Shown here: positions 1 to 64,000 of the stretch, piece by piece
Layout: the number at the start of each line of letters is the position of its first letter
How positions within the stretch are numbered: the stretch's first letter is position 1
Virus record (IMG/VR): IMGVR_UViG_3300032245_001170
Coordinates: 37,588 to 101,587 of that record
From: a virus
Strand: one strand, 5' to 3'
DNA length: 64,000 nucleotides
The notes under the pieces: generated by a model
Database searches by the model: none
Seen by the model: only the letters and a program-made list of their open reading frames with translations
Told to the model about the DNA's origin: nothing
Position numbers and translations under genes: made by a program

Positions 1-756
1 GGAGCGGCTGGAAACCTAAACTCAGGAACAATTGAAGAAGTAACTTTTATTCCTGGAAACATTGTTCCAGAGGCTATTGGTTACCTTGCAGTTTCTAACC
101 CTTCTGCCTCCTTTGGAGGAGCTGATGGTGATGATAATGATCAGATACGGTCAAAGGTTAAGAAAGCAATCAGCACTCGTCGTAGAGCAATAACTATTGC
201 AGACTATGCGGCATTAGCTTCACAAGTACCTGGGGTGGGACGAACAAAAACTGTAGCTGCTGTATACAGCGCCGTAACCCTATATCTACAGTCTCAAAAT
301 GATGATTCAGTAACTCCTGGAATTGTTAGCGGATCCCCTACGTTAAATTGGACAGAGCTATCTGCGGCGGTTTCCTCATACCTTTCAGATAAAATACCTG
401 TAGGAACCACAGTTACTATTCAACCACCTACATACGTAGATTTTTATGTAACGCTAACTGTTACTGCAAATTCGTCATACAACAATGCAGATGTTGAGCA
501 GGATATTAGAGATGTATTCTTAAACCCTGGCGGTTTGTTTGCTTATGAAAGCGTTAGTTTTGGTCAACTAGTTGCTTATTCAGCAGTCATGGCTAAAGCT
601 GCGGGAGTAGAAGGCGTGGAGTCCATCGTAATTGCAAAGCTAAACACAGACAACACAAGTACGGCTCCTACCTCTGGAGTCCAATTAACCAATGGTCAGA
701 TACCGGTATTGCAAACTACAAACCTAATCATTAACGTAACTGGTGGTTTGTCATGA
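1..756 (+). CDS. Baseplate J-like/wedge protein, 5'-truncated by the window edge
   Basis: Frame is open from base 1 (..GGADGDDNDQIRSK..STRRRAITIADYAALASQVPGVGR..), the typical baseplate-J 'GG.D.E...R..RA.T..DY' signature; the ORF-track start at 235 is internal. Confidence 0.85.
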   Translation, partial: GAAGNLNSGTIEEVTFIPGNIVPEAIGYLAVSNPSASFGGADGDDNDQIRSKVKKAISTRRRAITIADYAALASQVPGVGRTKTVAAVYSAVTLYLQSQNDDSVTPGIVSGSPTLNWTELSAAVSSYLSDKIPVGTTVTIQPPTYVDFYVTLTVTANSSYNNADVEQDIRDVFLNPGGLFAYESVSFGQLVAYSAVMAKAAGVEGVESIVIAKLNTDNTSTAPTSGVQLTNGQIPVLQTTNLIINVTGGLS

Positions 757-808
757 CAGCAGAACTAAAGTCTTAGAGAATAACCCAAGAGAATAGAATA
801 GGTGAGAA

Positions 809-1330
809 ATGGCTGCTCAGTACCCGTCGTCAATTAGGTCTTTTACCCCAAAGGTAGACCTTGTAGATACAGTATTTGCTGATCACGTAAACGTCTTACA
901 GGACGAGACACGTGCCCTGCAGGTATCCCTTGGAACTAGCCTACTATCGTCTAACTACTCAGGTACTCATGCCCCTACAACTACCTGGTCATCTTTATCT
1001 GCTCGATTAGCTAACATTGAGTTTGGCTTAGCTACAGGAGTAGCCACTGCCCCTTACTTTAAGAAAACCGGAGATACCGTTTCTCCAGCTTCTGGAATAG
1101 TAGGGCTTACAGCAAAAACAACCGCTGGAACTGCAAACCTCATTGAAACAAGGAACGCAGCAAATACTCTTAGATTTAATGTTGACTTTGATGGCCTACC
1201 AAAAGTAGGTACCGCAGAAGTTCTTTATGTAGGTGGAACTGCTTATACAAGTCTTACTACCGTAGTAAATGCTATCGAAACAATCGCAAAAGGAAATAGA
1301 TTTAATCCATTTTTACTAGCTGGTATGTAA
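809..1330 (+). CDS. Tail/baseplate-associated structural protein
   Basis: Lies between baseplate J and the large tail protein; Ser/Thr/Gly-rich; C-terminal FNPFLLAGM. Confidence 0.55.
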   Translation: MAAQYPSSIRSFTPKVDLVDTVFADHVNVLQDETRALQVSLGTSLLSSNYSGTHAPTTTWSSLSARLANIEFGLATGVATAPYFKKTGDTVSPASGIVGLTAKTTAGTANLIETRNAANTLRFNVDFDGLPKVGTAEVLYVGGTAYTSLTTVVNAIETIAKGNRFNPFLLAGM

Positions 1331-1347
1331 ACTAATAGGGGCAAAAC

Positions 1348-4300
1348 ATGGCAAAATATGCATTTGGGATTTATGGCGATCCTAGTTTTAAGTACGGTCA
1401 AAGCGATGCTGACCGCCTGTACTACTCCTCCCAAATTACTGCATGGGCATACGACTACGGAGTTATTTCCCTTCGTTGGAAAGCGGTTACCGCAAACCCT
1501 GCATCTATTGCCTTAGGAGAACAGTTAACTCACTGGAGATTAACAAAAACTTTTACTGGTACTCCAGACGGTGCTTATGTTGGAGACGTTGTTCTATCTG
1601 GCAGCACTGGATCATATTTAACTAGCTATATAGATACTGCTTCAGACCTGTCTCAAGAAAACAGAGAAGTTACCTATACTCTATGGATTTTCAGTACTTT
1701 AAATGGTTGGATTAATTGTGGCACCTCTAAAGTAAACACAATTATTGAAAATAAAACTCAACGTTATTTTAAAAATTGGCTTCCAGCTGCTTGGCTAAAC
1801 GAAGTTGAAGGTGTTGGGGATGCCGTTGGAGAGTACGAAGAAAATGAATTTACTGCTGTTCTGGATGCGTATGGTTTTGAGTATGACAAGATAAAAGCTC
1901 AGGCAGAACTTCTATATAACTCTTTTGACGCTTATAAAATTCCATCTAACCTGTTAAAAAACAAAATTACAGATTTAGGGTTTATTTACGAACCCGCTCT
2001 TGGAGACACTTACCATAGATCCCTGTATAAAACAGGAAACTTCATAAACTCAGCTAAAGGAACTAGTGCTGGCATTACAACCTACACCACTGCTTTAACT
2101 CACTGGGATAGTGGCATTGCCTATGGAAATAATTTATTTTTAGACTACAACGATTCTTCTTTTGAAGAGTCCGTAGGTCGTTGGGCGGCAACTAACGGCA
2201 CTGTGGGCATCTGTACATATGCAAACACCTTATCTACTTTAGGGGTTGGTTTAACACCTCCAAAGCCAACTTTGGTAAATAAAGACTACCCTCTACGTCA
2301 AATATCTTTAGGAGTAGTGACAGCTTCAAGTACTAGTGATATTACCTTACGCTGCCCATCAAGCTCTGCAAGTGCAATTCTTTACGGAATTCCAGTAGAA
2401 GCCAACTCTAGGTATATGTTTAAAGGATTTATTAGAGCAATAACTAATTCTTTTACCGCAGTAGCTAAAATTCAATGGTTTGATAGCGCCGGTAATTCTA
2501 TATCTACAAGTACTTCAGGACCAACTCTTTCGGCTACTACCGGTTACTGGTCTGAGTTTAGATCAGCATCTTCTGGTGTAGAAGACGGCTTAGTAGCCCC
2601 AAGTAATGCTGTATATGCTAAACCTACTTTAGTTATTACTCCTACAGCTGGGTCAGATAAGTTTGTATTAGATATGCTTCAGTTTAGAAAACTTCCAGTT
2701 AGTGAAATTACAATTAGTGGTAAATTGCCAGCTTTAGTATACGAAGACCCTAGACTTGTTAAGTTAAACATTAAAACAGACTTAGAAAACTTAATCCCTA
2801 ATCCAGGTTTTGATTTAGGAACTACTGGTTGGGAACCATTTAATGCTGAGTTAATACAGGTAACGCCTGCCCCAGCAAACTCTGCTATTTTTGGTAACGC
2901 TGTAGCAAAGCTCACTGCTCTATCTAACGGAAGAGTAGCGCTTGTATCTGATTGGATTCCAGTAACCCCGGGAGCTCCGCATAATTTTGCTATTTACGCA
3001 AGTGGAGCAGCAAAAGTAGCAAAAGCAAGAATTGAATTTTCTGCACCGCAAACACAAGAAGAGCAGACTACCGTTCTTATTGATGGGGATGGGCGATACT
3101 TCAAATCAGAACCTTATTACGTCGATGGAGACCCACTAACACTTACAAACAGCGCAACACGTTTGTATGTGCAGGCAGTATCGGCTGTTTCTACACCGGA
3201 TTACGGCAACCCCCTATGTAAAGTATCTATTTACATAGATAATGCTGTGGCAGGTGACGTATTTTATTTTGATGGCGCTATTTTAGCAGAAGCAACTAAA
3301 GTTGTTGATTATTTCCAAGGTAACGGTGCTCCAGTGCCTAATGACCCAAACGTTAATTATTATTACAAAACTAGTGATTGTTTTTGGGAGCGTAGGAATC
3401 AAGTAAACCTAGTGTCTATTTCCTCTTTAGAAAATGCAAGTAAATGGACGGCAGCTTCCGGAACTACCTTGACTATAAGTACTTCCGAATTTAAGTACGG
3501 AACCAGTTCTTTAAGCGTATCTGCCTCAGGAGGTGGCTCTGCATCTACGGTAGTAAAACTTCCTATGGGGGCAGCGTTGGGCGGGGAAGACTTAATCATC
3601 TCTACCTACGTAAAGGGAGTAGCTGGTCTTTACTCGATCAGCACTAACGGTCAAATGTCAGGTAATTTTAGAATTACTGTTCCAAACGTTTGGACCCGTA
3701 TTGAAACTAAAAGAGTTTCTGTAGCAGGAGAAACGCAGTTTACTATTACAGTTTCTTTAACAGAAGCTGGTACCGGAACTAAAGTATTTTTCTTAGACGG
3801 CATTCAAGCAGAATATGGAAGAGTAGCAACTCCTTACATCGACCCCGCTGATCCAGAAACATCTGTGTTTACAAATCCATCTGATGCACTAGAGACTTTG
3901 TCTGTAGCTAATAGTCTTATGGTAGGTAGTGGTACAAGTTATTATGCAAATCGCTATATACAAAAGACAGCTAGATTAAAATCAACACTAGGAAGCTTTA
4001 TGCCCGCAGGATCCACGTGGTCTATTGAACCTTCTTCAGAATTACTTGGTTTTCCGGATGTTGAAGACAATCTTGCTCCTTCAGGATCATTTGAAAACAG
4101 TACCTATGGATGGTCTGGTGTTTCTGCAACCCTTACTAGAACTACTGCTAGAGGAAGCATCTTTGATGAGACCCTTGTTCAAGGTGCCGCTTACGCAAAA
4201 GTAAAAGCTTCTGGCTCAGGAACTTTTGGTGCTATAACAAATCTAATCTCAGTAATACCTGGAAAGGGATACTACGGATCTGTAGCAATCCGCCCAGAAA

Positions 4301-4776
4301 ACGAAGATGCATATGGAACTTATGTTATGACCCTTAAATGGTACGACTTAGCGCAAAACTTCTTAAGAGAAAAGACAGACACTGTAGTATTGAATCGTGG
4401 AGATCGCTGGGCATACTTAAACATTGTTGCTCCCGGATCTAAGACGGTTACTTTATCTTCTCTTTCCGTAGCATCTAACGTAGTTACTGTAACTACTGTA
4501 GGAAATCACGGATTCTCAATAGGTGAAGAACTATACGTAGGTATTGGTGAGTCGGCCTATGCCGCCCTTAACGGCAGTGTTACTATTACGGCAGTAACCC
4601 CCAATACCTTTTCATATAGCCAGACTTTTGCTAATACGGCGTCTACTGAAATAACCGGAAGAGCAACATTTGCTAATACCAGCATTGGTTTTGCAAAAAT
4701 TCAGGTTACCTGCACCCCTTCAGTTTCAGGAACAGGCCGAGTCTTCCACCTTGACAAGGTTTTGTTTAGAAGGTAG
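1348..4776 (+). CDS. Baseplate/tail protein (P2 gpI-like segment plus repeated carbohydrate-binding-like modules)
   Basis: 1142 aa; 'YK.KGT..GI' gpI-like motif; repeated NL(I/A)P(N/S)..F(E/D)..T.GW modules. Confidence 0.7.
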   Translation: MAKYAFGIYGDPSFKYGQSDADRLYYSSQITAWAYDYGVISLRWKAVTANPASIALGEQLTHWRLTKTFTGTPDGAYVGDVVLSGSTGSYLTSYIDTASDLSQENREVTYTLWIFSTLNGWINCGTSKVNTIIENKTQRYFKNWLPAAWLNEVEGVGDAVGEYEENEFTAVLDAYGFEYDKIKAQAELLYNSFDAYKIPSNLLKNKITDLGFIYEPALGDTYHRSLYKTGNFINSAKGTSAGITTYTTALTHWDSGIAYGNNLFLDYNDSSFEESVGRWAATNGTVGICTYANTLSTLGVGLTPPKPTLVNKDYPLRQISLGVVTASSTSDITLRCPSSSASAILYGIPVEANSRYMFKGFIRAITNSFTAVAKIQWFDSAGNSISTSTSGPTLSATTGYWSEFRSASSGVEDGLVAPSNAVYAKPTLVITPTAGSDKFVLDMLQFRKLPVSEITISGKLPALVYEDPRLVKLNIKTDLENLIPNPGFDLGTTGWEPFNAELIQVTPAPANSAIFGNAVAKLTALSNGRVALVSDWIPVTPGAPHNFAIYASGAAKVAKARIEFSAPQTQEEQTTVLIDGDGRYFKSEPYYVDGDPLTLTNSATRLYVQAVSAVSTPDYGNPLCKVSIYIDNAVAGDVFYFDGAILAEATKVVDYFQGNGAPVPNDPNVNYYYKTSDCFWERRNQVNLVSISSLENASKWTAASGTTLTISTSEFKYGTSSLSVSASGGGSASTVVKLPMGAALGGEDLIISTYVKGVAGLYSISTNGQMSGNFRITVPNVWTRIETKRVSVAGETQFTITVSLTEAGTGTKVFFLDGIQAEYGRVATPYIDPADPETSVFTNPSDALETLSVANSLMVGSGTSYYANRYIQKTARLKSTLGSFMPAGSTWSIEPSSELLGFPDVEDNLAPSGSFENSTYGWSGVSATLTRTTARGSIFDETLVQGAAYAKVKASGSGTFGAITNLISVIPGKGYYGSVAIRPENEDAYGTYVMTLKWYDLAQNFLREKTDTVVLNRGDRWAYLNIVAPGSKTVTLSSLSVASNVVTVTTVGNHGFSIGEELYVGIGESAYAALNGSVTITAVTPNTFSYSQTFANTASTEITGRATFANTSIGFAKIQVTCTPSVSGTGRVFHLDKVLFRR

Positions 4777-4786
4777 GTTTCTGGCT

Positions 4787-5062
4787 ATGACAGAACTTCT
4801 AGTGGCAGCTTGGGCAACAGCCTGTCTATTAACAGCCATAGAAGAACTATTAATATCCTTAGGAAAATGGAGGGGCCTACTTGCCCTCTCTATGAGCACA
4901 GTAGCGTGCTTAGTTCTTATGCCGATAGGGTGGAATTTAATTTTCTACGTCCTCGCCTCCGCTTTTGTGGGGCTAACCTCTTCTGTGGTTATTGAAAATC
5001 TTGTAACGGGAACCCCAGAAAGAATTCAACGCGGCTTGCCAAGAAGGGTACCTCCCCTATAG
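4787..5062 (+). CDS. Small membrane protein
   Basis: ATG at 4787; three hydrophobic segments. Confidence 0.6.
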   Translation: MTELLVAAWATACLLTAIEELLISLGKWRGLLALSMSTVACLVLMPIGWNLIFYVLASAFVGLTSSVVIENLVTGTPERIQRGLPRRVPPL

Positions 5063-5087
5063 AGTCTGCTCCGACAAGGAGGAGACT

Positions 5088-5990
5088 ATGAAGTCACCAT
5101 ATTCAGACCCAAACCTTTCGCTACGTGCTAGAGGTTTATTTGCCTATTACGTTGAAGTTGGACGTGTGTTATCTGCCGACGAAATGTCTGCATCTGTACC
5201 AGAAGGTCGAGATGCAATTAGAAATGCTATGGCAGAATTAAAACTGCATCGATATATAAAAGCCGTAAGGCATCAAGATAATTCTGGTCAATGGAGAACA
5301 AATCTCAAATTCACCGACGACGGATTATCAGGCGTTCTATACATTGACAGAGGTACAATGACTAATACTAATACTAGTGATATGTCTACTAGAGTTAAGA
5401 GTATAGATACAGTTACTAACGTAACTGTATCTATAGAGGCTGCGCCTCAAACAGAGAAAGGAACTGAGATGGCATGGGATATGTTCGAAGACAGCACAGA
5501 CCCGAAACCTAAGAAGAAGGTTTTGGATACTGAAGATGATTCTGGTGCTATAGGAAAAGTTAATACTTTGAAGGTGGGCGGTGCTCGCCGTAAAAAAACT
5601 AGGGTTGAGGTAGAGGCCCGTAATAGAATCAATGTTCCGGAAGAAGACTGGTCAACTAATGATCTTGTTGCAGAATTCTACGACCTGTACATGGCTACCT
5701 GCGGTGGCAGTGGCGCAGTAAATCAAATCTCTGGAAAACAACTTGCTACTTGGATTAACAAACGAGTTGGTGAAGGTGTTGAACGCATTCACATTCTCAA
5801 GGGCATGCGGATGTTCTTTGGAGATACCCGAGTTATCGCAGACCCCGGTTTTGGACTTCCGATGTATCAAAGATTTATGAAGTACTACGGAATGATTCAC
5901 GGAATGGTAAGTCGAGTTGACGAACCGATTGGTTTGGACGAAGATACGTTAGCGCATCAGGAAAAGATGCTGAAACTATTGGAGAGCTAA
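5088..5990 (+). CDS. Replication initiator, N-terminal winged HTH
   Basis: 'D.NLSL.ARGLF...EGRDAIRNAMAELK..RYI' HTH; directly upstream of the DnaC-like ATPase; RBS AAGGAGG. Confidence 0.65.
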   Translation: MKSPYSDPNLSLRARGLFAYYVEVGRVLSADEMSASVPEGRDAIRNAMAELKLHRYIKAVRHQDNSGQWRTNLKFTDDGLSGVLYIDRGTMTNTNTSDMSTRVKSIDTVTNVTVSIEAAPQTEKGTEMAWDMFEDSTDPKPKKKVLDTEDDSGAIGKVNTLKVGGARRKKTRVEVEARNRINVPEEDWSTNDLVAEFYDLYMATCGGSGAVNQISGKQLATWINKRVGEGVERIHILKGMRMFFGDTRVIADPGFGLPMYQRFMKYYGMIHGMVSRVDEPIGLDEDTLAHQEKMLKLLES

Positions 5991-6664
5991 TGTACAAACT
6001 TGAAGACGTGGCTCCTAGCCTTAGAGCACAGATCAGGGCAGCCAACCTCCCAATGAAAACCGTTGGGTTGGAGTTCTCTGATTTGACTCCAAACAGCTCC
6101 TTTGAAAAGGTTCAAAAATGGATCGATTCAGTTAAGGCTGGCAAAGTCGTACAAGCGGCTGGAAGCCCTAATTGCGGTAAGGGTCTACTGCTCCTAGGTA
6201 AACCTGGTCACGGCAAGACTACTATCGCCTCTGTGGCCCTCCAGGAGCTTATTAGGGGTATGTCAGCCGAGACCTGGGGCTCCCCAAATACGACCCTTAG
6301 GCGTCCAGGGCTTTTTATGGACTATCCAAGGCTTCTTCGAATCGAGAAGTCTCAATGGGATGACTTTGATGATGCGACTGAAACTATGATCAATGGGATC
6401 TATGGAGACGGTCCCAAGGAAAACGTCATTCGAACATTTGTTCTAGACGATATCGGTAAAGAGCACAAAACCGCATCCGGTTGGGCAGAAGACAAGTTTG
6501 ACGAATTGCTTCGTTCACGCTTTAATTCGGGATTACCAACTATCGTTACAAGTAATACACCGCTTAGTAGGTGGGAAGAGCAATACGGCGCACCAATGGC
6601 TAGCTTTGCCTATGAAGCATTCATCATACTTGAGGTAAACTCTGGAAAGGATCTACGAAAATGA
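5990..6664 (+). CDS. DnaC/IstB-like helicase loader ATPase
   Basis: Walker A GKPGHGKT, Walker B FVLDDIG, 'RFNSGLPTIVTSN'. Confidence 0.85.
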   Translation: MYKLEDVAPSLRAQIRAANLPMKTVGLEFSDLTPNSSFEKVQKWIDSVKAGKVVQAAGSPNCGKGLLLLGKPGHGKTTIASVALQELIRGMSAETWGSPNTTLRRPGLFMDYPRLLRIEKSQWDDFDDATETMINGIYGDGPKENVIRTFVLDDIGKEHKTASGWAEDKFDELLRSRFNSGLPTIVTSNTPLSRWEEQYGAPMASFAYEAFIILEVNSGKDLRK

Positions 6665-6957
6665 GGTTTGCAGTGAAGAACTGGCAAGTGTCACAATTGT
6701 TTTTATCTGACACTGGCGTGCACGAAGTTGATATCGAAACTAGCTCTTTAAAGTTACGTTGCAACTGCCCTGGGTTTAAAAATAGAAGTTCCTGTAAGCA
6801 CGTTCGTTTTGTTCGTGAACGCATGTCTGAAAACGACGGAGTCTACCCAACACAAATCTCTACGAAAGCCCCAGTGCTTGAGGCCAACCTCGCTGTCGGC
6901 TCTCCAGAAGCTTTTAGAAAACTATTAATTAATTACGGCAAGATCGAAGTAATTTAG
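6661..6957 (+). CDS. SWIM zinc-finger protein
   Basis: CNCPGFKNRSSCKH (CxCx(n)CxH). Confidence 0.75.
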   Translation: MRFAVKNWQVSQLFLSDTGVHEVDIETSSLKLRCNCPGFKNRSSCKHVRFVRERMSENDGVYPTQISTKAPVLEANLAVGSPEAFRKLLINYGKIEVI

Positions 6958-7361
6958 TGAAGGGCGGGGACATCTCAAATGAGGTCCCTCTTCGAGTAGT
7001 AGTAACACTGGATTGCGTTCTTGATAGAAAACCAACTGTTAAGAAAGTTTTAGGTGTCCCTGTATTCGGAGAAGAGTCTCAGTATAACCGGCAGTCTCTT
7101 TCTCTATTTTGGCGTTTTGCAGAAAAGTACGGGTATGCACTAGAGCTAGTAGGGTTTGGTTATACAAAAAAAGAAATGGAAGAAGTCTTTGAAGATTTAA
7201 ACAATCTCGGGACTAACCCATTCAACTATGTACAAAGGTATGAGTCAGTAGCAGATTTGGTTGGAGAACTTCCCTATCGTCCAGAACTCAAAGGAGTTGT
7301 GGATATCCCCTCTAGGGGGCTAAGGTATGGCAGTAAATATTTAGACATGGGGAGGTTGTAA
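6957..7361 (+). CDS. Degenerate HAD-fold-like protein
   Basis: VVVTLDCVL resembles HAD motif I without the first Asp. Confidence 0.35.
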   Translation: MKGGDISNEVPLRVVVTLDCVLDRKPTVKKVLGVPVFGEESQYNRQSLSLFWRFAEKYGYALELVGFGYTKKEMEEVFEDLNNLGTNPFNYVQRYESVADLVGELPYRPELKGVVDIPSRGLRYGSKYLDMGRL

Positions 7362-8602
7362 TGGCAGCAGATAACGAAGTGCGACTCCTGTCCCGTGCAA
7401 TACGTACCAGAGACATTTCAGTTCTACTTGAAGCCGGAGTACAAGACGACTGGTTTTTTGTTGAAGAGAATAAAGCTGTTTGGAAGTTTATTCGTCAACA
7501 CTGGACCAGGTATCAAGAAGTGCCTACCGGAGTTACTGTATTAGATAACTTCCCTATGTATCGTTTACTTGCAGTAGACGACAACATTGATTATTTATTA
7601 GATCAGTTAATTGAATACCGCAAACGTCAAAGCACTATCTCAGTAGTTCAAGATGCATCAGAGGCAATTGCTTCGGGTGATCACAACACTGCTATTGCAG
7701 TACTTGGACAAGGCGTAGCAAAGTTACTTGATGAAGGTTCTCGGGAGAGCACTGACATTGATTTAACTAACAATGCCACTAAACGATTTGAAGAGTATCT
7801 AAATGTTAAGACTCGTCCAAATGGTTTACTAGGAATCGCTACCGGTTTTAAAACTATTGATCAAGCAACTGCGGGTTTACAGCCAGGTCAGTTAATTACA
7901 ATTATCGCTCCACCTAAGACAGGTAAGTCAGTACTTGCTTTGCAGGTAGCGGTTAATGTTCACAAAGATGGTTTCGTTCCTTTGTTCCAGTCTTTCGAGA
8001 TGAACAACATTGAGCAACAACATCGACACGATGCAATGCGTTCCCATATTGCTCACTCTCGGTTGATTCGCGGGGGCCTGACTAAAGAAGAAGAAGCTCG
8101 ATATCAAAAGGTTCTTGAAGAGATGGAGAGCATGCACAAGTTCTACTTAACAGATGCAGTATCTGCAATGACTGTTACAGGACTTGCTGCAAAGATCGAC
8201 AAGCTTCGTCCAGACATCGTATTTGTAGATGGTGTGTATTTGATGGTTGATGAGATTACTGGGGAGCAGAACAGCCCTCAGGCGTTAACTAATATAACTC
8301 GTGGCCTAAAGCAACTTGCTATGGCTAAGAAAATTCCTATTGTTATTTCTACTCAGGTTCTATTGTGGAAGATGAAGAAGCGCCAGGTATCAGCAGATGC
8401 AATTGGTTACTCATCATCTTTCTATCAAGACTCTGATGTAATTCTTGGATTGCAAAAGCAAGATGAAGAAGACGATACTTCCCGTGAACTACGTATCGTA
8501 GCAAGTCGTAATTGTGGGCCAGCATCAAGTGACCTGTTATGGGACTGGGAAGAAGGGAAGTTTGAAGAGTATGGATCTCTATTCGGAATCAGCACCATTT
8601 GA
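7361..8602 (+). CDS. dnaB: Replicative DNA helicase (DnaB-like)
   Basis: TGF..ID..T.GLQPGQL, PPKTGKS, SFEM, IVFVDG, QDSD motifs. Confidence 0.92.
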   Translation: MAADNEVRLLSRAIRTRDISVLLEAGVQDDWFFVEENKAVWKFIRQHWTRYQEVPTGVTVLDNFPMYRLLAVDDNIDYLLDQLIEYRKRQSTISVVQDASEAIASGDHNTAIAVLGQGVAKLLDEGSRESTDIDLTNNATKRFEEYLNVKTRPNGLLGIATGFKTIDQATAGLQPGQLITIIAPPKTGKSVLALQVAVNVHKDGFVPLFQSFEMNNIEQQHRHDAMRSHIAHSRLIRGGLTKEEEARYQKVLEEMESMHKFYLTDAVSAMTVTGLAAKIDKLRPDIVFVDGVYLMVDEITGEQNSPQALTNITRGLKQLAMAKKIPIVISTQVLLWKMKKRQVSADAIGYSSSFYQDSDVILGLQKQDEEDDTSRELRIVASRNCGPASSDLLWDWEEGKFEEYGSLFGISTI

Positions 8603-8825
8603 TGGGACTCAACTTTGCAAGTCTGTTGATCCAGATTTGTTTTTTCCTGAGGACTACACAGACCGTTTGAGCGTGATGAGCGCCAAAGCTGTGTGCCAGG
8701 GCTGTCCGCTAACCATTGCTTGTTTAGAGTATGCTATGTCAGATAGCAGTCTTGATGGTGTTTGGGGCGGAACTACCCCCCAAGAAAGAAAGAACCTAAG
8801 AAGACGGAAACGAGCCCTAGTATGA
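8571..8825 (+). CDS. whiB: WhiB-family transcription factor
   Basis: C..DPDLFFP..CxxCP...C..YA...GVWGG. Confidence 0.92.
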   Translation: MDLYSESAPFDGTQLCKSVDPDLFFPEDYTDRLSVMSAKAVCQGCPLTIACLEYAMSDSSLDGVWGGTTPQERKNLRRRKRALV

Positions 8826-9010
8826 GTTTAGATCTACGAGATAAGGATGCTCCACTTCACGTTTGCGTGTGCGGTTCTACTTTATGGAACGTAAAAGCAA
8901 TGTTTGAAGATGGCGAAATTTCTTTATATATGTTAGACATGGAATGTGCGTTATGTGACGCACTTGCAACAGCACCGACACCAATTGATGGGATGGATTA
9001 CAGTGGCTAA
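8822..9010 (+). CDS. Small Cys-rich hypothetical protein
   Basis: ATG overlaps the whiB stop; CVCGS..CALC. Confidence 0.65.
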   Translation: MSLDLRDKDAPLHVCVCGSTLWNVKAMFEDGEISLYMLDMECALCDALATAPTPIDGMDYSG

Positions 9011-9218
9011 ACTTAGAATGCCTACCGACGAACAGCTTATGGAACGTGGGTACATGACCGTTGATGAGTTTGTAGATAAGTTTGCTGAAAGCTTGCGTGG
9101 TTACATGCACTCTAACTGGCCAAGCACAGCTGAAGAGTTGCATCACCCAGAAGACCTGGCAGCTAATGCTGCTATTTACACTGAGGTTATGTACCGAGTT
9201 ATTGGGGACTTTTCTTAG
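9003..9218 (+). CDS. Hypothetical protein
   Basis: GTG start, tightly packed in the operon. Confidence 0.55.
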   Translation: MAKLRMPTDEQLMERGYMTVDEFVDKFAESLRGYMHSNWPSTAEELHHPEDLAANAAIYTEVMYRVIGDFS

Positions 9219-10202
9219 ATGTACCGCGACGGGGATATTGAGAAGGTACTCCTTCGTCTAGGCGTAGATGGAACCCAACGTAATCGTGAGATTACCGGTT
9301 TATGCCCAATGCATTTAGAACGTGTTGGTCGTCAAGATAATAATCCGTCTTGGTCAATCAATGCTGAAACTGGTGTCCACCACTGCTTCTCCTGTGGATA
9401 CAAAGGTATTTTGCTTGGTCTTATAGCGGATGTACTTGAACTTAAAACTAAGTTTGATCGTCCTGACTATGAGGCTGCAAAGGCATGGCTACAGCAAGAG
9501 ATCGAAGTTGACTTTGAAGAGCTCGCTAAACAGCTTGAAGAGATGCGTAACGCTTATGTTGGTCCATCACCGCGTCCAATTGAAATGAGCGAGGCTCGTT
9601 TGGCTGTATTTGATGAGGTTCCGGATTGGGCTTTGCAAGCACGTCAGTTAACCCAGAGTGCTGCTTGGAATCACGGACTTAAGTGGGATACAAAACAAGA
9701 GGCTTGGATTATTCCAATTAGGAATGCTGAGAGTTCTAAACTTATGGGTTGGCAAGAAAAGGGCCAGACAAATCGGACATTTCGTAACAGACCCGCTGGA
9801 GTTCAGAAGTCATTAACTCTTTTTGGAATTGACTCGTTACTCAACACATCTATGATGGTAGTTGAGTCTCCATTGGATGTTGTAAAGCTCAGCTCATCTA
9901 AGCTTCAGGTAGGCGGAGTAGCGACCTACGGAGCATCAGTAAGTCAGGCCCAGTTTGATTTGTTCAGACGAGCTGAGAAGTTGATTTTTGCTTTTGATAA
10001 CCCTAGGATTGATGCAGCGGGAGAAAAAGCATCTAAAGAAATGTTTGCTAAGTGTAAAGAAGCCGGCATGGAGTGTTGGTTTTTTAATTACGCTGGCACT
10101 GATATAAAAGATATAGGAGACATGTCTCGTGAGCAGATCGAGTACGGCATTGAAAAAGCTAAACACTTCGTATTTGGTGAGCAAGCAATTTACGGAGACT
10201 GA
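9219..10202 (+). CDS. DNA primase (CHC2 Zn finger plus TOPRIM)
   Basis: CPMH..CFSC; VVESPLD; FAFDN..D; KDIGD. Confidence 0.9.
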   Translation: MYRDGDIEKVLLRLGVDGTQRNREITGLCPMHLERVGRQDNNPSWSINAETGVHHCFSCGYKGILLGLIADVLELKTKFDRPDYEAAKAWLQQEIEVDFEELAKQLEEMRNAYVGPSPRPIEMSEARLAVFDEVPDWALQARQLTQSAAWNHGLKWDTKQEAWIIPIRNAESSKLMGWQEKGQTNRTFRNRPAGVQKSLTLFGIDSLLNTSMMVVESPLDVVKLSSSKLQVGGVATYGASVSQAQFDLFRRAEKLIFAFDNPRIDAAGEKASKEMFAKCKEAGMECWFFNYAGTDIKDIGDMSREQIEYGIEKAKHFVFGEQAIYGD

Positions 10203-10326
10203 GGCTGCTTTACGAGAAAAGATCATTAAAGAGATTGCTCACGTAAACGAGTACTACCGGAACGGTTCGCCCAAGTCCGCTACTGCTATACTTGTAGAGG
10301 TAATGGCAATCATTCGGGGGAACTAA
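10177..10326 (+). CDS. Hypothetical protein
   Basis: GTG at 10177; stop overlaps the helicase ATG. Confidence 0.45.
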   Translation: MSKQFTETEAALREKIIKEIAHVNEYYRNGSPKSATAILVEVMAIIRGN

Positions 10327-11888
10327 TGACGTTTACGGGCACCCTGCTTCCCTATCAACCGGAGGCTGTAGATGCCATGTGCGATCGTGGCAAGATGTTA
10401 GTTGCTTACGACCTTGGTTTGGGTAAAACTGTTCTTACTATCGCTGCAGTAGAGCGTCTTATGGACGAACAAAAGATTACAGAGCCGGGTATAGTTATCT
10501 GCCTGTCCAGTTTAAAATATCAGTGGGCAGAACAGATTAGGAAATTTACAGATGGAACTTCAACACCTTTGGTCATTGATGGAACGCCAAAACAAAGAGA
10601 AGCCCAGTACCAAGAGGCGTTCGACTGGGGGCATACACTCGTTGATTACGTTATTCTCAACTACGAGCAAGTTGTTAACGACTGGGAGTATGTACGACAG
10701 CTCCCTACAGGATTCATTATCTGTGACGAAGCAACCGCAATCAAAAGTTTTAGATCCAAACGCTCCAAGTACGTAAAGAAACTAAAGAGCGATTACAAGT
10801 TTGCTCTTACTGGTACACCGGTAGAAAACGGAAAACCAGAAGAGCTCTACTCAATCATGCAGTTTGTAGACAATAGTCTATTAGGTCGTTTTGATTTATT
10901 TGATCAAACCTTTATTGTTAGAAACAGATTTGGCGGAGTAGACCGTTACCGTAATCTTCCTTTATTAAATACGACCTTGTCTGCTGCTTGCGTAAGAAAG
11001 CGTCAATCAGATCCAGATGTCGCTCCATATTTGCCTGAAACTATTTTTGCTGAGCCCATCTTAATTCAATTTGATTCAGCTGGTTCTAAACTCTATAAGA
11101 GCATAGCGAACGAAATACTTACAGATTTAGAAGAAGCTATGGAATCTTATGGAACTAACTTTGACATTTTTTCTCATTACGGTCAAGCAAACTCCTTTGA
11201 TGGCGCTGACGCATTACGTGGAAAGATCATGTCTAAACTAACGTCATTAAGAATGTTATGTGATCACCCTGAATTGCTTCAGGTATCTGCAAAATCATCA
11301 GGTTATGTAGCTGACTTAAAAGAGACGGGTCGCCTAGATGCCGTTACAAAAGCACCTAAACTCTCTGCATTAAAAGAGTACGTAGACAACTTCTTAAGCC
11401 AGTATGAAGGAAATAAGGTTGTTATATTTACTAGTTATGTCCATATGGTGGACATTATTAGGAACACTTTACTTGTAGACTGGGGTAGTACGCCCTACAC
11501 CGGAGAAATGAATGCAAAGGACAAAGAAGAGTCTAAGCTTCTGTTTCAGACTGATCCTAATGTTAGGATCCTTGTTAGCTCTGACGCTGGTGGCTACGGC
11601 GTGGACTTGCCTCAAGCTAACCTACTTATTAATTATGACTTGCCGTGGAATGCTGGCTTGGCTGTACAACGTAACGGAAGAATTCGTAGGGCGTCATCTA
11701 CCTGGACGTCGATAGTTATTCAAGATTTCCTTATGGAGGGGTCTATTGAAGAGCGTCAACACGCTATGTTGCAACAAAAAATAGCTGTAGCTGCTGCTGT
11801 ATTAGACGGTGAGGGCATAGATGATAAGGGCGGAGTTGCTTTAACTGCAGGATCACTTAAGGCTTTTTTGCAGAATATAACGGTTTAA
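10326..11888 (+). CDS. SNF2-family helicase
   Basis: DLGLGKT, DEAT, LTGTPVEN, DLPWN..QRNGRIRR. Confidence 0.92.
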   Translation: MTFTGTLLPYQPEAVDAMCDRGKMLVAYDLGLGKTVLTIAAVERLMDEQKITEPGIVICLSSLKYQWAEQIRKFTDGTSTPLVIDGTPKQREAQYQEAFDWGHTLVDYVILNYEQVVNDWEYVRQLPTGFIICDEATAIKSFRSKRSKYVKKLKSDYKFALTGTPVENGKPEELYSIMQFVDNSLLGRFDLFDQTFIVRNRFGGVDRYRNLPLLNTTLSAACVRKRQSDPDVAPYLPETIFAEPILIQFDSAGSKLYKSIANEILTDLEEAMESYGTNFDIFSHYGQANSFDGADALRGKIMSKLTSLRMLCDHPELLQVSAKSSGYVADLKETGRLDAVTKAPKLSALKEYVDNFLSQYEGNKVVIFTSYVHMVDIIRNTLLVDWGSTPYTGEMNAKDKEESKLLFQTDPNVRILVSSDAGGYGVDLPQANLLINYDLPWNAGLAVQRNGRIRRASSTWTSIVIQDFLMEGSIEERQHAMLQQKIAVAAAVLDGEGIDDKGGVALTAGSLKAFLQNITV

Positions 11889-11897
11889 ACTTATTCA

Positions 11898-12041
11898 ATG
11901 CCTAACGCACCTAAGACACCAACACGGACTATTCGTGTAGCCAGCGACCTTTGGGCTGCTGTAAAAGACAAAGCCGCCATCGAGGGTCGCACAGTGACCG
12001 ACGTAATCGTTGAGGCATTAAAGAAGTACGTCTCGGAATAA
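11898..12041 (+). CDS. Ribbon-helix-helix DNA-binding protein (47 aa, absent from the ORF track)
   Basis: MPNAPKTPTRTIRVASDLWAAVKDKAAIEGRTVTDVIVEALKKYVSE. Confidence 0.8.
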   Translation: MPNAPKTPTRTIRVASDLWAAVKDKAAIEGRTVTDVIVEALKKYVSE

Positions 12042-12121
12042 ATTCCGTAGTACTATTGTTACACCCTAAGACCTGCTCACAATGAGGGGTCTATTACTAG
12101 TTATCGTCTAAGGAGATAATT

Positions 12122-12631
12122 ATGGCTCTTATACCTATGCCTGGAAAAGGCTATCCAGATCACGATTGGCACAAAAAGCAAGTAGCTGTGCCGCCAAAAT
12201 CAATAACAATCAATTCCCTATTCCCAAACTTTGATCGTTGGGCTATTGGGTTTGGACCTATGTTAACTACCTTTAACGAGGTATCAGCTTCGGCTAAACA
12301 GGCTTCCTACCCTCCGTACAATATTCGGCAAATTAACAAAGATCTTTATTACATTGAGATGGCTTTGGCAGGCTTTAACAAAGAAGGCCTAAGCGTGACA
12401 GTCCAAGAAAACATCTTAACTATTTCTGGCGAGGGAATCAATAGTTTCCTAGGAAATAGTGAGTTTGACTATGTACACCAAGGCTTGGCTAGACGGGACT
12501 TTGACCAAGAGTTCACCCTTGCTGAGCACGTAGAAGTTACCTCCGCTGAATTTAAGGATGGGCTTCTAACTATTACCCTAGAACGAATCCTCCCTAAAGA
12601 AAAGCAAGCTAAAGCTATTACCATCCAGTAA
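12122..12631 (+). CDS. Small heat-shock protein (Hsp20/IbpA-like)
   Basis: YPPYNI, ALAGF, HQGLA.R.F...F.LAE, DGLLTI. Confidence 0.93.
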   Translation: MALIPMPGKGYPDHDWHKKQVAVPPKSITINSLFPNFDRWAIGFGPMLTTFNEVSASAKQASYPPYNIRQINKDLYYIEMALAGFNKEGLSVTVQENILTISGEGINSFLGNSEFDYVHQGLARRDFDQEFTLAEHVEVTSAEFKDGLLTITLERILPKEKQAKAITIQ

Positions 12632-12632
12632 C

Positions 12633-12662
12633 TTGCACTTTGTCGGTGGGGTGGTATAGGAT
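12633..12662 (+). promoter_or_regulatory. Putative sigma70/SigA-type promoter
   Basis: TTGCAC-18 nt-TAGGAT upstream of RBS AAAGGAGG and ATG 12681. Confidence 0.5.
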
Positions 12663-12680
12663 GTTTCTAAAGGAGGCAAC

Positions 12681-13115
12681 ATGCCAAATATCATCCCACC
12701 GGACAAAAAGCCGGTAAGTTCAGTACTAAGTAAGGTTCAACAATTTATTGCTATTAAGCGTCAATTAGACGACTTAACTAAAGAGCAGACACAGCTTAAA
12801 AATTATCTTTCTGATCTAGTAGATAAAGAGGGTGAGCCTGACGATAAGGGTCATCTCTGGTATCCACTAGAAGAAGAAGTAGATGGCTATCGTTCATTAC
12901 AGCGTCAACGTAAAGTCTCTCAAAGCCTTGATGCAGATGCTGCTACTCGTATCCTTGCTGAACGAGGATTAGCAGATCGCTGTTACTCTATGCAACCAGT
13001 ATTAAATGAGGACGAGGTTATGGCCTGTCTTTATGAAGGAAAGTTGTCAGAAGAGGATATCGATACGATGTTCCCTAAGAAAATTATTTGGGCCTTTATT
13101 CCTTCTAAATCTTAA
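12681..13115 (+). CDS. Hypothetical coiled-coil protein
   Basis: Strong RBS; 144 aa. Confidence 0.65.
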   Translation: MPNIIPPDKKPVSSVLSKVQQFIAIKRQLDDLTKEQTQLKNYLSDLVDKEGEPDDKGHLWYPLEEEVDGYRSLQRQRKVSQSLDADAATRILAERGLADRCYSMQPVLNEDEVMACLYEGKLSEEDIDTMFPKKIIWAFIPSKS

Positions 13116-13122
13116 GGTAGAT

Positions 13123-13590
13123 ATGAACGACGAAGTTGACAAACTGTTTGAAGGCCTGGATGATTACTACCCTGGCTCAAAACGTAAACGTCGTAAACCA
13201 GATCCAAATGTAAAACCACGCAAAGTTTCTGCACCAAATGCTTGGAATGCTGACCCTCAAGTCAAAGCATTACCAAACGGAAAGGTGATAGAATTGTTTA
13301 GTGCCGGAGCTATGGCTCTTGCATTAGGCAGACCGTTAGTTACTTTGAGACTTTGGGAACGAAAAGGTTATATACCACGTGCACCCTATCGCCTGAAGTC
13401 AATGATTGTGAATGGTGTAAAGAAGCCCGGATGGCGGATGTACAGCAAAGCAATTGTCGAAGCAACTATTGAGAGCTTTCAATCTAGAGGACTTCTTGAA
13501 GCACCTCGGGTTGATTGGAATCGGCATCATGATCTATCAATTGAATTGATGGAGAAATGGACTAAGATTCATACTCAAGAAACAACTTAA
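13123..13590 (+). CDS. MerR-like HTH DNA-binding protein
   Basis: FSAGAMALALGRPLVTLRLWERKGYIP...WRMYS. Confidence 0.7.
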   Translation: MNDEVDKLFEGLDDYYPGSKRKRRKPDPNVKPRKVSAPNAWNADPQVKALPNGKVIELFSAGAMALALGRPLVTLRLWERKGYIPRAPYRLKSMIVNGVKKPGWRMYSKAIVEATIESFQSRGLLEAPRVDWNRHHDLSIELMEKWTKIHTQETT

Positions 13591-13636
13591 TATGACCATC
13601 AACCAATGATCCACTGACTATGAAAGGAATATCCAA

Positions 13637-14338
13637 ATGGGTATCCGCATTGAAAGCCAAGCAACACCAAACGTCGATTCTTATGTAGTCGACACCCCTA
13701 CTACCGAAGTTCTCGAAGAGATCTTCCAAGCTGAAGACGAATCAGAAGTTCCTGAGCGTTCTTCAGTAATTCAAACAGGTTGGGCAGCAGCTAAGAAAGC
13801 TGTAGCAAAGTCCAACAAAACATTCGCAACTGACTTCCGCTTTGACGAGGATGTCCAACTAATTAAATTCATTGGTAATGAACCAATGTCCTTTATGCAG
13901 CACTGGGTAAACCGTCCTGGAAAGAAGTCCTTTATTAGCATTGGTGAGGGTGACCCGCTAGTTGCTGTAGGAAGTAAGCCAGATCAAAAGTTTGCGTTTA
14001 CTGTACTTAACCTATCTGACGAAGATCCACAACTACAACTAATGATTGTTGGAGTTCGTCTCTGCGGACAACTTGAGAAGCTTGATTCTGATAAGAAGAC
14101 AGGTCCACTTAATCGTCCTGACATTTACTGGGCAGTCAGCAAGTCTGGCACCGGTACAAAAACATCATACTCAGTTACACCTGTAAAAGAGCGTGACCTT
14201 GCTGAGGATTGGGGTATTGACCCTGTTGCAGCCTCAGAGCTAATCAAAACAATGAAGCCACTAGGACCAGATGCGTTACATACATCTACCAAGGCTGAAC
14301 TTGCTGAGATTGCTCGTGAAATTGCATCCGGTAACTAA
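13637..14338 (+). CDS. ssDNA-binding protein (gp32-like)
   Basis: FMQHW..SF.S, 'SGTGTKTSYSV'; directly upstream of polA. Confidence 0.6.
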   Translation: MGIRIESQATPNVDSYVVDTPTTEVLEEIFQAEDESEVPERSSVIQTGWAAAKKAVAKSNKTFATDFRFDEDVQLIKFIGNEPMSFMQHWVNRPGKKSFISIGEGDPLVAVGSKPDQKFAFTVLNLSDEDPQLQLMIVGVRLCGQLEKLDSDKKTGPLNRPDIYWAVSKSGTGTKTSYSVTPVKERDLAEDWGIDPVAASELIKTMKPLGPDALHTSTKAELAEIAREIASGN

Positions 14339-14350
14339 TCCCAAATAATC

Positions 14351-14400
14351 GTGCTGGGGGCTCAGTCTCTTGTCTCCTTTCTCTAATGAGCCCCCAGCGC
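14351..14400 (+). promoter_or_regulatory. 14-bp hairpin with an anti-SD loop, upstream of polA
   Basis: GTGCTGGGGGCTCA/TGAGCCCCCAGCGC; loop contains CTCCTTTCT. Confidence 0.7.
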
Positions 14401-14418
14401 ACCTAATCAAGGAGCGCT

Positions 14419-16395
14419 ATGAATATTATTACTACAGAAAAACAACTTAAAGATCTTGTTGCTGCCTACGATAAAGTAGATGCGTTTTGTTTCGACGTAG
14501 AAACAGTTGGCAACCATAGAGGAGACCCACGTCAAAATATTGTTACGTGGATTGCGTTAGCTACTCATGATCGGGTAGATGTTATTCCAATGGGACACCC
14601 AAATGGTGAGTATTTGCGTACCGAATACCCTTTGCTTCCTTCTGCCGTAGTCAGAGTATCTAAAGGCATGGAGTTAAGAGATTCTGATTACAGTAAGGAT
14701 GAGCGCAAAGCAACTCGTATCTTTGGCCCAGCACCTGAGCAGTTAACTGCGGGAGAAGTGTTTAAGGCTTTAAAGCCCCTATTACATAGTGACAAGGTAA
14801 AGATTGGTCACAACCTTAAGTTTGATTTACAAAGCGTTACTAAATACATTGGGCAATTGCCTACACCAAATTACTTCTGCACATTGAATGCTGCGTTTAT
14901 CTTAGATAACCAGAACCGCAACGATCTTGGATTAGATGATTGTTTAAAGCGCGAGTTCGGTTATCACATGGTCAAAGGAGTAGGTAAAGAAGTAGAGAAG
15001 CACAGTTTTGACGAGGTTGCTACATACGCTGCGTTAGATGCTGAGTGGACTTGGAAGTTGTACCTCCTTTACTCTATTAATCTTGAGAAGGACGGTCTCC
15101 GTGGCATTTTTAACTTAGAGATGGATGTTCTAGAAGTTATCTGCCGTATGGAATTACGCGGTGCGGATATAGATGTTGCAGAGCTAGAAAACTTGAAGGC
15201 CAACCTTGAAGTTCAGCTTGAGACTTGTAAGGCTACTATCTATCGTCTTGCAGGAAAAGCTTTTAACATCAACAGTGTTCCTGAAAAACAAAAGATGCTG
15301 TATTCACCTAAAAAAGATGGTGGCAGAGGGTTGCGTCCAAAGGTACTTACTCCTGCTGGACAGAAGCGGGCAGAGGAAGGTCAGCCCTCCTCGGTAGCTG
15401 ACTACTCAGTAGCAGAGCCTGCGTTACAGGCCTTTGCAGGAAAGGATCCATTAGTTGATGCTCTTATTGAGTATTCAGATTTAAACAAATTATTAACTAC
15501 TTATGTAATTCCGTATATGGGTGGGGATATAACTAGAACTTTGGCGGGTAAATCTAAAGTTACCGCTAAGAAGAGCATCATGTTCAAGGGCAGAATCCAC
15601 ACAGACTTTGTTCAGTATGGCGCAGAGACTGGTCGTTTTTCTAGTCGTAATCCAAATCTTCAAAATGTACCTGCTCCACACACATTTAACGGAAAAGCCA
15701 TTCGTAATCTTTTTGTTGCTCCGGAGGGGCACTCTTTAGTAGTTGCCGACTACAGTCAGATCGAACCTAGAGTTATTGCTTCATTTAGCCAAGATCGAAT
15801 TATGTGTGGGGCTTATCTAAATGGAGAGGATATCTATACCACTATCGGTAACACTATGGGTGTAGATAGAAAAGCGGGTAAGGTCTTAGTTTTATCCTTA
15901 GCTTACGGTGTGGGTCCAGATAAAATTTCTGATTCAATTGGTTGTTCTTTACCTGAAGCTAGAGAGCTATTGGATGAGTTCGTCCGCAAATTCCCATCTG
16001 TTGCTAGGTACAAGAAACAGGTTATCAGCGATAGCCGTAGGCAAGCTCCAATCCCCTTTGCTAGTACTTTGTTAAAACGTCGCCGGTATCTACCTGACCT
16101 GAGATCCCCAGAGGTTTGGAAGCGTTCTAGGGCTGAACGTCAGGCTTTTAACACGGTTATTCAAGGGTCGGCAGCCGACCTCATTAAACTTGCTATGATT
16201 AGGGCTAACAAAATGATCCCAGAAAGGGCTTCTCTAATTTTAACTGTGCATGATGAGTTAGTTACTGTTACCCCTAATGAGATTGCAGAAGAAACGGCTG
16301 AACAGATTCGTAAAGCTATGGAAGAAATTAAAGCATTGAATGTTCCGATGCTCGCAGACATCACGATTGTAAAGCGATGGGGAGAGGCTAAATGA
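14419..16395 (+). CDS. polA: Family A DNA polymerase with 3'-5' exonuclease
   Basis: FDVET, HNLKFD, YAALDA; TGRFSSRNPNLQN; ADYSQIE; KVLVLSLAYG; IQGSAAD; VHDE. Confidence 0.96.
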   Translation: MNIITTEKQLKDLVAAYDKVDAFCFDVETVGNHRGDPRQNIVTWIALATHDRVDVIPMGHPNGEYLRTEYPLLPSAVVRVSKGMELRDSDYSKDERKATRIFGPAPEQLTAGEVFKALKPLLHSDKVKIGHNLKFDLQSVTKYIGQLPTPNYFCTLNAAFILDNQNRNDLGLDDCLKREFGYHMVKGVGKEVEKHSFDEVATYAALDAEWTWKLYLLYSINLEKDGLRGIFNLEMDVLEVICRMELRGADIDVAELENLKANLEVQLETCKATIYRLAGKAFNINSVPEKQKMLYSPKKDGGRGLRPKVLTPAGQKRAEEGQPSSVADYSVAEPALQAFAGKDPLVDALIEYSDLNKLLTTYVIPYMGGDITRTLAGKSKVTAKKSIMFKGRIHTDFVQYGAETGRFSSRNPNLQNVPAPHTFNGKAIRNLFVAPEGHSLVVADYSQIEPRVIASFSQDRIMCGAYLNGEDIYTTIGNTMGVDRKAGKVLVLSLAYGVGPDKISDSIGCSLPEARELLDEFVRKFPSVARYKKQVISDSRRQAPIPFASTLLKRRRYLPDLRSPEVWKRSRAERQAFNTVIQGSAADLIKLAMIRANKMIPERASLILTVHDELVTVTPNEIAEETAEQIRKAMEEIKALNVPMLADITIVKRWGEAK

Positions 16396-16811
16396 GGTTC
16401 TGGAGATCAAAGAAACGTAAGGTAAATGTTACTCAAGTGCCCTTAAGTGTTTTGATGCGTCAAATTGTTTATGATGCAATGCTAACACCTACAGAGGGCA
16501 TAGCAGAAATGATGGGGCTCCCACCTATTTCTGATGAGGTAGCGGATATGGAACAAGAAGCTCATGAAACTCGTTTAGGAAAGATTGCAGGCTTACTTCC
16601 CTTTATCGATGCTCACGCAGAAATACTGGCAAAGATTGCAACTGCTGCGTATACGCTAGACCATGACTTTGATGAAAGAATACCTGAGGAAGGTTTAGAT
16701 CAATTAAGTGAGTTGTTTAAGATGGTTGCCTTGGCTTCTTCAGTCTCTTGTGTATCAACACTAAATAATATTGGGTTAATTCATTCGAAAGTGAGTATGG
16801 ACGATGAGTAA
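16392..16811 (+). CDS. Hypothetical protein
   Basis: ATGA overlap with polA. Confidence 0.65.
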   Translation: MRFWRSKKRKVNVTQVPLSVLMRQIVYDAMLTPTEGIAEMMGLPPISDEVADMEQEAHETRLGKIAGLLPFIDAHAEILAKIATAAYTLDHDFDERIPEEGLDQLSELFKMVALASSVSCVSTLNNIGLIHSKVSMDDE

Positions 16812-16926
16812 GTTTATTTGTAAAATTTTTGGTCATAAGATGTATAACATCTCTTGGGGTGAGTCTGAGTTTACAGTGCTCTGCACTCGTTGCGAAAATC
16901 AATGGGGAACTAGAAATGTCAAATAA
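16804..16926 (+). CDS. 40-aa Cys/His Zn-binding peptide (DUF1660-like)
   Basis: MSKFICKIFGHK...CTRC; fills the gap between neighbours. Confidence 0.55.
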   Translation: MSKFICKIFGHKMYNISWGESEFTVLCTRCENQWGTRNVK

Positions 16927-17305
16927 TTGGTGGGCAAATAAGCTAGGCACCCCTGTACAGCCTTCTTCTACTCCAAATACAAACCTTCCATCAGGAACTG
17001 TTTATCGTCCCCCACAACAAACTCCTAACGTACAGGTTTCTTATGATCCAAACCAAGATCAATTAGTTACCAGAGCGCAGAGCGCCAGGGATTCAGAACG
17101 TTGTCCTGGCTGTATGTCTGGCAACTATATGGCCCCAGTTGGCACTCAACGTAAACGTTGTTATGATTGCGGCTATCCAATTGTTCAGGCAGGTACTGGA
17201 GCAGGCGGTACAGGTGCGTCTAGTAGCGGTCCAACGATTGCAGCTAAACAACCAAATCAAAGCGGTGGATTTAATCCAACAACAATCGTAGGGAGACTTG
17301 AATAA
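16916..17305 (+). CDS. Zn-ribbon hypothetical protein
   Basis: CPGC..CYDCG; probable start MSNNWW. Confidence 0.65.
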   Translation: MSNNWWANKLGTPVQPSSTPNTNLPSGTVYRPPQQTPNVQVSYDPNQDQLVTRAQSARDSERCPGCMSGNYMAPVGTQRKRCYDCGYPIVQAGTGAGGTGASSSGPTIAAKQPNQSGGFNPTTIVGRLE

Positions 17306-18354
17306 TGGCATTAAGTACAGAAGCATTAAAGATCGCAGCAGGAATTAATAAGAAGCTTGGTGCTAACACAGTTATTCTTGCTGGAGAGGCACAGTTGTCT
17401 CAACGCATTACGTCTGGCTCTTTGACTCTAGATGTTGTTCTTGGTGGTGGTTGGCCTATGAATCGTTGGGTTGAACTAGTTGGTGAGGCTTCTCATGGAA
17501 AGACTGCAATTGCTCTAAGAACTATTGCAGCTAACCAAAAACTTAATCCAGACTTTACTGCTGTATGGATTGCCGCAGAAGACTTTGACGCTAAGTATGC
17601 AGAGCTTTGCGGAGTAGATAACAGTCGTGTATTACTTGTAGAAACTAATAGTATGGAGGATGCTTTTGATTCGGTTATTCAATTCATGGAGAGCAAGGCT
17701 GTTGACATGGTTGTTGTGGATTCCCTTCCAGCCCTTGTTCCTGGCGCAGAAGATGAAAAGCATATGGAAGAATTTACTGTGGGTCGTGGCGCACTTATTA
17801 CCAATAAGTTCTTTAGAAAAGTGGCGTCAGCTACCAAACGAGACCTCATCGAATCAGAACGACCAGTCCTAGGAATTATGATTAACCAGTATCGTATGAA
17901 GATTGGCGTTATGCACGGAGATCCTAGAACCACTCCTGGAGGTTTGGGCAAGGATTATGCGTATAGCGTACGTTGCGAAGTAAAGCGTGATGACTGGGTA
18001 GAAGTAGGGACCGGAGAAAGCAAGCGTCGAGTAGGTCAAACTATTCGTGTTCGTACAATTAAGAACAAGACTTTTCCTCCACAACAGACTGCTTACCTAG
18101 ACTTTTACTTTGCAGACGGCGGTGCAATTGATGCCGGTGGATATGACACTGGTAAAGAGATTGTTGCTCTATCTATTCTTAACGGGATTGTTGAGCGACG
18201 CGGTGGATGGATGTACTACGGAGACCGCAAATGGCAGGGAGCACAGGCTCTTATTGATTCTCTTAGAGAAGAGATTGAGCTACGTGAAGAGTTAAGTAAG
18301 GCGGTAATGAGCACTATTAAGGCTCAACCGATTTTGGCTATTGATGAAGAGTAA
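17305..18354 (+). CDS. recA: RecA-like recombinase
   Basis: SGSLTLD..LGGGWP, GEASHGKT, VVDS, INQ.R.KIGVM.GDP.TTPGG. Confidence 0.95.
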   Translation: MALSTEALKIAAGINKKLGANTVILAGEAQLSQRITSGSLTLDVVLGGGWPMNRWVELVGEASHGKTAIALRTIAANQKLNPDFTAVWIAAEDFDAKYAELCGVDNSRVLLVETNSMEDAFDSVIQFMESKAVDMVVVDSLPALVPGAEDEKHMEEFTVGRGALITNKFFRKVASATKRDLIESERPVLGIMINQYRMKIGVMHGDPRTTPGGLGKDYAYSVRCEVKRDDWVEVGTGESKRRVGQTIRVRTIKNKTFPPQQTAYLDFYFADGGAIDAGGYDTGKEIVALSILNGIVERRGGWMYYGDRKWQGAQALIDSLREEIELREELSKAVMSTIKAQPILAIDEE

Positions 18355-18661
18355 GGGACAAAAAGAATCTCTAAAGCATGAGAAGCGTTTAGAGAAGTTG
18401 GTGGATGGTCAGCGTTCTGCAGCGTCAGGCGCTTTCTGGTCACGTAAAGGGGATGTACGGAGTGATGATCTTTTGATTGAGCACAAATGGACTGGCAAAA
18501 AGTCAGTAACCATTAAATCAGAAGTTCTTAAGAAGATTACTACCGAAGCTATCCTTGATAGTCGTATTCCGGTTTTAGGTCTTCACCTTGATGGCGAGAA
18601 CTATGTAGTTTTAGGAGAGGAGGATTTCTTTGAACTTCGTAACGCACTCAGGGGTGACTAA
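18341..18661 (+). CDS. PD-(D/E)xK nuclease, Holliday-junction resolvase-like
   Basis: ASGA..KGDV...IEHK. Confidence 0.7.
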   Translation: MMKSKGQKESLKHEKRLEKLVDGQRSAASGAFWSRKGDVRSDDLLIEHKWTGKKSVTIKSEVLKKITTEAILDSRIPVLGLHLDGENYVVLGEEDFFELRNALRGD

Positions 18662-18991
18662 ATGGAACATGACAATGAGCCTAGTTGGGCTTGGAGATAC
18701 GACGCTAAATGTCGAGGAGAAGATACAGAGATATTCTTTCCTCCGAGAGATAAGGCGTTATACAAACCTATAGCTAACAAAGCGAAAGCTATTTGTTGGG
18801 GGAAAGACGGTAGACCCGCTTGCCCGGTTAGGAAAAATTGCCTTAAAGAGGCTATCATTAACGATGAGTTGCATGGCATCTTTGGTGGAATGTCTCACCG
18901 AGAAAGAAATGCAGCAAAGCGTAAGTATGAAAAACAAGGTTTAACACTAGACGAATGGATAGAACAAGATGGCAAATACGGGCAAACCTAA
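18662..18991 (+). CDS. whiB: WhiB-family transcription factor (second copy)
   Basis: C...IFFP..C..CPV...C...GIFGG. Confidence 0.9.
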   Translation: MEHDNEPSWAWRYDAKCRGEDTEIFFPPRDKALYKPIANKAKAICWGKDGRPACPVRKNCLKEAIINDELHGIFGGMSHRERNAAKRKYEKQGLTLDEWIEQDGKYGQT

Positions 18992-19865
18992 GACGGTTTC
19001 TTTAAAGGCATATCTAGACGCTAATAAACGAGATACTCGTTTGGTAGGTGCTGTTGAGCGCCACTTGTTAGCAAAGCCTTTTGATAATCGTAAGATGGAT
19101 ATCATTCACCCATCTGACATGATTAAGCCCGAATGGTGCCACCTTGCTCAGTATCATGCAATTAAAGGTAATTACAAAGAGGTTCGTGAAAAGCCTACCC
19201 TTCGCCTGCAGTCTATATTTGACGAAGGCCACACTATCCACGCTAAGTGGCAGAAGTGGTTAACAGAGATGGGCGTTCTATTTGGTAAATGGGATTGCTC
19301 AGAATGTGGCCCATCCGATTGGGAGTTGGCTTCTGACTTAAACTTTAATGATCCAGACTGCGGAGTATTTGAATATCGAGAAGTACCTTTGTGGAGCAAT
19401 AAGCACCGGATCGGTGGTCACTCTGATGGTTGGGTAAAGGGTTTGGGAGATGACTTCCTTATAGAGATTAAGTCTATTGGCGCAGGCACTCTTCGCTTTG
19501 AAGCACCAGCTTTACTGGCTCAAGCAGATGGAGACTTAGAAAAAGCATGGCGCAATATTCGTGCTCCTTTTCGTTCGCATCAGTTGCAAGGTCAGGTATA
19601 CCTGCATCTAACTCATTTGATGGTTGAGAGCGGAGACCTACCTTCTGCACCAAATGAGATCGTATATATCTATGAGCTTAAAGCCAACCAAGATTACAAA
19701 GAGTTTACGGTCCAGTACAACCCGGACTTTACAAAAGAGCTCTTTGATCAAGCATTGGATATTGCGTGGGCAGTTGACAACGACCGTCCACCTGTGTGTA
19801 GTATTGACCCTATCAAGGGCTGTAAACGTTGCGAACCCTTTAGGAGTCAAGATGCCAAACTATGA
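18969..19865 (+). CDS. Cas4/RecB-like PD-(D/E)xK exonuclease
   Basis: HPS..WC, G..IH, GHSDG..IEIKS, QGQVY, C-terminal Cys cluster. Confidence 0.8.
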   Translation: MANTGKPKTVSLKAYLDANKRDTRLVGAVERHLLAKPFDNRKMDIIHPSDMIKPEWCHLAQYHAIKGNYKEVREKPTLRLQSIFDEGHTIHAKWQKWLTEMGVLFGKWDCSECGPSDWELASDLNFNDPDCGVFEYREVPLWSNKHRIGGHSDGWVKGLGDDFLIEIKSIGAGTLRFEAPALLAQADGDLEKAWRNIRAPFRSHQLQGQVYLHLTHLMVESGDLPSAPNEIVYIYELKANQDYKEFTVQYNPDFTKELFDQALDIAWAVDNDRPPVCSIDPIKGCKRCEPFRSQDAKL

Positions 19866-20022
19866 ATACAAGTGTGTTAAGTGTCAGTCTAGTTTTGAAA
19901 GTTTTTTCCCAATTGCAGAAGGTCCAGCACCTGCTGTAGTGTGTGAGTGTGGGGGAGAGGCGTTTCGCCAGTACTCAACATTTGGTATTCAACTTAAAGG
20001 CGGAGGGTGGGGCGGTCAATGA
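19852..20022 (+). CDS. FmdB-family zinc-ribbon protein
   Basis: MPNYEYKCVKC...CECG...LKGGGW. Confidence 0.85.
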   Translation: MPNYEYKCVKCQSSFESFFPIAEGPAPAVVCECGGEAFRQYSTFGIQLKGGGWGGQ

Positions 20023-20183
20023 TTAAGTACCCGGGGTTGTTAGAGGTTGGGCTTGATCTTCCAGTATTAGTGGGAGATGACGACTTTATAGAACATCTAC
20101 ACGAAAACGGTTTTACAGATACGATTGATATTAACGACTTAATGTTTGAGTGGATTGACTGGGCAAAGGAGAACGTAGCATGA
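20019..20183 (+). CDS. Small acidic hypothetical protein (54 aa)
   Basis: ATGA overlaps at both ends. Confidence 0.6.
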   Translation: MIKYPGLLEVGLDLPVLVGDDDFIEHLHENGFTDTIDINDLMFEWIDWAKENVA

Positions 20184-20677
20184 GTCCAATTGAGTTAAGA
20201 GTTGCAGAGGCTAGTCGTAAGACTATTGAAGCTTTACAGCTTCAGGGTATGAGTGTAAATCAGAGCTATGGCTACGACGCACCATCCCTTCCTTCAGACA
20301 TTACAGATCTTATGGAAGAACAAGTTATGGATCTCTACAGTAAGTACGTTGCTTACTTGGAGTTTATTAGCCTACAACTTTGGTGTGCAGAGGTAGACAG
20401 AGCAGAGGCAGATAAGAACTTATCTTTTATAAAGTCACAGAAAAGGTTGGCTTTAAAGAAAGCGGGAACTTCTGTATCTATGATTGATGCAGAGATCGAT
20501 GTAGATCCAGACTACAAAGCTAAGCTAGATGCTCTACAGGAGCTATCTAACTACCGTGGCCTTATTCACATCATCTCTGAACGTCTTTCAAAAGACATTT
20601 CGTTAATCAACAGAGAGATTACACGCAGAGTTAATATTAATAAAGCAACCGTTAGAAGTTCATGGACAACGCCATGA
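20180..20677 (+). CDS. Helical hypothetical protein (possibly UvsY-like)
   Basis: Coiled-coil character; recombination module context. Confidence 0.5.
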   Translation: MSPIELRVAEASRKTIEALQLQGMSVNQSYGYDAPSLPSDITDLMEEQVMDLYSKYVAYLEFISLQLWCAEVDRAEADKNLSFIKSQKRLALKKAGTSVSMIDAEIDVDPDYKAKLDALQELSNYRGLIHIISERLSKDISLINREITRRVNINKATVRSSWTTP

Positions 20678-21297
20678 AGCAAGAATGGGAGCAGCTTTCT
20701 TTATTCACTGATGATGAGTTAGGTTTACCCAAAGGCCCTACTGGTTGGCCTGGATATGAAATCATTGGCCTTACTGGTTACGCACAATCCGGTAAAGACA
20801 CTGTTGCCTCTATCTTGGTAGAGAAGTATGGCTACCGTCGCATTGCCTTTGCAGACACAATTAGAGATTTTTTGTATGGGATTAACCCTATGGTTGCATG
20901 CAGTCCTACTGGTTATCTGCAAGATCTTGTAAACCTAGTTGGTTGGGATACCGCAAAACAAGAGCCTCAAGTTCGTCGTTTATTGCAGGACTTGGGTATC
21001 TCTGCAAGAGATCTACTTGACAAAGACATTTGGATTACTAGCGCATTGAACAAAGTAAACAGTGGTGATCGTGTGGTAGTAACAGACGTTAGGTTTGAAA
21101 ACGAAGCTGAAAAAGTTAAATCTTTGGGCGGTCAACTCTGGCGTATAAAGCGTGTTGGGTTTGGTCCAGTAAACGAACACGTTTCAGAATCTGAATTAGA
21201 CGGATATAAAGTAGATCAAATTTTTGTAAACAACGGGTCTATTGAAGATTTAGAGGTTTTAATTACTACTAGGATGCGTAATGCCCTCCCAGAGTAG
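20674..21297 (+). CDS. Deoxynucleoside monophosphate kinase
   Basis: IIGLTGYAQSGKDT, FAD, R.LLQ.LG, TDVRFENE, H.SE. Confidence 0.92.
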   Translation: MKQEWEQLSLFTDDELGLPKGPTGWPGYEIIGLTGYAQSGKDTVASILVEKYGYRRIAFADTIRDFLYGINPMVACSPTGYLQDLVNLVGWDTAKQEPQVRRLLQDLGISARDLLDKDIWITSALNKVNSGDRVVVTDVRFENEAEKVKSLGGQLWRIKRVGFGPVNEHVSESELDGYKVDQIFVNNGSIEDLEVLITTRMRNALPE

Positions 21298-21631
21298 AAA
21301 ACATCGTGGCTACAAGTCACAAAAAATTGTGGCTAATTACCTGGTAGAACATGGCTGGCCTTATGCGGAGTCAACCGGTGCCGGTAGGTCTGGTACTGAC
21401 GTTACAGGAACTATTGGCATTGATTGGGAAGTAAAGGCTAGAAAAGATTTCAACCCATCTGCAGCTATAAAACAGCTAAAAGAACGCCATAACGGTAAAG
21501 ATTTGCCGGTAGCTGTCCTTCGTCTTAATGGCCAAGGTGAGGCAAATATTGGGGAATGGCCGGTAATGCTAAGGCTAGAAGACTTTGTCAATCTGCTGAA
21601 AGAGGCTGGATACGCTGACGGAGCCTCCTAA
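21281..21631 (+). CDS. Holliday-junction resolvase (PD-(D/E)xK)
   Basis: RK.RG..Q..VA.YL, G.D...EVKAR. Confidence 0.75.
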   Translation: MPSQSRKHRGYKSQKIVANYLVEHGWPYAESTGAGRSGTDVTGTIGIDWEVKARKDFNPSAAIKQLKERHNGKDLPVAVLRLNGQGEANIGEWPVMLRLEDFVNLLKEAGYADGAS

Positions 21632-21690
21632 ATCACGTACCTTTTACCTTAGAGGGCGACTCTAAATCGAAACCTAAGGACTACAAAAAC

Positions 21691-21975
21691 GTGATTGAAA
21701 AAGATTCAGGTGAGGAACAGTTCCTGCGTGTAAGCGCTGGTTCTAATGCACAGTCGGTAGGCTCGGCTATTGCTCATGCACTGTATGAGCGCCCACAAGT
21801 AAAGTTGAGGGCAGTAGGGGCTTCCGCAGTAAATCAAGCAGTAAAAGCTATTGCTATCGCCCGTGGCTATGTTGCACCTAGAGGTTTAGACCTCAGTTGT
21901 AGGCCAGGATTTACCACAGTAGATTCTCGTGACGGACAAATTTCTGCAATAGTCTTTACTATCAATGTAAATTGA
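21691..21975 (+). CDS. spoVS: SpoVS-family protein
   Basis: LRVS..S....V..AIA...AVGA.AVNQAVKAIAIARGYVAP.G.DL...P.F. Confidence 0.88.
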   Translation: MIEKDSGEEQFLRVSAGSNAQSVGSAIAHALYERPQVKLRAVGASAVNQAVKAIAIARGYVAPRGLDLSCRPGFTTVDSRDGQISAIVFTINVN

Positions 21976-22017
21976 TATATTCTTTATTACAAGAGATCTC
22001 TAACAGTTAGGAACACC

Positions 22018-22386
22018 ATGGCAAAAGGCTCAATCCCAAGCCCTGACGAGGCGCTTGCAGGTATGGCAAAACAAGGTCGCAAGCCTATGATGAAAGATGG
22101 AATTAAGTTTACTTCTCCATCTGCATCACCTAAGGCAGGAACACTTGTACCAAAAAAGGGAGCACAGTCTGGAGACCCATACGGTCAAAAGGGTGCACCA
22201 CGTAGCAACATTTCTGCAACAGGTCAAGACCGTGCAGGAGCAGCTTATTCAATCAAGGGCGGACCTCGATATACAAAGATGGTCGATCCATCAGCAGGAG
22301 CAACACAGGCTAACGGAAGAATCATTAGCACTGCTGCAAAGCGTGATCGTATGAACTTTGATTCAGGTGCTGGCACTTCGTACTAA
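22018..22386 (+). CDS. Basic low-complexity hypothetical protein
   Basis: ORF with RBS, followed by a hairpin. Confidence 0.6.
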   Translation: MAKGSIPSPDEALAGMAKQGRKPMMKDGIKFTSPSASPKAGTLVPKKGAQSGDPYGQKGAPRSNISATGQDRAGAAYSIKGGPRYTKMVDPSAGATQANGRIISTAAKRDRMNFDSGAGTSY

Positions 22387-22402
22387 TTTGATGTATGCTA
22401 GT

Positions 22403-22435
22403 TACTAGGCCTTGGGGTTTCCTCAGGGCCTAGTA
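22403..22435 (+). terminator. Hairpin/terminator
   Basis: TACTAGGCCTTG..CAGGGCCTAGTA. Confidence 0.55.
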
Positions 22436-22462
22436 CTATAATCGGAGCAATAGGAGGCGGAT

Positions 22463-22696
22463 ATGTCGTTGCAAGATTTGTATGCTGAAGTGAAGTCATC
22501 AGGTAACTTAAAGCTTTGCATTGTAGGGCAATGGGCAGAGTCGCTACCAGAAGAAGATAAAAAAATACTTGAAGTAGCCATTGAAGATGACGATCTAAGC
22601 ACAAAAGATTTATTTTTACTACTCCGCCGTGCCGGTGGAACATTTGGCAAAACTGCCGTTCGTGACCACCGACGAGGAGATTGTGTATGTCTTTAG
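22463..22696 (+). CDS. Hypothetical protein
   Basis: RBS AGGAGG; C-terminal HRRGDCVC. Confidence 0.65.
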   Translation: MSLQDLYAEVKSSGNLKLCIVGQWAESLPEEDKKILEVAIEDDDLSTKDLFLLLRRAGGTFGKTAVRDHRRGDCVCL

Positions 22697-23865
22697 CAGA
22701 TGATTACAACGAAATTATAAAAGCTGGACAAGAAGGTTCAGATAAAGTAAGTAAAAGTATTCCGGAAGCATGGCGACCACGTTCTGAAATAGGAACAGAT
22801 GGCGGCTTTATTGTTTCTACACCACGTCCAGATGGTAATACTCCTGGAGCAGAAGAAATTCTTATTGAAGCAAAGCTAGATCCAGCAGAGTGGGTTATTG
22901 TTTCTCACCGACGCTCACGTTGGCAAACATTTAACGGTGATTGGTTAGAGTCTTTTAGAGTTAACGTTGTACCTTCAGGTAAGACCAATGCACCAGATTA
23001 TGACTTAGAGCAATTATTATCTGTAATTGTTAATTGGACTCCAGGAGAAGTTTTTAGTTCTAAAGGTGATTTAACTGCTGTTTATAGTATTGGCGATACG
23101 CAATATGGTAAGGATGATACTCCTGCAATTATAGATAGAGTTCTTACATCTCTTGATGAGGCTGTTGCACACCACAAGTATCTTGCTAGCAAGTATTCAA
23201 TCGGACAGATTGCACTACCTCAATTGGGTGACTGTATTGAGGGAATGACAAGTCAAAAGGGTAAAGTAATGGGACGCCATGACATTGGTGTTTCAGAGCA
23301 AGTCCGTGTAGGACGCCGTATGTTACTTGCACAGATTAAGGCTTTAGCCCCATTAGCTGAAAAGATTATTGTTCCTGTGGTTCCAGGTAACCATGATGAG
23401 GTACAGCGTTTCTTAGTTGGTCGTCCAGAAGATTCTTGGCAGATCGATGTTGTAGCTCAGGTAGAGGACATTTGCAAGGAAAGCGAGTTCCTTAGGGATC
23501 GTGTTGAATTTAGATACCCAGCAGCAGATGACAGCACGCTAACTGTAAACCTAAGCGGGGTTATGTATGGCATGGCACACGGGCATCAAGCACGTGACAT
23601 GGTTAAGTGGTGGCAAGGTCAAGTTATGGGACGTTGTTCTGTAGCGGACGCAGACATTCTTAACGTAGGCCATTACCATCATTATCGTTCACAGAATGTT
23701 GGACCACGTTTGTTTATTCAAAACCCAGCAATGGATAATGGGTCAGCTTGGTTTAGAGATAAGTCTGGGCTTGAAAGCGCACCAGGAATTATTTCTTTAG
23801 TTGTTGGTGAGGGTATAGATCCTCGAAGAGAACTTATTGTACTCGGCGGTAAAAACGACCGATAA
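22687..23865 (+). CDS. Calcineurin-like metallophosphoesterase (Mre11/SbcD-like)
   Basis: GDTQ, LGD, GNHDE, HGH, GHYH. Confidence 0.85.
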   Translation: MSLADDYNEIIKAGQEGSDKVSKSIPEAWRPRSEIGTDGGFIVSTPRPDGNTPGAEEILIEAKLDPAEWVIVSHRRSRWQTFNGDWLESFRVNVVPSGKTNAPDYDLEQLLSVIVNWTPGEVFSSKGDLTAVYSIGDTQYGKDDTPAIIDRVLTSLDEAVAHHKYLASKYSIGQIALPQLGDCIEGMTSQKGKVMGRHDIGVSEQVRVGRRMLLAQIKALAPLAEKIIVPVVPGNHDEVQRFLVGRPEDSWQIDVVAQVEDICKESEFLRDRVEFRYPAADDSTLTVNLSGVMYGMAHGHQARDMVKWWQGQVMGRCSVADADILNVGHYHHYRSQNVGPRLFIQNPAMDNGSAWFRDKSGLESAPGIISLVVGEGIDPRRELIVLGGKNDR

Positions 23866-23901
23866 TAAAAAACCCCCGGTTATTAGCCGGGGGTTCTTTA
23901 T
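23864..23901. terminator. Bidirectional intrinsic terminator
   Basis: AAAAAACCCCCGGTTATTAGCCGGGGGTTCTT between convergent genes. Confidence 0.85.
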
Positions 23902-23905
23902 TTAA

Positions 23906-24454
23906 TTACTTACCGCAGCAAGAACATTTCGTAGCTGCAGGGGTTGCAGGAGCTGCGCCAAACTTAGGGCGACCAAATCCTACAATAGAGATCATAACTT
24001 TCTTAGGGTTTTTCTTATAAGCACGAAGCTTCTTAGATACCTGTCCACCATTGCGTTGTGAGCCTTTATCATCTGGGCTTGTGTTTCCTTCGATACACCA
24101 TACAGTTCCATCGCCATTATCTTTTACAACAATGCCTACGTGACTGATTCTATCGACACCGTCTGAGGGAAAATCAAAATAGGCGATATCACCTGGTTCT
24201 GGATCTGCAACATCTCCATCAATCCATGATCCAGCTTTCTTAAACGCTGCTGCTCCACCTGGGGTGTAAACGGTATTAGGTACCTTTACTCCAGCTTCGT
24301 TAGCGCACCAGTTTACGAAAGATCCACACCATGGCTGGAAATTAGCCTTGGTATAGGCACCGTACTTTGTTTCATTATCCTTTGGACCTTCAATGGTTCC
24401 AAGTTCCGCTGTCGCTACTTCAATGAGTTTAGCTGCTGTTCCTTTGTCCGCCAT
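23906..24454 (-). CDS. CHAP-domain peptidoglycan hydrolase (endolysin)
   Basis: PWCGSFV, PGDI, HVGIV, IEGNT. Confidence 0.88.
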   Translation of the reverse strand: MADKGTAAKLIEVATAELGTIEGPKDNETKYGAYTKANFQPWCGSFVNWCANEAGVKVPNTVYTPGGAAAFKKAGSWIDGDVADPEPGDIAYFDFPSDGVDRISHVGIVVKDNGDGTVWCIEGNTSPDDKGSQRNGGQVSKKLRAYKKNPKKVMISIVGFGRPKFGAAPATPAATKCSCCGK

Positions 24455-24837
24455 TACTTATTCCAATCTTCGTCTACAGGTTGTTCTGCGGGTACTTCTC
24501 CATCAGGCTTAGCTGCAGCTGCATAAGAAACAGCGCCTGCTGAGCTGATTACGATATCTGTACCGTTTTGCTTAGCCTCAACCTTTAGATCAGACTCAGT
24601 CTTAGCCTTAGTATCAACTGCAGAGAAAGCTGAGTTAATTTCTTCTAAGTCAAGTTTGCCATCATTCATAAAGCCACGTGCTAGCTTCTCTACGACTGCG
24701 GCAACCGCTGTAAGACCAGCAACTGTTACTGCTGTAAGGGTGTCAACACCTGCAATGGCACCAGCACCGATTACTGACAAACCGCTAGCTGCAAATACAG
24801 CTACGATTCTCAATAAGATATTTCCGATTGATTTCAT
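24454..24837 (-). CDS. Holin-like membrane protein
   Basis: Two N-terminal TM segments; adjacent to the endolysin. Confidence 0.55.
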   Translation of the reverse strand: MKSIGNILLRIVAVFAASGLSVIGAGAIAGVDTLTAVTVAGLTAVAAVVEKLARGFMNDGKLDLEEINSAFSAVDTKAKTESDLKVEAKQNGTDIVISSAGAVSYAAAAKPDGEVPAEQPVDEDWNK

Positions 24838-25007
24838 TATTCCTCATCCTTTGGGTTACGAAGGGGATAGGTAACGGCCCAAGCAAACAAAGTTCCAATA
24901 ATTGCGTAACCAACAACAGTCTTTGCAGATCCGTCAAGAACAACCCAGGCAATAAACATGCCTAACAATGTCCATAGTTGATCAATCATGTCTTTAATAA
25001 TCTTCAA
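24837..25007 (-). CDS. 56-aa two-TM membrane protein (absent from the ORF track)
   Basis: [56 protein letters not shown]; start and stop overlap both neighbours. Confidence 0.7.
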
Positions 25008-27235
25008 GGTTTACGTCTCCTAACGCCTTTAGAATCTCCGGAAGCTCCACCGCCACCGGATCCACCACCGCTACCACCACCGGATGATGGTGCTGCGGGT
25101 CCACCTGCTGCAGATGCAGCAATACCTACCGCATTAAGCGCAGCATTACCTGCGATAATTGCGGCAACTACCATTTGTTGTGCTTCTTCACGTTCTTGTG
25201 GGGACATATCAGCACCTATACTTCCAAGTGCTTGTAGGGCTTCGCCCGGATCGCTAAATATTGCGCCAATTAATTCTGCAGGGTTCTCAAGTAGTACGAG
25301 GGCTGCAGCAACGTCTGCCGTAATGATAACTTTATTTCCGTTTTCATCCTGCCTAACCTCGACAGGAGTCTTTGGGGGAAGGTCCTTATACTCAAGTCCC
25401 GCTTCAGCAATTGCTTCAGCAGTTACTGCTTCGCCAGGTTTTAGGTCTTCTATAAGTGTGTTAACCTTTTCCTCTATTGATGGAGGTTCAGGTGATTCTG
25501 GTAACGGATTTTGTGGCTCTGGCTCTGGTGACACTGGTGCTGGTTCTTGTTCCAAAGGTGGTTCGACTTCCGCAGGAGGCTCCTCGGGTTCTACGGGTGG
25601 CGCTTCGGGTTCTACCGGTGGTAGTGGCTCTTCTGTGGGTGGTAATGGCTCTTCTGTGGGAGGTTCAGTAGGCAATGGCTCAGGATCAGGAATTGCTACA
25701 GGTGGCTCCTCAGGTTCTGGAGCAGGTTCTGGAGCAGGCTCGGGTTGCGGTTCAGGTTCTGGAACAGGTTCAGGAACGGGTTCTGGTTCAGGCGCAGGCT
25801 CAGGCGCAGGTTCTGGGGTTGGCTCTGGCAAAGGCTCAGGCTGTGGTGCAGGCTCTGGTTGAGGTTCAGGAGTCGGCGCAGGTTCAGGAGCAGGTGTCGG
25901 ATTGGCCGGGACCGGGTCCACTGGTGGAGTTGTAACAGCCGCTGCTGCAGCCTCTGCCGCAATACGTGCTGCCTCCGCTGCTGCGGCTAATCTTGCTGCC
26001 TCTGCAGCTGCTGCAGCTTGTCGTTCATATTCTGCTTGTACGGCCGCTGCTTCTGCCGCAACTCTAGCCGCTTCAATTGCTGCTAATCGTGCAGCTTCAA
26101 CTCTTGCTGCCTCAGCTTCTGCTGCTACACGTGCCGCTTCTGCTGCCGCTGCTTGTTCTGCAGCAATTCTTGCAGCCTCTGCGGCTGCCGCTTGTTCTGC
26201 TGCAATACGTGCAGCCTCTGCTGCTGCAGCTTGTTCAGCAGCAATTCTTGCTGCTTCTGCAGCTGCTGCTGCAGCCGCTGCTGCTGCTTGTTGTGCTTCT
26301 AATTCTGCTTGAGTTAATGCGTTTGCTGCAAGCTCTACTGGAGCGTCAATCTTTGTAACGTTTGCTTGTTCAAGGGTAGATACTGTTCCGTTTTGTAAGC
26401 GAGCACCATTACGTTCATTACCTGCTAGAGGGCCATCTACAGAGTATGTGTATGAAACATTTCCGTCTGTAAGGATCTGTGCAGTAATGACAATTTGAGT
26501 TGTATCACCAGTCATAGTTCCAAATGGACGATATTTACCATCAACTTGAAACCCACCATCAGAGGTACGAATAATAAAGTGAGTATCTGGCATTTGATTA
26601 GGCAATGCCCACCAGTCTTTAGATTCAACAGAGATAGATGGCGTATTTGGGTATGCCCAATAAGTGCCATCAGGTTGACCAAAAGTAATAACTGAGTTAG
26701 TTGTTGCGTAAATATCTGTATACTGAACACCGTTAAATAACACTGGCACAGTAATAGGAATACGATAGGAGCTATCGTCACCAGCATTGGTAACGGTTTC
26801 TACTACTGGATTTACTACTGGTGCCGCAACTACTACAGGTGGAGGAGTTAAAGATGGTTCCGGATTTGTTTGCGGTGTGCTTACTGGTTCTGGGGTTGGG
26901 GTTGGTTCTGGGGTACTTGTTGGCGATGCCTCGGGTGAAGGTGTTGGAGACGGCTCTACACTCGGAGAGGGAGAACTGGTTGGCTCGGGAGTCGAAGTTG
27001 GCGCAGGCTCACTCGTTGGCGATGTTGAAGGTGAAGGACTTGGAGTCGACTCAGTTGGACTTGGACTCGGACTTGAGTCGGGAGTCGGAGCGACAGTGGG
27101 TTGAGAAGTCTCAGTGGAAGCTGGGCTAACGGCAACTACTTCAGTAGTTGTTTCTTCTGCGTATGCTGAGTTTTGTCCCAATATAAATAGGAATAGTGCG
27201 AGGATTAATGCTGCGAATAGGCGCAGTGGGTTTAT
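25004..27235 (-). CDS. Large secreted/membrane-anchored surface protein (signal peptide, P/S/T stalk, NIDO-like domain, Ala-rich coil, PE repeats, C-terminal TM)
   Basis: In-frame extension from ATA 27235 gives [25 protein letters not shown]; GDDSSY.IP....[15 protein letters not shown]; C-terminal hydrophobic stretch and RRRKP. Confidence 0.75.
25480..26300 (-). repeat. Coding tandem repeats (PE-rich tract and [13 protein letters not shown] units)
   Basis: Imperfect ~39-bp units and a PEP tract within the surface-protein gene. Confidence 0.85.
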
Positions 27236-27329
27236 TTTATCTCCTTAGTAACTATGGTCATACTTTAACATGACGGGGTGTAATTTGTGTATCATAGTTA
27301 CGCTTACAACTTAAACTCTTGGAGATCTA

Positions 27330-27536
27330 ATGTCACCTCAAGACTGGGCCGCGTTTGCACTTTCAATTAGTTCGTTAATTGGTGCATTTGCAATAATGAT
27401 TCGTTGGATGGTTAAACATTACCTATCTGAATTGAAACCAAATTCCGGCAGCAGTTTAAAAGATGCTGTCAATAGATTAGAATCAAGAATTGATGATCTA
27501 TACGTGATCATCGCAGAACGAAATAACAAGGAGTAA
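27330..27536 (+). CDS. Small single-TM membrane protein
   Basis: N-terminal TM, then 'ELKPNSGSSLKDAVNR'. Confidence 0.7.
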   Translation: MSPQDWAAFALSISSLIGAFAIMIRWMVKHYLSELKPNSGSSLKDAVNRLESRIDDLYVIIAERNNKE

Positions 27537-27539
27537 CAA

Positions 27540-27827
27540 ATGAAAATTGATCCAAAGATTGTAGCAATGCTTGCCTCTTGGGCCCGCTCTTTTATTGCAG
27601 CGGCTACCGCTTTGTGGGCAACAGGTAATACAGATCCAAAGGGTCTTATTGCAGCAGGTTTAGCAGCAGTGATTCCCGTAGCTCTTCGTGCCATTAACCC
27701 TAAAGACCCAGCATTTGGTATTGTGAAGCTAGCTCTTCCACAAATTACCAAGCAATTAGACGCTGTTCTTGAGGCTTCTAATAAAAAAGCAGCCGCTAAG
27801 AAAGCCGCAACACCTAAAAAGAAGTAA
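27540..27827 (+). CDS. Holin-like protein
   Basis: Two TM segments, 'NPKDPAFG', basic tail. Confidence 0.6.
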   Translation: MKIDPKIVAMLASWARSFIAAATALWATGNTDPKGLIAAGLAAVIPVALRAINPKDPAFGIVKLALPQITKQLDAVLEASNKKAAAKKAATPKKK

Positions 27828-27836
27828 ACTCTAGGT

Positions 27837-28379
27837 ATGCCTTCCTCACATCAAAATTGGCAGTACCTTGGAGCCAGCGGTTATATTGGCGCTTACACCA
27901 CCACTGGTGGTGGAGGCACGCCTGTCGTACCTCGAAGCTCTATGGATTTCTTGCGTATGGGTGTGGGAAGAACTCCAGAAGCTGAATACCCAGATGGTTA
28001 CCTAGGAACAATTCGTTCTCGTCGTGACGATAAAGGCAAGCCTTACGCAACTTCAGATACAGTTTTAGATTCTCTTAAGGCACGTCAGAACCAACGTGGA
28101 TACCAACGAGGTGTTCACAAAGGTGAGCGAATTGATCCGGGTGAGTACGCCTGGCCAGATGGTTTGAAACCAGATCGTAGATTAAAAGTGTCTCCTAAGT
28201 TCGATGAGAACGAGGGCAGCATGCTTATGTATGTTCGTAGAAATGCGCCTAATCAAAATTTAGCGCCTGCTCCTCATCTTGTTAATGATGGTAAAGCAAA
28301 TGTTTCTGCAAATGTTCCTGCTGAATTCCACCCAAGAACTGCAGCTCACTTCCAACATCTAAAGCCTAGGTTTCAATAA
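27837..28379 (+). CDS. Hypothetical protein
   Basis: 180-aa ORF in a packed operon. Confidence 0.65.
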   Translation: MPSSHQNWQYLGASGYIGAYTTTGGGGTPVVPRSSMDFLRMGVGRTPEAEYPDGYLGTIRSRRDDKGKPYATSDTVLDSLKARQNQRGYQRGVHKGERIDPGEYAWPDGLKPDRRLKVSPKFDENEGSMLMYVRRNAPNQNLAPAPHLVNDGKANVSANVPAEFHPRTAAHFQHLKPRFQ

Positions 28380-28729
28380 TGTATACACAAGACTCTGTTT
28401 ATGATCATAGTAAGGGTCGTCCCATTACCTCTGAGGATCCGGGGATCCGTTACGATTACATGGGGCCTTTTAAAGATACACAAGAGGCTTTGTTAACTAG
28501 AGCTGTTCGTTCAGTAACTCTTCCAAAGCAGATGGTTCAGGATATTGTTCGACCACCTTTGCCACAGATACAGCTATTCCCACCGCGTTACGGTTACCGT
28601 ACACGTGCTATTGGCATTATGGATGTAATGGATGTTGATGCTCAGTTTGAGCCTACAAGAACAGACTATTCACAATCTCCCACCTCATATCAGGGAACTA
28701 GCCGTAACGTATCAGAATCAGTATGGTAA
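28379..28729 (+). CDS. Hypothetical protein
   Basis: TAATG overlap. Confidence 0.6.
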   Translation: MYTQDSVYDHSKGRPITSEDPGIRYDYMGPFKDTQEALLTRAVRSVTLPKQMVQDIVRPPLPQIQLFPPRYGYRTRAIGIMDVMDVDAQFEPTRTDYSQSPTSYQGTSRNVSESVW

Positions 28730-28735
28730 CGGGTA

Positions 28736-28972
28736 ATGAGCGATGAGTTTGTAAAAAAATGGAAGGGTGTAAAAAAGGGAGACCCTGAATACACCGGAGT
28801 TATGACAAATTCAAGGTATCATTGTAAAGATTGTTTTGTAAATTCTGGATGGTCTCACGGAGAAGATCGAGCTGCAGCAGTAGCTGCTAATCGTGCTCCT
28901 AAACTTTCTGGAATTTGCAGGGATTGTTCTACCCTTAGGTCTACAGATGGAAAGTGTGGTTGTAATGATTGA
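28736..28972 (+). CDS. Cys-rich small protein
   Basis: CKDC, CRDC, CGC. Confidence 0.55.
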   Translation: MSDEFVKKWKGVKKGDPEYTGVMTNSRYHCKDCFVNSGWSHGEDRAAAVAANRAPKLSGICRDCSTLRSTDGKCGCND

Positions 28973-29135
28973 GGAATACAGCACTGAAACTATCTATGAT
29001 GGTAGTGTGGAGTGTCCTAAGTGCGGCCTATTTATGACCCCAGTAGAAGCTATGTACACTGATGGAAAGATGTGTCCGTCTTGCAGAAACGATCTTTATG
29101 GAAAGCATATGAAAGGAGCTATGAGTGGCCGCTAA
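28965..29135 (+). CDS. Zn-ribbon small protein
   Basis: CPKCG..CPSC. Confidence 0.6.
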   Translation: MIEEYSTETIYDGSVECPKCGLFMTPVEAMYTDGKMCPSCRNDLYGKHMKGAMSGR

Positions 29136-29412
29136 TTCAGGTGGAAAGCCTCCTAGAAACAGTACTCCCTCAGGAGCAAAAAAAGCCCGTGTGAGCAGAG
29201 TTCATACCGTAAGCGCTATCAAACGTCGATCATCCTTCAGCTCAGTAGAGTCTTGGGATCGTAAGTCTGCTGGAAAATGGCAGGCAGGGCAATCAAGCAG
29301 CCTCAATCCCGGCTCTGAACAAGCTACAGCTAGGCGCAGGAATACTACTAAGTATGTTGCTAGAACTAAGAAAGTCATTAGACCTAGGGTTCGTAAACAG
29401 CAAAAAGGCTGA
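29125..29412 (+). CDS. Arg/Lys-rich small protein
   Basis: RBS GAAAGGAG; highly basic. Confidence 0.55.
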   Translation: MAANSGGKPPRNSTPSGAKKARVSRVHTVSAIKRRSSFSSVESWDRKSAGKWQAGQSSSLNPGSEQATARRRNTTKYVARTKKVIRPRVRKQQKG

Positions 29413-29443
29413 CAATACATAAAAAAGGGTAGATACTAAGAAT

Positions 29444-29569
29444 ATGGCTATCAGAACTCCAGACGGCAAAGACGCTAAGTACAAGGTCGTACCTCTAAAG
29501 GTAAAGACCAAGGCTGATGTTGAAAAGGAAAAAGAAGCTAAAAAGAAAAAGAAAGCAGGCAAGAAATGA
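29444..29569 (+). CDS. Lys-rich peptide (41 aa)
   Basis: MAIRTPDGKDAK...KKKKKAGKK. Confidence 0.55.
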   Translation: MAIRTPDGKDAKYKVVPLKVKTKADVEKEKEAKKKKKAGKK

Positions 29570-29745
29570 GCAACGTACCTCGTAGAGAGAATGCCTCAAG
29601 TCGTGGATCTTTTACACACAGTGTTAGAGCTAAAGACGGTTCTTGGTCAGGTTCTGTAACCCCTATGGGTGCATCTTCTGCTGCTCATGCTAAAGGAATT
29701 ATTGAACAAGACGGCAAGTACGAAGTTACTACAGGTAAGGATTAA
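29566..29745 (+). CDS. Small protein (59 aa)
   Basis: ATGA overlap; MSNVPRRE.. Confidence 0.55.
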   Translation: MSNVPRRENASSRGSFTHSVRAKDGSWSGSVTPMGASSAAHAKGIIEQDGKYEVTTGKD

Positions 29746-29747
29746 TC

Positions 29748-29903
29748 ATGGCTGCTGGAGTACCACGTAGAGAAAAAGTTCGTAAAGGATTTACTTCACC
29801 AAAAGGAATTGCTTTCTTATCAAAAGCTTCAGGAAACAAAAAAGTAGAACCAACTACAGTTAAAAAAGTTACGCCGCTTTATGACCAAGAAAAGGACAAG
29901 TAA
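29748..29903 (+). CDS. Small basic protein (51 aa)
   Basis: RBS AAGGA; MAAGVPRRE.. Confidence 0.55.
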   Translation: MAAGVPRREKVRKGFTSPKGIAFLSKASGNKKVEPTTVKKVTPLYDQEKDK

Positions 29904-30187
29904 TGGCAACTAATGAATCACGCTCACTTAACGCATCTATGAATGATGGAGCAACCGACGGTAAGTACCGCAAGGTACGCCCTAACACTACTGTTGCCGA
30001 TCCTTCTACAGGAGATGACATCATGCGAGCTAACCGCAGTGGTCTAAATCCATATTGGAACTATGACTTTATTGAGCAAGAGGCAACAACAAAGGTTAAT
30101 CCTTTGTCAAGCAACGCTTCAGCTACACGTCGTGCACCTATGCCAGTTGCTGACATTGAAAACAATCAAATGGGTGCTAATTACTAA
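29903..30187 (+). CDS. Hypothetical protein
   Basis: TAATG overlap. Confidence 0.6.
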   Translation: MATNESRSLNASMNDGATDGKYRKVRPNTTVADPSTGDDIMRANRSGLNPYWNYDFIEQEATTKVNPLSSNASATRRAPMPVADIENNQMGANY

Positions 30188-30197
30188 GGAGCCGTAA

Positions 30198-30452
30198 ATG
30201 GCTGACGACAAGTGGGGCAAAGTAAAAGACAACGTAAGAAAGATTTCTGACGCTGTCGGTTTGACCGACCCTAATTCTCATTGGGTACCCATTCCAGGTA
30301 AGGCATATGATGAACTACATCCAGCTGTGCGTGCACAGCGTAGCGGAGATCGTGCCGAACACTTAAAGCAGTTTGATTTAAGCGGTCCTTCTAATGTGGT
30401 ATCTATTAATGTTGCTAGAGAAAATAGAAAGTTAAAGAATAGTGGCACGTAG
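30198..30452 (+). CDS. Hypothetical protein
   Basis: RBS AAGGAG. Confidence 0.6.
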   Translation: MADDKWGKVKDNVRKISDAVGLTDPNSHWVPIPGKAYDELHPAVRAQRSGDRAEHLKQFDLSGPSNVVSINVARENRKLKNSGT

Positions 30453-31521
30453 ACGTCCTAACTCTGGACCTAAATTAGACTCTGCTGATTTTGAGGCACT
30501 GAGCTCTACCGATGTAGCGACCCCTAATAAAGTTATACCAAAAAAGATTACAGAAGCAGGCGCTGATAGTTATTTAAGGAACCCAAAGCTTAAAAAAACA
30601 AGCAAACTTTACTGCGAAGCAGATATGAGTGGACATGAAGCCACCCATCTTTTTACGCCACAAGGTGGAGATGAAGTATCTCTTTGCAAAACACATTTAG
30701 ATACTGCAGTAACTCACGCAATTATTAATAATAAGACTATTAAACAACGTCCTATAACAGTAGACGATGTAGAACCCCACGCTTTAAAGCGCCGCCTACA
30801 AATGTTTAATCAACGTAAGGTAGTAGAAGATGCTTTTCGGGCATCTGGTTTAACGGGAGCTGATGCTCTTTCTGGAAGAGAAAAAGAAGAAGTAGGGGGT
30901 GGTCGTAGACGCCACAGAGACCCTAACATTCCAGTAACTCCAGGAAAAGAGTTAGCTAAAGCCGCAAGATCTAAACCTCACCCAGCTGAAGAGGTATTAG
31001 CCGCTGTTGAAGAAACAGGCGGTCACAATGTACTTAGAGACTTAAACATTCTCAATGCTAAAAAGAACAAGATAGAACAGCCTCAAATGTATGATGGTGC
31101 CGGTAACAGAATATATGAGCTTGATAGAACTGGTAAAACTAAGGCTCTTCCTACACCAAGTGATAAGACTCTTGAAGAGATTCGTGCAGAGAATCACGCA
31201 AAAAGAAGTGAAGCGGCAAAAAACGCTAAGAATACAGGTAGATTTTCTAAGGGAAGCAATAAGAACCCTGGTCGTGGAAAAGTACCTGTACTTCCTGGCA
31301 CAGGACCTGTAGTATCTGACGATACTCCTTTAGGTAAGGCTTTTGAAATTAAGGCCAACCTAGAAGATAAGAGACAGCTGTCTGGAATTAGCTCGGCTAC
31401 TGATGCAGAAAGACTACGACATATTGAGCGTTTGAAGACTGACCCTGCTTACCGTAAGGCTCAGGAAGCAAAGGCTCGTAAAAACGCACAAAACAAGTCG
31501 GCACCACCCTTTACTACATAG
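30442..31521 (+). CDS. Basic, probably disordered protein
   Basis: 359 aa, K/R/A/P-rich. Confidence 0.6.
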   Translation: MARRRPNSGPKLDSADFEALSSTDVATPNKVIPKKITEAGADSYLRNPKLKKTSKLYCEADMSGHEATHLFTPQGGDEVSLCKTHLDTAVTHAIINNKTIKQRPITVDDVEPHALKRRLQMFNQRKVVEDAFRASGLTGADALSGREKEEVGGGRRRHRDPNIPVTPGKELAKAARSKPHPAEEVLAAVEETGGHNVLRDLNILNAKKNKIEQPQMYDGAGNRIYELDRTGKTKALPTPSDKTLEEIRAENHAKRSEAAKNAKNTGRFSKGSNKNPGRGKVPVLPGTGPVVSDDTPLGKAFEIKANLEDKRQLSGISSATDAERLRHIERLKTDPAYRKAQEAKARKNAQNKSAPPFTT

Positions 31522-31551
31522 TAGGATACGACTACTAACTCGGAGGAAAAT

Positions 31552-32133
31552 ATGACAATCCCTATTTTGGGTCAAAATGGACAACCAGCAGATCAAGGTA
31601 AGTACACAGAGATTAAGGACGATGGTCCTAAGATTCGTTTGTTGTACTGCTACAACTGTAAGACCATTGAAGAGTTACCAGACTTTGAAGGCAATCCAGA
31701 AGACGATGTAACTCTTGAAATTCTTGTAGAGCAACATCAATCTGCGGGTATACCCCACACCGGTTTTCTATCTAAGATCGGAGTAAAGCTTTACTCCCGC
31801 CCAGAAGTTCGTAAACAGGTTATTGAAAACTTACGTAACCGAGTTGGTGGCGGACTTGCAGATATCGATCCAGACTATTACACTACTAAAGCAACGTTTT
31901 ATGATGATGCAATGAAGTGCTATAGTAAGCACCTCAGACCAAAAGAGGGATGCCCTGATTGGAGAGCAAAAGACAAGCGTCTTGTTCCCAAGAATACCGC
32001 TGAACTCCGTAAGGAAGCAGGTTTGATGTCTGCTGCTAAATCAGCAGGCACCAATGTGTTTCTTTGTGATTTTTGTCCAGTTAAGTCCCACGTAGTAACC
32101 CAGCAGCGCAAGGCCGCTGGAATGTATGAATAA
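31552..32133 (+). CDS. Cys-motif hypothetical protein
   Basis: CYNC, C..H..C, CDFC; RBS GGAGG. Confidence 0.7.
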   Translation: MTIPILGQNGQPADQGKYTEIKDDGPKIRLLYCYNCKTIEELPDFEGNPEDDVTLEILVEQHQSAGIPHTGFLSKIGVKLYSRPEVRKQVIENLRNRVGGGLADIDPDYYTTKATFYDDAMKCYSKHLRPKEGCPDWRAKDKRLVPKNTAELRKEAGLMSAAKSAGTNVFLCDFCPVKSHVVTQQRKAAGMYE

Positions 32134-32461
32134 GGAGAATCCAGTGTCAGAAGACCGTCCAGTAAACGCAACGATTGAGGAATCAGCAGAACTTCTTGAA
32201 ACCCTTAATCCAGAACCAGAACTTAAAGAATCAGGCGCACCTAAGATTGCAACTGGCTTTGCAGTATTGATCGATGTAGATGGGCACGTATTTGTTGAAC
32301 GTGACCGAACTCTATTCTCTATGCCGGTTGAGCGAGAGATTACCTTGCTTGAGGTTCGTCGATATGCTTCAGAGATCATTGCAGATCTACAGGCACAGGC
32401 AGCTGCAGAATATACAGTAGCTCGCTTGGAAGCCCTAGAAATGCAGAAGAAAAAGAAGTAA
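32126..32461 (+). CDS. Hypothetical protein
   Basis: Operon-terminal ORF. Confidence 0.6.
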   Translation: MNKENPVSEDRPVNATIEESAELLETLNPEPELKESGAPKIATGFAVLIDVDGHVFVERDRTLFSMPVEREITLLEVRRYASEIIADLQAQAAAEYTVARLEALEMQKKKK

Positions 32462-32477
32462 ATAAACTTTATTTACT

Positions 32478-32512
32478 AATAGGCAGGCCTTTAGGGGTCT
32501 GCCTATTGTTTT
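32478..32512 (+). terminator. Intrinsic terminator
   Basis: AATAGGCAGGCC..GGTCTGCCTATT followed by GTTTTG. Confidence 0.8.
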
Positions 32513-32531
32513 GTTATGAAAGAATAGGTCT

Positions 32532-33407
32532 ATGACCTTTGCGACTTCCTACTTCAGTAGGCCTTCAGAACAGCTTGATCCAAAGCTGTTTGACTCTGAA
32601 GGTTTAAAGCCTTGGGTTCGCACAGGTGTACTTTCTATGCTCTTTGATTATTTAGCAAAGAACTACACCTCACCCCATACCTGGACAAAAGCTTGGCTTG
32701 CCGGATCTGGAGTCTCTTACCAGTGGGAAGCTGCACGGGAACCTGGTGACTTAGATTGTTTAGTTGGAATTAACTATGTTCTTTTTAGACAAACTAATCC
32801 AGATTACGTTAGCTTATCGAATCAAGAAATAGCTTCGTTAATCAATGAGGGTTTTAATGCAGACCTTATGCCAAAGACTCGTAACTGGGAAGGCTATGAG
32901 CTTACATACTATGTCAACGAGCAATCAGATATTAGGGACATCAACCCATACGCAGCTTATGACTTAATTGGCGATATTTGGGAAGTAATGCCAGAAAAAA
33001 ATATTCAAGCACCGTACAGTCGTGCTTGGGAACAAAAAGCACAGAGAGACCAAGAAATGGCTAAAGAAATGTTAGCTCGCCATTCTTCAGCTCTTGAAGA
33101 AGTTCGCGGTGCAACTAACCCTGCTCATAGATTGAACGCTGAACGTAGACTAAAGATGGCTACAGACCAGGCGTCTACATTTTTTGATGATATCCATGCC
33201 GGAAGAAAAATTGCATTTAGCAAGATTGGCGCAGGATACTCAGACTTTAATAATTATAGATGGCAAGCAGGCAAGCGTTCTGGAATTATTCAAGCTCTAA
33301 GAACAATAAAAGATTCTAAGACTGAGGCTGAGAAACAACAACAGCTTCAGACCTATGGAGTTGAACTACCAGATACAGATACTTTACTAAGGAGAATACA
33401 TGGCTAA
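32532..33407 (+). CDS. Pol-beta-superfamily nucleotidyltransferase
   Basis: hhAGS-x(13)-DLDChh motif (LAGSGVS...GDLDCLVG). Confidence 0.7.
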   Translation: MTFATSYFSRPSEQLDPKLFDSEGLKPWVRTGVLSMLFDYLAKNYTSPHTWTKAWLAGSGVSYQWEAAREPGDLDCLVGINYVLFRQTNPDYVSLSNQEIASLINEGFNADLMPKTRNWEGYELTYYVNEQSDIRDINPYAAYDLIGDIWEVMPEKNIQAPYSRAWEQKAQRDQEMAKEMLARHSSALEEVRGATNPAHRLNAERRLKMATDQASTFFDDIHAGRKIAFSKIGAGYSDFNNYRWQAGKRSGIIQALRTIKDSKTEAEKQQQLQTYGVELPDTDTLLRRIHG

Positions 33408-33660
33408 GTCACCAGCATGGCAACGCAAAGAGGGTAAGAACCCTGAAGGCGGTCTCAATGCTAAGGGCAGAGCATCTGCCAAAGCACAGGGTCACAACCT
33501 AAAGCCACCAGTGTCTGCTAAGGAAGCGAAGAGCTCACCTAAGTCTGCAGCACGTCGTAAGTCTTTCTGTGCACGTATGGGCGGTATGCCCGGCCCTATG
33601 AAAGATAAGAATGGTAAACCAACTCGTAAGGCACTAGCACTTAGAAAGTGGGATTGTTAG
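33400..33660 (+). CDS. Basic phage protein (DUF6321-like)
   Basis: AWQRKEGKNP.GGLN.KGR...RRKSFCARM...LRKWDC. Confidence 0.7.
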   Translation: MAKSPAWQRKEGKNPEGGLNAKGRASAKAQGHNLKPPVSAKEAKSSPKSAARRKSFCARMGGMPGPMKDKNGKPTRKALALRKWDC

Positions 33661-33668
33661 GACACTAA

Positions 33669-34133
33669 ATGGCCACAGCATTCGTAGCATTAGACGGAGT
33701 ACTAAGAACAGAAGTAGGCGATCCAATAGCAGAGGGCGTTAAACTCTTTCGTATTCTTGCACAACATTACCGGGTCATTATTGCCTCGGATCATAGCCCT
33801 GAGCAAACAGAACACTGGCTTCGTACTAACCTGATAGTTGGGTATGGAGATATCTATGATAGTAGATACTTCTTTGAAGGCCAAGACTTACGCTCCAGGC
33901 AGCTAGCTATAGCTCAAGCTCAAGGTCGAGTTGACCTTTTTGTAGATCCGGATGCGGATCGCTGTGCTTACGCTCTGTCTAAAGGCGTACCAACTATGCT
34001 CTTTGCTTCTCCTAAGTTTGTACGTAGAAGCCGTCAAGTGCGGCAATGGCAGGATCTGGCTGATGAGGTAGAGAATCAACGAGCTGCTCTTATGGCGGCT
34101 GAGCTTGGAAGCAATGTTAAGAGATTTGAATGA
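33669..34133 (+). CDS. HAD-fold-like protein (degenerate motif I)
   Basis: FVALDGVL..PI.EG...TE.WL...LFVDPD. Confidence 0.5.
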   Translation: MATAFVALDGVLRTEVGDPIAEGVKLFRILAQHYRVIIASDHSPEQTEHWLRTNLIVGYGDIYDSRYFFEGQDLRSRQLAIAQAQGRVDLFVDPDADRCAYALSKGVPTMLFASPKFVRRSRQVRQWQDLADEVENQRAALMAAELGSNVKRFE

Positions 34134-35644
34134 ATATAGTTTTCATGGGCGGAGAAGTACCGTCCCACCGATTATTGTTAATTGACTCTGGTGTACAGCA
34201 TATATCTCTGAGCTACTGGGCCCTAGCTAAGCGAGGTTTGCCCAAGACTAAGAACTATCTATTATCAGAGAAGTATCCTAGTGATGTAAAGGTTTACCTG
34301 GATGGCGGCGGCCGGCACGCAGATGCAGCTGGGCTGAGTACCCGTGAGCTGCAGGATTATGCGGCAGCCTTTGAGGACTTCATTGCCAATAACTATGATC
34401 ATATTGCCGGGGTAATTGAGTTTGATTCTCAGGTTCTAGGATCTGATTGGATCGCCGGTCAAAGGAAAACCTTGGGGTTCGAGCTGCAAGAAAAATACTG
34501 GCCAGTATGGAAACCTGAAATGGGGCATGCTGCCCTCTACGGACTCTCTGAACAATGGGAGAACGTGGCTTTACTAGGAAACACCATAGATAGCGATACG
34601 ACCCTCTCAGGGCGTACCAGAGCTCTTCAGACACAGTTTGGTACCAAGTTCCATGGGTTGGGTTGTGCTAAACCCGATAACCTACGCCAGGTTCCATTAG
34701 AAACAGCAAGCACCTTATCGTGGCTATCACCCATGATGCGTGGTGAGACAATAGTTTGGGATACCACTAGACTAGTTCGATATCAGAAGAAACAGAAGGA
34801 CCAAGCACGTCCCCGTTATAAAAACGTTATAACTCGGGCAGGTCTTGACTTCGATAAGATTCTTAATGATGATAGTAATGAGGTAACTCGCCTCGCAATT
34901 TGGTCCTACCTGGAGTTGGAGAAATCGTTGGATAAAAAGAAACCGCCACACCTAACGGTGGTCAGTGACGAGAAGTTATCTGATAACAGTGTGCACATAG
35001 ATGACCCAGGTTCTGCGGAAACACTAGGGGTAGAACCTGATAACAGTGGTCTTGAGGTGCGGAAAGATTCTGGCCTTGAACCATCTAAAGTTATAGTTAG
35101 AGATGCATCAGAAACGCGTACTTTGCCAGTTTTTTCAGTAAATACTAAGACTGTTATTGATAAAGATGGCGACGGAAGAGACCTGATAAGAGACGTTCCT
35201 ATCCTTGAAACTACCTCTGTATCTTTACGTCAATGCGATACGTGTTTTGTTGCTGCTAACTGCCCTGCTTTCAAGCCACAGAACACTTGTGCATTTAATT
35301 TACCAGTAGAAGTAAAGACTAAAGACCAACTTAAGGGTTTGTTAAATGCCATCATTGAGATGCAGGGAGCAAGAGTCGCTTTTGCCAGATTTGCTGAAGA
35401 ATTAAATGGCGGCTATCCAGATCCTAACACGGGACAAGAGATTGACCGTTTATTTAAGATTGTTAAGAGTTTGAAGGAATTGGAAGAAAATAAAGAATTC
35501 GTTAGAATGACCGTAGAACGTCAAACTTCAGGCGGTGTACTGTCAGCACTCTTTGGTGATAAAGCTAACACCTTGAGAGAGATACCGAACGGTGGGATTT
35601 CTGAGGAAGAAACCACTAGAATAATCTCCGATCACATTGATTAA
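34130..35644 (+). CDS. TGT/DpdA-like TIM-barrel protein with a C-terminal Cys cluster
   Basis: YLDGGG (cf. LDSGG), IEFD, PVW, FHGLG, TASTLSW; CDTC-x5-C-x8-C. Confidence 0.55.
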   Translation: MNIVFMGGEVPSHRLLLIDSGVQHISLSYWALAKRGLPKTKNYLLSEKYPSDVKVYLDGGGRHADAAGLSTRELQDYAAAFEDFIANNYDHIAGVIEFDSQVLGSDWIAGQRKTLGFELQEKYWPVWKPEMGHAALYGLSEQWENVALLGNTIDSDTTLSGRTRALQTQFGTKFHGLGCAKPDNLRQVPLETASTLSWLSPMMRGETIVWDTTRLVRYQKKQKDQARPRYKNVITRAGLDFDKILNDDSNEVTRLAIWSYLELEKSLDKKKPPHLTVVSDEKLSDNSVHIDDPGSAETLGVEPDNSGLEVRKDSGLEPSKVIVRDASETRTLPVFSVNTKTVIDKDGDGRDLIRDVPILETTSVSLRQCDTCFVAANCPAFKPQNTCAFNLPVEVKTKDQLKGLLNAIIEMQGARVAFARFAEELNGGYPDPNTGQEIDRLFKIVKSLKELEENKEFVRMTVERQTSGGVLSALFGDKANTLREIPNGGISEEETTRIISDHID

Positions 35645-35683
35645 TATAATGTAACTACACACATAAACGAGAAGGGCACGACT

Positions 35684-37714
35684 TTGTTTTCTTTTAAATT
35701 AGCCGAAGACTTTGTAAACTCATATAAGACCAAGACAGTTCCTTGGGGATATGCAGACGCTGCCGGAAATAGCGTAGGTGAAATTACTTTCTTAAGAACA
35801 TACTCTCGTCTTAAAGAAGATGGAACCAAGGAGACTTGGGTTGAAGTATGCGAACGTGTAATCAATGGGATGTACTCTCTACAGAAAGACCACGCTAAAT
35901 CTCAAAGACTTCCTTGGTCTGATTCCAAGGCCGCGGCTTCTGCTAAGGAAGCTTATGATCGTTTGTTTAATTTGAAGTGGACTCCACCAGGACGTGGTCT
36001 ATGGGTAATGGGAACTTCAATTGTCAATGAGCAGAGGAACTCTGCTGCGCTACAGAATTGTGCTTTCGTTTCAACTATGGAAATGACAAAGCTCAACCCA
36101 GCAAAACCATTTGCTTTCTTAATGGAAGCATCCATGTTAGGTGTCGGAGTAGGGTTCGATGATAAGGGGGCTGACAAGGAATTCACAATCTATGAACCTA
36201 CCGAAGGAGATATATATGTCGTTCCAGACACCAGAGAAGGATGGGTCGAGTCAGTTACGGCCGTCATCAATGCCTACCTCAAGCCAGATAGCAAAACTCC
36301 AATATTTGATTACAAAGAGATCCGCCCATCAGGCACTCCGATCAAAACGTTTGGCGGAACAGCCGCGGGACACGAACCACTAGAGCGTCTACATAACTAT
36401 ATTCATAAATTGTTCGTAGGTCGTGGTGGAGAGAAGCTAACTCGTAAGGATATTGCCGATATAGGCAACCTCATCGGGGTTTGTGTTGTAAGCGGTAACG
36501 TACGTCGTTCTGCAGAACTACTTATTGGCCGTATTGATGATGAGGACTTTCTCAATTTAAAGAATGCTGATATTTACCCAGAACGCAACTCCTATGATCC
36601 AAAGAACCCGGGATGGGCTTGGATGTCTAACAACTCTGTTGAGGCAAAGGTAGGCTCTGATTTCTCTAAGATTATTGATGGCATTGTCCGCAATGGTGAG
36701 CCGGGAGTAGTCTGGATGGATGTATCCCGCAAGTACGGTCGTTTAATTGATCCACCTAACAATAAGGATTGGCGTGTTGCCGGATATAACCCATGTGCTG
36801 AACAAAGCCTTGAATCTTTTGAAATGTGTACCCTTGTAGAGACTTACTTGAACAGGCACGACTCCTTGGACGATTTTAAGCGCACCCTAAAGTTTGCCTA
36901 TCTATATGCCAAGACTGTGACCCTTCTCCCTACTCACTGGGAAGAGACCAACGCCATCATGCAGCGCAATCGCCGTATTGGTACCTCAATCTCAGGCATT
37001 GCCAACTTTGCAGACAACAACGGTTGGACTGTATTAAGGGACTGGTTGAATGAGGGATATGGTGTCGTAAAGGGTTACGACGATTCATACTCAGAGTGGT
37101 TGGGTGTTCGACCATCTATTAAAATGACAACTGTAAAGCCTTCCGGAACCGTATCTATCTTGGCAGGAGAATCACCTGGAGTTCATTGGGCTTCCGGAGG
37201 TAAGTTCTTTAATAGAGCAATTAGGTTTGCTAACTCTGATCCAATGCTGCCGCTATTCAAGATGGCAAACTACCGGGTAGAGCCAGCATCCGAATCACCG
37301 GATACAACCTCTGTTGTCTTCTTCCCTATCAAAACTGATGCTAAGCGAGCAGAGAAAGAAGTATCTGTACACGAAAAGGTAGCGCTTGCGGTTGTAACGC
37401 AACGCTATTGGTCAGATAACTCTGTATCTGTAACTGTAACCTTCGACCCTGAGAAGGAAGCGGACTCAATCGCTTCAATCCTTCACATGCACGACGGTCA
37501 GCTGAAGACTGTTTCGTTCTTGCCTATGGGCAACACTGTATACCCACAGATGCCTTACACTCAGATTACTGAGAGTGAGTATGAAGATGCCCGCATGAAG
37601 CTGTTCCCAATCGACTTTGCCGGAGTGTACGCAGGTATGGCGGCGGATGCAGTTGGCGAGGCGTATTGCACTACAGACGCTTGTGAAGTTAAGCTGATTA
37701 AAGATAATAAATAA
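35684..37714 (+). CDS. nrdJ: Class II (B12-dependent) ribonucleotide reductase, monomeric RTPR-type
   Basis: RTYSR, PPGRGLW, NCAF, GNVRRSA, NPCAEQ, VKPSGT, C-terminal CxxxxC. Confidence 0.93.
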   Translation: MFSFKLAEDFVNSYKTKTVPWGYADAAGNSVGEITFLRTYSRLKEDGTKETWVEVCERVINGMYSLQKDHAKSQRLPWSDSKAAASAKEAYDRLFNLKWTPPGRGLWVMGTSIVNEQRNSAALQNCAFVSTMEMTKLNPAKPFAFLMEASMLGVGVGFDDKGADKEFTIYEPTEGDIYVVPDTREGWVESVTAVINAYLKPDSKTPIFDYKEIRPSGTPIKTFGGTAAGHEPLERLHNYIHKLFVGRGGEKLTRKDIADIGNLIGVCVVSGNVRRSAELLIGRIDDEDFLNLKNADIYPERNSYDPKNPGWAWMSNNSVEAKVGSDFSKIIDGIVRNGEPGVVWMDVSRKYGRLIDPPNNKDWRVAGYNPCAEQSLESFEMCTLVETYLNRHDSLDDFKRTLKFAYLYAKTVTLLPTHWEETNAIMQRNRRIGTSISGIANFADNNGWTVLRDWLNEGYGVVKGYDDSYSEWLGVRPSIKMTTVKPSGTVSILAGESPGVHWASGGKFFNRAIRFANSDPMLPLFKMANYRVEPASESPDTTSVVFFPIKTDAKRAEKEVSVHEKVALAVVTQRYWSDNSVSVTVTFDPEKEADSIASILHMHDGQLKTVSFLPMGNTVYPQMPYTQITESEYEDARMKLFPIDFAGVYAGMAADAVGEAYCTTDACEVKLIKDNK

Positions 37715-37753
37715 TGGTGTACGATTTTCTTACCTACTAGTACGGGAGCTGTT

Positions 37754-37891
37754 ATGGAAGACCTAGATCCAGATCTGTTTGATGAAGACTTTGAAGAGGA
37801 CTTCGAAGATATTATCGATGAACTCGACATTGAAGAGGATGATTTAGACGATCTAGAAGACTTGTTTCTAGACGACGAAATCGACTCCTAA
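37754..37891 (+). CDS. Hyper-acidic 45-aa peptide (absent from the ORF track)
   Basis: MEDLDPDLFDEDFEEDFEDIIDELDIEEDDLDDLEDLFLDDEIDS; RBS GGGAG. Confidence 0.7.
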   Translation: MEDLDPDLFDEDFEEDFEDIIDELDIEEDDLDDLEDLFLDDEIDS

Positions 37892-37908
37892 AAAACCCAA
37901 CACAAACA

Positions 37909-37942
37909 TTTGGCCCCCCGTCGTGAGACGAGGGGCCATTTG
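37909..37942. terminator. Hairpin between the convergent arms
   Basis: TGGCCCC-CCGTCGTGAGACG-AGGGGCCA followed by TTT. Confidence 0.7.
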
Positions 37943-37951
37943 CTTTGTGTC

Positions 37952-38104
37952 TTATTTACAGTCGCAGTTACCGCAGTCGCATTGCTTTTCTTCAGCAGCG
38001 CCAAACGTTGCGGATGTGAACTCATAAAGAGATTCTTCACCCTCTTTAAGTTCTTTGACTATATCGTTAACAGTTTTAAAGGGAAGTACTTTTTCGTAAT
38101 CCAT
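37952..38104 (-). CDS. 50-aa protein with C-terminal CDCGNCDC
   Basis: TAATG overlap with the upstream gene. Confidence 0.55.
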   Translation of the reverse strand: MDYEKVLPFKTVNDIVKELKEGEESLYEFTSATFGAAEEKQCDCGNCDCK

Positions 38105-38397
38105 TATGCATCCACCTTGTAACTTAGTTCCCCGTCAATTTTGAGAGGCTTATCAGTTGTTACATCTTTGACAGTTACAGCCATCTTGACTGACTTACGA
38201 GGTGTGTTAGCCAGAACTACTTCCTTCAGATACCGCTTTGCAGCTGATGGATTAGACCATGCCGAACAATGATCAAGGATGTAATCCTCAGCACCATCAG
38301 TCTTTATGGTTATAGTTAGCAACCAAGCTCCACCTTTTTCTACAAGGGTGTTCTTAGCTAGGTTTGCTTTTAGTGTTTGATTTACTTTTTTAGCCAT
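38104..38397 (-). CDS. Hypothetical protein
   Basis: RBS AGGA. Confidence 0.6.
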   Translation of the reverse strand: MAKKVNQTLKANLAKNTLVEKGGAWLLTITIKTDGAEDYILDHCSAWSNPSAAKRYLKEVVLANTPRKSVKMAVTVKDVTTDKPLKIDGELSYKVDA

Positions 38398-38406
38398 GTA
38401 TTGGTC

Positions 38407-38655
38407 CTAACCTAGTTTGATGTCTTTATCGAAACCTACTTGTTTTAGGTCTCTCAGTATATTTTTTGCGGCTCGCCAGTCCCCAAGTGAATTCCCACCA
38501 AAGAATACTACCTTATGTGTTTGGGGGTTTTCTACACGGATGTGTTGCTTACCTTTTGTAACGGTTACCTGTAGCCCTGCTGTTTCCAAAGCAGATACCA
38601 ATTTGCGGATGTGTTTATCCTTTATGGTTCCGCTAGCAAACTCCATAGCCAACAT
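38407..38655 (-). CDS. HicA-like (dsRBD-fold) protein
   Basis: L..ALE.AG..V....KG.H..V.NP...V......D.R..KNI.RDL...G. Confidence 0.6.
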   Translation of the reverse strand: MLAMEFASGTIKDKHIRKLVSALETAGLQVTVTKGKQHIRVENPQTHKVVFFGGNSLGDWRAAKNILRDLKQVGFDKDIKLG

Positions 38656-38721
38656 GTATTTCTCCCTTCTTTTATGCTATAGACTATACACGTAAACTCT
38701 TAAAGCTCAGAGTTCACGCCT

Positions 38722-38952
38722 TCAGTTGGAGACCTCCGGAGTGCTACCGGAGGCTTCATCATCAATGACTTGAATCTTGACGATTTTGTGAGACTCCCCT
38801 GGACGAGTACACTCGCTCAATGGAATCCACTCACCTTGGTTTCTATCAAATACCCATAGAGACCAGTCGTGGTTGTCTTTTACGTTTGGGTCATCAATAC
38901 GCCAAGGCGCAATCTTAACGTCAAACGTTATTCGTAAGTGATACGGTTTCAT
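38722..38952 (-). CDS. Hypothetical protein
   Basis: RBS GAAGGGG. Confidence 0.55.
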   Translation of the reverse strand: MKPYHLRITFDVKIAPWRIDDPNVKDNHDWSLWVFDRNQGEWIPLSECTRPGESHKIVKIQVIDDEASGSTPEVSN

Positions 38953-39529
38953 TTACGTCCCCTTCTCTAGTTGGGAAATAATCAAAGATATCTTCATCAG
39001 GTTCTAAGTACATTCGTACGTTAGTCCATGATTCCCAGTCTTTGAACTCTACACATTCACCTCCAATATACATTCTGTAACCTGAAAAGTCACTTCCTGA
39101 CTCATCGTAGGCGTGGTGGATTTTTACTTTGGGGAATTGTTTTGCTAGCATGTCAATTGCATACATAGGCGGGGACCATGCACTATCAAACTCCATTTGA
39201 ACATATCGTTCATCGGGAGCAGTGAATGATTGGTATCCCACTGAGGCTGCATTACTATCGTGAATAATGCGGGCATCAACATCCCATTTTGTACCCCAGT
39301 TGTTTACCTGGAACTCATACCAATCTTTTGCCCCATACATACGAGTTAGGCGTTCCGCTTCATCCCCATCTCTGTTTGGCGCAGTTAATTGTTTTAGTTC
39401 TTCGGGAACAGCTATGATCTTTGCTAAAGACAATGAGGTTTTATCCTCACCTTGTACTGTTTCAAGGAGTCTAGATACTTCATCTGTAGGTCCTTTAAGC
39501 AACAATACATTTTGACACCAGTTAGGCAT
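38921..39529 (-). CDS. DUF1281/YubB ferredoxin-like domain protein
   Basis: MPNWC.N, WY....NWGTKWD, FDSAWSPP. Confidence 0.8.
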   Translation of the reverse strand: MPNWCQNVLLLKGPTDEVSRLLETVQGEDKTSLSLAKIIAVPEELKQLTAPNRDGDEAERLTRMYGAKDWYEFQVNNWGTKWDVDARIIHDSNAASVGYQSFTAPDERYVQMEFDSAWSPPMYAIDMLAKQFPKVKIHHAYDESGSDFSGYRMYIGGECVEFKDWESWTNVRMYLEPDEDIFDYFPTREGDVNETVSLTNNV

Positions 39530-39987
39530 CAGCCTGTCTCCTTTACTTTAGTTGTGCGTAGTATGCCGATTGTTTGTGTTGGCCATAGATATGGCAGGTC
39601 ATCTTCTACCTCAAAGAGGTAATGAGTTGGATCTTTACGTTTGAGATTAGACTGATGACTTTTATGGAACTCTTCGTTACCAATCCACCACGGTTCTGTA
39701 AAAGATTCGGGAGGTAGGTCTCTCATTAGTTCTTTAACTTGATCGTGCACATTATCTTTGTATCCTAAGGCAACCCATCTGGCACACATCATTAATGTAT
39801 ACACGGCTAAGCTACCTTCGTGACCACGCCACATAACTGCAGCGGGGTGATTCCTCCAACCTTTAGTTAGACCCAGGTTGGCTCTCAGTATTTGGAGTGC
39901 TTCCACTCTCTGTTTGCCCAGACGTTTCACGTCCAGAGTCCTCGCTACTGCTTGATACGTTGGTAGCGGAAGGAATGTGTTTACCAT
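39529..39987 (-). CDS. Pyrimidine-dimer DNA glycosylase (MSMEG_6728-like)
   Basis: TFLP, LD.KRLGKQRVE.LQI, W.NHPA..MWRG, H.SHQSNL..KDP.HY. Confidence 0.85.
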   Translation of the reverse strand: MVNTFLPLPTYQAVARTLDVKRLGKQRVEALQILRANLGLTKGWRNHPAAVMWRGHEGSLAVYTLMMCARWVALGYKDNVHDQVKELMRDLPPESFTEPWWIGNEEFHKSHQSNLKRKDPTHYLFEVEDDLPYLWPTQTIGILRTTKVKETG

Positions 39988-40459
39988 CTGTTTCTCCAAT
40001 CTTTGTGATTATAAAGTCTGGCTCAGACTTGTAGCAAACTTCCATTACTTTTACGTGTAGTTCTTCTCTCATCTTAGTTAGCATCTTTCCTGGATAACCA
40101 GCATTAGCTGCTTTCATTAGTATGTTATTAAGAGAATAGTTAGGTGCATGCACTGCTGCATAACCCACATGCTTGTAGAACTCTTCCATAGCGTCTACTT
40201 CGTAGGCCATTGCTCCGGCTACTACAATAAACGGAATGTCTTCTCCAAGTTTTGTTTCAGCTGCCATATGACAGAGGAAGTCAATGACTTCTTGTAGGTC
40301 GTAGTATTTAGGCAGGCCTAGCATAAAGTCTCTAACCTGCATATCATTGTTCACTGCGAATACAATCTTGTCAAATACTTCACCCTCTGGCACATCTTTG
40401 CCAATGGACTTACGTATTAGTTCACATGCTTCTTTGCGTGTTACGGTTTCAATTGTCAT
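39863..40459 (-). CDS. DUF4192-like helical protein
   Basis: D.QVRDF.LG, P.YSL..L; 3' end overlaps the next gene. Confidence 0.5.
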   Translation of the reverse strand: MTIETVTRKEACELIRKSIGKDVPEGEVFDKIVFAVNNDMQVRDFMLGLPKYYDLQEVIDFLCHMAAETKLGEDIPFIVVAGAMAYEVDAMEEFYKHVGYAAVHAPNYSLNNILMKAANAGYPGKMLTKMREELHVKVMEVCYKSEPDFIITKIGETDGKHIPSATNVSSSSEDSGRETSGQTESGSTPNTESQPGSN

Positions 40460-40616
40460 CAGAGTCCTCATCTGTTGTAATAGAGAATCCTGTTTCTGTA
40501 CGAGTTACAGTTATCCCAGGGAACTCTGATTCAATTGCATCTTTAGTTTCTTCGAATGTTTGATACTTGTGAGATAACTCTTGTAATCTACTCATATCAG
40601 CTAGCGTCATGCTCAT
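40449..40616 (-). CDS. Small hypothetical protein
   Basis: RBS GAGGAGG; fills the gap between neighbours. Confidence 0.5.
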   Translation of the reverse strand: MSMTLADMSRLQELSHKYQTFEETKDAIESEFPGITVTRTETGFSITTDEDSDDN

Positions 40617-40770
40617 GTGTTTCCTCCTCTAGTCCGAGCATTGGTATTAGGTCTTCCGCATCATGCTTAATTAACAGGGTACGGGTTGCAGCTTTATACT
40701 TTTCGTATATTGCATCTTCTTGTGCTTTCATGGCATTGTTATCCATATAGATTTCTAACTTCTTACTCAT
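40597..40770 (-). CDS. Small hypothetical protein
   Basis: ATGA overlap; 57 aa. Confidence 0.5.
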   Translation of the reverse strand: MSKKLEIYMDNNAMKAQEDAIYEKYKAATRTLLIKHDAEDLIPMLGLEEETHEHDAS

Positions 40771-40967
40771 GATAGAACTCCTAGTTCTGCTTCTAACCCA
40801 TTATCCAAAGCCCATTCCTGAGGTTCAGAGACAGGTTCAATGGTTAAGTCTGAAACATAATCATTAATGGTTATCCCTGACGCATGCAGGACGAACATTT
40901 GTGCATCCTCATGGTCATTGAATGGTCCAATGATTGTTTCAGTCATATTGTCAAATACAACGTACAT
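40767..40967 (-). CDS. Small hypothetical protein
   Basis: RBS AGGAGGT; IIGPF motif. Confidence 0.6.
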   Translation of the reverse strand: MYVVFDNMTETIIGPFNDHEDAQMFVLHASGITINDYVSDLTIEPVSEPQEWALDNGLEAELGVLS

Positions 40968-40976
40968 AATTACCTC

Positions 40977-42902
40977 CTAACGCATTCTCGAACGCTTTTT
41001 GATGGCACTTACTACGACCTGTTTAGCGAATGGAAGCAGGTCTTTAGCATCAGAGATTCTGGCAAATACTTCTGCTTTGTGGCGCAACTGTTCTTCATTG
41101 AGTTGGTTGTGCTCCTCTACATAGTATTTCCACTCTCTATCGTCCATGATTAGAGTCATGGCTGTCAAGATACCTCTGCGATTGATGCGTTCAATTAGAT
41201 CATCGTTTTTGTTTGTGTTGAACACACCATCAGTTACGATAAACAACATCTTATTCTTCTTACGAGAAGCCATAAGTAATTGTTCAGCAGCAAGCAGGGT
41301 TGGATACGGTTCTGTACCGCCACTGCCATAGATAAACTTGTACTCAGTCTTGTGTGCAAGTTCGTTACGGGTATACGCAATCTCGGCAGCATCATCAAAT
41401 GCATAGACTGTGACGGGAGCGTTGATATGTTCTAGTGCACGTTTGATAGTCCAGCAAGCAACAGATGCTTTCTGGTCATTGCGTCCACTAGACATGGAGC
41501 CAGAACGATCGACAAGGATAACTGCTTCAATATCACAGCCATCATCACCTTCATCCCAGCGGTCAAAGGCAGCATCAATCTCGCAACCTCTAATTACACG
41601 TTGCACATTGAGTCGACCAGTTGGTGTCTCTCTTTGCCACGTAGGTTCTGAGTCATCACGAAGTCTTTGTAATTCCCTAGCGAACTTACGATAGGAGATT
41701 ATTGCTTCTTGAGGAACTGCAGTGTTATGGAACTTGCCTCGTTTAGTTATGTCCTCATGCTTGCCATCTCCACCAACAATTACTCGTTGTTTGGTTCTGA
41801 CATCTGCTTGGACATCCTTGCGAGCCAATACATCATCGATTGCATTATTGAGCATGTCATTGATGCTATCGGGTAGTCCACCAAGACTAGGAGCATGTCC
41901 TTCACCGGCTGTTGCAGGAGTTTGGGTATCTACGTTTTGTTCACGTATACCCAAAGCTTGCTCAACAGAGGTTGGTGCGCTTCGTTGTGTCGGTGTCCCA
42001 TTACTTGTATTATCTGGCTTATTACTTCCGTCAGAGGATTCGGTTTGTGTTGGAGACGAGTTAGATGGTTGCGGTTGCTGTTTAGGTTTAGGTACGTAAG
42101 TAGATTCTTTTGTACCCATTCCTTTAGCACGTTCAGCATCTTTCTCCTGAGCCTTGCCTGGTTCGGGACGACCTTTAGATGTTGGTGAGCGTTCACCACA
42201 TTTGTTAGGGCCACCGTCCATGTTAGGAAGCATTCCCATAGGGATGCATACCTCGTTGTAGAATCGTTCTACTAGTTCTTTTGCTTTCTCGTATCCTTGT
42301 GGGAACGGAAGCAAACGATACTGATCAACGATGTCAATGATTGCTGGGATTAGCTCAGGGAAGGCAAACTCATCACGGAATGCTTGTCTAATCTCAACAG
42401 GTAGATAACGACGACCACGAATGCAGACATAGTTACCACTGATATCTTCTGATGCACCCAACCAACGAGCCACTGTGGCTGTTAGATATGGTGCAATAGA
42501 TGGATACCTACCTACTAGTAATGTTTCGATACGTTGATCCTCCAAGATATTAAACGCTTGGAAGTAATTGTTATCGATAATCCACTTGACTAGTTCTGTG
42601 CCTTTGCGAGGCGTATACAGGTGGTGGGCCAACTCGTGATAGTTGAGGCCGTTTACCTGTGTCAATGTTTCCAAGTCCATATCTTGAATCTCATTGAGAT
42701 TGATATAGATTGATGCACCATCAGACCACGCAGGTGCGGGGCCATCAGGAACAACATTGACTATGACTGGGTCGCCAGTTAGAACACGGTCCGCCTGTTC
42801 GTACACGCGGCATAATGCATTCAACCGAACTGAACGCTCTTGCGTTTCCTCGGTTCTGGCTTCTCCGTAATAACTATTGTCATTGAGTTCTTCAATTAAC
42901 AT
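40977..42902 (-). CDS. VWA-domain protein (CobT-like; N-terminal HExxH)
   Basis: HELAH, NILED.RIE, MIDAS DRSGS..GGT..TDG. Confidence 0.88.
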   Translation of the reverse strand: MLIEELNDNSYYGEARTEETQERSVRLNALCRVYEQADRVLTGDPVIVNVVPDGPAPAWSDGASIYINLNEIQDMDLETLTQVNGLNYHELAHHLYTPRKGTELVKWIIDNNYFQAFNILEDQRIETLLVGRYPSIAPYLTATVARWLGASEDISGNYVCIRGRRYLPVEIRQAFRDEFAFPELIPAIIDIVDQYRLLPFPQGYEKAKELVERFYNEVCIPMGMLPNMDGGPNKCGERSPTSKGRPEPGKAQEKDAERAKGMGTKESTYVPKPKQQPQPSNSSPTQTESSDGSNKPDNTSNGTPTQRSAPTSVEQALGIREQNVDTQTPATAGEGHAPSLGGLPDSINDMLNNAIDDVLARKDVQADVRTKQRVIVGGDGKHEDITKRGKFHNTAVPQEAIISYRKFARELQRLRDDSEPTWQRETPTGRLNVQRVIRGCEIDAAFDRWDEGDDGCDIEAVILVDRSGSMSSGRNDQKASVACWTIKRALEHINAPVTVYAFDDAAEIAYTRNELAHKTEYKFIYGSGGTEPYPTLLAAEQLLMASRKKNKMLFIVTDGVFNTNKNDDLIERINRRGILTAMTLIMDDREWKYYVEEHNQLNEEQLRHKAEVFARISDAKDLLPFAKQVVVSAIKKRSRMR

Positions 42903-42904
42903 AG

Positions 42905-44332
42905 TTATGCCAATTTAGATGCGTATTGACCAGCCCACGCTTTGAGTTGTTCTTCAGGAGATAGTCCTTCAGGCTCTTGCTCAACAACAATTGGGATTTC
43001 AATACCGAAATCAGTCTTGATGTTGTGTTCGTGTGTCTGGAATACCAATCTAACGCTTGCTGCTTCGTCAGGGCTGAAGTGAGCAATGAAGTTTTCCACT
43101 GCGAACTCATAGCCTAGAGCGTCAACAAAGTTAACGAACTCTTGAAGCATGTTAGTTGAGATTGGTGTTTCGTATTGACCTTTGTTAGCTTCAATACGTA
43201 GTTGTTTAGCAACGACCAACAATGCCTTAGATGAAACCAACTTAGCCTCGACCTTGTCATCATAATCCCAAGGGATTTGGATATCAAAGCGATTACGGAA
43301 GGCAAAGTTGAGCGGTGTTGTACCAATGTAATCTGGATTCATAGTAGCGAAGATAGTGAGGTCTTTGTGAGCCTCAATAGTTTCACCATGATGATCCAGC
43401 AATGTAATGGCACGACGACCGTCTAATAGTCCGTAAAGAACTGTGTAGATCTTAGGGCTGATGAAGTTAACCTCGTCGAGCAATAAGACACCACCATTAC
43501 GAACTACATCAGTGACAGGGCCATCAATCCAAGCAAATGAACCATTACCATCTGATACGAACTTACCAGTCATTTGACTAGGCTCCATAGAAGCATTGCC
43601 TGAGACTGTAGCCATACGTAAACCGCGTTCAGCAGCCCACGCTTCTACAGATGTGGTTTTACCTGGACCTGTTGGGCCATAGATTAGAACGTTGATGTTT
43701 TTGCTACGAGCATGATCAAAGATTTCAAAGTCCTCACGGGACCAGATATCTCTATGCACATAGCGTTTTGCTAGTTCAATCCGTGGCACTGATGCCAATG
43801 ATGCTTTAATCATTGGACCGCTAGATTCTGCAACTCTAATTGGAGTTGGTTCAATCGTTGCGGGTGCGGGCATTGTTTGTGTTGGCGCTGACACTAACGG
43901 AACAGGAGTTCCCGGCATACGGCGGTTGTCAATTACATGAGACTCAAGAGAATCATCACCAATACTTACCGCTTCGTAGATTTCGCATAAGCGTTCTACA
44001 AAGGACATAGTATCTGTGCTGATTGCTGCTTTAGTATGCGCTTGACATGCCTTGGTGCCGAGGACTGGGGAATAACCTTTGTCCGTCATAGCACGTTCAT
44101 CTGCTGATGTAACATATACAGCAACAGGTGTGCGTGTGAGCTTTTCGTCAGTACCTATCTGTCCTGTAATACTATCTAGGTCAGTTTCCTCCCACTTATT
44201 GTGAGGACCCTTTGTCCCATCAGTATCACGTGAATAGATTCGTACGTTACCATCATGTGGAGTGATAAGAACCTGGCGGCGCTTAGCCCCCATGGTTGGT
44301 TCGTACGACTCAGTGAATACAGCGATATCCAT
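42905..44332 (-). CDS. MoxR-family AAA+ ATPase (CobS/CbbQ-like)
   Basis: GPTGPGKT, W.DGP, LLDEVN, ATMNP.Y.GT..LN.AF.NRF. Confidence 0.9.
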   Translation of the reverse strand: MDIAVFTESYEPTMGAKRRQVLITPHDGNVRIYSRDTDGTKGPHNKWEETDLDSITGQIGTDEKLTRTPVAVYVTSADERAMTDKGYSPVLGTKACQAHTKAAISTDTMSFVERLCEIYEAVSIGDDSLESHVIDNRRMPGTPVPLVSAPTQTMPAPATIEPTPIRVAESSGPMIKASLASVPRIELAKRYVHRDIWSREDFEIFDHARSKNINVLIYGPTGPGKTTSVEAWAAERGLRMATVSGNASMEPSQMTGKFVSDGNGSFAWIDGPVTDVVRNGGVLLLDEVNFISPKIYTVLYGLLDGRRAITLLDHHGETIEAHKDLTIFATMNPDYIGTTPLNFAFRNRFDIQIPWDYDDKVEAKLVSSKALLVVAKQLRIEANKGQYETPISTNMLQEFVNFVDALGYEFAVENFIAHFSPDEAASVRLVFQTHEHNIKTDFGIEIPIVVEQEPEGLSPEEQLKAWAGQYASKLA

Positions 44333-44407
44333 ATCTTTACCCCTTCTTTGGTAATGGAATCGTTTGTCATATTGCTATGACATTCCCTAACGATTTGTTA
44401 AGGAAAC

Positions 44408-44650
44408 TTAGTCTTCGTCGTCCTCTAGGACACGGTTTTCAATGACAGCGGCCATTTCGTAGGCAACTTGCTTGTCACGAGGCCATTTAGTAATCAGGTC
44501 AAATAAGATGCCGTGATTCTCTGCCTTCTCCATAATTAAATTCATTTGCTTACTAATGTAATCGTAAAACTCTTGCTTTTCAACAGGCGATAAGGAATCA
44601 AAACTAGGGGTGTATTCGTCTTCACTATCATCTTCATCAAAGTTAAACAT
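44408..44650 (-). CDS. Acidic hypothetical protein
   Basis: RBS AGAAGGGA. Confidence 0.65.
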   Translation of the reverse strand: MFNFDEDDSEDEYTPSFDSLSPVEKQEFYDYISKQMNLIMEKAENHGILFDLITKWPRDKQVAYEMAAVIENRVLEDDED

Positions 44651-44678
44651 TTTATTTCCCTTCTGTTAGGTTTAGGTT

Positions 44679-44990
44679 CCCAGAGCAGGTCTTTAAGACC
44701 TGCCCTGGGGTATCTACAAGGTGTACGCACGAAGGACAAGAGAGGCTGGAAACTTAGCTACTACGGGCTTGCATCAAGTGAGTTTAGGTACCGCGGAAGT
44801 GGTTGGTTGGACTAACTGTGTCACGCTCAACCATCTTCCTAACGGCCCACTGTTATTGCTTTCCGACTTGGGTTGGATCAAGTATCTTGCCGAGTGCTTC
44901 TAGTCTTGTAAACGTTGACACACCTCAAGGAGGGGACGCTGGATTGCCAGATTGTGGTCGCAGGCCCGGTCAAGAGGATATGCCAAATTT
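44679..44990 (-). ncRNA. Putative structured intergenic RNA A
   Basis: Nested helices 44919-25/44719-25, 44904-09/44736-41, 44828-39/44795-805, plus a 14-bp hairpin at 44679-709. Confidence 0.5.
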
Positions 44991-45006
44991 GTTTGTGTTG
45001 AAACGA

Positions 45007-45468
45007 TTACGCTTCTGCTAACCATGAACTCTCTGCTTGTGGCAGTTGGCTAATTAGAAGTGTTTGATAGAAAGGTCCAGGCATTTGTTTGGTCATGGCT
45101 TGTGCTACTGACCAGATAAATGAAGATGCTTCCTCAGGCTTGTTACGTGCGATTGCTTCTACTACAACGTTGGGATGGCCCCAAGAGTATGCAACAGCAG
45201 TCACATACTCAGTCATTGTTCGTATAGATACTTCATCTGCTGCACCACGTAAACCAGTGCATAGCGCTTTGAGTGCTGTGTCTTGGTCAACTGCATCTCG
45301 CAATATGTAACCAATAGTTACATCTCTGAAGTGAGTGTTGGTGCTTAGATCTTTTAAGTTAGCTGGAATGTAACCTTGCAAGATTTGAGTAGACGCTTGT
45401 AAAGGCGTTGTTACTAAACCCTGAGTGGGAACAGACTCTCCAGTGTAATTAACTGTCAAGTTTGACAT
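45007..45468 (-). CDS. Helical hypothetical protein (possible DUF4192-like paralog)
   Basis: 'FRDV.IG' resembles 'VRDF.LG' of 39863-40459. Confidence 0.55.
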   Translation of the reverse strand: MSNLTVNYTGESVPTQGLVTTPLQASTQILQGYIPANLKDLSTNTHFRDVTIGYILRDAVDQDTALKALCTGLRGAADEVSIRTMTEYVTAVAYSWGHPNVVVEAIARNKPEEASSFIWSVAQAMTKQMPGPFYQTLLISQLPQAESSWLAEA

Positions 45469-46156
45469 ATGCTGCGATCCTTCTCTCTAGTTCGGTTGGT
45501 GGTTGCTTTACTATGTTGCCATCTTTTAACCTGAGTGGAGAACCATCCCAAGTAATAGATATAAGCTTGTTCCCATAGTCTTGTTTGCCTGTGCCACTAC
45601 AGCTACGACAATCTCTTCCTTTAGGAACATTGTGACTATCTGCAAATCCATGTGAGCATTTACCATAGTGCCAGTAAGAAGACCGACCTTGGGTCGGTGT
45701 CCATTCTGGATGGTCTGCACATGGAAAGTGATTACTGCAATATGGCGGGGAACACCAATCGTCTCTCTTACCAGAACCTTTACAACCTCTACACTTTTGC
45801 ACCTTTGATGGGGTGCGTAAAGCATCTTGAGTTGTTATGTAAACGGTTCCTTCTTTTTGGAATACGCCCTGTAATTTACCAAAGTGTTTGATGTTGTATC
45901 TAACACCTTGAGAGCGTAATGGATTCCATGTGCCACCCCACCGTGTTGCTGTTGATTGAGGGCATTGGATTGTTAATGTGCCATCAGGATGAAATAGAAC
46001 AGGGTTGAATCCATACCATTTATCTACGATGGCAATGTCTTTGCCATGATTTTGTAGGCGAAGCCCACGCATATACATTGGTCGGTCCCATTTCTTACGA
46101 CCGCCTGCTAGATATACTTTGGCTTCATCATAATTTGATATCCACCACGCACCCAT
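45449..46156 (-). CDS. Protein with DnaJ-type CxxCxGxG motifs
   Basis: CRGCKGSG, CRSCSGTG. Confidence 0.65.
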   Translation of the reverse strand: MGAWWISNYDEAKVYLAGGRKKWDRPMYMRGLRLQNHGKDIAIVDKWYGFNPVLFHPDGTLTIQCPQSTATRWGGTWNPLRSQGVRYNIKHFGKLQGVFQKEGTVYITTQDALRTPSKVQKCRGCKGSGKRDDWCSPPYCSNHFPCADHPEWTPTQGRSSYWHYGKCSHGFADSHNVPKGRDCRSCSGTGKQDYGNKLISITWDGSPLRLKDGNIVKQPPTELERRIAAYVKLDS

Positions 46157-46446
46157 TAGTTAGCTTCTACGCTTTCAAATAATGTGCGATTAGATACATC
46201 AAATGTAGTTTCTCTGTGTTGCTCTGTTACTCTGTCTTCATCGTAATCTTCATCGAACCATACGATACTAATTGGATTACGTCTTGCTGCTTCTGGTGAC
46301 ACTGCAAAGAGTGCCATACCTAGACCATCTATCATGCCGGTATGGTATGCCCTGCTGTGCTGTGAATCAAGATCATGAAGGTTGATTTCTTCATCAATCA
46401 TCATGCGCTCAATTTGTTTAGTCAACTTGCGCTTGTTAAGCCACAT
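46156..46446 (-). CDS. Hypothetical protein
   Basis: RBS AGAAGGGAG. Confidence 0.65.
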   Translation of the reverse strand: MWLNKRKLTKQIERMMIDEEINLHDLDSQHSRAYHTGMIDGLGMALFAVSPEAARRNPISIVWFDEDYDEDRVTEQHRETTFDVSNRTLFESVEAN

Positions 46447-46482
46447 GTCGGCTCCCTTCTGTATGTTGGGCGGTTTGTTTGT

Positions 46483-46810
46483 GTTGGAGCAGAGGCACCA
46501 CCTCCCACGGTAATCCTGACTCTAGCCTCGGCACACGTGGGTTTCCCCGAGGTGTGCTGTCATAAGCAAACGCATTTAGTGTTTAGTGTTTTGAATGGCT
46601 GTATCGTCGGGAGTAGTTTCCCCATGGGATACCCAACGAGCCAGAGCACTTACTGTAGTACTGTGCATGACCAATCATTATGCCTCTGCCCAACGTGCCT
46701 GCATAGACGGCGAAATCTATACAGGCTCCATCACATTTGTATACCGCATGATGGTGCGGTCTTACGAAGGGCTAAGACTTCATAGCGTTGCAGTATGCCC
46801 TAGCCGTGCA
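46483..46810 (-). ncRNA. Putative structured intergenic RNA B
   Basis: Closing stem 46681-94/46483-97; internal GAAA-capped hairpins; further hairpins at 46697-778. Confidence 0.55.
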
Positions 46811-46813
46811 AGA

Positions 46814-47002
46814 TTAATCTTTGAAGAAAGATTTTGAATATAACTCATCCATCTGTGTACGCTTGTAACCTTCTTCTTTACGCTCATAAATACGATAAGA
46901 CTGGGCTTCAAAGTATCTGTTGCGCCATGCGTATGCATAGACTGTGATTCCTATTGAATAAAACAATAGGAACAGGAATAGCCATGATTGTTCAGGCGTC
47001 AT
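46814..47002 (-). CDS. Small membrane protein
   Basis: One TM segment. Confidence 0.55.
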   Translation of the reverse strand: MTPEQSWLFLFLLFYSIGITVYAYAWRNRYFEAQSYRIYERKEEGYKRTQMDELYSKSFFKD

Positions 47003-47249
47003 TGGAAACACTTACTGCTTCCTTTCTTACTTTGCCTGTCTTCCAGTGTGGGATAGTTGGGTGGTCAACACGACCTCCTGCTGCTTTCCATGCTTCACGC
47101 TTTTCATGGTTGCTTGCACTGCGACCGTTAATACGACCTGGTCTAGACTCAAACTTGGATTTAATTCCATCTGGTCCAGGATTCTTTTTCCATGCTTTGC
47201 CATTAGGGCGGTTATCATTTCTTGAACCGCCTGATTTTTTCCCTGCCAT
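46992..47249 (-). CDS. Basic small protein
   Basis: RBS GAAAGGAG before ATG 47249. Confidence 0.6.
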   Translation of the reverse strand: MAGKKSGGSRNDNRPNGKAWKKNPGPDGIKSKFESRPGRINGRSASNHEKREAWKAAGGRVDHPTIPHWKTGKVRKEAVSVSNDA

Positions 47250-47395
47250 TGAAGGCTCCTTTCGGGGGTGTGTGGGTTTGTGTCGGTTACGGACATTGGC
47301 ATGTCCCTTGTGCACACTCATAGTTCATGAGTGCTTCTGACTCTGTGTAGCCATTGAGTATCTCAATAGCAATGAACAGATCTTTCTTTAGTTCT

Positions 47396-47743
47396 TCAAG
47401 CGTTGGGGAAGTTGTCTTTGATGTAAGCAAGTTGTTTGCTGTATTGCTCGTCAAACCATTCTTTTGTCCAGCCATTGCAGTATTCCTCTCCTGTATTCGG
47501 ATGCCAGTTAAACACTGTGGTCTCAGGTATACCCATGAACTTGGTGAACTCGTGGGCACACTTGTGGCACAACGTGAATGTGAGAGGGTTTTCTTCACCC
47601 TCGTAATAGATGTTGTCTACGAACTGCATGTATCCGCCATCTAAAGATATGTCTAAAGAGACAGGTATATCAGAGTCCATTTGCATGGGCTTGAATACTT
47701 GTGGGTCTTGACATCGTGCACATTCGACTATGGTTATAGTCAT
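47396..47743 (-). CDS. Cys-motif hypothetical protein
   Basis: CARC..LCHKCAH; RBS AGAAGGGA. Confidence 0.65.
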   Translation of the reverse strand: MTITIVECARCQDPQVFKPMQMDSDIPVSLDISLDGGYMQFVDNIYYEGEENPLTFTLCHKCAHEFTKFMGIPETTVFNWHPNTGEEYCNGWTKEWFDEQYSKQLAYIKDNFPNA

Positions 47744-47757
47744 TGCTTTCCCTTCTG

Positions 47758-48123
47758 TTATTGACGAGTGAAGCCGATATTAAGTTGTGTAAACAACAAG
47801 CATAGTTTGATGCCGGCTGTTCTTAATGGAAACAGGCTGTGATTGTTTTCATCACCACGAGTGTTCCAAACCCTGCTGTTGAATGGGGGAGTCAGTTCTA
47901 CATCTAACTTGAATAGGCTATCTGTAAAACCAAATGCAATTTCAAAACCATAGGTTGTTTTACTTTTAGTTGTAAAGTTAAACACTCTACCTCTTCCAAC
48001 ATATGGGTCAAATAGAGGGTGCGAAGAGAAACCTGTTTCTAAATCTTTGCGACCCAATAGTTCAACTTCATCAAAGAAACTATCCACGCTGGGATAGTCA
48101 ATGATTGTTCTGCCTGTGTTCAT
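47758..48123 (-). CDS. Hypothetical protein
   Basis: RBS AAGGAG. Confidence 0.6.
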   Translation of the reverse strand: MNTGRTIIDYPSVDSFFDEVELLGRKDLETGFSSHPLFDPYVGRGRVFNFTTKSKTTYGFEIAFGFTDSLFKLDVELTPPFNSRVWNTRGDENNHSLFPLRTAGIKLCLLFTQLNIGFTRQ

Positions 48124-48266
48124 CTGTTCTCCTTATAGTAGTTGGTGAGCCTTTTAGCATTCACATGCTCAGGTGAGGCGCAGATATACCCCGATGCTCG
48201 GGACATGTTTTACCTCAGGTCATGTCTGACCAACCACGCATAGCGTGTATCCCCTTCTCGGAGGAA

Positions 48267-48356
48267 TTATTTACGACGCCATGCTTTGATGGCTACAATG
48301 AATACCAATGAGATACAGATGATCACAATGGTTTGTGGTTCAAATTCAATATACAT
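48267..48356 (-). CDS. 29-aa single-TM peptide
   Basis: MYIEFEPQTIVIICISLVFIVAIKAWRRK. Confidence 0.5.
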   Translation of the reverse strand: MYIEFEPQTIVIICISLVFIVAIKAWRRK

Positions 48357-49028
48357 TTACATACCCTCCACATCTCGTAGAGCCTTCTGTAAAGCGTCTT
48401 GCTGTTCTTTGAGTGAAGCAATCTTTGCTTCTTTTATCTTCTCCTTAGCCGTTGCTAAGAATGAGGCGAGTTCAGTGCACTCAGACAGTTCTAGTCTGAT
48501 TGAACGACCAGCCTTGCTCACATCTACACTCATAGAGTGCTCGTTGACTTCGTATGACAATGGGTCGTCACACCAACCTGATGTTCTGGACATGGTTCCC
48601 TTTCTTGTTCTTGTTGTATTTAGGTAGTTGAATTTGTCAATCCAACAGGCAAAACTAGGGTCATAAGGCTCACCTGATTTAGATGTAAACCTAAAGGTGG
48701 CAAGCGTTTTGACTTTATAGTAGATGCCTGTTGCTTCGTCAAGGACATAGTCTGGCCAATACCAAGAGTGTTGTCGCCTGTCGAAGTTTTCATCGAACAA
48801 TGCTTCTTGCTTGCTGACTTCCCTGATGAAATAGAATTGATCGGGGTCGCTTCGCTTGCCACAATACATGTCGTATAGAATCCAAGAGCTATCTTTGTAA
48901 GTAACCTTGTCGGGATACTCCAAGATGTGATCACGATAGGCAATCCATTGCTTATCAGCACTCACCTTATGATTTTTATACCACCGCCTGTAAGATTGTT
49001 CAAGAGTCATAATGTCCTCAGTGGACAT
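48357..49028 (-). CDS. Hypothetical protein
   Basis: RBS AGAAGGGAG; 223 aa. Confidence 0.65.
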   Translation of the reverse strand: MSTEDIMTLEQSYRRWYKNHKVSADKQWIAYRDHILEYPDKVTYKDSSWILYDMYCGKRSDPDQFYFIREVSKQEALFDENFDRRQHSWYWPDYVLDEATGIYYKVKTLATFRFTSKSGEPYDPSFACWIDKFNYLNTTRTRKGTMSRTSGWCDDPLSYEVNEHSMSVDVSKAGRSIRLELSECTELASFLATAKEKIKEAKIASLKEQQDALQKALRDVEGM

Positions 49029-49147
49029 GTCTACTCCCTTCTAAAACAAGGCGGGAGAACAAGGAAGAAGTCGTCATACCCAAATTTGGCTCAGACTAAG
49101 TCTTGTTCTCCCACCTTATCCCCCTTCTCTGGGGTATCTACCTCGCC

Positions 49148-49431
49148 TTGAGATAGATAGAGAGCACACTGAATTACTGAAGGAATTGCGTGAGACTCAC
49201 AACCACAGCCCCTCTTGCGTTGCAGAACTACATACACAGCCTCTGTCGCGTCTATGACTATGCCTCTGCTCTTACTTAGGCAGGTAACTATCTCCCTGCG
49301 GGTGCCTCGGCACCTAAGTCCGTACTGTTTCGCTTCTTCACGCCCCCTCTATGATAATAGTTACACTCACATAGAATCCTCGTTCTCGGTGCAATCAACA
49401 GCCTATTCAGTGTGCCCTCTGTCCATCTCAA
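49148..49431 (-). ncRNA. Putative structured intergenic RNA C
   Basis: 27-nt terminal inverted repeat 49148-74/49405-31; internal three-way junction. Confidence 0.65.
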
Positions 49432-49455
49432 ACTTCGCGGGGAAGGATTGGTGTA

Positions 49456-49596
49456 TTACTTACAATTAGTGCAATAGTTAGTTGCCCTAATGTTCTTAAT
49501 GTGGACGCGGTAAGGCTGTCCACAGTGATGACATACAACATCAGTCATCTCTTTCTTTTTGCGGGTAATGCCTATCTTGATAGATAGTGTGAACAT
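49456..49596 (-). CDS. 46-aa Zn-ribbon peptide
   Basis: RBS GAAAGGA; CHHC..CTNC. Confidence 0.55.
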   Translation of the reverse strand: MFTLSIKIGITRKKKEMTDVVCHHCGQPYRVHIKNIRATNYCTNCK

Positions 49597-49626
49597 AACG
49601 ATCCTTTCATACTGATTGTTGGAAAT

Positions 49627-49884
49627 TTACTGTCTACCTGATGACCTACCATCTAATAGATGGGGGGAGTCTGCTTCCACGTAGGTAAAGCCTTGCTTAG
49701 GAACTAGGATAAGACGATACTGCTCTTGTCTGCTCCGTAGTTCATGGGCACAGATAGGATTGAAGCAATAGTGATAGCCTGCTTCCCATCTGGCTTGTAA
49801 CACAGGCTGTCCGCAATAGATACAAGACAGAGCATTATCTAATGCTTCTAGACAAGGCTCTGAATCACAACATTGACACTTCAT
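49627..49884 (-). CDS. Cys-rich small protein
   Basis: RBS AGAAAGG before MKCQCC; CIYC, C...C. Confidence 0.55.
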   Translation of the reverse strand: MKCQCCDSEPCLEALDNALSCIYCGQPVLQARWEAGYHYCFNPICAHELRSRQEQYRLILVPKQGFTYVEADSPHLLDGRSSGRQ

Positions 49885-50376
49885 AACTAGCCTTTCTAAT
49901 AGAAACACGGGATTATCTTTACGCAAGCACATTGCAACCCGTGTCTATCCTTGTGTAAATACTCTCAGATAGAGAGTGAGAGATACATAGGCTCAGGACT
50001 GTAATAGTCTCTGCGTTTAAGTCGTAAACACCTATGTATCTTCCACAACCTACCTGATAACAGCCATACACCATAGTCGTAGACCTGGTGTGTCTCCCAA
50101 TGCTCATAGTTAGATAATTAGCAGTAGCCAATTCTCTATGATGAGAGATGTATCACATTGTGAGATGAGAAAGCCCTAGCCGAACTTTGAAGGGGACGGC
50201 TAGGGCTTCTCGATAGACAGAAGACACGACAGCAGCAGACTAGACTCGGGGGAGAAAGCAGGTTCCCTATGGCTACGAACCAATAGGGCTTTATCCACTC
50301 CCCATCTACGCCCATAGATACTATGGACATAGAAAGGAAGTGGGCGGGGGTTTCCCCCCACCCACTAACTATCTAA

Positions 50377-50901
50377 CTAAGCAGATACTTTCTCTGATAC
50401 TAACTGGAACGACAAGAGTCGTTGTGCGGAAGCAATGAGGTCTTCCAACTCTTGACGAGCCTTTGGTGTCTTTACCATAGACACCTTCTGTAAGGACTTG
50501 ATGGCTGTGGCAATGTTTGCCTCAGCATCTAGACCGAACTTGGCTTTCTCTGCTTGGTCAAACAAGACCTTTGCGGCAATCTCTTTCTCAAGAGTGTTTA
50601 TCTGGGCAAAGAAGTCCTCAGACTCGTAGTCCAAGATGGACTCGATGACTTCATACTTCTTAGTGATGACATCACGCATAGCGTAGACAGTTTCTGGGGA
50701 AGTGCCGTAGCGGTATGAGATGTAACCCCCGAATAATACGAGAGCCTTAGCAGAGTCTAACTTCTCACCACTCGTGATGAAGTTAGATGGGACAAGCGTC
50801 TTATCTGCGCTGAAGTGCTTACTCGCTTGCTTGATGGACTCAACAGAGCCACCCTTGCCACGAGTCGCAAGGAGCGCGGATAGGTTTTCGCGTGCTGACA
50901 T
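50377..50901 (-). CDS. First gene of the early arm, unknown function
   Basis: 174 aa; RBS AGAAAG; followed by a GC hairpin. Confidence 0.7.
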   Translation of the reverse strand: MSARENLSALLATRGKGGSVESIKQASKHFSADKTLVPSNFITSGEKLDSAKALVLFGGYISYRYGTSPETVYAMRDVITKKYEVIESILDYESEDFFAQINTLEKEIAAKVLFDQAEKAKFGLDAEANIATAIKSLQKVSMVKTPKARQELEDLIASAQRLLSFQLVSEKVSA

Positions 50902-51066
50902 TTTCTTGCTTTCTACTGCTGGGAGACAGGGCTACCCAATACAGCGTGCCCCTACTAGGAGTTGCACCTAGTAGAGGCTAGCGAGAAAGTCTGCTGCTGT
51001 TATTACCTTGAACCTTTGGTGTCTGCCACCCTTGCCCCTCTATCTTAGTTTTCCGTTTTCTCCCAA

Positions 51067-51130
51067 TTTGTCCGTTTTGTCCGATTTGTCCGTTTTGACC
51101 CCCTATGCCTTAATTGTCCGTTTTGTCCGA
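51067..51130. repeat. Tandem 9-bp TTTGTCCG(T/A) repeats at the strand-switch junction
   Basis: Units at 51067, 51076, 51085, 51094 (degenerate), 51113, 51122. Confidence 0.85.
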
Positions 51131-51239
51131 GTTCGGCCAGGTGAGACAGATTGTTGAGGTTATTTACATACAGGCAGTGGCCTAAAAATCGGGGGGATTT
51201 GGGGGATTCTAGGCAGTAGCCGGGGAGTAGACTACCTAC

Positions 51240-51740
51240 ATGCCTAGAGGTTTCGATAATCCTAATTACTACCGTAGACGAGAGCAATCTGAATCTCAGG
51301 CGGGAGATGTTAAGCTCAATGTCATAGAGGCCGCTAAGGACAAGCTAGCGCCTGTAGACATGGTTCCAGTGAGCACGCCAGAGGGACGGGAAGCTCGAGC
51401 TTCGTCTATGAGTCCTACTAATCCATGTGGCCCTGGGTACGAGTACATTACAGCGCCTACATCTGGTCAGACAGACGCTTTAGGCCGTCCGCGCCCTAGA
51501 GCCTATTACGCCTGCTACTCAATAGATAGAGAGATGGAAGTACTAGTCATAGGCATGAGAGATGGCTCTATGATCCAGTACGATGGAGTAGACCCCGTTC
51601 TATGGGATGTATTGAAGAATTCAGACTCTACCGGCGCTTTTATCAATCTATACCTAGATGGAGCACCTTGGAGTAAGACAGACTACGCAAACCTCCCCCG
51701 CAAAAGGCCTGATGAGTTTCAGTATGGGATTGGTCGATAG
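51240..51740 (+). CDS. KTSC-domain protein
   Basis: L.I..RDG...QY.GV...W..L..S.S.G.FIN; TAGACT -10 six nt before ATG (leaderless). Confidence 0.7.
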   Translation: MPRGFDNPNYYRRREQSESQAGDVKLNVIEAAKDKLAPVDMVPVSTPEGREARASSMSPTNPCGPGYEYITAPTSGQTDALGRPRPRAYYACYSIDREMEVLVIGMRDGSMIQYDGVDPVLWDVLKNSDSTGAFINLYLDGAPWSKTDYANLPRKRPDEFQYGIGR

Positions 51741-51775
51741 TACGCTAGTATTGCTGTATCTACTGAAGGGCTCCC

Positions 51776-52342
51776 ATGACAACGCTAGCTGCAATTCAAG
51801 GTGATGGCTGGTCCGTTATTGGTTGCGACTCTCGTGCCTCTGACGAAGATGGTCGCTATATGGAGCTTGCCACATCTAAGATAATTAATAATAACGGTGT
51901 ACTGATAGCTGTCTCCGGCGCTTCTAGAGGTGGAAACATTACTCAATTTGGATGGAAACCTCCAAAGCCAGGTGCAACTATTGATTTAGATACATTTATG
52001 ACTAAGAAGTTTATTCCGTCAATGCGTAAAGCTTTCCAGGATGCAGGCTTTGAAGGTAAAGAAGATGGCGATGCTGCATGGCACGACTCTAACTTGCTTG
52101 TATCTGTTAGAGGAATCATCTACCCGATCTTTAATGACTACTCTTGGGATAGAGAAGCCCGCCGCGTTTACTATGCTGGCAGTGGTGGAGACTTAGCACT
52201 AGGTGCTCTTGAGGCTATGAACTACGACCGTATAACTACACCCGAGGCCGCCGAAAAGGTTTTGAAGAAGGCGATTGCAATTGCTATCAAGCACGACATA
52301 TATTCCGGTGGAGAGATCCATACATACATACAAGAGGCCTAA
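51776..52342 (+). CDS. Ntn-hydrolase protease, HslV/proteasome beta-like
   Basis: N-terminal MTT, DSR, K33-equivalent, GSGG..A.GAL, DIYSGG. Confidence 0.85.
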   Translation: MTTLAAIQGDGWSVIGCDSRASDEDGRYMELATSKIINNNGVLIAVSGASRGGNITQFGWKPPKPGATIDLDTFMTKKFIPSMRKAFQDAGFEGKEDGDAAWHDSNLLVSVRGIIYPIFNDYSWDREARRVYYAGSGGDLALGALEAMNYDRITTPEAAEKVLKKAIAIAIKHDIYSGGEIHTYIQEA

Positions 52343-52400
52343 TTTCTGTCATCATTTGTGAGTTCGACCGAACAACCACATTGATCAGTGAGGAAAAATA

Positions 52401-53138
52401 ATGGCAACAAATAACAATGGAAACTTGTTGGATTCATCCGGCAACGTTTTTGTAGATTTCGTTTGGGGAAACCTCTCCAAGCAACCAAATGATGAGCGTG
52501 CAGACGGTACCCCAACAATTACAACAACCGTTGGTGGAGACCAGAACGTTTCATGGACTTATTACAGCAAGATCAACAGTGCACGTCTTAACCCAGCACT
52601 AGGTGATCATTCCGATATTGAATCGGACTGGAGCGGTTTTCCAGCATTCACAGCTAACGATCCAGGCGAGAAGCTTGCAGGCGTTGCATACATCGCAGTA
52701 CCAAGCGTTGTTGGACTTACAACAGCTCTTGCTCTTGATGCTCTTAAGGATTCAGGTTACGAAGCAGCTAACATTACAACAGCTTCAGCTGCAACAAACG
52801 CAGCATCAACAATCACAGCAGTATCACGTACAGGTACAACTGCAACAATCACCTCAACAGGTGCAGGTGCAAAGTACCCAGTTGGTACAAAGATTACAGT
52901 TGCAAGCCTAGTATCACCAGATACAGCTCTCAACGGTACTTGGACAGTTACTGCAGCAAACACAGACACAATCTCATTTACAACAACTACATCTGGAGCC
53001 CTATCAACAACAGGTCTATCTGTTGCTGGTCTAACAGGCGTAGCAGGAACAATCAAGACACAGAGCACAGCAGCTGGTGCGAACTCAGTTCTAACAACAG
53101 CTACTATCACTGTGACACCTTACGCAACAGCTTCATAA
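52401..53138 (+). CDS. Thr/Ala-rich structural protein with a split PASTA-like domain
   Basis: VPSVVGLT...A..AL...G ... GTI..QS..AG. Confidence 0.6.
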   Translation: MATNNNGNLLDSSGNVFVDFVWGNLSKQPNDERADGTPTITTTVGGDQNVSWTYYSKINSARLNPALGDHSDIESDWSGFPAFTANDPGEKLAGVAYIAVPSVVGLTTALALDALKDSGYEAANITTASAATNAASTITAVSRTGTTATITSTGAGAKYPVGTKITVASLVSPDTALNGTWTVTAANTDTISFTTTTSGALSTTGLSVAGLTGVAGTIKTQSTAAGANSVLTTATITVTPYATAS

Positions 53139-53159
53139 TAGATTTACAACTAAATAGCG

Positions 53160-53187
53160 CAAAGGCCGGGAGAAATCCCGGCCTTTG
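53160..53187 (+). terminator. Intrinsic terminator
   Basis: AAAGGCCGGGAGAAATCCCGGCCTTT. Confidence 0.75.
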
Positions 53188-53224
53188 GCATTTATACAGC
53201 AAACAATAGTGGGAGTATTTAGAC

Positions 53225-53494
53225 ATGGCCAAAGAGAAGAAGCAGTTCAAGGTTAAAAAGCACAAGCACCACGCAACCGTGGGTCGCTTGGGCGGTGGCT
53301 ATGCTGTAGGCGGTATTCCTTGGTTCCAACTTTATTACGGTGGATACTGGGGCGGAACCGCACCCGGAAATGATAATAGCCCAAATGAAACCGCACAAAA
53401 CGGTTTTGGACAGGAGTCTGGTGATGGAGCAAGTAATGTATCCGGATCAGGAGGAGCTTCAGCTTCTGACGGTGGGGGTTCGGGAGCAATGTGA
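53225..53494 (+). CDS. Gly-rich hypothetical protein
   Basis: Basic N-terminus, GS-rich tail. Confidence 0.5.
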   Translation: MAKEKKQFKVKKHKHHATVGRLGGGYAVGGIPWFQLYYGGYWGGTAPGNDNSPNETAQNGFGQESGDGASNVSGSGGASASDGGGSGAM

Positions 53495-53627
53495 TAAGTG
53501 CTCTGCTAGAGCACAATTTGGCGCTTTTTTCCCTACAGGCGTCCTAACCTTCTGCGCCCACCACTACAACGAACAAGCAGATGCGCTTACAAAAACAGGC
53601 GCAGTAGTTAAAATGATATTAATCTAA
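53424..53627 (+). CDS. Small CxxC...CxHH zinc-binding protein
   Basis: CDKC.A.A......L.FCAHH; start uncertain. Confidence 0.55.
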   Translation: MEQVMYPDQEELQLLTVGVREQCDKCSARAQFGAFFPTGVLTFCAHHYNEQADALTKTGAVVKMILI

Positions 53628-53646
53628 CAAGGAACGGATCCTTATT

Positions 53647-54312
53647 ATGCCAGCACCACAGAACAACCAAGGTTTTGTACAGCCATCAAGTGGCGGAACC
53701 GGTAATTGGCTCGGAAAATTATTCGGAGGCATCGGAGATAAGTACCGCGCCCAGAATATGGCCCAACTTCAATTAAACTTACATACGCTTAAGGGCGATG
53801 TTGATACTGAAAATTTTAAAACAAGAACTGCATACTCAACTGGTTCTAAAGATTGGCTTGATGAACAGGTGTTTGAACGTGGCGGTCGAGCTATTGATCG
53901 TGGCATTGAAAAAGGCCCTGACCTAAATAAAAATAATATCGCAGGCTTTGATAGAAACTACATGCCTCAAATGCAAAGAACAGGTCAGAGAGTTAAAGAA
54001 AATAAAGCTGCTGACACTACAGATGCAACAATAAATACTCCACCTAATGATAATACGCCACCAAATAATACTCCACCTGTAGATCGTGGTGGAAATCCTA
54101 CACGTAAAGCTAAGGCACGCAACGCAACTCTTAAAGATACTATGGCAGCCTTATCTGCTGGAAAAATTGATAAGGAACAGGCAGCAGATATGAGCCCAAC
54201 CTATGCTCGTAATTTAGGTAAGAAGACAGCTTCAGAAAGTATAACTAATCCAGAGTCTAACGCAACTCCTGCAAAAGTTCGTAAACCTCGTACACCAAAA
54301 GCAGGTGCATAA
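53647..54312 (+). CDS. Hypothetical protein (possible internal virion protein)
   Basis: Low complexity; NNTPP repeats. Confidence 0.55.
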   Translation: MPAPQNNQGFVQPSSGGTGNWLGKLFGGIGDKYRAQNMAQLQLNLHTLKGDVDTENFKTRTAYSTGSKDWLDEQVFERGGRAIDRGIEKGPDLNKNNIAGFDRNYMPQMQRTGQRVKENKAADTTDATINTPPNDNTPPNNTPPVDRGGNPTRKAKARNATLKDTMAALSAGKIDKEQAADMSPTYARNLGKKTASESITNPESNATPAKVRKPRTPKAGA

Positions 54313-56603
54313 TGCCTAAAAAGAAAAAACCAAATATTGGAAAGATTGTTGCTACCGGCAAGAAGATTAAGACAGAGCGTCTTGAAAAAAGAAAAGCTGG
54401 TATTGAAGCTGCTCAAGCAGCTACCGTAGAAGAATTAAAGACTACTCCCAGAAAACCTGCTGCAAAGAAGGCAGCACCATCAGCTCCTAAAAAGCCTGCT
54501 AAAAAAGCACCGGCCCCAGGAAGTAGAGTAAATGAATTTGATCAACTTAAGTCTACTCTTAAAGCTGATGCACCAGAAAAAGTACAAGAACCTGGTCGTC
54601 CCGGAGCAGCTGAATTTTCTAGTGAAGGTGCACGTCAAGCAAATATGAGAGCGGCTGCAGAAAGAGCAGCAAATCCAGAAGTTCGTTATGATCTTAGTGA
54701 AATTCCTTCTGGATCAAAACCAGAAGATATAAAAGCAGTAAGCGCTGCTAAAGAAGATCCTAAGTTAACTCCAAAGCCAACTATGGAAGCTTTGCCTACC
54801 GAAGCTGAGCTAGCACTTCAACGTAGACGCAATGCTCCATTGGCTAGGCCACAAAAGTCTGGTATTTTAACTGGTGGTACTCCAGAGCGTTATACACCTA
54901 CTACAACCGATCCTTCAAACGACAAAACTCGTTTAAGTCGTGGTATGGGTATTGCAGGAGAAGAAAAGGGAATTATTTCTCATGCAATCAACCTATTGAA
55001 CCGAGACAATGAAGTTCTTTGGCGTAGTGGAAAGTTATTTGAAAAACCAAAGATTGCAACTAGCTATGAGGATGTCCGAGACACTCATCAACATCGTTTA
55101 GCAAAAGTTATGGATACTTTTAAAGTTTCAGAAGATGCTTTAAAGGCACACGCTGCTGCAGAAAAAGGCGGCTCACGCAGAGCTTACGAAGATACTATTG
55201 AGGAACTACATTCAGCTACTCAAGAACACAATGACTTCTACGGTAAAAAAGTTCAGCTAATGCCTGGACCAAACGATTCTTGGCAAGATCCATCTACTGG
55301 ACAAACACACCCAGTAGCTGCAAATCATCCAAATATGCCAGCAGCGTTTATGAGAACAAAGCAACCTATTACACGAACAACCATGACACCAGAAGGTCGT
55401 AAATTTAAGCGAGGTCACGAAGGTTGGGACTCTGTGACTGTTGCTGGTGGAACAAAAGTTTGGCGTCAACAGACTGCTCCTGAAGGAATGGACCTAGTAG
55501 ATCATCTTCGTACTCAAATATTGGCAAATCATGCTGCAGGCGCAGCTGGACGATCTAGAAAAGTTCGTGAAGCTACTACAGTAATTGATTCCCTCAAGGG
55601 TGGAAATAAAGTAATTGGTCTTAGACAACGTGGACGTGCAGAGCCTGGTACAGGAATTCCTGCTGTGTCTACACAACCTACGGCAAGTACTGAGCCAAGA
55701 AAACGTAACGCCGTAACTGTTAAGTATGACCCAGGTCAAAACTCAGTTACAGAAGCTTTAATTGCTCCTAAGGATGCCCCTACCGGTTTGCCTACAGGTG
55801 ATAAAACAAAGCCAAAACCAGTCAAGGCACGTTCAGGTAGAGTTCTTGTTAGAAAGGGAACTACTGGTTTACCTATTAGCTCTATGAACTTGAAAACAAG
55901 AGAGCCTGAAGTATCCGTAGATGGTGGAGTTGTACCTGCAAAGAATTTACTTCGACCTTTGGTAGATAAGAATGCAATGCTTCCTGACAAGGTTCCAGGT
56001 GCAGAAGTTGTTCCAACAGCTAAGCCTGTTAAAACAACTAAAGAAGAAAAAGCTTTAGCTGCTGCTAAAATGAAAGAGAAAGGCGAAAAGGCACGTGGTG
56101 TTGGTCCTTTACAGAAGAACACCGTAAACGTTGCTGGAAAGCCATCTCTACTTGCAAACCCTCAAATGGCTCTGCCTGGGTTTGAAAACGTAGAGAATCT
56201 TCGTGTTGGTGGAAGAGCTCAACGACTTCTAGCAGAGGCTCATGGAACTACTCCTAGAGAAACTACCGCTATGGAAGACGTACGCACTATTAAGAACGCA
56301 GGGTTGATTGTTAAGCCTACTCCAAGCACTAGCCGTGAGGTTGCTGTTAGAGAAGGTTCTCCAAGTCAAAAGAACAGGGCTAGAAAAGCCGCTATTCAAA
56401 CTCGTCAAACCAGTGGTCCAATGGAGCAACCTATGCTTCCAGGAAAAGAACTACGTTCAGCTGCTTTTGCTCAAGGCGGCACCACTGAAAAGATCAGTGA
56501 GAAGACTCGCGTTCTTCAAGGAGAAGCAAGAAAACCTTCTAGGTCTTCTAACCCAATCTACGTTGCAGCAAACAAAATTCTTGAAGAGAATAAAGATAAG
56601 TAA
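54312..56603 (+). CDS. Large basic, disordered protein
   Basis: 763 aa, K/P/A/R-rich, no Cys. Confidence 0.65.
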   Translation: MPKKKKPNIGKIVATGKKIKTERLEKRKAGIEAAQAATVEELKTTPRKPAAKKAAPSAPKKPAKKAPAPGSRVNEFDQLKSTLKADAPEKVQEPGRPGAAEFSSEGARQANMRAAAERAANPEVRYDLSEIPSGSKPEDIKAVSAAKEDPKLTPKPTMEALPTEAELALQRRRNAPLARPQKSGILTGGTPERYTPTTTDPSNDKTRLSRGMGIAGEEKGIISHAINLLNRDNEVLWRSGKLFEKPKIATSYEDVRDTHQHRLAKVMDTFKVSEDALKAHAAAEKGGSRRAYEDTIEELHSATQEHNDFYGKKVQLMPGPNDSWQDPSTGQTHPVAANHPNMPAAFMRTKQPITRTTMTPEGRKFKRGHEGWDSVTVAGGTKVWRQQTAPEGMDLVDHLRTQILANHAAGAAGRSRKVREATTVIDSLKGGNKVIGLRQRGRAEPGTGIPAVSTQPTASTEPRKRNAVTVKYDPGQNSVTEALIAPKDAPTGLPTGDKTKPKPVKARSGRVLVRKGTTGLPISSMNLKTREPEVSVDGGVVPAKNLLRPLVDKNAMLPDKVPGAEVVPTAKPVKTTKEEKALAAAKMKEKGEKARGVGPLQKNTVNVAGKPSLLANPQMALPGFENVENLRVGGRAQRLLAEAHGTTPRETTAMEDVRTIKNAGLIVKPTPSTSREVAVREGSPSQKNRARKAAIQTRQTSGPMEQPMLPGKELRSAAFAQGGTTEKISEKTRVLQGEARKPSRSSNPIYVAANKILEENKDK

Positions 56604-56606
56604 GCC

Positions 56607-56789
56607 ATGGCTAGAGTGGCTAGCTTTTCTCCAGAACCAGATAGACCTAATCGGTATAAATCCTTGCGCCATAACGCAAGAGAGGCTGCCGAGTATCTAA
56701 CTGGCTTACCTTACAAACAACCTAAGGCTCCTAAGTTTGATGTCTATAAGAAGCCTGGACGAGGCGCTAGCGGGGAGCACCAGAACTAA
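56607..56789 (+). CDS. Hypothetical protein
   Basis: Packed in operon. Confidence 0.5.
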   Translation: MARVASFSPEPDRPNRYKSLRHNAREAAEYLTGLPYKQPKAPKFDVYKKPGRGASGEHQN

Positions 56790-57079
56790 TGGGACGTAAT
56801 AAGAAAGACCTGCACTACGGCTCTAGAGACGGCCGTGGAGGCGTTGTACGCATGTCTGTGAGCGACCGTACCTCTAAGGCTGCTCGTCCCTGGAATGATC
56901 CTCAGGTTGTTAATGCCTCATCTAGTTATGGGGTTAAGTTTAATAGCTATAAAGAAGTTCATAAGTACGAGAATACCCTTGAATCTCAAGGATCACTTGA
57001 ATCCCACGAAAGATTTACCTGTGGGCCATGTGGTAAATTAAACGCCTCATGTGCGTGCAAGGGAGATAGTAATGGCTGA
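56789..57079 (+). CDS. Hypothetical protein with a C-terminal Cys cluster
   Basis: CGPCG...CAC. Confidence 0.55.
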   Translation: MGRNKKDLHYGSRDGRGGVVRMSVSDRTSKAARPWNDPQVVNASSSYGVKFNSYKEVHKYENTLESQGSLESHERFTCGPCGKLNASCACKGDSNG

Positions 57080-57362
57080 AGAAAAAAAGTTTGGTCCCTA
57101 CAAAGGTTCCAAAGCGAATGGAGGTCGCCCTATCTACGTTTACAAGAAAAAAGTAAACGGTAAGTGGGTTACAACATCGAAAAATAAGGCTCGTGCCGAT
57201 TACGAATCTAAAAACGGAAAACTACCTAGAGGAACGGATGTTGATCATAAAGACAACAACCACAGCAATGACTCTAAGGGAAATCTAAGAGCATTGAAGC
57301 ATGGTAAGAACACCGCAAAAGAGAATAAACGAAGAGCTGGTAAAAAAGAGAATCAGAAGTAA
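57072..57362 (+). CDS. HNH endonuclease-like protein
   Basis: DVDHKDNN..ND..GNL....H..N. Confidence 0.75.
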   Translation: MAEEKKFGPYKGSKANGGRPIYVYKKKVNGKWVTTSKNKARADYESKNGKLPRGTDVDHKDNNHSNDSKGNLRALKHGKNTAKENKRRAGKKENQK

Positions 57363-57395
57363 ATAAAAAAGGCCCGGTCTCCCGGGCCTTTTCTA
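57363..57395. terminator. Bidirectional terminator
   Basis: AAAAAAGGCCCGGTCTCCCGGGCCTTTT. Confidence 0.85.
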
Positions 57396-57399
57396 TTAT

Positions 57400-57942
57400 T
57401 CAATTTTTAGGGAAATCATCAAACCATTTGGTTATACCCGGCTCTGATGGGTCTCCGTCATAGGCCCCAGAGCCGTACCCCCAAGAACTAAAATCCGTCC
57501 CTCTACCAGTCATGTAATACGCCGCTTGGGCGTTAGTAACTGGGTCAAGCAGTTCCGCATCTTTTTTAATACCGAACTTCTCTCTACGGATGGCTCCTAG
57601 ATCTCCTATCATGTTGATCTGGAATAACCCGTAAGAGTTGTCTCCTGTAGCTGAAGTCTTGTTATGGGAAGTTGGGTGACCCCGGGACTCCTTCATAACT
57701 ACTGACCAAGCTACCTTTAGGCTGTTGCCTTCAAAACCAACCAGGGCCAAGAGGTCTTTCAACTCCTTGGAGGTCAGTTCTGTTGCCCCACGGTATTTGT
57801 CGAGTGGATCTACGACCTCTACTATTGTTTGTGTTGGGGTGTCTTTCTTGTTTTCTTCGGCTGCCATTGCTACGGGGATACCGCAGACTAATACTAAATA
57901 GGCCACCATAACTGCGATTTGCGATTTTGCATCTTTATGCAC
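57400..57942 (-). CDS. Secreted lysozyme-like/SLT transglycosylase
   Basis: Signal-like N-terminus; KES, YGLFQIN, L.DP..NA.AA, SSW. Confidence 0.82.
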   Translation of the reverse strand: MHKDAKSQIAVMVAYLVLVCGIPVAMAAEENKKDTPTQTIVEVVDPLDKYRGATELTSKELKDLLALVGFEGNSLKVAWSVVMKESRGHPTSHNKTSATGDNSYGLFQINMIGDLGAIRREKFGIKKDAELLDPVTNAQAAYYMTGRGTDFSSWGYGSGAYDGDPSEPGITKWFDDFPKN

Positions 57943-58164
57943 ACTATCTCCTAGGCTAGAAGGCCAGTTCTTACTTTACGTGACTGTCACCCACATAAAG
58001 CAACCTGGCGTCGGTCTGCCAGATTCGTACTGCAACCCTTTTGTTACGTAGTTAGTGATGGCCCAGTTGCCTGGACCATGGATATACCGTAGCAGTAACT
58101 ACAGGGGGTCAGCAACCAAGAAACCCATGTAGAATATCTTTTTGTCTAAAGAGAGGAATATCAC

Positions 58165-58314
58165 ATGACAACTTGGTCAAAACCATGGAATACACAGGAA
58201 ACAGTAGTTCCTGAAGTAAAAGTAGAAACTCCTGCGCCTGCAGCAGTTGTACAGCCTGTAGTAGAAGAAGTAAAGAAAACTACAAAGAAGACATCTGAGA
58301 CGCCAGCAGAGTAA
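58165..58314 (+). CDS. Small P/E/V-rich protein (absent from the ORF track)
   Basis: RBS GAGGA; TAATG overlap. Confidence 0.55.
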   Translation: MTTWSKPWNTQETVVPEVKVETPAPAAVVQPVVEEVKKTTKKTSETPAE

Positions 58315-58574
58315 TGCGTATTGAGCGCATCGTTACGAGACAAGGGCATCCCGTACCGGAGACAGCGCATCAGCCTAAAGGACCGTTTCCTCCTGAGTTG
58401 TTTCAATCACCGGAAGTAATTACAGATTACTTTCCACAACCAGATGGCGGAGTAGACGTACCTATTGGCGGAACAGCACAGAATGAATTTAAACAAGTAA
58501 GATGGTTTCGGTGTAAAATTTGTAGTGAACATCTGCGTGAAGCAGAGGTTATGGGACACGATTGTGAGGCATAA
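58314..58574 (+). CDS. C2HC zinc-finger small protein
   Basis: CKIC...H.C. Confidence 0.6.
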   Translation: MRIERIVTRQGHPVPETAHQPKGPFPPELFQSPEVITDYFPQPDGGVDVPIGGTAQNEFKQVRWFRCKICSEHLREAEVMGHDCEA

Positions 58575-58576
58575 GC

Positions 58577-58870
58577 TTGGCAAATCCAAGAAGTGTAGGA
58601 ACATTTTATTGGCATCCCTTGGTATATCCAGTAAAGCCTCCAGTAATGTGGGAAAGAGCTGAAACACAGGAAATAGCTTTTCCATTTAGAGGTGGGGTTG
58701 GTACTGCGGTACGTCTGCCATTCACTAGACTAGCTTTAGTTGTAGGTCGTTGGGTAAACTCTTATGATGAGAGTCAAGCTTTAACTAATGCCATCCATGG
58801 CAGAATACTTACAGAAGAAGAAGTTAATTGGGATTACGTTAGATTCGGAGCACAAGATGATGGGTATTAA
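58577..58870 (+). CDS. Hypothetical protein
   Basis: TTG start; packed in operon. Confidence 0.55.
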   Translation: MANPRSVGTFYWHPLVYPVKPPVMWERAETQEIAFPFRGGVGTAVRLPFTRLALVVGRWVNSYDESQALTNAIHGRILTEEEVNWDYVRFGAQDDGY

Positions 58871-59102
58871 GTTTCGTAAAGAATCGCCAGAGAAAGAAAA
58901 ATCTCGCATAGAGAAAAGAGTAGAGTCTTTGCCTACAGCAGATCTACTCCCTTGGACAGAGAACGCCCTGTACGCCATAGGTAGAAATCTATCTGCTTGG
59001 CAAAAAACAAAAGATTCCTCTACTTTAGAAGAGGCTCGTATAGGCGCAGAAGCTTTGCACGTAATCCTAGAATCTCTAGTAAAGAGACACTCAAATGGAT
59101 GA
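58857..59102 (+). CDS. Helical protein upstream of the terminase
   Basis: Overlaps the terminase start. Confidence 0.55.
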   Translation: MMGIKFRKESPEKEKSRIEKRVESLPTADLLPWTENALYAIGRNLSAWQKTKDSSTLEEARIGAEALHVILESLVKRHSNG

Positions 59103-60687
59103 TTTTGAGTACGACGATCAGTTTGAAGAATTAGACCCCGAAGAAGAGCTAGAGCAAGAAGAAGCGCCTTACGAAGAAGAAGAAGTAGATGAATTAGACG
59201 AACTCTCTAAAGAGTTTGTAAAAGCTTTGATTAACAAGATCATGACCTTCATGGAGATGCTTGTTGGATATAAGCTACACGCCTATCAAGAACCTCTTGC
59301 TAGAAGAATCATAGAGTCTGTAATTATTAATGATGGTGAGGAAGTGACTGCACTGGCTTCTCGTCAGTCAGGTAAGTCTGAAACGATTGCTAATACTGTG
59401 GCAACCTTGATGGTTATCCTTCCCCGCCTTGCAAAGATGTATCCAGATCTTCTAGGAAAGTTTGGAGACGGTATTTGGGTAGGTATGTTTGCCCCTATTC
59501 AATCTCAGGTAGAAACTCTTTACGGAAGAACGGTATCTAGACTTACAAGTGAACGGGCCCTTGAGGTATTGGGAGACCCTGAGATTGATGATATGGCTAC
59601 TAAATCTCCAGGAGTTATCAGAAACATAAAGTTGAAGAATTCTGGCTCTACCCTAATGATGATGACAGCTAACCCTCGTGCAAAGATCGAGTCTAAGTCT
59701 TTCCATCTCATCATTATTGATGAGTGTCAAGAAGCTGATGACTTTGTTGTATCAAAGTCTATTGCTCCTATGGGCGCTTACTACAACGCTACGATCGTAA
59801 AGACAGGCACGCCAACTACTTCCAAGAATAACTTTTATAGAGCCATTCAGTTAAACAAGCGTAGACAAACAACTAGGTCTGCAAAACAGAACCATTTTCA
59901 ATGGGACTGGAGAGACGTAGCAAAATTTAATGATAACTACGAAAAGTTTATCAAAAAAGAAATGTTAAGAGTTGGAGAGGATTCTGATGAGTTTCAAATG
60001 TCGTATAACTGTAAGTGGCTTTTGGAAAGAGGTATGTTCCTCACTTCTACTATTATGGATGATCTGGGGGATACTTCCCAAGAAATTGTTAAGAGCTGGC
60101 ATAGGTCTCCAGTCGTCGTTGGAATTGACCCCGCTAGAAAAATGGACTCTACGGTTGTTACTGTTGTCTGGGTTGATTGGGATCGCCCTGATGAGTTTGG
60201 CTATTACGACCATCGTGTTCTAAATTGGCTTGAGATCCAGGGAGACGACTGGGAAGAGCAATACTTCCAAATAGTTAACTTCCTACAAAACTATGATGTG
60301 CTAGCTATCGGGGTGGACTCTAATGGTGTAGGAGATGCTGTAGCTGGTCGCCTAAAGGTTTTGATGCCTAGGGCAGAAGTAGTGCCTATTACCTCAAGCC
60401 CTACAGAGCAATCTAAACGATGGAAGCATCTACAAGCTTTAATTCAACGTCAGATGGTTTCTTGGCCAGCCCATGCAAAAACCCGTCGTTTAAGACTTTG
60501 GAAGAAGTTTTATCAGCAAATGACCGATGCTGAGGTCCAATACAAGGGCCCCAACTTTTTAGTTGCTGCCCCAGACGAAGCCCATGCCCATGACGATTTT
60601 GTGGACTCTTTAGCAATAGCTTGTGCCATGACCCAGGATATGGTTATGCCAACTGTTGAAGTAAGTGCATCCCCATTTTTTTCTTAA
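59095..60687 (+). CDS. Terminase large subunit
   Basis: SRQSGKS, IIIDE, TGTP, VGIDPAR..D, HDDFVDS. Confidence 0.93.
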   Translation: MDDFEYDDQFEELDPEEELEQEEAPYEEEEVDELDELSKEFVKALINKIMTFMEMLVGYKLHAYQEPLARRIIESVIINDGEEVTALASRQSGKSETIANTVATLMVILPRLAKMYPDLLGKFGDGIWVGMFAPIQSQVETLYGRTVSRLTSERALEVLGDPEIDDMATKSPGVIRNIKLKNSGSTLMMMTANPRAKIESKSFHLIIIDECQEADDFVVSKSIAPMGAYYNATIVKTGTPTTSKNNFYRAIQLNKRRQTTRSAKQNHFQWDWRDVAKFNDNYEKFIKKEMLRVGEDSDEFQMSYNCKWLLERGMFLTSTIMDDLGDTSQEIVKSWHRSPVVVGIDPARKMDSTVVTVVWVDWDRPDEFGYYDHRVLNWLEIQGDDWEEQYFQIVNFLQNYDVLAIGVDSNGVGDAVAGRLKVLMPRAEVVPITSSPTEQSKRWKHLQALIQRQMVSWPAHAKTRRLRLWKKFYQQMTDAEVQYKGPNFLVAAPDEAHAHDDFVDSLAIACAMTQDMVMPTVEVSASPFFS

Positions 60688-60763
60688 TTTAGCATTTAAA
60701 AAGCAGCCCAAAGGTAGAGACTTATACCTGAGGACCCTCAATCCCTATGCATAAGGAGTAAAC

Positions 60764-61171
60764 ATGGCAGTAGAAAACATTGCCCCAACACCTCAGTTCC
60801 CTGAGAAGGTTGGCGCAACATACGAACGCAAGATGGCAGGATCAGTACCCGGACAACGTGGACCACTACGTTTCGAAGAAGGTATTGCAACTGACACAGA
60901 TGTCCCAAATGATTTTCAGGTGGGACTAGATCAAGGATATGACACCCCAGCTGGTCGTCCAAACCACAATGTTAACGTGTTTGAAAAGTATCCAGAAGAA
61001 ACAATGAAGCAACGTGCACATGTCGGTTCAGCCGCATGGCCAGAAGCTCCAATCTATAACGCAGAATTCTCTCAAGGTAACTTCGGTGATCACTCACAGG
61101 TAGTTATTGAAGAAGTAATCCGTTCAGGTGGACGCTACCAACGCACGAATCCTGCTCAAGTAGCAGACTAA
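60764..61171 (+). CDS. Head-module hypothetical protein
   Basis: Between terminase and portal; RBS AAGGAG. Confidence 0.7.
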   Translation: MAVENIAPTPQFPEKVGATYERKMAGSVPGQRGPLRFEEGIATDTDVPNDFQVGLDQGYDTPAGRPNHNVNVFEKYPEETMKQRAHVGSAAWPEAPIYNAEFSQGNFGDHSQVVIEEVIRSGGRYQRTNPAQVAD

Positions 61172-61187
61172 GTATAGTAGACTGTAG

Positions 61188-61231
61188 AGGCTCCCAACCC
61201 CGCACCCCTTCTCCGGGGTTGGGAGTCTTTA
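61188..61231 (+). terminator. 15-bp hairpin with a CCCCTTCTC loop and T-tract
   Basis: AGGCTCCCAACCCCG/CGGGGTTGGGAGTCT. Confidence 0.7.
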
Positions 61232-61305
61232 CTTAGAAATATTCTAAGTAAAAGAAGAGGGGAAAAACAAATGAGTATTAACGTTAAGATGGGGAGTTGT
61301 GAATA

Positions 61306-63012
61306 ATGGCTGGTGGCATTGATTTTTCACCTCCCAGTTACAGAGCTGCGTCATCCGATTTAACAATCTCAATTTCTCCTCTTGGTTTAGTAGAACTTGC
61401 AGATGAAGAGTTTGAAGTACACGGCCCTCGACTAAATAGATATTCACTTAACTGGGCAATGTATTTAGGCCATCACTGGTCTTATCGCCGTGAAATAGGC
61501 GAGTCACAAATGGTTTATAACTATTATCGTGCATTTACCGATTACATCATTAACTTTACATTTGGTCGCGGAGCATCTTTCCGAAGCCCTTCAGAAACAG
61601 AAGCTGTAGTACCAGACGCTCTTAAGAGAGTTTGGGAGATAGACAACGATAAGTATTCTGTAATGTGGGAAATGGGACAGCAAGGCGGAGTCTCTGGAGA
61701 TTGTTTTGTTAAAGTAGCATATGAAGAAGCTTACGAAGATTCTACAGGCCGTGCACATCCCGGTCGTGTTCGTATTCTTCCCTTAAACTCATCTTTTTGT
61801 TTCCCAGAGTTTCACCCACATGATCGTTCACGTTTAATTCGTTTTAAGCTTAAGTATCGCTTTTGGGGAACTTCTATGGAAGGTACTCGTCAGGTTTACA
61901 CCTACACTGAAATCCTGACAGATGATCGAATCGAAGAATATATTAATGACGAGTTAATTGACTCTCGTCCAAACCCAATTGGAATTGTTCCAATTGTACA
62001 TATTGCTAACGTACGTGTTTCAGGCTCACCTTGGGGCCTTTCAGATTGCCACGACATTATTGTTCTAAACCGTAACTATAACGAAGTTGCTACAGATATC
62101 GCAGATATTATTAACTACCATGCGGCACCAGTTACAGTTATTACAGGTGCTAAGGCCTCTTCCCTTGAAAAGGGTCCTAAGAAGGTCTGGGGCGGTCTTC
62201 CAAAAGACGCCCAAGTCTTTAACCTAGAAGGTGGCGGACAAGGCCTTCAAGGTGCAATGGAATATCTAAAGATAATCAAGACTGCTATGCACGAAATGGT
62301 TGGTGTTCCTGAGACTGCTCTAGGTCAAGTACAGCCAATCTCTAACACATCAGGTGTTGCTCTTTCTATTCAGTACCAGCCTTTGATGAATCGTTATCAA
62401 CAGAAGATGATTCAATACGGCGAAGGTATGCAGGCAATTAATAGTCTTATCCTCCGCACACTAGCATTTAAAGAGCCTGAAGTATTTATTTGGAATCAAG
62501 CAACTAACGGACCTATTAAGGCATTCCAACTTCCAGTTCTAGATATTAACAGCCCACTGACTTATGAGTCTTCAGTTCATTTCCCACCTCCACTACCTCT
62601 TGATAAGTTAATTGTTTTGAATGAAATTCAAAGTAAGATGGCTATGGGACTTGAAAGTCGTGAAGGTGCCCTACGTCAACTTGGTGAAGAATTCCCTGAC
62701 GAGAAGCTTGAAGAAATTAGAGCAGAGCTTATTGCTGATGCTAAGGCTGATGGAGCCCTACAGCTAGTAAAGAATCAAATTGCATCTTCTATCGCATCCT
62801 TAACAGGAATTTTGCCAGATGGATCCTTACCTCCAGGACAAGAACCTGGACAAGGTATAGGACCTGGCCCTACCGGACAGCCGGGAGTTATCTCCCCGCT
62901 TGAAGAAGGAGTACTGCAAGAACTACAGCAGACTCAAGTTGATCTTGTTACAGAGGCATACGGAACCAAGATTCCTCAACGGAGGACTCCTGATTCGGAT
63001 AAACCTGAATAA
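61306..63012 (+). CDS. Portal protein (SPP1 gp6-like)
   Basis: Position after the terminase; NP.G.VP.VH, G.SD, SG.AL motifs. Confidence 0.88.
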   Translation: MAGGIDFSPPSYRAASSDLTISISPLGLVELADEEFEVHGPRLNRYSLNWAMYLGHHWSYRREIGESQMVYNYYRAFTDYIINFTFGRGASFRSPSETEAVVPDALKRVWEIDNDKYSVMWEMGQQGGVSGDCFVKVAYEEAYEDSTGRAHPGRVRILPLNSSFCFPEFHPHDRSRLIRFKLKYRFWGTSMEGTRQVYTYTEILTDDRIEEYINDELIDSRPNPIGIVPIVHIANVRVSGSPWGLSDCHDIIVLNRNYNEVATDIADIINYHAAPVTVITGAKASSLEKGPKKVWGGLPKDAQVFNLEGGGQGLQGAMEYLKIIKTAMHEMVGVPETALGQVQPISNTSGVALSIQYQPLMNRYQQKMIQYGEGMQAINSLILRTLAFKEPEVFIWNQATNGPIKAFQLPVLDINSPLTYESSVHFPPPLPLDKLIVLNEIQSKMAMGLESREGALRQLGEEFPDEKLEEIRAELIADAKADGALQLVKNQIASSIASLTGILPDGSLPPGQEPGQGIGPGPTGQPGVISPLEEGVLQELQQTQVDLVTEAYGTKIPQRRTPDSDKPE

Positions 63013-63124
63013 CAAGTTTAGGCAGACAAACTAGAAATAGTTTGCCAGCCTATTACCACCTAATAATCCGCAGGTCATCGTGGCACTAAATCGGACAACG
63101 ACCTCTTAAACCTAAGGAAAAAGT

Positions 63125-63901
63125 ATGTCAGAAGCAACTAACGTTGTTGATACACCGGAAGCACAGGCAGCTTTTCTAGCCGATGTTCCAGTACCAACAG
63201 AAACACTAGTAACACCAGTAAAAGATCAAGCTTTGGTAGACAAGGCTTATAGTGAAGAAGATCTAAAGCGTGTACGTGAGCAAGAGAAATCAAAGCTCTA
63301 CCCACAAATAGATTCTCTTAAGGAAGAACTTAACTTGCTTAAGAAAGAACGCGAAGAACGCATTGCTGAAGCAGCTGCTCGTGCAGCTGAAGCAGAGGCA
63401 GAAGCCAAGAAAAAGGCTGAGGCTGAAATGGACGTTCGTCAGCTTCTTGAAAGCAAAGAACAAGAGTGGGCTCAAAAGTTGGAAGCAGAACGCTTAGAGC
63501 GTGAACGTGCTTTCACTCTTCTTGAGCGTGAGCGTCAGTATGCGGAACTCACTGAGTATCGCACCCGCCGCTTGGAAGATGAGCGTGATAACATCATGCC
63601 AGAGCTCGTAGATCTCATCTCAGGAAATACCCCTGACGAGATTGAACAAAGTATTACAGGACTTAGGGAGCGATCCGCAAGAATCCTGGAATCGGCGCAA
63701 TCTGCAATGCAGAATGCCCGTAAAGAAATGACTGGGAGTCGTGTAACAGCGCCTCCATCCGGACCGATGGACACTAATATGGAACAAAATCAGTTTACTG
63801 CGGAGCAGATTGCCGCAATGTCGGTTACCGAATACGCAAAATACCGAGGAAAGTTGCTGGGTAAATCAGCATCCGACCGAGGCAAGGGAATCTTCGGGTA
63901 A
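63125..63901 (+). CDS. Capsid scaffolding protein
   Basis: Coiled-coil, E/K/A-rich; C-terminal 'MS..EYAK.R'. Confidence 0.78.
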   Translation: MSEATNVVDTPEAQAAFLADVPVPTETLVTPVKDQALVDKAYSEEDLKRVREQEKSKLYPQIDSLKEELNLLKKEREERIAEAAARAAEAEAEAKKKAEAEMDVRQLLESKEQEWAQKLEAERLERERAFTLLERERQYAELTEYRTRRLEDERDNIMPELVDLISGNTPDEIEQSITGLRERSARILESAQSAMQNARKEMTGSRVTAPPSGPMDTNMEQNQFTAEQIAAMSVTEYAKYRGKLLGKSASDRGKGIFG

Positions 63902-63946
63902 GAAGTTACCTAATTAATCAAAAACTAACTAAGGAGTAAAACCGAC

Positions 63947-64000
63947 ATGGCATCAGCCGTAACAGGTACCGGCAATTTAGCCGCAGCACCTACCGCGTAC
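63947..64000 (+). CDS. Probable major capsid protein, N-terminus only
   Basis: Strong RBS AAGGAG; follows the scaffold gene; truncated by the window edge. Confidence 0.6.
   Translation, partial: MASAVTGTGNLAAAPTAY

Follow-up and report, generated by a model that had tools for sequence, protein, structure and literature searches.

A short, strand-oriented word recurs along the early genes of a phage family and appears to be maintained as nucleic acid

The window analyzed here is a 64,000-nt stretch of IMG/VR virus record IMGVR_UViG_3300032245_001170. It contains two convergent arms divided by a predicted bidirectional terminator hairpin (37914-37943). The plus arm encodes replication and nucleotide metabolism functions and includes a class II ribonucleotide reductase (RNR) gene (35684-37714). 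The early genes on the minus strand include a pyrimidine-dimer glycosylase ORF, a VWA (CobT-like) gene and a MoxR/CobS-like AAA+ gene, with the gene for an acidic 80-aa protein, p80, upstream of MoxR (44408-44650, minus strand). We found no tRNAs or Rfam families within the window. Along the early genes, a sense-strand DNA word of 12-13 letters, YCAACACAAACAA, recurs at one copy per ~1.2 kb. Its logo consensus is YCAACACAAACA(A), followed by ~10 bases that are C-rich and T-poor.

One plus-strand copy closes the plus arm, where it separates the final stop codon from the terminator hairpin (37897-37909, exact core at 37898). Beyond the hairpin, minus-strand copies occur in the C-terminal tail of the glycosylase ORF (39570-39582, exact at 39572), where the word is read as PTQT and the next start codon is 43 nt downstream; in the conserved VWA domain (41209-41221, exact at 41211), where TCAACACAAACAA is read as F-N-T-N-K; in the VWA gene's hypervariable Pro/Ser/Thr linker (42041-42053, exact at 42043), where most relatives also carry a copy; and in the hypervariable linker of the MoxR gene (43873-43885, exact at 43875), read as PTQT. 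Further upstream, one minus-strand copy sits right behind the stop of a 153-aa gene, where a ~340-nt non-coding stretch has its 5' edge (44989-45001, exact at 44991). Another lies ~30 nt 5' of the start of a 96-aa gene and marks the 3' edge of ~330 nt of non-coding sequence (46475-46487, exact at 46477), and its syntenic copy is retained in relatives. The most upstream early-arm copy is a minus-strand variant, CCGACACAAAC (47276-47286).

Outside the early arm, the sense strand of an SLT lysozyme-like gene carries a copy read as TPTQT (57825-57837, exact at 57827, minus strand), and a putative variant with one mismatch, CCAACACAAAT, lies on the plus strand at 6847-6857. An antisense copy, ACAACACAAAC, is found within the RNR gene (36479-36489, minus strand). 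This copy was overlooked in the initial annotation, which counted eight core copies where there are nine. The coordinates that it gave for exact copies and for the variants at 47276 and 6847 are all correct, as are its coding readings (PTQT in the glycosylase tail, VWA linker, MoxR linker and SLT gene, and F-N-T-N-K in the VWA domain).

The nine exact CAACACAAAC copies in the window compare with 0.21 expected from dinucleotide-preserving shuffles, and none of 100 shuffles attained nine. The whole 101,587 bp genome contains 16 copies (0.32 expected under an order-3 Markov model), which makes CAACACAAAC its most over-represented 10-mer. When all ORFs were shuffled with codons preserved, 0.77 sense copies were expected against eight present (reached in 0 of 500 shuffles), and 0.27 antisense copies against a count of five, three of which are real (0 of 500 shuffles attained five; the shuffle maximum was three). 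The pattern first noted is confirmed, and is more pronounced than the initial annotation stated. The claim that the word always occupies the sense strand was slightly overstated: 8 of 9 copies in the window and 13 of 16 genome-wide are sense, but antisense copies occur at 36479 and at genome positions 21234 and 31405. A text search for the word in the literature returned only primers.

A megablast search against a phage database identified no relative. The comparisons given here use 46 related IMG/VR loci (MoxR 55-94% identical), whose early arms contain 2-12 copies. Every copy in these early arms is on the sense strand, and opposite-strand copies occur only at or beyond the arm ends. Mean spacing between copies is 1243 bp with a coefficient of variation of ~0.26, versus 0.84 for random placement. 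The word clusters in a single ~10-13 kb arm instead of being spread over the genome, and high-copy and low-copy genomes carry 16-21 and 2-5 copies, respectively. The initial ~1 kb or more of each early arm lacks the word, as does the divergent promoter region of the studied genome. Nearly all relatives, few-copy genomes included, carry a copy on the opposite strand, separated by 3-6 nt from the GC-rich hairpin of the convergent terminator that follows. The antisense RNR copy is retained in relatives of 88-94% identity (for example, L012 at 17034 and L033 at 17810).

These viruses form a large family of ~100 kb myophages of freshwater Actinobacteria that look strictly lytic. Integrase, serine recombinase and ParB (Pfam accessions PF00589, PF00239 and PF02195) are absent from the studied record, which CheckV rates as 100% complete, implying that there is no lysogeny module. 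The assignment of the host to Nanopelagicaceae is based on WhiB genes, GC content and one MAG contig. The word also accompanies a Shine-Dalgarno sequence (SD) in three contigs that have no protein similarity to the family, with two copies each (L110 and L114, with a different terminase, and L123).

Comparison of relatives indicates that the nucleotides, rather than the encoded peptides, are conserved. Within the indel-rich MoxR linker, the codons CCA ACA CAA ACA are present in 35-37 of 39 unique sequences, and the sole synonymous variant is one CAG among 37 Gln codons; a conserved Pro near the motif is encoded by CCA (15), CCG (13) and CCT (6). In the VWA domain, word-bearing sequences encode FNTN and the others encode FD(A/S)(E/D). 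The clade with the VWA-domain copy lacks the alternative copy at the VWA-p66 junction; the junction copy and a copy 230 nt upstream within VWA are alternatives, such that position near the gene boundary is flexible. Between a stop codon and SD, the word occurs as an all-or-none 13-nt insert. Its substitution spectrum is very sharp, with only three tolerated changes (C>T at -1, C>T at position 5 and A>C at +10).

The near-zero synonymous change across the 39 MoxR linker sequences, the overridden VWA amino acids and the 13-nt insert strongly support the earlier proposal that selection acts on the nucleic acid rather than the peptide. On this comparative evidence, purifying selection acts on the word at the nucleotide level, and the word is a strand-specific signal that works in cis. 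Since it is kept along the early genes even while dictating amino acids, it is a genuine regulatory signal.

The sites share features of sequence context. Thirty percent of unique sites lie 10-60 nt 5' of a predicted start, compared to 8% of random positions. About a third (33%) fall between a stop codon and the SD that precedes the next start codon, and ~30% run through coding sequence; the word itself never includes the SD. The early arm is dense in sites, many of them in the middle of genes. The A at its 3' edge is conserved in 92% of sites, and the tract from +14 to +23 is equally C-rich and T-poor in coding, leader and other sites. Three of five sense copies in the late region are 19-46 nt ahead of the next start. 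A hairpin-motif-SD layout follows the capsid gene in G000, G004 and one unrelated phage, and other sites have the order motif-hairpin-SD or a motif followed by a small structured RNA. A strong hairpin immediately 3' of the motif is present at ~15% of sites (2.6% background), mostly of the terminator-adjacent class, while the motif region itself is unstructured (mean MFE -2.3 versus -4.9 kcal/mol). In L054, a tRNA-like minihelix that ARAGORN and Rfam do not call lies 3' of the word.

Lineages differ in the form of the word. In lineage G006, nearly all copies are altered to CCRAC(G/A)TAAAC, including the syntenic MoxR-linker, VWA-linker and terminator-adjacent sites. The main form in L049 is the CCGAC form, as in the variant at 47276. 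Because nearly all G006 copies changed in concert, a sequence-specific reader co-evolves with the word. The p80 protein is no more than a candidate partner: genomes with many motif copies tend to encode it, and it is absent from the two clades that have independently fallen to 2-5 copies, with L053 as an exception to the pattern.

In a search for the reader, Pfam and PHROGs profiles detected no helix-turn-helix, repressor or other reader family among ~70 proteins, and no NusG paralog or NGN domain was found in the phage. Neither PDB sequence searches with six proteins nor protein atlas searches with two returned anything, and the AlphaFold model of a conserved Cys-containing 193-aa protein was unusable (pLDDT 40.6). 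No protein compared between G006 and G008 has outlying divergence. An 86-aa basic protein that looked absent from G006 was rejected as the reader, as it is simply mobile and G006 is only 70% complete. A conserved early protein of 235 aa has DnaJ-type CxxCxGxG fingers and is therefore no obvious regulator.

We tentatively favor a reading in which the word is a phage-class-specific transcription start signal of the delayed-early arm and of a few units elsewhere. We rank this possibility first, an RNA-level site second and a stoperator-like polar roadblock third. The initial annotation had proposed a stoperator-like operator, an antitermination or RNA-binding-protein site, or a processing mark. 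None of the three could be singled out. Membership in the L5-type stoperator class is not supported as such, given the lack of a lysogeny module, the failure to find a repressor among the ~70 proteins scanned, the clustering in one arm and the location of about one-third of sites in coding sequence. A phage-specific promoter, which was not on that list, is at least as likely as the functions that were.

A start signal of this kind would involve host RNA polymerase redirected by a putative phage or host factor. The factor would read the A/C-only non-template strand, which is roughly bubble-sized, and initiation would occur at the conserved A or AA at the 3' edge of the word. The C-rich, U-poor first ten bases would provide a stable initial RNA-DNA hybrid, and the transcript would begin with an SD leader, a stabilizing 5' hairpin or a small structured RNA. 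Copies within long genes would act as internal promoters, comparable to those in the T7 class II region.

The proximity of sites to starts, the frequent placement before an SD and start codon and the position of the late copies all suggest a promoter, as do the hairpin/SD layouts, the word-free first ~1 kb, the conserved 3' A, the C-rich tract and the flexible boundary position. Other features argue against it. The regular spacing is one, together with the retention of linker copies in L040 and L041 despite the presence of junction copies. The most conserved copy, moreover, faces the terminator hairpin, where a start would yield an RNA of only ~45 nt. Factors expected of such a system also went undetected: sigma-70 region 2 (Pfam accession PF04542) had no match in the phage, large ORFs without assigned function gave no hint of RNA polymerase or sigma, and no conserved immediate-early gene able to supply the factor was found. 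The T7-type RNA polymerase profile (Pfam accession PF00940) likewise had no match, but this search shows little because its control matched in no genome. A remote or novel factor would be compatible with these results. Two conventional promoter explanations were rejected. The word contains no T and so cannot be a sigma-A -10 element, and sigma-A-like promoters just upstream of it are not enriched in the family.

Established phage promoter sets (T7 class II/III; T4 late, TATAAATA) resemble the word in having a single, sharply conserved, co-oriented box that marks one temporal gene class and often lies just 5' of an SD, at times within coding sequence. Related phages carry variant promoter boxes that co-vary with their reader. 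The word differs from these sets in its far more regular spacing, in the universal copy that faces a terminator and in the lack of a detected phage RNA polymerase or sigma. Another partial parallel is the start-associated sequence (SAS) of Cluster K mycobacteriophages, which Pope et al. reportedly described in 2011 as a ~13-nt conserved word beside the ribosome-binding sites of a subset of genes. Both are actinophage words of similar length found beside ribosome-binding sites, but the SAS includes the ribosome-binding site and occurs at gene starts only, whereas only about one-third of word copies adjoin an SD and the rest lie in coding sequence or beside hairpins.

Slightly less likely than a start signal is a site read at the RNA level. 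Here the sense transcript would present a single-stranded A/C platform to an RNA-binding protein or endoribonuclease of the host (for example, NusA KH domains at a nut/boxC-like site) or phage, which would either process polycistronic early RNA beside protective hairpins or act by loading or modulating a factor involved in elongation or termination. The absolute sense-strand lock in early arms, the lack of structure around the motif and its tolerance of coding, leader and structured-RNA contexts are consistent with this idea. The word also borders hairpins and structured RNAs, and the post-capsid hairpin-motif arrangement would leave a 3' hairpin on capsid mRNA. Its occurrence with an SD in the unrelated L110, L114 and L123 hints at a shared, perhaps host, reader. 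Cutting within the MoxR and VWA frames would, however, ruin those messages, yet few copies are better conserved than these. Antisense copies likewise exceed chance, and most RNA-binding domains read sites shorter than 10-11 invariant positions.

RNA-RNA pairing with a G/U anti-motif was rejected: with only three substitutions tolerated there is no general G-U wobble tolerance, and the sole conserved complement is the terminator-adjacent copy. No complement of the word was found within three mismatches in 16S or leader sequences.

Phages are known to copy rrn antitermination boxes. Like nut/boxA-boxC and ops elements, which load Nus factors or RfaH, the word may be a 9-12-nt sense sequence read during transcription, and it resembles a conserved box in the host-family rrn leader (GAGAACUCAACAAC), with AACNCAA(-)CAA in common. 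This resemblance is weak (chance probability ~0.1). The boxC of Mycobacterium tuberculosis rrn is a specific site for the NusA KH domains, and its AUA is critical for NusA binding to the RNA (PMC2724277); that AUA is absent from the U-free word. Elements of the nut and ops type occur once or twice near a promoter, whereas the word begins at least 1 kb from the arm start and recurs every 1.2 kb, with 7-12 copies per arm, and no NusG paralog was found in the phage.

A polar roadblock is a somewhat less likely reading still. A phage protein bound to an asymmetric double-stranded site would halt RNA polymerase moving in the 5'-to-3' direction of the word. Such a block would silence or dampen the early arm, reinforce the convergent terminator and keep stray antisense transcripts from extending. 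Stoperators of the L5 type, bound in Cluster A phages by gp71-type repressors, are asymmetric 13-mers with many copies, an orientation tied to transcription, short intergenic placement and a consensus that varies by lineage (PMC9283540). The word shares these properties, intergenic placement for a part of its sites, and likewise has a dozen or more copies and an actinobacterial host. Even spacing and copies forced into linkers would suit an array that halts any transcript within ~1.8 kb. The pre-terminator copy and the antisense copies in RNR and tail genes could be read-through blocks, and consensus promoters in L123 overlap the word at their start site, the position of an operator. In apparently strictly lytic phages, however, there is no lysogeny to maintain, and no repressor was found among the ~70 proteins scanned. 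The word also differs from Cluster A stoperators in its concentration in one arm with a regular ~1.2 kb period, its passage through coding sequence at about one-third of copies, and the absence of an operator copy at the early promoter. Sense copies in late structural operons would hamper late expression, and neither the hairpin-motif-SD layout nor the C-rich, T-poor bias of one flank would have an obvious role. The word is present, too, in a phage whose terminase differs.

Slightly less likely again in our estimation is a periodic punctuation signal of an undescribed kind. A bubble-sized, 12-13 nt A/C-only sense element would recur every ~1.2 kb in an extended early transcription unit. During transcription, a conserved reader (perhaps an elongation factor of the host, or a small adaptor encoded by the phage, for example the acidic p80) would use it repeatedly to reset the polymerase with respect to processivity, pausing, termination or coupling, and different phage lineages of the same hosts would have the signal in common.

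DnaG-type primases read trinucleotides. A DNA-metabolic mark (a T5-like strand-specific nick site, a primase or priming site, or a host word of the Chi, KOPS or uptake type) is very unlikely: the ~1.2 kb spacing is Okazaki-fragment sized, the strand bias might follow replication as well as transcription, and the complementary strand is G/T-only, as in some primase recognition sites (NrS-1, 5'-TTTGGTTA-3'; PMC8718748), but the word clusters in one arm, some genomes have only 3-5 copies, the phage primase is DnaG-type, and the lack of enrichment in 101 genomes of the putative host family Nanopelagicaceae (48 matches versus ~41 for a reversed control) rules out Chi, KOPS and DUS-type host words.

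The hosts of these phages, the acI/Nanopelagicales group, rank among the most abundant bacteria in fresh water, and the gene regulation of their phages is essentially uncharted. Selection that dictates codons and amino acids, a ~1.2 kb period and concerted change provide a precise, testable handle on control of the early program. A promoter function would imply that a polymerase-redirecting factor has gone undetected; a roadblock function would extend the stoperator principle to lytic phages; and a word read by a host factor on RNA or in the transcription bubble would represent a new kind of elongation signal. The word is also a useful metagenome marker for this phage family and its early arm.

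We identified 16 exact copies of the 10-mer CAACACAAAC in the phage genome against 0.32 expected by chance, making this word its most over-represented 10-mer. The copies listed in the initial annotation all lie where it placed them, but its count of eight in the window omitted a ninth at 36479 (minus strand, antisense within the ribonucleotide reductase gene). Copies had been described as always occupying the sense strand; 13 of the 16 are co-oriented with the local gene and three are antisense. Codon-preserving shuffles yielded 0.77 sense copies on average, and the observed eight were reached in 0 of 500 shuffles; the three antisense copies likewise exceed their expectation of 0.27. Copy number ranges from 4 to 21 per genome, tolerated variants included. 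Outside the early arm, high-copy genomes carry five to seven copies, mostly sense and often close to gene junctions; for example, a hairpin–word–Shine-Dalgarno (SD) layout lies 3′ of the capsid gene in G000 and G004. A second over-represented family of 9-11-mers (GGACCTACAGG, CCTGTAGGGCC and similar) was rejected as a regulatory word; it derives from collagen-like Gly-X-Y repeats in the tail fibre genes (genome positions 2781-16348).

A MoxR-like protein query retrieved 46 loci from IMG/VR contigs of ~100 kb (55-94% identity), and 45 of these contain the exact 10-mer. Early arms of these relatives hold at most 12 copies each, 100% of them on the sense strand of the arm, and almost all loci extending to the arm end have one opposite-strand copy 3-6 nt before the convergent-terminator hairpin. 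In the window, the early arm terminates with a small unlisted ORF (37953-38108, minus strand, ~51 aa, C-terminal motif CDCGNCDCK); a degenerate mirror copy of the word (GACACAAAGC) lies just past its stop, across the terminator hairpin from the word. The logo from 303 unique contexts is Y-CAACACAAAC-A-(A), and the sole further conserved flank is a C-rich, T-poor tract ~10 nt downstream, whose composition hardly differs among coding, leader and other sites (C 0.37-0.45, T 0.07-0.12). The word tolerates extremely little change: one-mismatch variants on the sense strand of arms are essentially limited to -1 C>T (36 cases), C>T at position 5 (12) and A>C at +10 (9), with 0-2 occurrences of every other substitution; the antisense strand of arms has none. 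In a ‘Candidatus Saccharimonadales’ MAG (L079/G010), three or more contigs (C5, C18, C77) carry seven copies of the motif and a terminase with 92% identity; these contigs are probably misbinned phage DNA.

The suggestion that selection acts on the nucleic acid is borne out at three sites. The peptide readings hold for the sequence as read, with PTQT in the glycosylase, VWA, MoxR and SLT proteins and FNTNK in VWA. Among 39 distinct MoxR genes, the word falls in an indel-rich, hypervariable linker, where its codons CCA ACA CAA ACA are present in 35-37 sequences and the lone synonymous variant is one CAG; at a proline conserved 12 columns from the word, CCA (15), CCG (13) and CCT (6) are all used. 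The conserved VWA domain reads F-N-T-N where the word is present and F-D-(A/S)-(E/D) elsewhere, and the word thus overrides the protein. The junction between VWA and the acidic protein p66 has two states: TAA-C-CAACACAAAC-AAAGGAG-N5-ATG, or an SD that directly joins the stop codon, with neither word nor decayed remnant. The clade of the window phage lacks the junction copy but has the FNTN copy 230 nt upstream, indicating that presence is selected while position is flexible. The word is almost certainly a cis-acting signal under nucleotide-level selection with a co-evolving reader, a factor that recognises it.

Copies are regularly spaced. The mean spacing is 1243 bp (5-95% range 721-1850 bp; 213 gaps in 28 arms), and the per-arm coefficient of variation averages 0.26, compared with 0.84 for random placement (5th percentile 0.49). 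Long genes carry internal linker copies even alongside junction copies (for example, L040 and L041), and the word is absent from the first ~1 kb of each early arm (~4 kb in the window phage). About one third of unique sites directly precede an SD and start codon, ~30% cross open frames, and the remainder lie at gene ends or beside hairpins or non-coding stretches. Of the unique sites, 30% lie 10-60 nt ahead of a predicted start, versus 8% of random positions. Directly 3′ of one copy is a tRNA-like minihelix (L054:14370-14416; also L049 near 3290), comprising an acceptor-type stem (GCGCTG/CAGCGC) and a T-arm (TAGG-TTCGATT-CCTA), beyond which come a hairpin and the next gene; neither ARAGORN nor Rfam called the L054 example.

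The window covers bases 37588-101587 of the source record, a 101,587 bp IMG/VR virus rated complete by CheckV. The record encodes a contractile-tailed phage with a major head protein, tail sheath, collagen-like fibres, large terminase, DnaB, a DnaC-like loader, a DnaG-type primase, Pol I, RecA and a class II RNR. The hosts are probably acI-type Actinobacteria, judging from the WhiB genes, a GC content of 43%, the freshwater sequencing runs and a ‘Candidatus Nanopelagicaceae’ MAG contig that carries a related terminase. We found no tyrosine integrase, serine integrase, ParB, sigma-70 region 2 or NusG domain in the genome; T7-type RNA polymerase also gave no match, a blank that shows little as the profile is silent in 14 of 14 control genomes. 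The phage looks lytic and reliant on host RNA polymerase. It also encodes two WhiB genes and a SpoVS-family protein (21691-21975, plus strand; PF04232, E 1e-27), the best-conserved small protein of the phage family (77-93% identity over seven genomes). An Alba-like, nucleic-acid-binding fold has been predicted for SpoVS (PMC2732212), and this protein is a candidate reader. A 193-aa protein (31552-32133, plus strand) with an invariant CxxC...C...H...C...CxxC pattern (63-81% identity in 7 of 7 genomes compared) matches no known family, and its AlphaFold model (pLDDT 40.6) has no usable fold.

No known model accounts for every feature of the word. A promoter-like start signal ranks first, tentatively: copies are enriched at gene starts in hairpin-word-SD, word-hairpin and word-ncRNA layouts, with a conserved 3′-edge purine, a C-rich flank on one side only, a distribution specific to one gene class, and a sharp word with a lineage variant. 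Neither polymerase nor sigma factor is detectable in the phage, however, and regular spacing and the near-universal copy pointing into the terminator fit poorly. Ranking second, and doubtful, is an RNA-level site, which would explain the strand lock and use in any context and across phage lineages but is hard to reconcile with conserved copies within reading frames and with antisense copies. A stoperator-like roadblock, the closest described analogue (PMC9283540), accommodates the spacing as well as the copies beside the terminator and on the antisense strand; with no lysogeny module or repressor found and sense copies in late operons, it is less likely still. A role in DNA metabolism is unlikely given that copies are confined to one arm and show no enrichment in host-family genomes.

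In 101 genomes of the putative host family, the word occurs no more often than chance predicts. In three Nanopelagicaceae-family genomes (L106-L108), rrn leaders contain a conserved box, CCUUGAGAACUCAACAACGUG, ~220 nt upstream of 16S; this is likely an actinobacterial boxC-type NusA site and is in part similar to the word. The literature search found no description of the word, and the searched phage collection contained no relative. The word resembles known oriented phage cis-elements but differs from each in defining features, namely periodicity, coding-linker placement and a lytic genome.

Variation among relatives indicates that the reader co-evolves with the word. Record G006 (locus L046) lacks CAACACAAAC and instead has ten co-oriented copies, nine CCRAC(G/A)TAAAC and one CCGACGCAAAC, among them the syntenic copies in the MoxR and VWA linkers and beside the terminator; its nearest relative, G008, has the standard word. 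Two clades have independently fallen to 2-5 copies, and with one exception (L053) these are exactly the clades without p80, an acidic protein of 80 aa whose gene lies upstream of MoxR. Resting on two events, this apparent link is a lead, not proof. A conserved early 235-aa protein with two CxxCxGxG motifs (DnaJ-type zinc finger; 45449-46156) neighbours a 153-aa protein, p80, the MoxR/CobS-like AAA+ protein, the VWA/CobT-like protein and p66 (further module coordinates 42905-44332 and 40977-42902; all minus strand). Together they make up a chaperone-like conserved module, which stays constant while the rest of the early arm is hyperplastic.

One viral contig unrelated to the phage family (L123, 10 kb, GC 37%) has tandem DnaA-box-like ATCCACA repeats (4380-4420) just upstream of serial consensus TTGACA-N17-TATnnT promoters, two of which are immediately followed by the word. 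An 18-mer scan of IMG/VR (word plus SD) identified the word twice each in L123 and two further contigs without protein similarity to the phage family (L110 and L114, which have a different terminase). Its occurrence in these unrelated contigs suggests that the reader may be shared beyond the family of the window phage.

Follow-up and report, generated by a model that had tools for sequence, protein, structure and literature searches.

Results

Five intergenic gaps in one arm

The sequence analysed, here called the window, comprises 64,000 nt of IMG/VR record IMGVR_UViG_3300032245_001170 (positions 37,588 to 101,587), from a family of ~100 kb phages whose hosts are probably freshwater Actinobacteria. 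Five intergenic gaps of one arm, numbered 1 to 5 and read on the minus strand, are located at 44651-45006, 46447-46813, 48124-48270, 49029-49455 and 50132-50376. These are the ORF-poor regions that had been noticed from the sequence alone (the original prediction); they lie where they had been placed and are non-coding and single-copy. A conserved ORF of 29 aa occupies the adjoining segment 48271-48355, which bears out the narrower limits originally given to gap 3. Conservation of the gaps was equal to or above that of the flanking genes.

Folding of the minus-strand RNA gave z-scores of -4.1, -3.5, -1.95, about -6.4 and about -7.8 for gaps 1 to 5, compared with -0.7 to -4.8 for six coding segments of the same arm. 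Judged from the single sequence, the dense pairing first claimed for all five gaps therefore exceeds chance in gaps 4 and 5 only, the two that surpassed the coding controls. The minimum free energy was lower on the minus than on the plus strand by 27 kcal/mol in gap 4 and by 16 kcal/mol in gap 5; likewise, the claim that G-U pairs point to the minus strand holds for these two gaps and is ambiguous for gaps 1-3. Taken alone, fold z-scores are weak evidence, and it is the comparison with relatives that decides the matter.

The three segments originally quoted as shared between elements were all found, and 9-12-nt k-mers common to several gaps were more frequent than in all 300 dinucleotide shuffles. 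The excess is partly explained by the RBS (ACAGAAGGGA) and by a genome-wide motif, CCAACACAAACAA. One copy of this motif lies at 46475..46487 (-), its first bases supplying the 3′ strand of the helix that closes the gap-2 domain, and a second in-gap copy, (U)CAACACAAACAA, is found at 44989..45001 (-) directly after the stop codon of the 153-aa gene. When the genome was searched with profile HMMs, each element was matched at its own site only, indicating that the elements are not detectable paralogues.

Coding potential and known RNA families

The window does offer ORFs of 30-136 codons. Conserved small ORFs, an explanation of the gaps that had been raised from the start, were looked for across the relatives, and no open frame was kept, the ORFs varying in frame and length. 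Indel runs in the element alignments were mostly not multiples of three, and variable columns fell on the three codon phases as 86/82/88, 66/62/62, 49/61/49 and 63/63/63, i.e. with no codon periodicity.

Rfam 15 gave no match at gathering score in the whole window. At E<5 the region yielded three chance-level matches of 16-23 bits against thresholds of 35-80, and scanning of seven relatives returned tRNAs only. No tRNA or tmRNA was called in the window by ARAGORN or the Rfam tRNA model. All this agrees with the initial impression that no known family (tRNA, tmRNA, RNase P, intron or ribozyme) is represented.

Conserved structures in gaps 1 to 4

Relatives were collected as 46 IMG/VR loci, retrieved with the flanking CobS-like protein. 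Each element was found in 13-33 of these loci, with one copy per genome. The search for homologues and covariation, proposed with the original prediction, revealed structure with compensatory changes above shuffled and register-shifted controls in four of the five gaps, two of which also showed tertiary pairing (a pseudoknot or a kissing-loop). With covariation above controls and no sign of protein coding, gaps 1-4 can be classed as putative structured non-coding RNAs.

The gap-4 RNA (49148..49431, minus strand, ~284 nt; homologues at 18 loci) is closed by a co-varying 27-bp stem (49405-49431 with 49148-49174) and contains inner hairpins at 49370-49375/49348-49353 and 49311-49319/49274-49282. 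In an alignment of 14 sequences (A4), 52 pairs were 95.2% paired, and 38 showed double (compensatory) changes, against at most 17 in slid register; none of 500 shuffles reached the observed value. A co-varying kissing-loop joins GUAACUAU (49357-49364) to AUAGUUAC (49284-49291), and this complementarity was kept in 13 of the 14 sequences across 10 different loop sequences. On the minus strand the alignment held 71 G-U cells against 14 A-C cells, with one invariant G-U pair, and the transcribed (minus) strand is favoured. The closing stem has the length, about 20 bp or more of near-continuous dsRNA, of a putative RNase III substrate. Directly before the RBS of the 223-aa gene, a long hairpin with arms of 16-19 bp followed by UUGUUUU was observed at 49048..49117 (-). 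Relatives carry a different hairpin or none after the gap-4 element, which puts this hairpin outside the conserved RNA; it may form a terminator- or attenuator-like 3′ flank.

The gap-3 RNA, supported by homologues at 33 loci and by covariation, is ~95 nt long (48143..48237, minus strand). A hairpin (48227-48231/48218-48222) is followed by the invariant CCUGAGGUAAAA, a variable hairpin and an H-type pseudoknot, in which UCAC (48173-48176) pairs with GUGA (48161-48164) and UGAGCA (48166-48171) pairs with 48146-48151. The two pseudoknot helices were 100% and 97.9% paired, with CG<->GC and AU<->UA swaps (12:12) as well as GC<->AU swaps. On its 3′ side, a CA-rich tract with no structure leads to an SD sequence.

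Gap 2 consists of two parts on the minus strand. Its 5′ module of ~115 nt (46697..46812) comprises a hairpin (46755-46760/46743-46748), whose loop CCAUCA can pair with a downstream UGAUGG, and a tRNA-like minihelix of 11-12 bp (46715-46726/46697-46708). The minihelix occupies the place of a tRNA-like element of two distant relatives (L049 and L054), which consists of acceptor stem and T-arm only; ARAGORN made no call on that element, and its matches were below threshold (tRNA-Sec, 17 bits, E 0.96). The co-varying 3′ domain of ~210 nt (46483..46694) is closed by a co-varying helix of GUUGGGCAGAGGC (46682-46694) with GCCUCUGcUCCAAC (46483-46496) and includes a conserved hairpin with an AUG triloop (46619-46629). 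In 14 aligned sequences, distant relatives included, 31 consensus pairs were 96.5% paired, and 19 were compensatory, against 3-4 in slid register. Alifold energies of the antisense strand were similar to those of the sense strand.

The gap-1 domain (44715..44910, minus strand, ~200 nt; homologues at 13 loci) is a multi-helix junction closed by 44903-44910/44715-44722. Its alignment of 11 sequences contained 49 pairs, 93.9% paired and 30 of them compensatory, compared with at most 10 in slid register. Between this domain and the RBS of the 80-aa gene a 14-bp hairpin is present (44678..44710, minus strand), which shows compensatory AG/CU<->GA/UC changes relative to one relative (L004).

Terminator-type hairpins in gap 5

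For gap 5 the expectation of a non-coding RNA was not borne out, since the gap holds mainly two terminator-type hairpins and a near-palindromic repeat. The first hairpin (50339..50366, minus strand; 12 bp, nine of them G-C) follows the first gene of the arm (174 aa) and passes a terminator scan as a G+C-rich hairpin with a U tract; its structure is kept in relatives with different sequence. The second, also G+C-rich, precedes UUUCU (50171..50208, minus strand), with a conserved tract CAUCUCACAAUGUGAUAC...CAUCAUAGAGAA after it. The U tracts at 50171-50208 and 49048-49117 are weaker than that at 50339-50366. The repeat, a conserved 12-bp hairpin at 50306..50332 (-), is composed of two tandem near-palindromic 12-mers (CUAUGNNCAUAG). 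Its profile also matches the opposite strand, and it could equally act as a hairpin in RNA or as a pair of operators in DNA.

Genomic neighbourhood in related phages

The genes upstream and downstream of the gap-3 and gap-4 elements differ among phages, as do the order and the partners of the elements themselves. The two elements could also be observed next to each other with no intervening ORF and in both orders, as gap 3-motif-gap 4 in L037 and as gap 4-gap 3 in L015. Spacing to the next start codon is variable, from an overlap up to more than 150 nt, and the hairpin that follows is not a conserved feature. Gene content beside the elements varies as well; L004 lacks the 121-aa gene, and in L006 gap 2 is followed by an inserted WhiB gene. 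Gap 1, in contrast to gaps 3 and 4, was always found between the 153-aa gene and the 80-aa and CobS-like genes.

In related phages, tRNA genes occupy positions of the RNA elements. L047, L048 and L050 carry a tRNA-Met on the same strand, 25 nt upstream of the gap-3 element, and a same-strand tRNA-Arg in L035 begins at the base directly after that element. In the window itself no tRNA genes are left, and the elements are interleaved with ORFs. No partner protein co-occurring with the elements emerged. None of the RNA runs examined contains the region; two labelled RNA-Seq consist of short low-depth contigs only and may be DNA.

Discussion

The four conserved, intricately folded elements look like new phage non-coding RNAs. 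On balance, it seems probable that gaps 1-4 are separate, vertically conserved RNA genes, which form a cluster resembling a tRNA island and are cut from the leftward operon transcript. Transcription of the arm would start in the divergent region near 51 kb and pass the terminator or attenuator block of gap 5. Each module would fold independently, closed by its terminal helix, and could be excised by host RNases, with RNase III acting at the 27-bp stem of gap 4 and RNase P/Z cleaving where tRNAs or tRNA-like minihelices adjoin the modules. The products would then last as stable non-coding RNAs acting in trans on a host or phage partner. Conservation, covariation, tertiary pairing, absence of coding, shuffling of modules and proximity to tRNAs are what we observe; transcription, processing, stability and action in trans are what we infer. 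The excision from a polycistronic transcript that was first proposed would fit the anatomy, in that tRNAs or tRNA-like elements adjoin in relatives and the gap-4 stem is long.

Another possibility, to which we give distinctly limited credence, is that the elements act in cis on the operon mRNA as leaders, attenuators, riboswitch-like aptamers, RNase III/E sites or 5′/3′ stabilisers, setting the stoichiometry and timing of neighbouring genes; free non-coding RNA would then not accumulate. Terminator-type hairpins after the first gene (gap 5) would suit such a role, as would the terminator-like hairpin and U tract that separate the gap-4 RNA from the next RBS. The same applies to the gap-3 pseudoknot with its CA-rich tract and SD sequence, a layout that recalls the translational operator of T4 gene 32. 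Gap 1, in its fixed position upstream of one operon and with a hairpin beside the RBS, could be a cis leader. Several elements stop a few bases short of an RBS, which fits mRNA leaders, and this, like the constant position of gap 1, counts against independent non-coding RNAs. So do the failure to find promoter-like sites in the gaps, the z-scores of gaps 1-3, which are no better than those of coding controls, and the strand of gaps 1 and 2, which covariation did not settle. However, depending on the phage, the gap-3 and gap-4 elements are followed by unrelated genes, by other RNA modules or by tRNAs, at variable distance from the next start codon and with no conserved hairpin in between. Multi-junction folds of 200-350 nt, in which unpaired purine tracts are conserved and a kissing loop is formed, are also far beyond the needs of known processing sites.

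It is improbable that the elements act as DNA, i.e. as operators, an origin or recombination hot-spot cassettes beside exchangeable genes, in which case inverted repeats would produce the apparent RNA structure incidentally. Promoter-stem-loop cassettes such as those of T4-type phages provide a model, and the tandem 12-mers of gap 5, scoring on both strands, the change of gene content directly beside the elements (121-aa and WhiB genes) and the similar antisense energies of gap 2 are compatible with it. Protein-binding DNA repeats would, however, need neither co-varying long-range helices, with arms up to ~280 nt apart, nor a pseudoknot and a kissing loop; moreover, the G-U excess and the invariant G-U pair of gap 4 fall on one strand, and no repeat family is common to the elements. 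We consider it highly unlikely that the elements are decayed tRNA genes or hidden small or unusual protein genes with no function of their own since, despite the tRNAs found at these positions in relatives, the alignment of the gap-2 minihelix with the T-arm/acceptor piece of distant relatives and the ORFs that can be drawn, they are conserved at least as well as neighbouring genes, show pervasive covariation, keep neither ORF frame and length nor codon periodicity, and match no tRNA model.

Beyond separate RNA genes, we tentatively suggest, as a possibility rather than an expectation, that the phages exchange a modular set of complex-folded RNAs, from at least four classes not described before, along with tRNAs, and that at least one belongs to a new functional class. 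Examples would be a ribozyme, an RNA that binds a ligand or protein, or a mimic redirecting some host machine, for instance the ribosome, a defence nuclease or a tRNA-processing enzyme. Early timing and the decoy or takeover role first suggested would be speculation.

RNAs that are large, have tertiary structure and lack an assigned job are rare, and earlier cases proved to be ribozymes or riboswitches or, as with GOLLD and ROOL, nanocages made of RNA alone. The locus brings together four such candidates in an abundant freshwater phage lineage, with covariation already strong enough for the design of constructs. Their gene-like shuffling and the sites shared with tRNAs point to an 'RNA island' strategy of phages that is wider than tRNAs alone. 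The tRNA-like minihelix, the long closing stems and the flanking CCAACACAAACAA motif also offer a handle on how RNAs may be excised from operon transcripts.

Among known systems, the stable RNAs C and D of T4 (species 1 and 2) are small, likewise have no assigned job, lie among tRNA genes and are released by the host's tRNA-processing enzymes from a precursor that they share. Set against this general description, the elements here are larger and ORF-interleaved, with no tRNA genes left in the window. The RNase III sites between T7 early genes are single irregular hairpins of ~60 nt. They are likewise structured intergenic elements of a phage operon, and the gap-4 stem is long enough for RNase III, but the present elements are multi-junction folds that make tertiary contacts, contain unpaired tracts that are conserved and do not keep to particular gene borders.

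Mining of IMG/VR for structured RNAs (PMC10690425), which relied on covariation between phage intergenic regions as we did and on the same data source, yielded 8495 motifs of 29-151 nt (mean 67). The present elements may be represented among them by fragments; a cluster of large modules is not described in the portions of its text consulted. There is also a likeness in kind to GOLLD and ROOL, large ornate RNAs of phages and prophages, which are also phage-encoded, have complex folds backed by covariation, often lie near tRNA islands and have no assigned job. GOLLD env-38 is located downstream of a tRNA-Met (bioRxiv 10.1101/2024.12.08.627333), as is the gap-3 element in three relatives. GOLLD and ROOL profiles are distributed by Rfam (bioRxiv 10.1101/2024.12.08.627333), and the Rfam 15 scans, which should include these models, gave no match here. 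The elements of this locus also differ from both in their size, 95-350 nt compared with 500-800 nt or more, and in that they are several unrelated modules interspersed with protein genes.

Location and folding of the gaps

The source virus record is 101.6 kb long, and the window, which takes its bases 37588-101587, codes for a family A DNA polymerase, an SNF2 helicase, a class II ribonucleotide reductase, a terminase and an SPP1-type portal, as well as for a CobS-like AAA protein and a VWA protein. All genes between 38.9 and 50.9 kb lie on the minus strand and are directed outward from a divergent region at about 51 kb; the expression of this leftward arm is presumably early. Five intergenic gaps were found in the arm where the original prediction had placed them (gaps 1-5: 44651-45006, 46447-46813, 48124-48270, 49029-49455 and 50132-50376). 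In the close relative L006, the gap-2 element and a 96-aa gene are separated by an inserted WhiB-family gene (1198-1467; Pfam E 7.6e-14), which makes an actinobacterial host likely. Comparison of the region with 50,697 phage records by blastn gave zero matches, and Pfam and PHROGs searches revealed no RNA-binding or RNA-processing domains among the arm's proteins. The 235-aa protein (45449-46156), likewise without a Pfam or PHROGs match, contains two CxxCxGxG motifs of the DnaJ zinc-finger type, CRGCKGSG and CRSCSGTG, as read from its sequence.

Minus-strand folding of gaps 1-5 gave z-scores of -4.1, -3.5, -1.95, -6.4 and -7.8. Since six coding segments from this arm ranged from -0.7 to -4.8, thermodynamics by itself picks out gaps 4 and 5 only. 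The dense pairing predicted for all five gaps was thus borne out from the single sequence in these two, while gaps 1-3 folded no better than the coding controls. The minus-strand preference was also seen in gaps 4 and 5, which folded 27 and 16 kcal/mol better than on the plus strand, and not in gaps 1 and 2. Segments shared between gaps, as originally described, proved to be real and above chance (0 of 300 shuffles matched, k=9-12), some of these being the RBS or a genome-wide motif; with its profile HMM, each element was matched at a single site in the genome. ARAGORN and Rfam 15 were both empty, in agreement with the predicted lack of a tRNA, tmRNA or known RNA family. A further ORF-free gap of 374 nt in the replication module (12632-13005, plus-strand region) had a fold z of about -4.9 on the plus strand relative to mononucleotide shuffles only and may represent an origin or one more structured RNA.

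Homologues in related phages

The first relatives were three close ones, fetched with two flanking proteins. In these, conservation in the gaps was equal to or higher than in neighbouring genes, with 93-97% identity at 50161-50400 versus 65-70% for the adjoining gene; the gaps carried indels of 1, 2, 21 and 25 nt, and compensatory changes were visible. A search with the CobS-like protein yielded 46 loci from phages of about 100 kb (55-94% protein identity); one close relative was fetched twice, as L004 with the flanking proteins and as L033 among these loci. Iterated nhmmer detected homologues of the conserved folded piece, or element, of gap 3 in 33 of these loci, making it the commonest, and those of gaps 5, 4, 2 and 1 in 28, 18, 16 and 13 loci, respectively. 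The resulting alignments held 11-27 sequences, all from one phage family.

Matches of a loose gap-3 DNA pattern in viral contigs were mostly due to chance, L156 being the only true relative among the matches listed. A stricter pattern matched five times in 185,579 species genomes, and none of the five was borne out by the profile. One of these matches, in Ca. Planktophila, was rejected as a chance occurrence within a gene; by BLAST, the gap-4 RNA had no match in that genome. No RNA dataset was listed as containing the region. Short contigs with 92-100% identity and a depth below 5 were present in the wastewater runs X19 and X20, labelled 'METAGENOMIC RNA-Seq', of which the material may be DNA; they covered the gap-1 3' hairpin (44556-44710), a conserved basic 109-aa gene (47087-47250) and gap 5 (50093-50432, including 50162-50432).

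Structures of the elements

Covariation among homologues, to be expected of the predicted RNAs, was observed as compensatory changes above controls in gaps 1, 2 and 4 and as pseudoknot swaps in gap 3. As folded by RNAalifold from 14 sequences with a mean column identity of 65%, the gap-4 RNA (49148-49431, minus strand) is closed by a stem of 27 bp around a multi-helix core. Compensatory changes occurred in 37 of its 52 pairs. In a separate count, 95.2% of cells were paired and 38 pairs were altered on both sides, compared with 3-17 in controls whose pairing partners were offset along the alignment; the pairing values were reached by 0 of 500 shuffles. As had been proposed, mismatches resolved as G-U rather than A-C on the minus strand (71 versus 14 cells), marking it as the transcribed strand of gap 4, and one G-U pair was invariant in all 14 sequences. 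A loop-loop pairing of GUAACUAU (49357-49364) with AUAGUUAC (49284-49291) was intact in 13 of the 14 sequences across ten distinct loop sequences, with a mean duplex energy of -8.4 kcal/mol for cognate loops versus -5.9 for non-cognate and -4.3 for shuffled loops. That a tertiary contact co-varies speaks for an RNA with a compact fold and not for a simple processing hairpin.

Two tracts of the gap-3 RNA (48143-48237), CCUGAGGUAAAA and GGCUAAAC, are invariant, and the RNA forms an H-type pseudoknot. One of its helices, UCAC/GUGA, swaps with UGUC/GACA (12 sequences versus 12), and the other, UGAGCA/UGCUCA, with UAAGCA/UGCUUA and GAGUG/CACUC; pairing in the two helices was 100% and 97.9%, with the swaps scattered over subgroups. 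A 121-aa gene (47758-48123) lies 3' of this element. It is missing in L004/L033, where the element adjoins the next gene, and the border of the element has therefore seen the gain or loss of a gene cassette.

The gap-1 domain and hairpin (44678-44910) were aligned from eleven sequences; 93.9% of the cells of 49 pairs were paired, with compensatory changes in 30 of the pairs versus 5-10 when slid. A 14-bp hairpin 3' of the domain adjoins an RBS. Because the element keeps a constant position, with a 153-aa gene on one side and the 80-aa/CobS-like genes on the other, regulation in cis is a real possibility here. The main rival explanation, that the RNAs of gaps 1-4 are cis-acting leaders, attenuators or stabilisers, is at its strongest for gap 1 and the flanking hairpins and is, for the four together, a tentative one. 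The gap-3 and gap-4 elements have neighbouring genes that vary widely from phage to phage; L037 has the order gap 3, motif, gap 4 without an intervening ORF, and L015 has gap 4 followed by gap 3. A cobalamin riboswitch in gap 1, upstream of the CobS/CobT-like genes, was rejected, as there was no Rfam match and no B12 box by eye. GUAGAUACCCCAG is found in the regions of 44714-44717 and 49138-49141, 3' of the gap-1 and the gap-4 domain, respectively, and may serve both as a common signal for promotion of transcription, processing or binding; (A/G)UAGAUA-like tracts turn up again in relatives and where gap 5 ends.

The gap-2 element (46453-46812) consists of two modules. In the 3' domain, the closing helix of GUUGGGCAGAGGC with GCCUCUGYCCAAC is backed by three distinct compensatory changes; with the most distant loci included, the domain's 31 consensus pairs were 96.5% paired, 19 of them with compensatory changes versus 3-4 when slid. 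The 5' module comprises hairpins, a possible pseudoknot (CCAUCA/UGAUGG) and an 11-12-bp minihelix. An acceptor stem and T-arm take the place of the minihelix in L048, L049 and L054, with a canonical GGUUCRAUUCC loop in the latter two; ARAGORN calls no tRNA in this piece.

Gap 5 begins with a terminator-type hairpin directly 3' of the arm's first gene, followed by a conserved hairpin of two tandem near-palindromic 12-mers, a variable stretch, a second terminator-like hairpin and a conserved tail. We read it as a transcription-control block rather than an ncRNA gene, different in kind from gaps 1-4, and the 12-mer hairpin might just as well be a pair of DNA operators. For gaps 1-4, roles at the DNA level are unlikely.

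Flanking motif and coding potential

The elements are bordered by a motif, CCAACACAAACAA, also written (C/U)CAACACAAACAA, with 7 copies in the genome versus about 0.01 expected. Six are on the minus strand of the window (46475-46487, 44989-45001, 43873-43884, 41209-41220, 39570-39581 and 57825-57836) and the seventh on the plus strand at genome position 15969. Distinct contexts of CAACACAAAC in the 46 loci numbered 250 on the coding strand of the arm versus 39 on the opposite strand, where the copies inspected lay in the divergently transcribed flank, directly 5' of a terminator-type hairpin. Copies are frequently immediately 5' of SD sequences and occupy fixed positions within the CobS-like and VWA genes in differing reading frames. 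The motif is a signal at the nucleotide level, oriented with transcription. Its first bases take part in the closing helix of gap 2, and a 5' GGUUGG in gap 3 could do so with the motif by pairing, judged by eye only; the best antisense partner within the arm was no better than shuffles. Within the CobS-like gene, a copy is immediately followed by an in-frame ATG (codon 154, 43871-43873), just ahead of the AAA domain. An internal start there is unlikely because relatives lack the ATG.

Conserved small ORFs were considered as an explanation of the gaps, and none was kept in frame across relatives. The longest open stretches in the elements ranged from 29 to 125 codons, a minority of indel runs were multiples of three, and no codon phase was seen in the variable columns of the alignments. 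The invariant GGGUAUCCCAUGGGGA of gap 2 is in one frame in the window and in another in L004/L033. By these features the elements appear non-coding. An origin as gene remnants is unlikely.

Interpretation

The most likely reading, held with modest confidence, is that gaps 1-4 are independent ncRNA genes in a tRNA-island-like cluster. Host RNases would release the four RNAs from the operon transcript, and these would then act in trans. The decoy or takeover role originally proposed is neither supported nor excluded, and a search for co-occurring partner proteins gave none that was convincing, the clusters being phylogeny-confounded or spurious ORFs within the elements.

No tRNA genes were found in the window; genuine tRNAs are present in this arm of relatives, encoded on the same strand. 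A tRNA-Met(CAT) ends 25 nt upstream of the gap-3 element in L047, L048 and L050 (~7235-7383), and in L035 a tRNA-Arg(CCU) starts at the base right after it. This tRNA-Arg(CCU) lies on the same strand as the arm in L035 (6708-6781), L038 (6793-6866) and L025 (6379-6452), and in all three the 3' hairpin of the element is present as a second copy about 75 nt past it. The T4 stable RNAs C and D likewise sit in a tRNA-gene context, and this tRNA-adjacent setting is their likeness to the gap-3 elements of the relatives. The same setting is shared with GOLLD and ROOL, phage RNAs reported near tRNA islands (bioRxiv 10.1101/2024.12.08.627333).

Follow-up and report, generated by a model that had tools for sequence, protein, structure and literature searches.

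A conserved structured RNA family, closed by a long helix, in the early-gene arm of freshwater actinophages

The locus described here lies in a 101,587-bp virus genome from IMG/VR, rated 100% complete by CheckV, of which bases 37588-101587 were analysed as one stretch of 64 kb (hereafter the window, to which coordinates refer). The gene set comprises a T4-type large terminase, an SPP1-type portal and a family A DNA polymerase, indicating a tailed phage, and additionally a class II ribonucleotide reductase and an AAA_5 and VWA pair. Because the window carries two WhiB-family genes on the plus strand (8514-8825 and 18662-18991; PF02467, 67 and 64 bits) and TerL shares 52% identity with the terminase of Streptomyces phage BRock, the host is probably an actinobacterium. 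Sequencing runs in which this DNA occurs come from freshwater, aquaculture or other aquatic metagenomes. No tRNA genes occur in the window, and no RNase III gene was found in the phage's own genome. The AAA_5 ATPase (475 aa) and the VWA-domain protein (641 aa) are encoded on the minus strand at 40977-44332 and resemble a CobS/CobT-like or MoxR-like pair; the class II (B12-dependent) ribonucleotide reductase is encoded in the same arm, at 35684-37714. The element under study, RNA C, is located in a minus-strand early arm of small ORFs that have no usable Pfam or PHROG match, between a 46-aa zinc-finger-like ORF and a 223-aa ORF. Its features and those of its flanks are listed below in the 5' to 3' order of the RNA, each with the evidence that defines it.

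49433-49459, minus strand: 5' flank, consisting of a small hairpin whose conserved loop is GUAAUACAC (which includes the UAA of the upstream ORF) and then a mini-hairpin CUUC-CCCGC-GAAG (alignments and folds)
49405-49431, minus strand: P1 5' arm, 27 nt (in helix 1, P1 plus P2, 18/31 pairs change on both sides)
49384-49402, minus strand: 5' strands of P2 (GCUG), P3 (GAUUGC) and P4 (GAGA), the rod extension (covariation in L063-65, L069 and L006)
49340-49383, minus strand: P5 (ACG/CGU) and the P6 hairpin (UCUAUG/CAUAGA) (compensatory pairs, 2/3 in P5 and 3/6 in P6)
49357-49366, minus strand: P6 loop GUGUAACUAU, the 5' strand of the pseudoknot (duplex comparison)
49320-49339, minus strand: unpaired purine-rich joiner GAAGAAGCGAAACAGUACGG (invariant or near-invariant alignment columns)
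49274-49319, minus strand: P7 domain, with the outer stem ACUUAGG/CCUAAGU, a short P7a, P7b and a pseudoknot strand (3/7 pairs of P7 compensatory)
49294-49302, minus strand: P7b mini-hairpin CCC-GCA-GGG (3/3 pairs compensatory)
49284-49291, minus strand: 3' strand of the pseudoknot, AUAGUUAC, inside P7 (complementary to the P6 loop)
49222-49269, minus strand: P8, a variable arm (6/6 pairs of the inner stem compensatory)
49242-49255, minus strand: 14-nt apical loop of P8, containing the quasi-palindrome GACGCGAC (loop comparison)
49197-49220, minus strand: conserved joiner ACGCAAGAGGGGCUGUGG..., with no established pairing partner (alignments)
49176-49195, minus strand: 3' strands of P4, P3 and P2 (RNAalifold and pair counts)
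49148-49174, minus strand: P1 3' arm, 27 nt (inverted repeat and pair counts)
49135-49159, minus strand: alternative 3' hairpin UAUCUAUCUC-AAGGC-GAGGUAGAUA, which uses the outer 10 nt of the P1 3' arm as its 5' strand
49048-49117, minus strand: 16-bp hairpin followed by GUUUU, terminator-like (stem 49048-63/49102-17, 94% complementary)
48357-49028, minus strand: downstream ORF, 223 aa, without Pfam or PHROG match and swapped for other genes in relatives

The element is delimited by a 27-nt inverted repeat whose arms (49148-49174 and 49405-49431) are 89% complementary as DNA, lie 230 nt apart and rank best among the long-range inverted repeats of the window; by our own binomial estimate, the chance expectation for such a repeat is below 1e-4. 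Read as minus-strand RNA, the arms form 24 Watson-Crick pairs, 2 G-U pairs and 1 C.A mismatch, in exact agreement with the original prediction of a 27-bp closing stem with two G-U pairs and one mismatch. The 284-nt element folds with -106.1 kcal/mol on the minus strand (z = -4.5, compared with -3.5 for the plus strand). Across relatives P1 is 19-27 bp long and is stacked on P2-P4, and in L069 and L006 the sequence of its arms has been rewritten with the pairing kept. The helix reaches the length of an RNase III substrate (about two helical turns, at least 20 bp, of mostly regular double-stranded RNA). One or two fixed mismatches are frequent (C.A at bp 11, G.G at bp 15) and P1 of L006 is only about 19 bp long, features from which recognition of P1 by RNase III in the host cannot be judged.

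Viral and metagenome contigs were scanned for homologues with protein anchors and DNA patterns and then with nhmmer, which is adequate at the divergence of these sequences; the homologues were compared in three alignments (A2, A3 and A4). The scans yielded 21 distinct homologues, two of which (L006 and L069) are divergent; L067 and L068, recovered by a gapped pattern scan, were chance matches and were dropped. L009 was also rejected, as its syntenic early-arm gap holds a different structured sequence: in this distant relative the matching gap (L009:5450-5810) is GC-rich, dissimilar to RNA C and ends in the motif CCAACACAAACAA. Indels of 1, 2, 8 and 13 nt separate the homologues, which excludes a coding role for RNA C. 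A DNA search of GenBank phages with a 2.1-kb query in distant mode gave no match, and neither did a pattern scan of genomes of 185,579 bacterial and archaeal species, which hence offered no prophage copy and no clue to the host. Likewise, the whole window had no match in Rfam 15 at gathering thresholds, and with E up to 10 the region 48950-49650 returned only chance miRNA and snoRNA matches on the 16-bp hairpin. Our bioinformatics analyses indicate that RNA C is a conserved structured RNA family of ~300-330 nt that matches no Rfam family and lies on the transcribed strand of the early-gene arm in ~100-kb freshwater actinophages.

The secondary structure was derived with RNAalifold on alignment A2 and from pair counts on a curated structure, and the two agree. 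Both point to a fold in which a rod, P1-P4 (P1 27 bp), carries a branched head made of P5/P6, the P7 domain and the variable arm P8. In alignment A4, 92.8% of cells are in standard pairs; the value falls to 84.3% in shuffles and to 33-43% once partners are displaced by 1-3 columns. None of 500 shuffles reaches any of the five measures used. Compensatory changes on both sides occur at 46 of the 79 proposed pairs, so that the check on homologue covariation strongly supports a discrete, structured minus-strand RNA with a long closing helix. The invariant G-U pair of P2 and the frequent G-U pairs of P1 are compatible with the minus strand only, which makes this the functional strand. The rod continues beyond P1 through P2 (GCUG/CAGU), P3 (GAUUGC/GCAAUU) and P4 (GAGA/UCUC), and much of P1-P3 is rewritten and still paired in L069 and L006. 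A local hairpin, GUGA-GUC-UCAC, was considered in place of P4 and was ruled out by L006, in which P4 is kept and the hairpin broken.

Within the head, the P6 loop and a strand inside P7 pair in a pseudoknot that locks the head. Three unrelated versions of this pair of strands exist and all are complementary (GUAACUAU/AUAGUUAC, GGAGGCUA/UAGUCCUCC and GAGUUUAG/CUAAAUUC), with a mean duplex energy of -11.9 kcal/mol compared with -6.7 (sd 0.5) for shuffled partners. The P7b mini-hairpin next to it occurs as CCC/GGG, CGG/CCG, CAG/CUG, CUC/GAG and UCC/GGA. Around these helices, ~45 nt of unpaired sequence are near-invariant, comprising GAAGAAGCGAAACAGUACGG and ACGCAAGAGGGG.... This arrangement modifies the clean three-way junction that had been proposed for the interior: all three of its stems exist in the window sequence, and one of them is replaced by a 3-bp hairpin and a pseudoknot strand. 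The stem ACUUAG(G)/(C)CUAAGU is supported by the relatives and GGUGC/GCACC is mostly kept in them, whereas GCAGG/CCUGC forms 5/5 pairs only in the window and 1-4/5 in relatives, its sequence being occupied instead by P7b and the pseudoknot strand.

The apical loop of P8 varies in a particular manner. Aligned in register, it reads GACGCGAC, GUCAUGAC, UUCUAGAC or GUUGCAAC, and its central four bases, where present, are a palindrome in each case (CGCG, CAUG, CUAG or UGCA). As loop bases 4 and 5 are adjacent, no pairing is possible within a single loop, and shuffled loops contain shorter palindromes (p about 0.002). In L012 and L008, whose P8 is short, the loop is A-rich and the palindrome absent, so the feature is not universal, and the independent palindrome types number only four. 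In OLE and GOLLD, whose symmetric intermolecular kissing loops were visualized by cryo-EM, switching among the palindromes GGCC, GAUC and AGCU was taken as evolutionary support for those contacts (Kretsch et al., PMC12286853, section 8). The switching in P8 points to a comparable symmetric kissing dimer. A pairing of the leader with the P8 loop via CGCG was discarded, as the loop varies and the leader is constant.

The flanks of RNA C are also structured. Most relatives conserve the 5' flank, some have it in duplicate, and L069 and L006 lack it; tandem copies of its C-rich mini-hairpin motif UUCCCCGCGAA occur in a single sub-lineage (L045, L017, L016, L023, L028 and L039). Two shared upstream motifs, TTCCCCGCGAA and GTAATACAC, were considered as a promoter, and their repeats in the window are not above chance; a sigma-70 scan likewise gave nothing near RNA C. 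On the 3' side, the alternative hairpin is present in 21/21 homologues in at least seven compensated sequence versions, with a mean of -10.8 kcal/mol compared with -3.2 kcal/mol for shuffles, and in none of them can it coexist with the outer ~10 bp of P1. Constrained folding favours the full P1 by 0.6-11.8 kcal/mol (mean 5.8), the gap being only 0.6-2.4 kcal/mol in several members. This competition between the outer part of P1 and the 3' hairpin is explained equally well by a cis-acting switch and by refolding after cleavage.

Further downstream, the sequence differs between lineages. The separate 16-bp stem noted in the original prediction is present and 94% complementary; it proved to be a lineage-specific expansion (the window and L023) of a shorter GC hairpin with a U-run found in about half of the relatives, so that some relatives carry the shorter terminator-like hairpin and others nothing. 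In L008, L007, L012 and L006 the ribosome-binding site of the next ORF follows within a few bases of the 3' hairpin, and L069 has a Shine-Dalgarno-like run inside the loop of this hairpin. In L045, L039, L044 and L017, the next ORF has no Shine-Dalgarno sequence, and its ATG directly follows a GC hairpin and U-run (..CCUCCCGCUUUAUUUUUU). Leaderless starts are common in actinobacteria, and this arrangement may represent a terminator followed by a leaderless start.

The genes around RNA C are less constant than the RNA itself. Across phages, the ORF downstream comes from at least four unrelated families, all without Pfam or PHROG match, the upstream 46-aa ORF is found only in some phages, and RNA C is better conserved than the surrounding proteins (flanking proteins are about 40-90% identical). 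The 223-aa ORF is a neighbour rather than a fixed partner of RNA C, and the variation of the neighbouring genes between phages makes a gene-specific riboswitch unlikely. Other gaps of the same arm are structured as well. RNA B (46483-46810, minus strand) is conserved in at least eight relatives, has a closing helix (GGGCAGAGGCA / UGCCUCUG.CC) that covaries within itself, and is followed after its 3' arm by the motif CCAACACAAACAA in nearly all of those relatives. A trans pairing between the 3' arm of RNA B and GAGCAGAGGCA in RNA C was rejected, as this arm covaries with its own 5' arm; the pairing is also contradicted by L004-type phages, in which the RNA C segment has changed and RNA B shows no corresponding change. 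Two further long, imperfect inverted repeats occupy the gaps that come next in the early arm, also on the minus strand, at 49965-50057 (27 nt, 78%) and 50157-50305 (22 nt, 77%), and a 12-bp GC hairpin with a U-rich tail lies at 50339-50366.

With respect to expression, two contigs of a freshwater RNA-seq library (X20) are both confined to the interior of RNA C: one matches 49171-49343 with 100% identity, and the other derives from a relative that has the second version of the pseudoknot. Nothing in this library, which consists of low-depth assembled contigs from one run, falls on the 2 kb of genes that flank RNA C. These contigs are a weak hint of expression. Both end at 49171, where the inverted repeat breaks the assembly, and a DNA run breaks there too. 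Two other RNA runs, X18 and X19, cover only other parts of the stretch and have no bearing on expression of RNA C.

The fold of RNA C is well supported, and we infer a mechanism towards which we lean, with some reserve, over the alternatives below: RNA C would be excised at P1 from an early transcript, probably by host RNase III, and would then act in trans. RNA C would be transcribed within a polycistronic early transcript and cut within P1 by a double-strand-specific nuclease, most likely RNase III of the host, which is the obvious enzyme because the phage itself encodes no RNase III. The cut would give the downstream mRNA a new 5' end that would refold into the 3' hairpin, and the freed RNA C, possibly in the form of a symmetric dimer held by the P8 kissing loop, would act on a factor of the host or the phage. 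More tentatively, and with appreciable doubt, RNA C may represent a new class of "ornate" phage RNA that is excised by RNase III, dimerizes through a palindromic kissing loop and acts in trans early in the infection of freshwater actinobacteria. Possible roles for such an RNA include a decoy or inhibitor of RNA polymerase, of a ribonuclease, of the ribosome or of an RNA-sensing defence, or a catalytic or ligand-binding RNA.

Excision is not the only way to account for a helix that competes with a downstream hairpin. RNA C could instead be a cis-acting switch, i.e. a riboswitch or a protein- or temperature-responsive leader, in which a signal at the head stabilises or releases the outer part of P1 and the 3' hairpin, lying near a Shine-Dalgarno sequence or terminator, sets translation of or read-through into the downstream gene. 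The exclusivity of the two helices even in the most divergent of the 21 homologues would fit such a device, as would the small energy gap in several members, the ribosome-binding sites close behind the 3' hairpin (L008, L007, L012 and L006), the Shine-Dalgarno-like run in the L069 loop and the complex pseudoknotted head, whose conserved unpaired purines are aptamer-like. Yet the gene that would be regulated belongs to at least four unrelated families, a separate terminator with its U-run stands between RNA C and the next gene in about half of the lineages, P1 forms co-transcriptionally ahead of the competitor strand and has a mean advantage of 5.8 kcal/mol, and a search at E up to 10 still gave no match to a known riboswitch model; we consider a cis switch unlikely. 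It is also conceivable that the rod is a bare module for mRNA processing and stability, in other words a site where RNase III divides the early transcript, with flanking hairpins that protect the new ends and an excised piece that has no function. A long near-perfect helix between genes of one operon, the hairpins on both flanks and the other conserved structured gaps of the arm, such as RNA B with its covarying closing helix, agree with this proposal, and the arrangement parallels the well-established RNase III sites of T7 early mRNA. However, a processing stem needs no 230-nt head, and this head has a covarying pseudoknot, a P7b with 3/3 pairs compensated and ~45 nt of near-invariant unpaired sequence, a constraint exceeding that on the flanking proteins (about 40-90% identical), so that this proposal ranks below the cis switch and seems to us improbable.

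The long terminal repeats also invite readings that do not involve a processed transcript. The original prediction saw in them a resemblance to the a1/a2 repeats of retrons, which would make RNA C an msr-msd-like RNA that is reverse-transcribed; terminal inverted repeats around a structured RNA and a 27-bp helix do fit this feature, which is not specific to retrons. The resemblance did not hold up: a search of the complete genome, all 101.6 kb of it, with RVT_1 (PF00078) at E up to 1 detected its controls and gave no match, so the earlier remark that the window lacks a reverse transcriptase extends to the whole genome. In addition, no Rfam retron family matches and the neighbours are small ORFs without Pfam or PHROG match, which leaves a retron-like RNA the least probable of all the readings. 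Scarcely more credible is a DNA-level element, either a MITE-like insertion or an inverted repeat bound by protein, such as an origin or operator, for which the 27-bp terminal inverted repeats, the MITE-like length of 284 bp and the P8 loop palindromes, readable as DNA sites, could be cited. A MITE-like insertion with target-site duplication had been named as what would overturn the RNA reading, and none was found: the element is single-copy, genome matches being RNA C itself and its own arms, the flanks (..GAAGT / GGCGA..) contain no direct repeat and conservation runs past the repeats. Moreover, most relatives have it at the same position of the early arm, with no empty site where the flanks are recognisable; the internal helices and the pseudoknot covary and include G-U pairs, which the opposite strand would show as A.C, and sites bound by protein would keep their sequence rather than switch palindromes.

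Large intricate RNAs without known function are rare, and several of them were found to form RNA-only cages and dimers; RNA C is compact (~300 nt) and combines a well-determined fold with a pseudoknot and a candidate dimer loop, which makes it suited to probing and cryo-EM. The phages that carry it probably infect abundant, hard-to-culture lake actinobacteria, the early-infection biology of which is almost unknown, and the presence of at least one further conserved structured RNA in the early arm suggests an unusually heavy reliance on RNA structure early on. If the rod is an RNase III site, RNA C would be a clear case outside rRNA of a functional RNA freed from an operon by a cut in flanking stems.

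Several known systems share part of this architecture. Stems processed by RNase III include the helices that flank 16S and 23S rRNA in bacterial rRNA operons and sites R0.3-R1.3 of the phage T7 early mRNA, the latter being simple ~60-nt hairpins without cargo. RNA C resembles these in the long helix formed from both sides of a structured RNA within a polycistronic transcript and in the hairpins at the new ends of its neighbours; in contrast, its cargo is a 230-nt pseudoknotted domain rather than rRNA, and its cleavage is a predicted one. Riboswitches with an expression platform that competes with P1 likewise have a P1-closed domain in which the 3' strand of P1 can pair with a segment beside a ribosome-binding site or terminator, whereas P1 of RNA C is 27 bp rather than 4-8 bp, the downstream gene is inconstant, the context suggests no ligand class and no aptamer model matches. 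The msr-msd RNA of retrons has terminal inverted repeats similar to those of RNA C, which differs in a genome without reverse transcriptase and in a multi-helix pseudoknotted interior in place of the single long hairpin of the msd type. 6S RNA and actinobacterial Ms1 are RNA polymerase-binding RNAs; RNA C is close to Ms1 in size (~300 nt), has ends paired into a rod and comes from an actinobacterial setting, yet it is branched and pseudoknotted, has no central bubble resembling an open promoter and matches no Rfam model at E up to 10. GOLLD, ROOL and OLE (Rfam families; cryo-EM in PMC12286853) differ from RNA C in sequence, with no sequence or model match, in size (580-800 nt or more compared with ~300 nt) and in setting, since RNA C does not lie near tRNA islands but within an early operon, where it is bounded by its closing rod and the hairpin that competes with it. 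Like these RNAs, RNA C is phage-encoded, elaborate and pseudoknotted and has no known protein partner, and its apical-loop palindrome switches to other palindromes, the pattern taken in that work as a mark of symmetric kissing loops between molecules.

Follow-up and report, generated by a model that had tools for sequence, protein, structure and literature searches.

What could be gained by making the two untranslated ends of a phage mRNA complementary to each other across an entire gene? The question is raised by a locus in the window, a 64,000-nt stretch of DNA at the end of a virus record in IMG/VR (101.6 kb; G+C content ~44%). Here ORF174 (50901-50377, minus strand) lies between a leader and a trailer that the original prediction, drawn from this one genome, described as pairing in three nested helices that enclose the gene together with its ribosome binding site (RBS). 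Such an enclosure was proposed to act as a timer, restricting translation of a toxic protein to the nascent or processed transcript. We examined related loci, predicted RNA folds, and assembled transcripts, and found that one of the three helices is kept as a structure across the relatives, beside a hairpin that resembles part of a tRNA.

The gene and its relatives

The minus-strand arm begins with ORF174, which adjoins a divergent intergenic region. The record encodes a terminase, a portal protein, a ribonucleotide reductase, and a CobS/CobT-like pair; it also carries two WhiB genes, which point to an actinobacterial host and so agree with the host originally predicted. When the region was compared by blastn with 50,697 phage records, no match was returned; at the protein level, 62 relatives of ORF174 were found in a large protein collection. 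DNA was obtained for 25 loci plus one more, which gave 19 distinct units with protein identities of 43-89%; the clade P0005-P0007, whose identity is 62-64%, is not among them. Lake metagenomes are the source of the relatives, and the units are those of freshwater phages. A pattern scan for the invariant sequence of the trailer found no contigs other than those of these relatives.

The product of ORF174 is a conserved phage protein of 174 amino acids (encoded at 50377..50901) whose N-terminal 60 residues are almost invariant, with synonymous changes among the relatives. We found no family for it in PHROGs or Pfam, nothing below an E-value of 0.3 in Foldseek searches against the PDB and BFVD, and no usable match in the ESM Atlas. 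The predicted structure is all-helical and soluble-looking (pLDDT 84). Nothing here marks the protein as toxic, as it had been supposed to be: a soluble, all-helical protein of this length, with no family or fold match and no toxin marker, is unlike the products of hok and aapA, which are membrane peptides of ~50 amino acids. Two direct repeats shared by leader and coding sequence (a 12-mer and a 15-mer) were also considered and set aside as lineage-specific or chance, being present only in the closest relatives of the window.

A covarying helix between leader and trailer

The perfect 13-nt complementarity at the center of the original prediction is present on the minus strand, between 51000-50988 in the leader and 50241-50229 in the trailer. 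From the single genome it is not significant, because shuffled sequences give as many such repeats: we counted one perfect inverted repeat of at least 13 nt within 1 kb in the window, compared with 1.7±1.5 in Markov shuffles. Among the relatives, the 13-mer proves to be the core of a 16-21-bp duplex, here called P2, which occupies the same place in 19/19 units. In every unit the longest leader-trailer complement has one side at about -92 to -99 relative to the AUG and the other 126-140 nt past the stop codon.

In the window genome P2 has 17 bp, consisting of the helix P2a, formed by ACAGCAGCAGACU in the leader (50988-51000) and AGUCUGCUGCUGU in the trailer (50229-50241), and of a proximal extension, P2b, in which CUCG (50982-50985) pairs with CGAG (50245-50248). 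The P2b position is taken in relatives by GUGUGCG/CGCACAC or by UGCUAUUGCG/CGCAAUAGCA. P2 sequences share nothing between lineages, as can be seen from the leader arms ACAGCAGCAGACU, AUAACAGCAGGC, AGUAGGUAAUUCU, AGUUAGGUGA, and AAUAGGC...UGCUAUUGCG. In the nearest relative of our first alignment (75% identity), three double compensatory changes (C-G to U-A, G-C to A-U, and A-U to G-C) fall within the 13 bp, and L045, the most distant unit, keeps the duplex with both of its sub-helices entirely different in sequence.

We tested P2 with our own scripts by duplex folding of two segments of 30-42 nt per unit, followed by permutation. In each unit a duplex of 16-21 bp formed, with an energy of -24 to -31 kcal/mol; a distal helix (10-14 bp) is joined through a small loop or bulge to a proximal one (4-10 bp). 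When the 15 distinct trailers were permuted among the leaders, 0 of 20,000 permutations reached the cognate energy sum (-413, compared with -264±23 for permuted trailers), and z-scores against shuffled trailers lay between -4.7 and -8.1. RNAalifold run on a MAFFT alignment of leaders and trailers, in which the arms were out of register, did not recover P2. Folding energies favor the mRNA-sense strand over the antisense strand by 3.7 kcal/mol or more in 7 of 17 units, and in no unit is the sense strand at a disadvantage of more than 1.4 kcal/mol; the G·U pairs of P2 therefore lie on the mRNA strand. Bulges and internal loops in P2 vary between relatives.

The helix also appears when whole transcripts are folded. 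For the 877-nt RNA of the window, the minimum free energy is -351 kcal/mol, compared with -273±7.5 kcal/mol for shuffled sequences (z = -10.5), and P2a, P2b, and the neighboring hairpin P3 (see below) are present in both the minimum-energy and the centroid structure. When 11 full-length RNAs (~880 nt) were folded by partition function, each was predicted to contain 15-21 P2 pairs. Judged by its covariation, P2 is almost certainly a selected RNA structure of the mRNA strand that joins the 5' UTR to the 3' UTR. It links the leader ~95 nt before the AUG to the trailer ~130 nt past the stop codon and closes the 174-codon mRNA as a loop of ~750 nt. At its distal end, AAGG (51009-51006) may pair with UCUU (50224-50221), as in the minimum-energy fold; this extension would add 3-5 bp, and its trailer side is invariant, which makes covariation uninformative.

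Elements around the helix

Upstream of the promoter, the divergent intergenic region carries an array of the 9-nt repeat CGGACAAA(A/T), with four clustered matches at 51067-51122. Within the window the array occurs only at this locus, and it is kept in the relatives; the total of 11 matches was reached in 0 of 100 shuffles. The -10-like box TAAGAT (51042-51047) is present as predicted; relatives have TAAACT, TATAAT, TAAAAT, TAATCT, or TAGTCT at the same distance, all of the form TAnnnT.

The outermost of the three proposed helices, between AGACAC (51024-51019) and GTGTCT (50227-50222), can be drawn in the window and is lost in the relatives, where the trailer hexamer is invariant and the leader reads AGACCA, AGACCG, AGAAGC, or AGCCCA, with no compensating change. 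The leader bases form a local 5' hairpin instead. In the window this is P1 (51018-51030; GGUG-GCAGA-CACC), a small 5'-terminal hairpin that contains AGACAC. Its weak stem of 2-5 bp covaries locally (CGGU/ACCG, GCUU/AAGC, GGUG/CACC, CGGGU/ACCCG), and its CAG(A) loop is invariant across relatives.

Directly beside the leader strand of P2, at a distance of 0-3 nt, is the 12-bp hairpin P3 (50948-50978), which had been described as T-loop-like. The description holds and can be extended: P3 has 12 bp in all relatives, with compensatory changes at 8 of the 12 pairs, and its 7-bp acceptor-like stem, 5-bp T stem, and 7-nt loop of the form UUCRANY are those of a tRNA minihelix, mimicking the acceptor stem and T-arm. 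In most relatives the loop with its closing pairs reads GGUUCGAnUCC, a canonical tRNA T-arm, with loop variants UUCGACU, UUCAACU, or UUCGAUU; the window has UGCAACU (TGCAACT in the DNA, capped with its closing pairs as GGUGCAACUCC). The spacing between P2b and P3 is 3 nt (CUA) in the window and 0 nt in most relatives.

P3 shares its coaxial 7+5-bp stem and canonical T-loop with tRNA minihelices, Y RNAs, and tmRNA, and tRNA-like elements are known from other RNAs, such as the bacterial Y RNAs (PMC4201824). In Y RNAs and tmRNA, as here, the tRNA-like element sits beside a helix of distant 5' and 3' segments. P3 differs from tRNA, Y RNA, and tmRNA in its position within an mRNA leader and in having no D arm, anticodon arm, or 3' CCA end. 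Its 3' flank is RCGC, not RCCA, and the U55 position of the T-loop is G in the clade of the window and in L045. ARAGORN found no tRNA or tmRNA in the window and 13 loci, and Rfam gave no match near a gathering score in the window and relatives. With no model match and no Ro/TROVE protein seen, identity as a Y RNA or tmRNA was dropped, and the likeness is used here as an analogy only.

Between P3 and the RBS is the hairpin P4 (50916-50945), which occurs in several interchangeable versions among the relatives. The Shine-Dalgarno sequence that follows, AGAAAG (50909-50914; AGAAAGG or AGAAGGGG in relatives), is complementary to the CCUUUCU-3' tail of actinobacterial 16S rRNA. The innermost proposed helix pairs this RBS, AGAAAGCA (50914-50907), with TGCTTTCT (50260-50253), and both sequences are present in the window. 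The trailer octamer UGCUUUCU (50253-50260) is complementary to the RBS in the window genome only. In the nearest relatives the stretch facing the RBS is AGTTATCT, the octamer having changed to AGUUAUCU without compensation, and in others it is part of a local hairpin. Partition-function folds give 8.0 expected pairs between the RBS region (-16 to +3) and the trailer in the window, compared with 0-1.2 in ten relatives. Across 11 RNAs, the RBS has a predicted mean unpaired probability of 0.35-0.63 at full length and 0.29-0.64 without the trailer arm, with no consistent direction of change when the arm is removed. The conserved helix P2 itself sits ~70 nt upstream of the RBS. Since the pairing is confined to the window, predicted accessibility is unchanged, and the trailer octamer is altered in relatives, RBS sequestration is not a conserved property of these units, contrary to the enclosure first envisaged. 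What stands of the three nested pairings is the 13-mer helix, which is real and selected and covaries in related phages, as does the T-loop hairpin; the outer and RBS helices show no compensation.

The 3' UTR begins with H1 (50339-50366), a GC-rich, terminator-like hairpin directly past the stop codon, identified by pattern match in the window. The pyrimidine tract that follows, in the position of a terminator's U-tract and reading CUCCCUAUCUAUG in relatives, forms the 5' arm of H2 (50301-50338), a conserved hairpin of ~17 bp that is rich in U·G pairs. Two further small hairpins lie between H2 and the trailer strand of P2, and the conserved 3'-UTR hairpins, too, have many U·G pairs on the mRNA strand. 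Beyond P2 come a 16-nt linker, GUGUCUUCUGUCUAUC (50212-50227), which holds the GUGUCU of the proposed outer helix and is identical in 19/19 units, and T2 (50167-50211), a hairpin of 14-15 bp that is nearly invariant in the alignment of relatives, has an invariant loop, and is followed by CUUUCUCAU. The transcript is likely to have its true 3' end here, at T2 and CUUUCUCAU. P1 is placed next to the terminator hairpin T2 by the outer end of P2.

Transcripts were available as assembled contigs of close relatives from four lake metatranscriptome runs; such contigs show neither RNA ends nor amounts. Contigs from two studies (depths 18 and 25) start at about 51024-51025, inside P1 and ~18-20 nt downstream of the -10 box, and ORF174 is transcribed from the predicted promoter. 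These contigs begin upstream of the leader arm and cross it into the ORF without a break, which means that molecules uncut between the two exist. One of them extends to 50295, 44 nt past H1. The original prediction had considered that transcripts might all stop at the 50340-50368 hairpin, short of the 3' pairing segments; since this RNA continues to 50295, H1 does not stop every transcript and, for all its likeness to a terminator, is probably no complete stop. A read-length contig of depth 3 spans 50308-50161, from the trailer arm through T2, and may stem from another strain. Neither the lack of contig cover above 51025 and below 50081 nor the depth of 3 in the trailer contig, compared with 25 elsewhere, is evidence of RNA ends or levels.

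Possible functions of the leader-trailer helix

The nearest structural parallels to P2 are found in stable RNAs. Bacterial pre-rRNAs have leader-trailer helices, or processing stalks, that are cut by RNase III (PMC10250234). As in the phage unit, distant complementary flanks enclose a whole RNA and are kept by covariation rather than by sequence, and a tRNA-like element is present in the same precursor. Unlike pre-rRNA, the RNA enclosed here is a translated phage mRNA and the helix is shorter, at ~17-21 bp; the likeness is drawn from structure, not from RNase III cleavage or antitermination boxes. In phage T7 early mRNAs and in lambda sib retroregulation, double-stranded elements are used by host RNase III to mature or destabilize mRNAs. 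Those elements are local hairpins, whereas the strands of P2 are ~750 nt apart and flank a gene.

Among mRNAs, the icaR transcript of Staphylococcus aureus carries a 3'-UTR motif that pairs with the Shine-Dalgarno sequence, blocks initiation, and forms a duplex cut by RNase III (PMC3868564). The phage unit is similar in that its own 5' and 3' UTRs pair into double-stranded RNA; it differs in that the conserved P2 does not touch the RBS, the 8-bp Shine-Dalgarno pairing being found in the window genome only. In the type I toxin-antitoxin system hok, fold-back of the mRNA inhibits translation (PMC9841398), and the ends of the full-length mRNA pair, as P2 does in 19/19 relatives. Unlike hok, the phage unit has no small membrane toxin, overlapping frame, or conserved RBS sequestration, nor did we find an antisense RNA; a crude consensus scan opposite the leader found no promoter-like site on the plus strand. 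Of known structures, those nearest to the P2 unit are the stalks of rRNA precursors and RNase III-cut mRNA duplexes such as that of icaR.

These precedents suggest that P2 may serve as a stalk for the maturation or stability of the mRNA, as a substrate of host RNase III, by burying both RNA ends, or both, and we put the chance of this at about even. We favor it because double-strandedness is conserved whatever the sequence, as in the rRNA stalks: what the relatives have in common is a duplex of 16-21 bp, which may come to about two turns of the helix. Here, a stalk resembling those of rRNA precursors would act on an abundant phage mRNA. It would form only in complete transcripts that have reached the trailer. 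A ~20-bp duplex with small interrupting loops is typical of what host RNase III cuts, in rRNA stalks and T7 processing sites alike, and the enzyme could cut P2 likewise. Cut or not, the helix would shield both RNA ends from 5'-end-dependent nucleases and 3' exonucleases, with P1 and T2 joining it in burying the ends. Indirectly in favor are a further 27-bp stem in the same arm and the finding of no RNase III gene in the phage, where an actinobacterial control genome has one. Counting against an RNase III stalk are the contigs that run unbroken through the leader arm into the ORF and the length of some duplexes, which at only 16-17 bp are short for RNase III. A stalk of this kind also gives no account of the adjoining tRNA-like minihelix, the invariant 16-nt linker, or the invariant loop of T2.

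We weighed several other explanations. The minihelix could be the central element, a tRNA mimic that recruits RNase P or another factor binding the tRNA elbow, with P2 gating access such that the nascent RNA could be cleaved and the closed, full-length RNA could not. Minihelices are minimal RNase P substrates (PMC11143913 is a general review). The stem of exactly 12 bp (7 + 5), the canonical UUCRANY loop closed by a G-C pair in most relatives, the strong covariation, and the gap of 0-3 nt that separates the first minihelix pair from P2b would all fit, but the RCGC flank in place of RCCA, the G at the U55 position in the window clade and L045, the empty ARAGORN and Rfam searches, and RNA contigs that span the predicted cleavage site speak against it, and we see in it only a minor possibility. 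That the linker and the loops of T2 and P1 (CAGA in the latter) are invariant in units whose proteins can be only 43% identical would fit another role, that of a UTR scaffold for a sequence-specific protein, with P2 merely holding the binding surface. The protein might be the ORF174 product regulating itself, and its nearly invariant N-terminus would suit this; with no RNA-binding domain or fold match in that protein, we regard the scaffold as unlikely. The fold-back silencing first proposed, in which the 3' UTR would close the leader and translation would occur only co-transcriptionally or after 3' processing, has precedents in icaR and hok. It draws on the 8 expected pairs between AGAAAGCA and UGCUUUCU in the minimum-energy and ensemble folds of the window, and on anti-Shine-Dalgarno-like pyrimidine stretches (CUUUCU) in the trailer and the tail of T2. 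Set against these are the near absence of RBS-trailer pairs in ten relatives, an RBS whose predicted accessibility shifts in no consistent direction between full-length and truncated RNAs, the uncompensated change of the octamer in the nearest relatives, and a conserved helix ~70 nt away. Because RBS enclosure is unconserved, predicted accessibility is unchanged, and the protein bears no marks of a toxin, the translation timer is improbable and survives only as a minority possibility.

Two further explanations would take the pairing out of the intact mRNA. The trailer might be freed as a 3'-UTR-derived small RNA that pairs in trans with the leaders of new transcripts. It ends in a strong hairpin, and a short contig that spans nothing but 50308-50161 is shallower than the ORF contig; that contig is about one read long and perhaps from another strain, intramolecular pairing is strongly favored, and the folds predict pairing in cis, all of which makes a trans-acting RNA very unlikely. 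The arms might also be inverted repeats of the DNA, for example sites at which a recombinase inverts or moves a cassette, or a chance match. They do flank a whole gene, and the statistics of the single genome equal chance. Chance is excluded by the permutation test, and recombination sites at the DNA level by G·U (G·T in the DNA) pairs on the mRNA strand only, by bulges and internal loops that differ among relatives, and by arm sequences that are unconserved, unlike recombinase sites; the unit moreover has the same orientation in 19/19 cases. We consider this last explanation practically negligible.

The maturation and stability stalk and the minihelix may belong together. A tentative, rather doubtful reading is that freshwater actinophages build an abundant mRNA like the precursor of a stable RNA, in which helix and minihelix would either hand the transcript to host RNase III and RNase P or lock both of its ends in a 'closed loop'. 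Pairing between the UTRs of an mRNA is known to us from only a handful of cases in bacteria, icaR and hok among them; covariation support as clear as that of P2 is not known to us for any of these, and we know of no other phage mRNA enclosed by a leader-trailer helix beside a tRNA mimic. If the reading is true, whether the stalk is nascent, closed, or cleaved would determine what becomes of the mRNA, and a phage gene would be under a new kind of post-transcriptional control. At ~880 nt the unit is compact, and its many natural variants are ready-made compensatory mutants. Should it control stability or processing, it would be a transferable mRNA-stabilizing module, and it would show by what means phages of the very abundant freshwater Actinobacteria secure high expression of a key gene.

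Conserved trailer linker and terminator hairpin

Two strongly conserved parts of the minus-strand trailer are the 16-nt linker GUGUCUUCUGUCUAUC (50212-50227), which follows the trailer strand of the long-range leader-trailer helix P2, and the T2 hairpin (50167-50211, loop GUCCCCUUCA.. included), likely the true 3' end of the transcript. Both are nearly invariant among the related units, remaining almost unchanged although the relatives' proteins share only 43% identity, and this conservation exceeds the needs of a plain terminator. Some relatives also show complementarity between the T2 loop and the GAAGGGGAC-type RBS. Within the window's clade, and only there, the segment AUGGGGAGUGGAUAAAGCCCUA (50284-50305) is able to pair with the T2 3' arm and tail (50157-50178; 22 nt, 77%), a predicted alternative fold that would compete with the T2 terminator hairpin.

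The stretch following T2 (..AUCAUAGAGAAUUGGCUACUGC..AACUAUGAGCAUUGGGAGACACACCAGGUCU, 50100-50165, minus strand) shows nucleotide-level conservation in every relative and looks like the next promoter and the beginning of a small ORF, with an ATG at 50107. Upstream, GGCYACUGCC-like copies are also found near 51172 and 51215.

Promoter repeats and leader modules

Immediately 5' of the -10 box on the minus strand lies an array of 9-nt CGGACAAA(A/T) repeats (51067-51122), confined to this one locus within the window and present in all relatives at 3-6 copies each. Since no -35 box can be recognised here, the repeats may be binding sites for an activator or initiator.

The leader opens with 27 nt made up of two segments, each of which recurs as a direct repeat within the ORF: a 12-mer (51025-51036, identical at 12/12 positions to 50848-50859) and a 15-mer (51010-51024, matching 50457-50471 at 14/15). 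A check of the 12-mer showed that its repeat is confined to the window and the two relatives nearest to it, and we take it to be lineage-specific or a chance match. Versions of P4, the leader hairpin just before the RBS (50916-50945 in the window), are common to relatives with different P2 arms, and the converse is also seen; this independent variation suggests that the leader modules have been reshuffled by recombination.

A second inverted repeat in the minus-strand arm

A 27-nt inverted repeat (49148-49174 and 49405-49431, 89% complementary) encloses an ORF-poor element of ~284 nt. It lies in the minus-strand arm that also carries the 174-aa ORF, and is a further candidate double-stranded processing site.

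Phage host

The contig bearing the most distant unit, L045 (JBBRXZ010000210.1, 1784 nt), is 1.8 kb long and was assigned to a Saccharimonadales MAG. It is probably a misbinned phage fragment, and we do not take it as a clue to the host. Two WhiB-family genes in the phage record, at G000:C1:46197-46385 and G000:C1:56279-56500 (coordinates of the whole record; about 8610-8798 and 18692-18913 in the window), indicate that the host of this phage is an actinobacterium.
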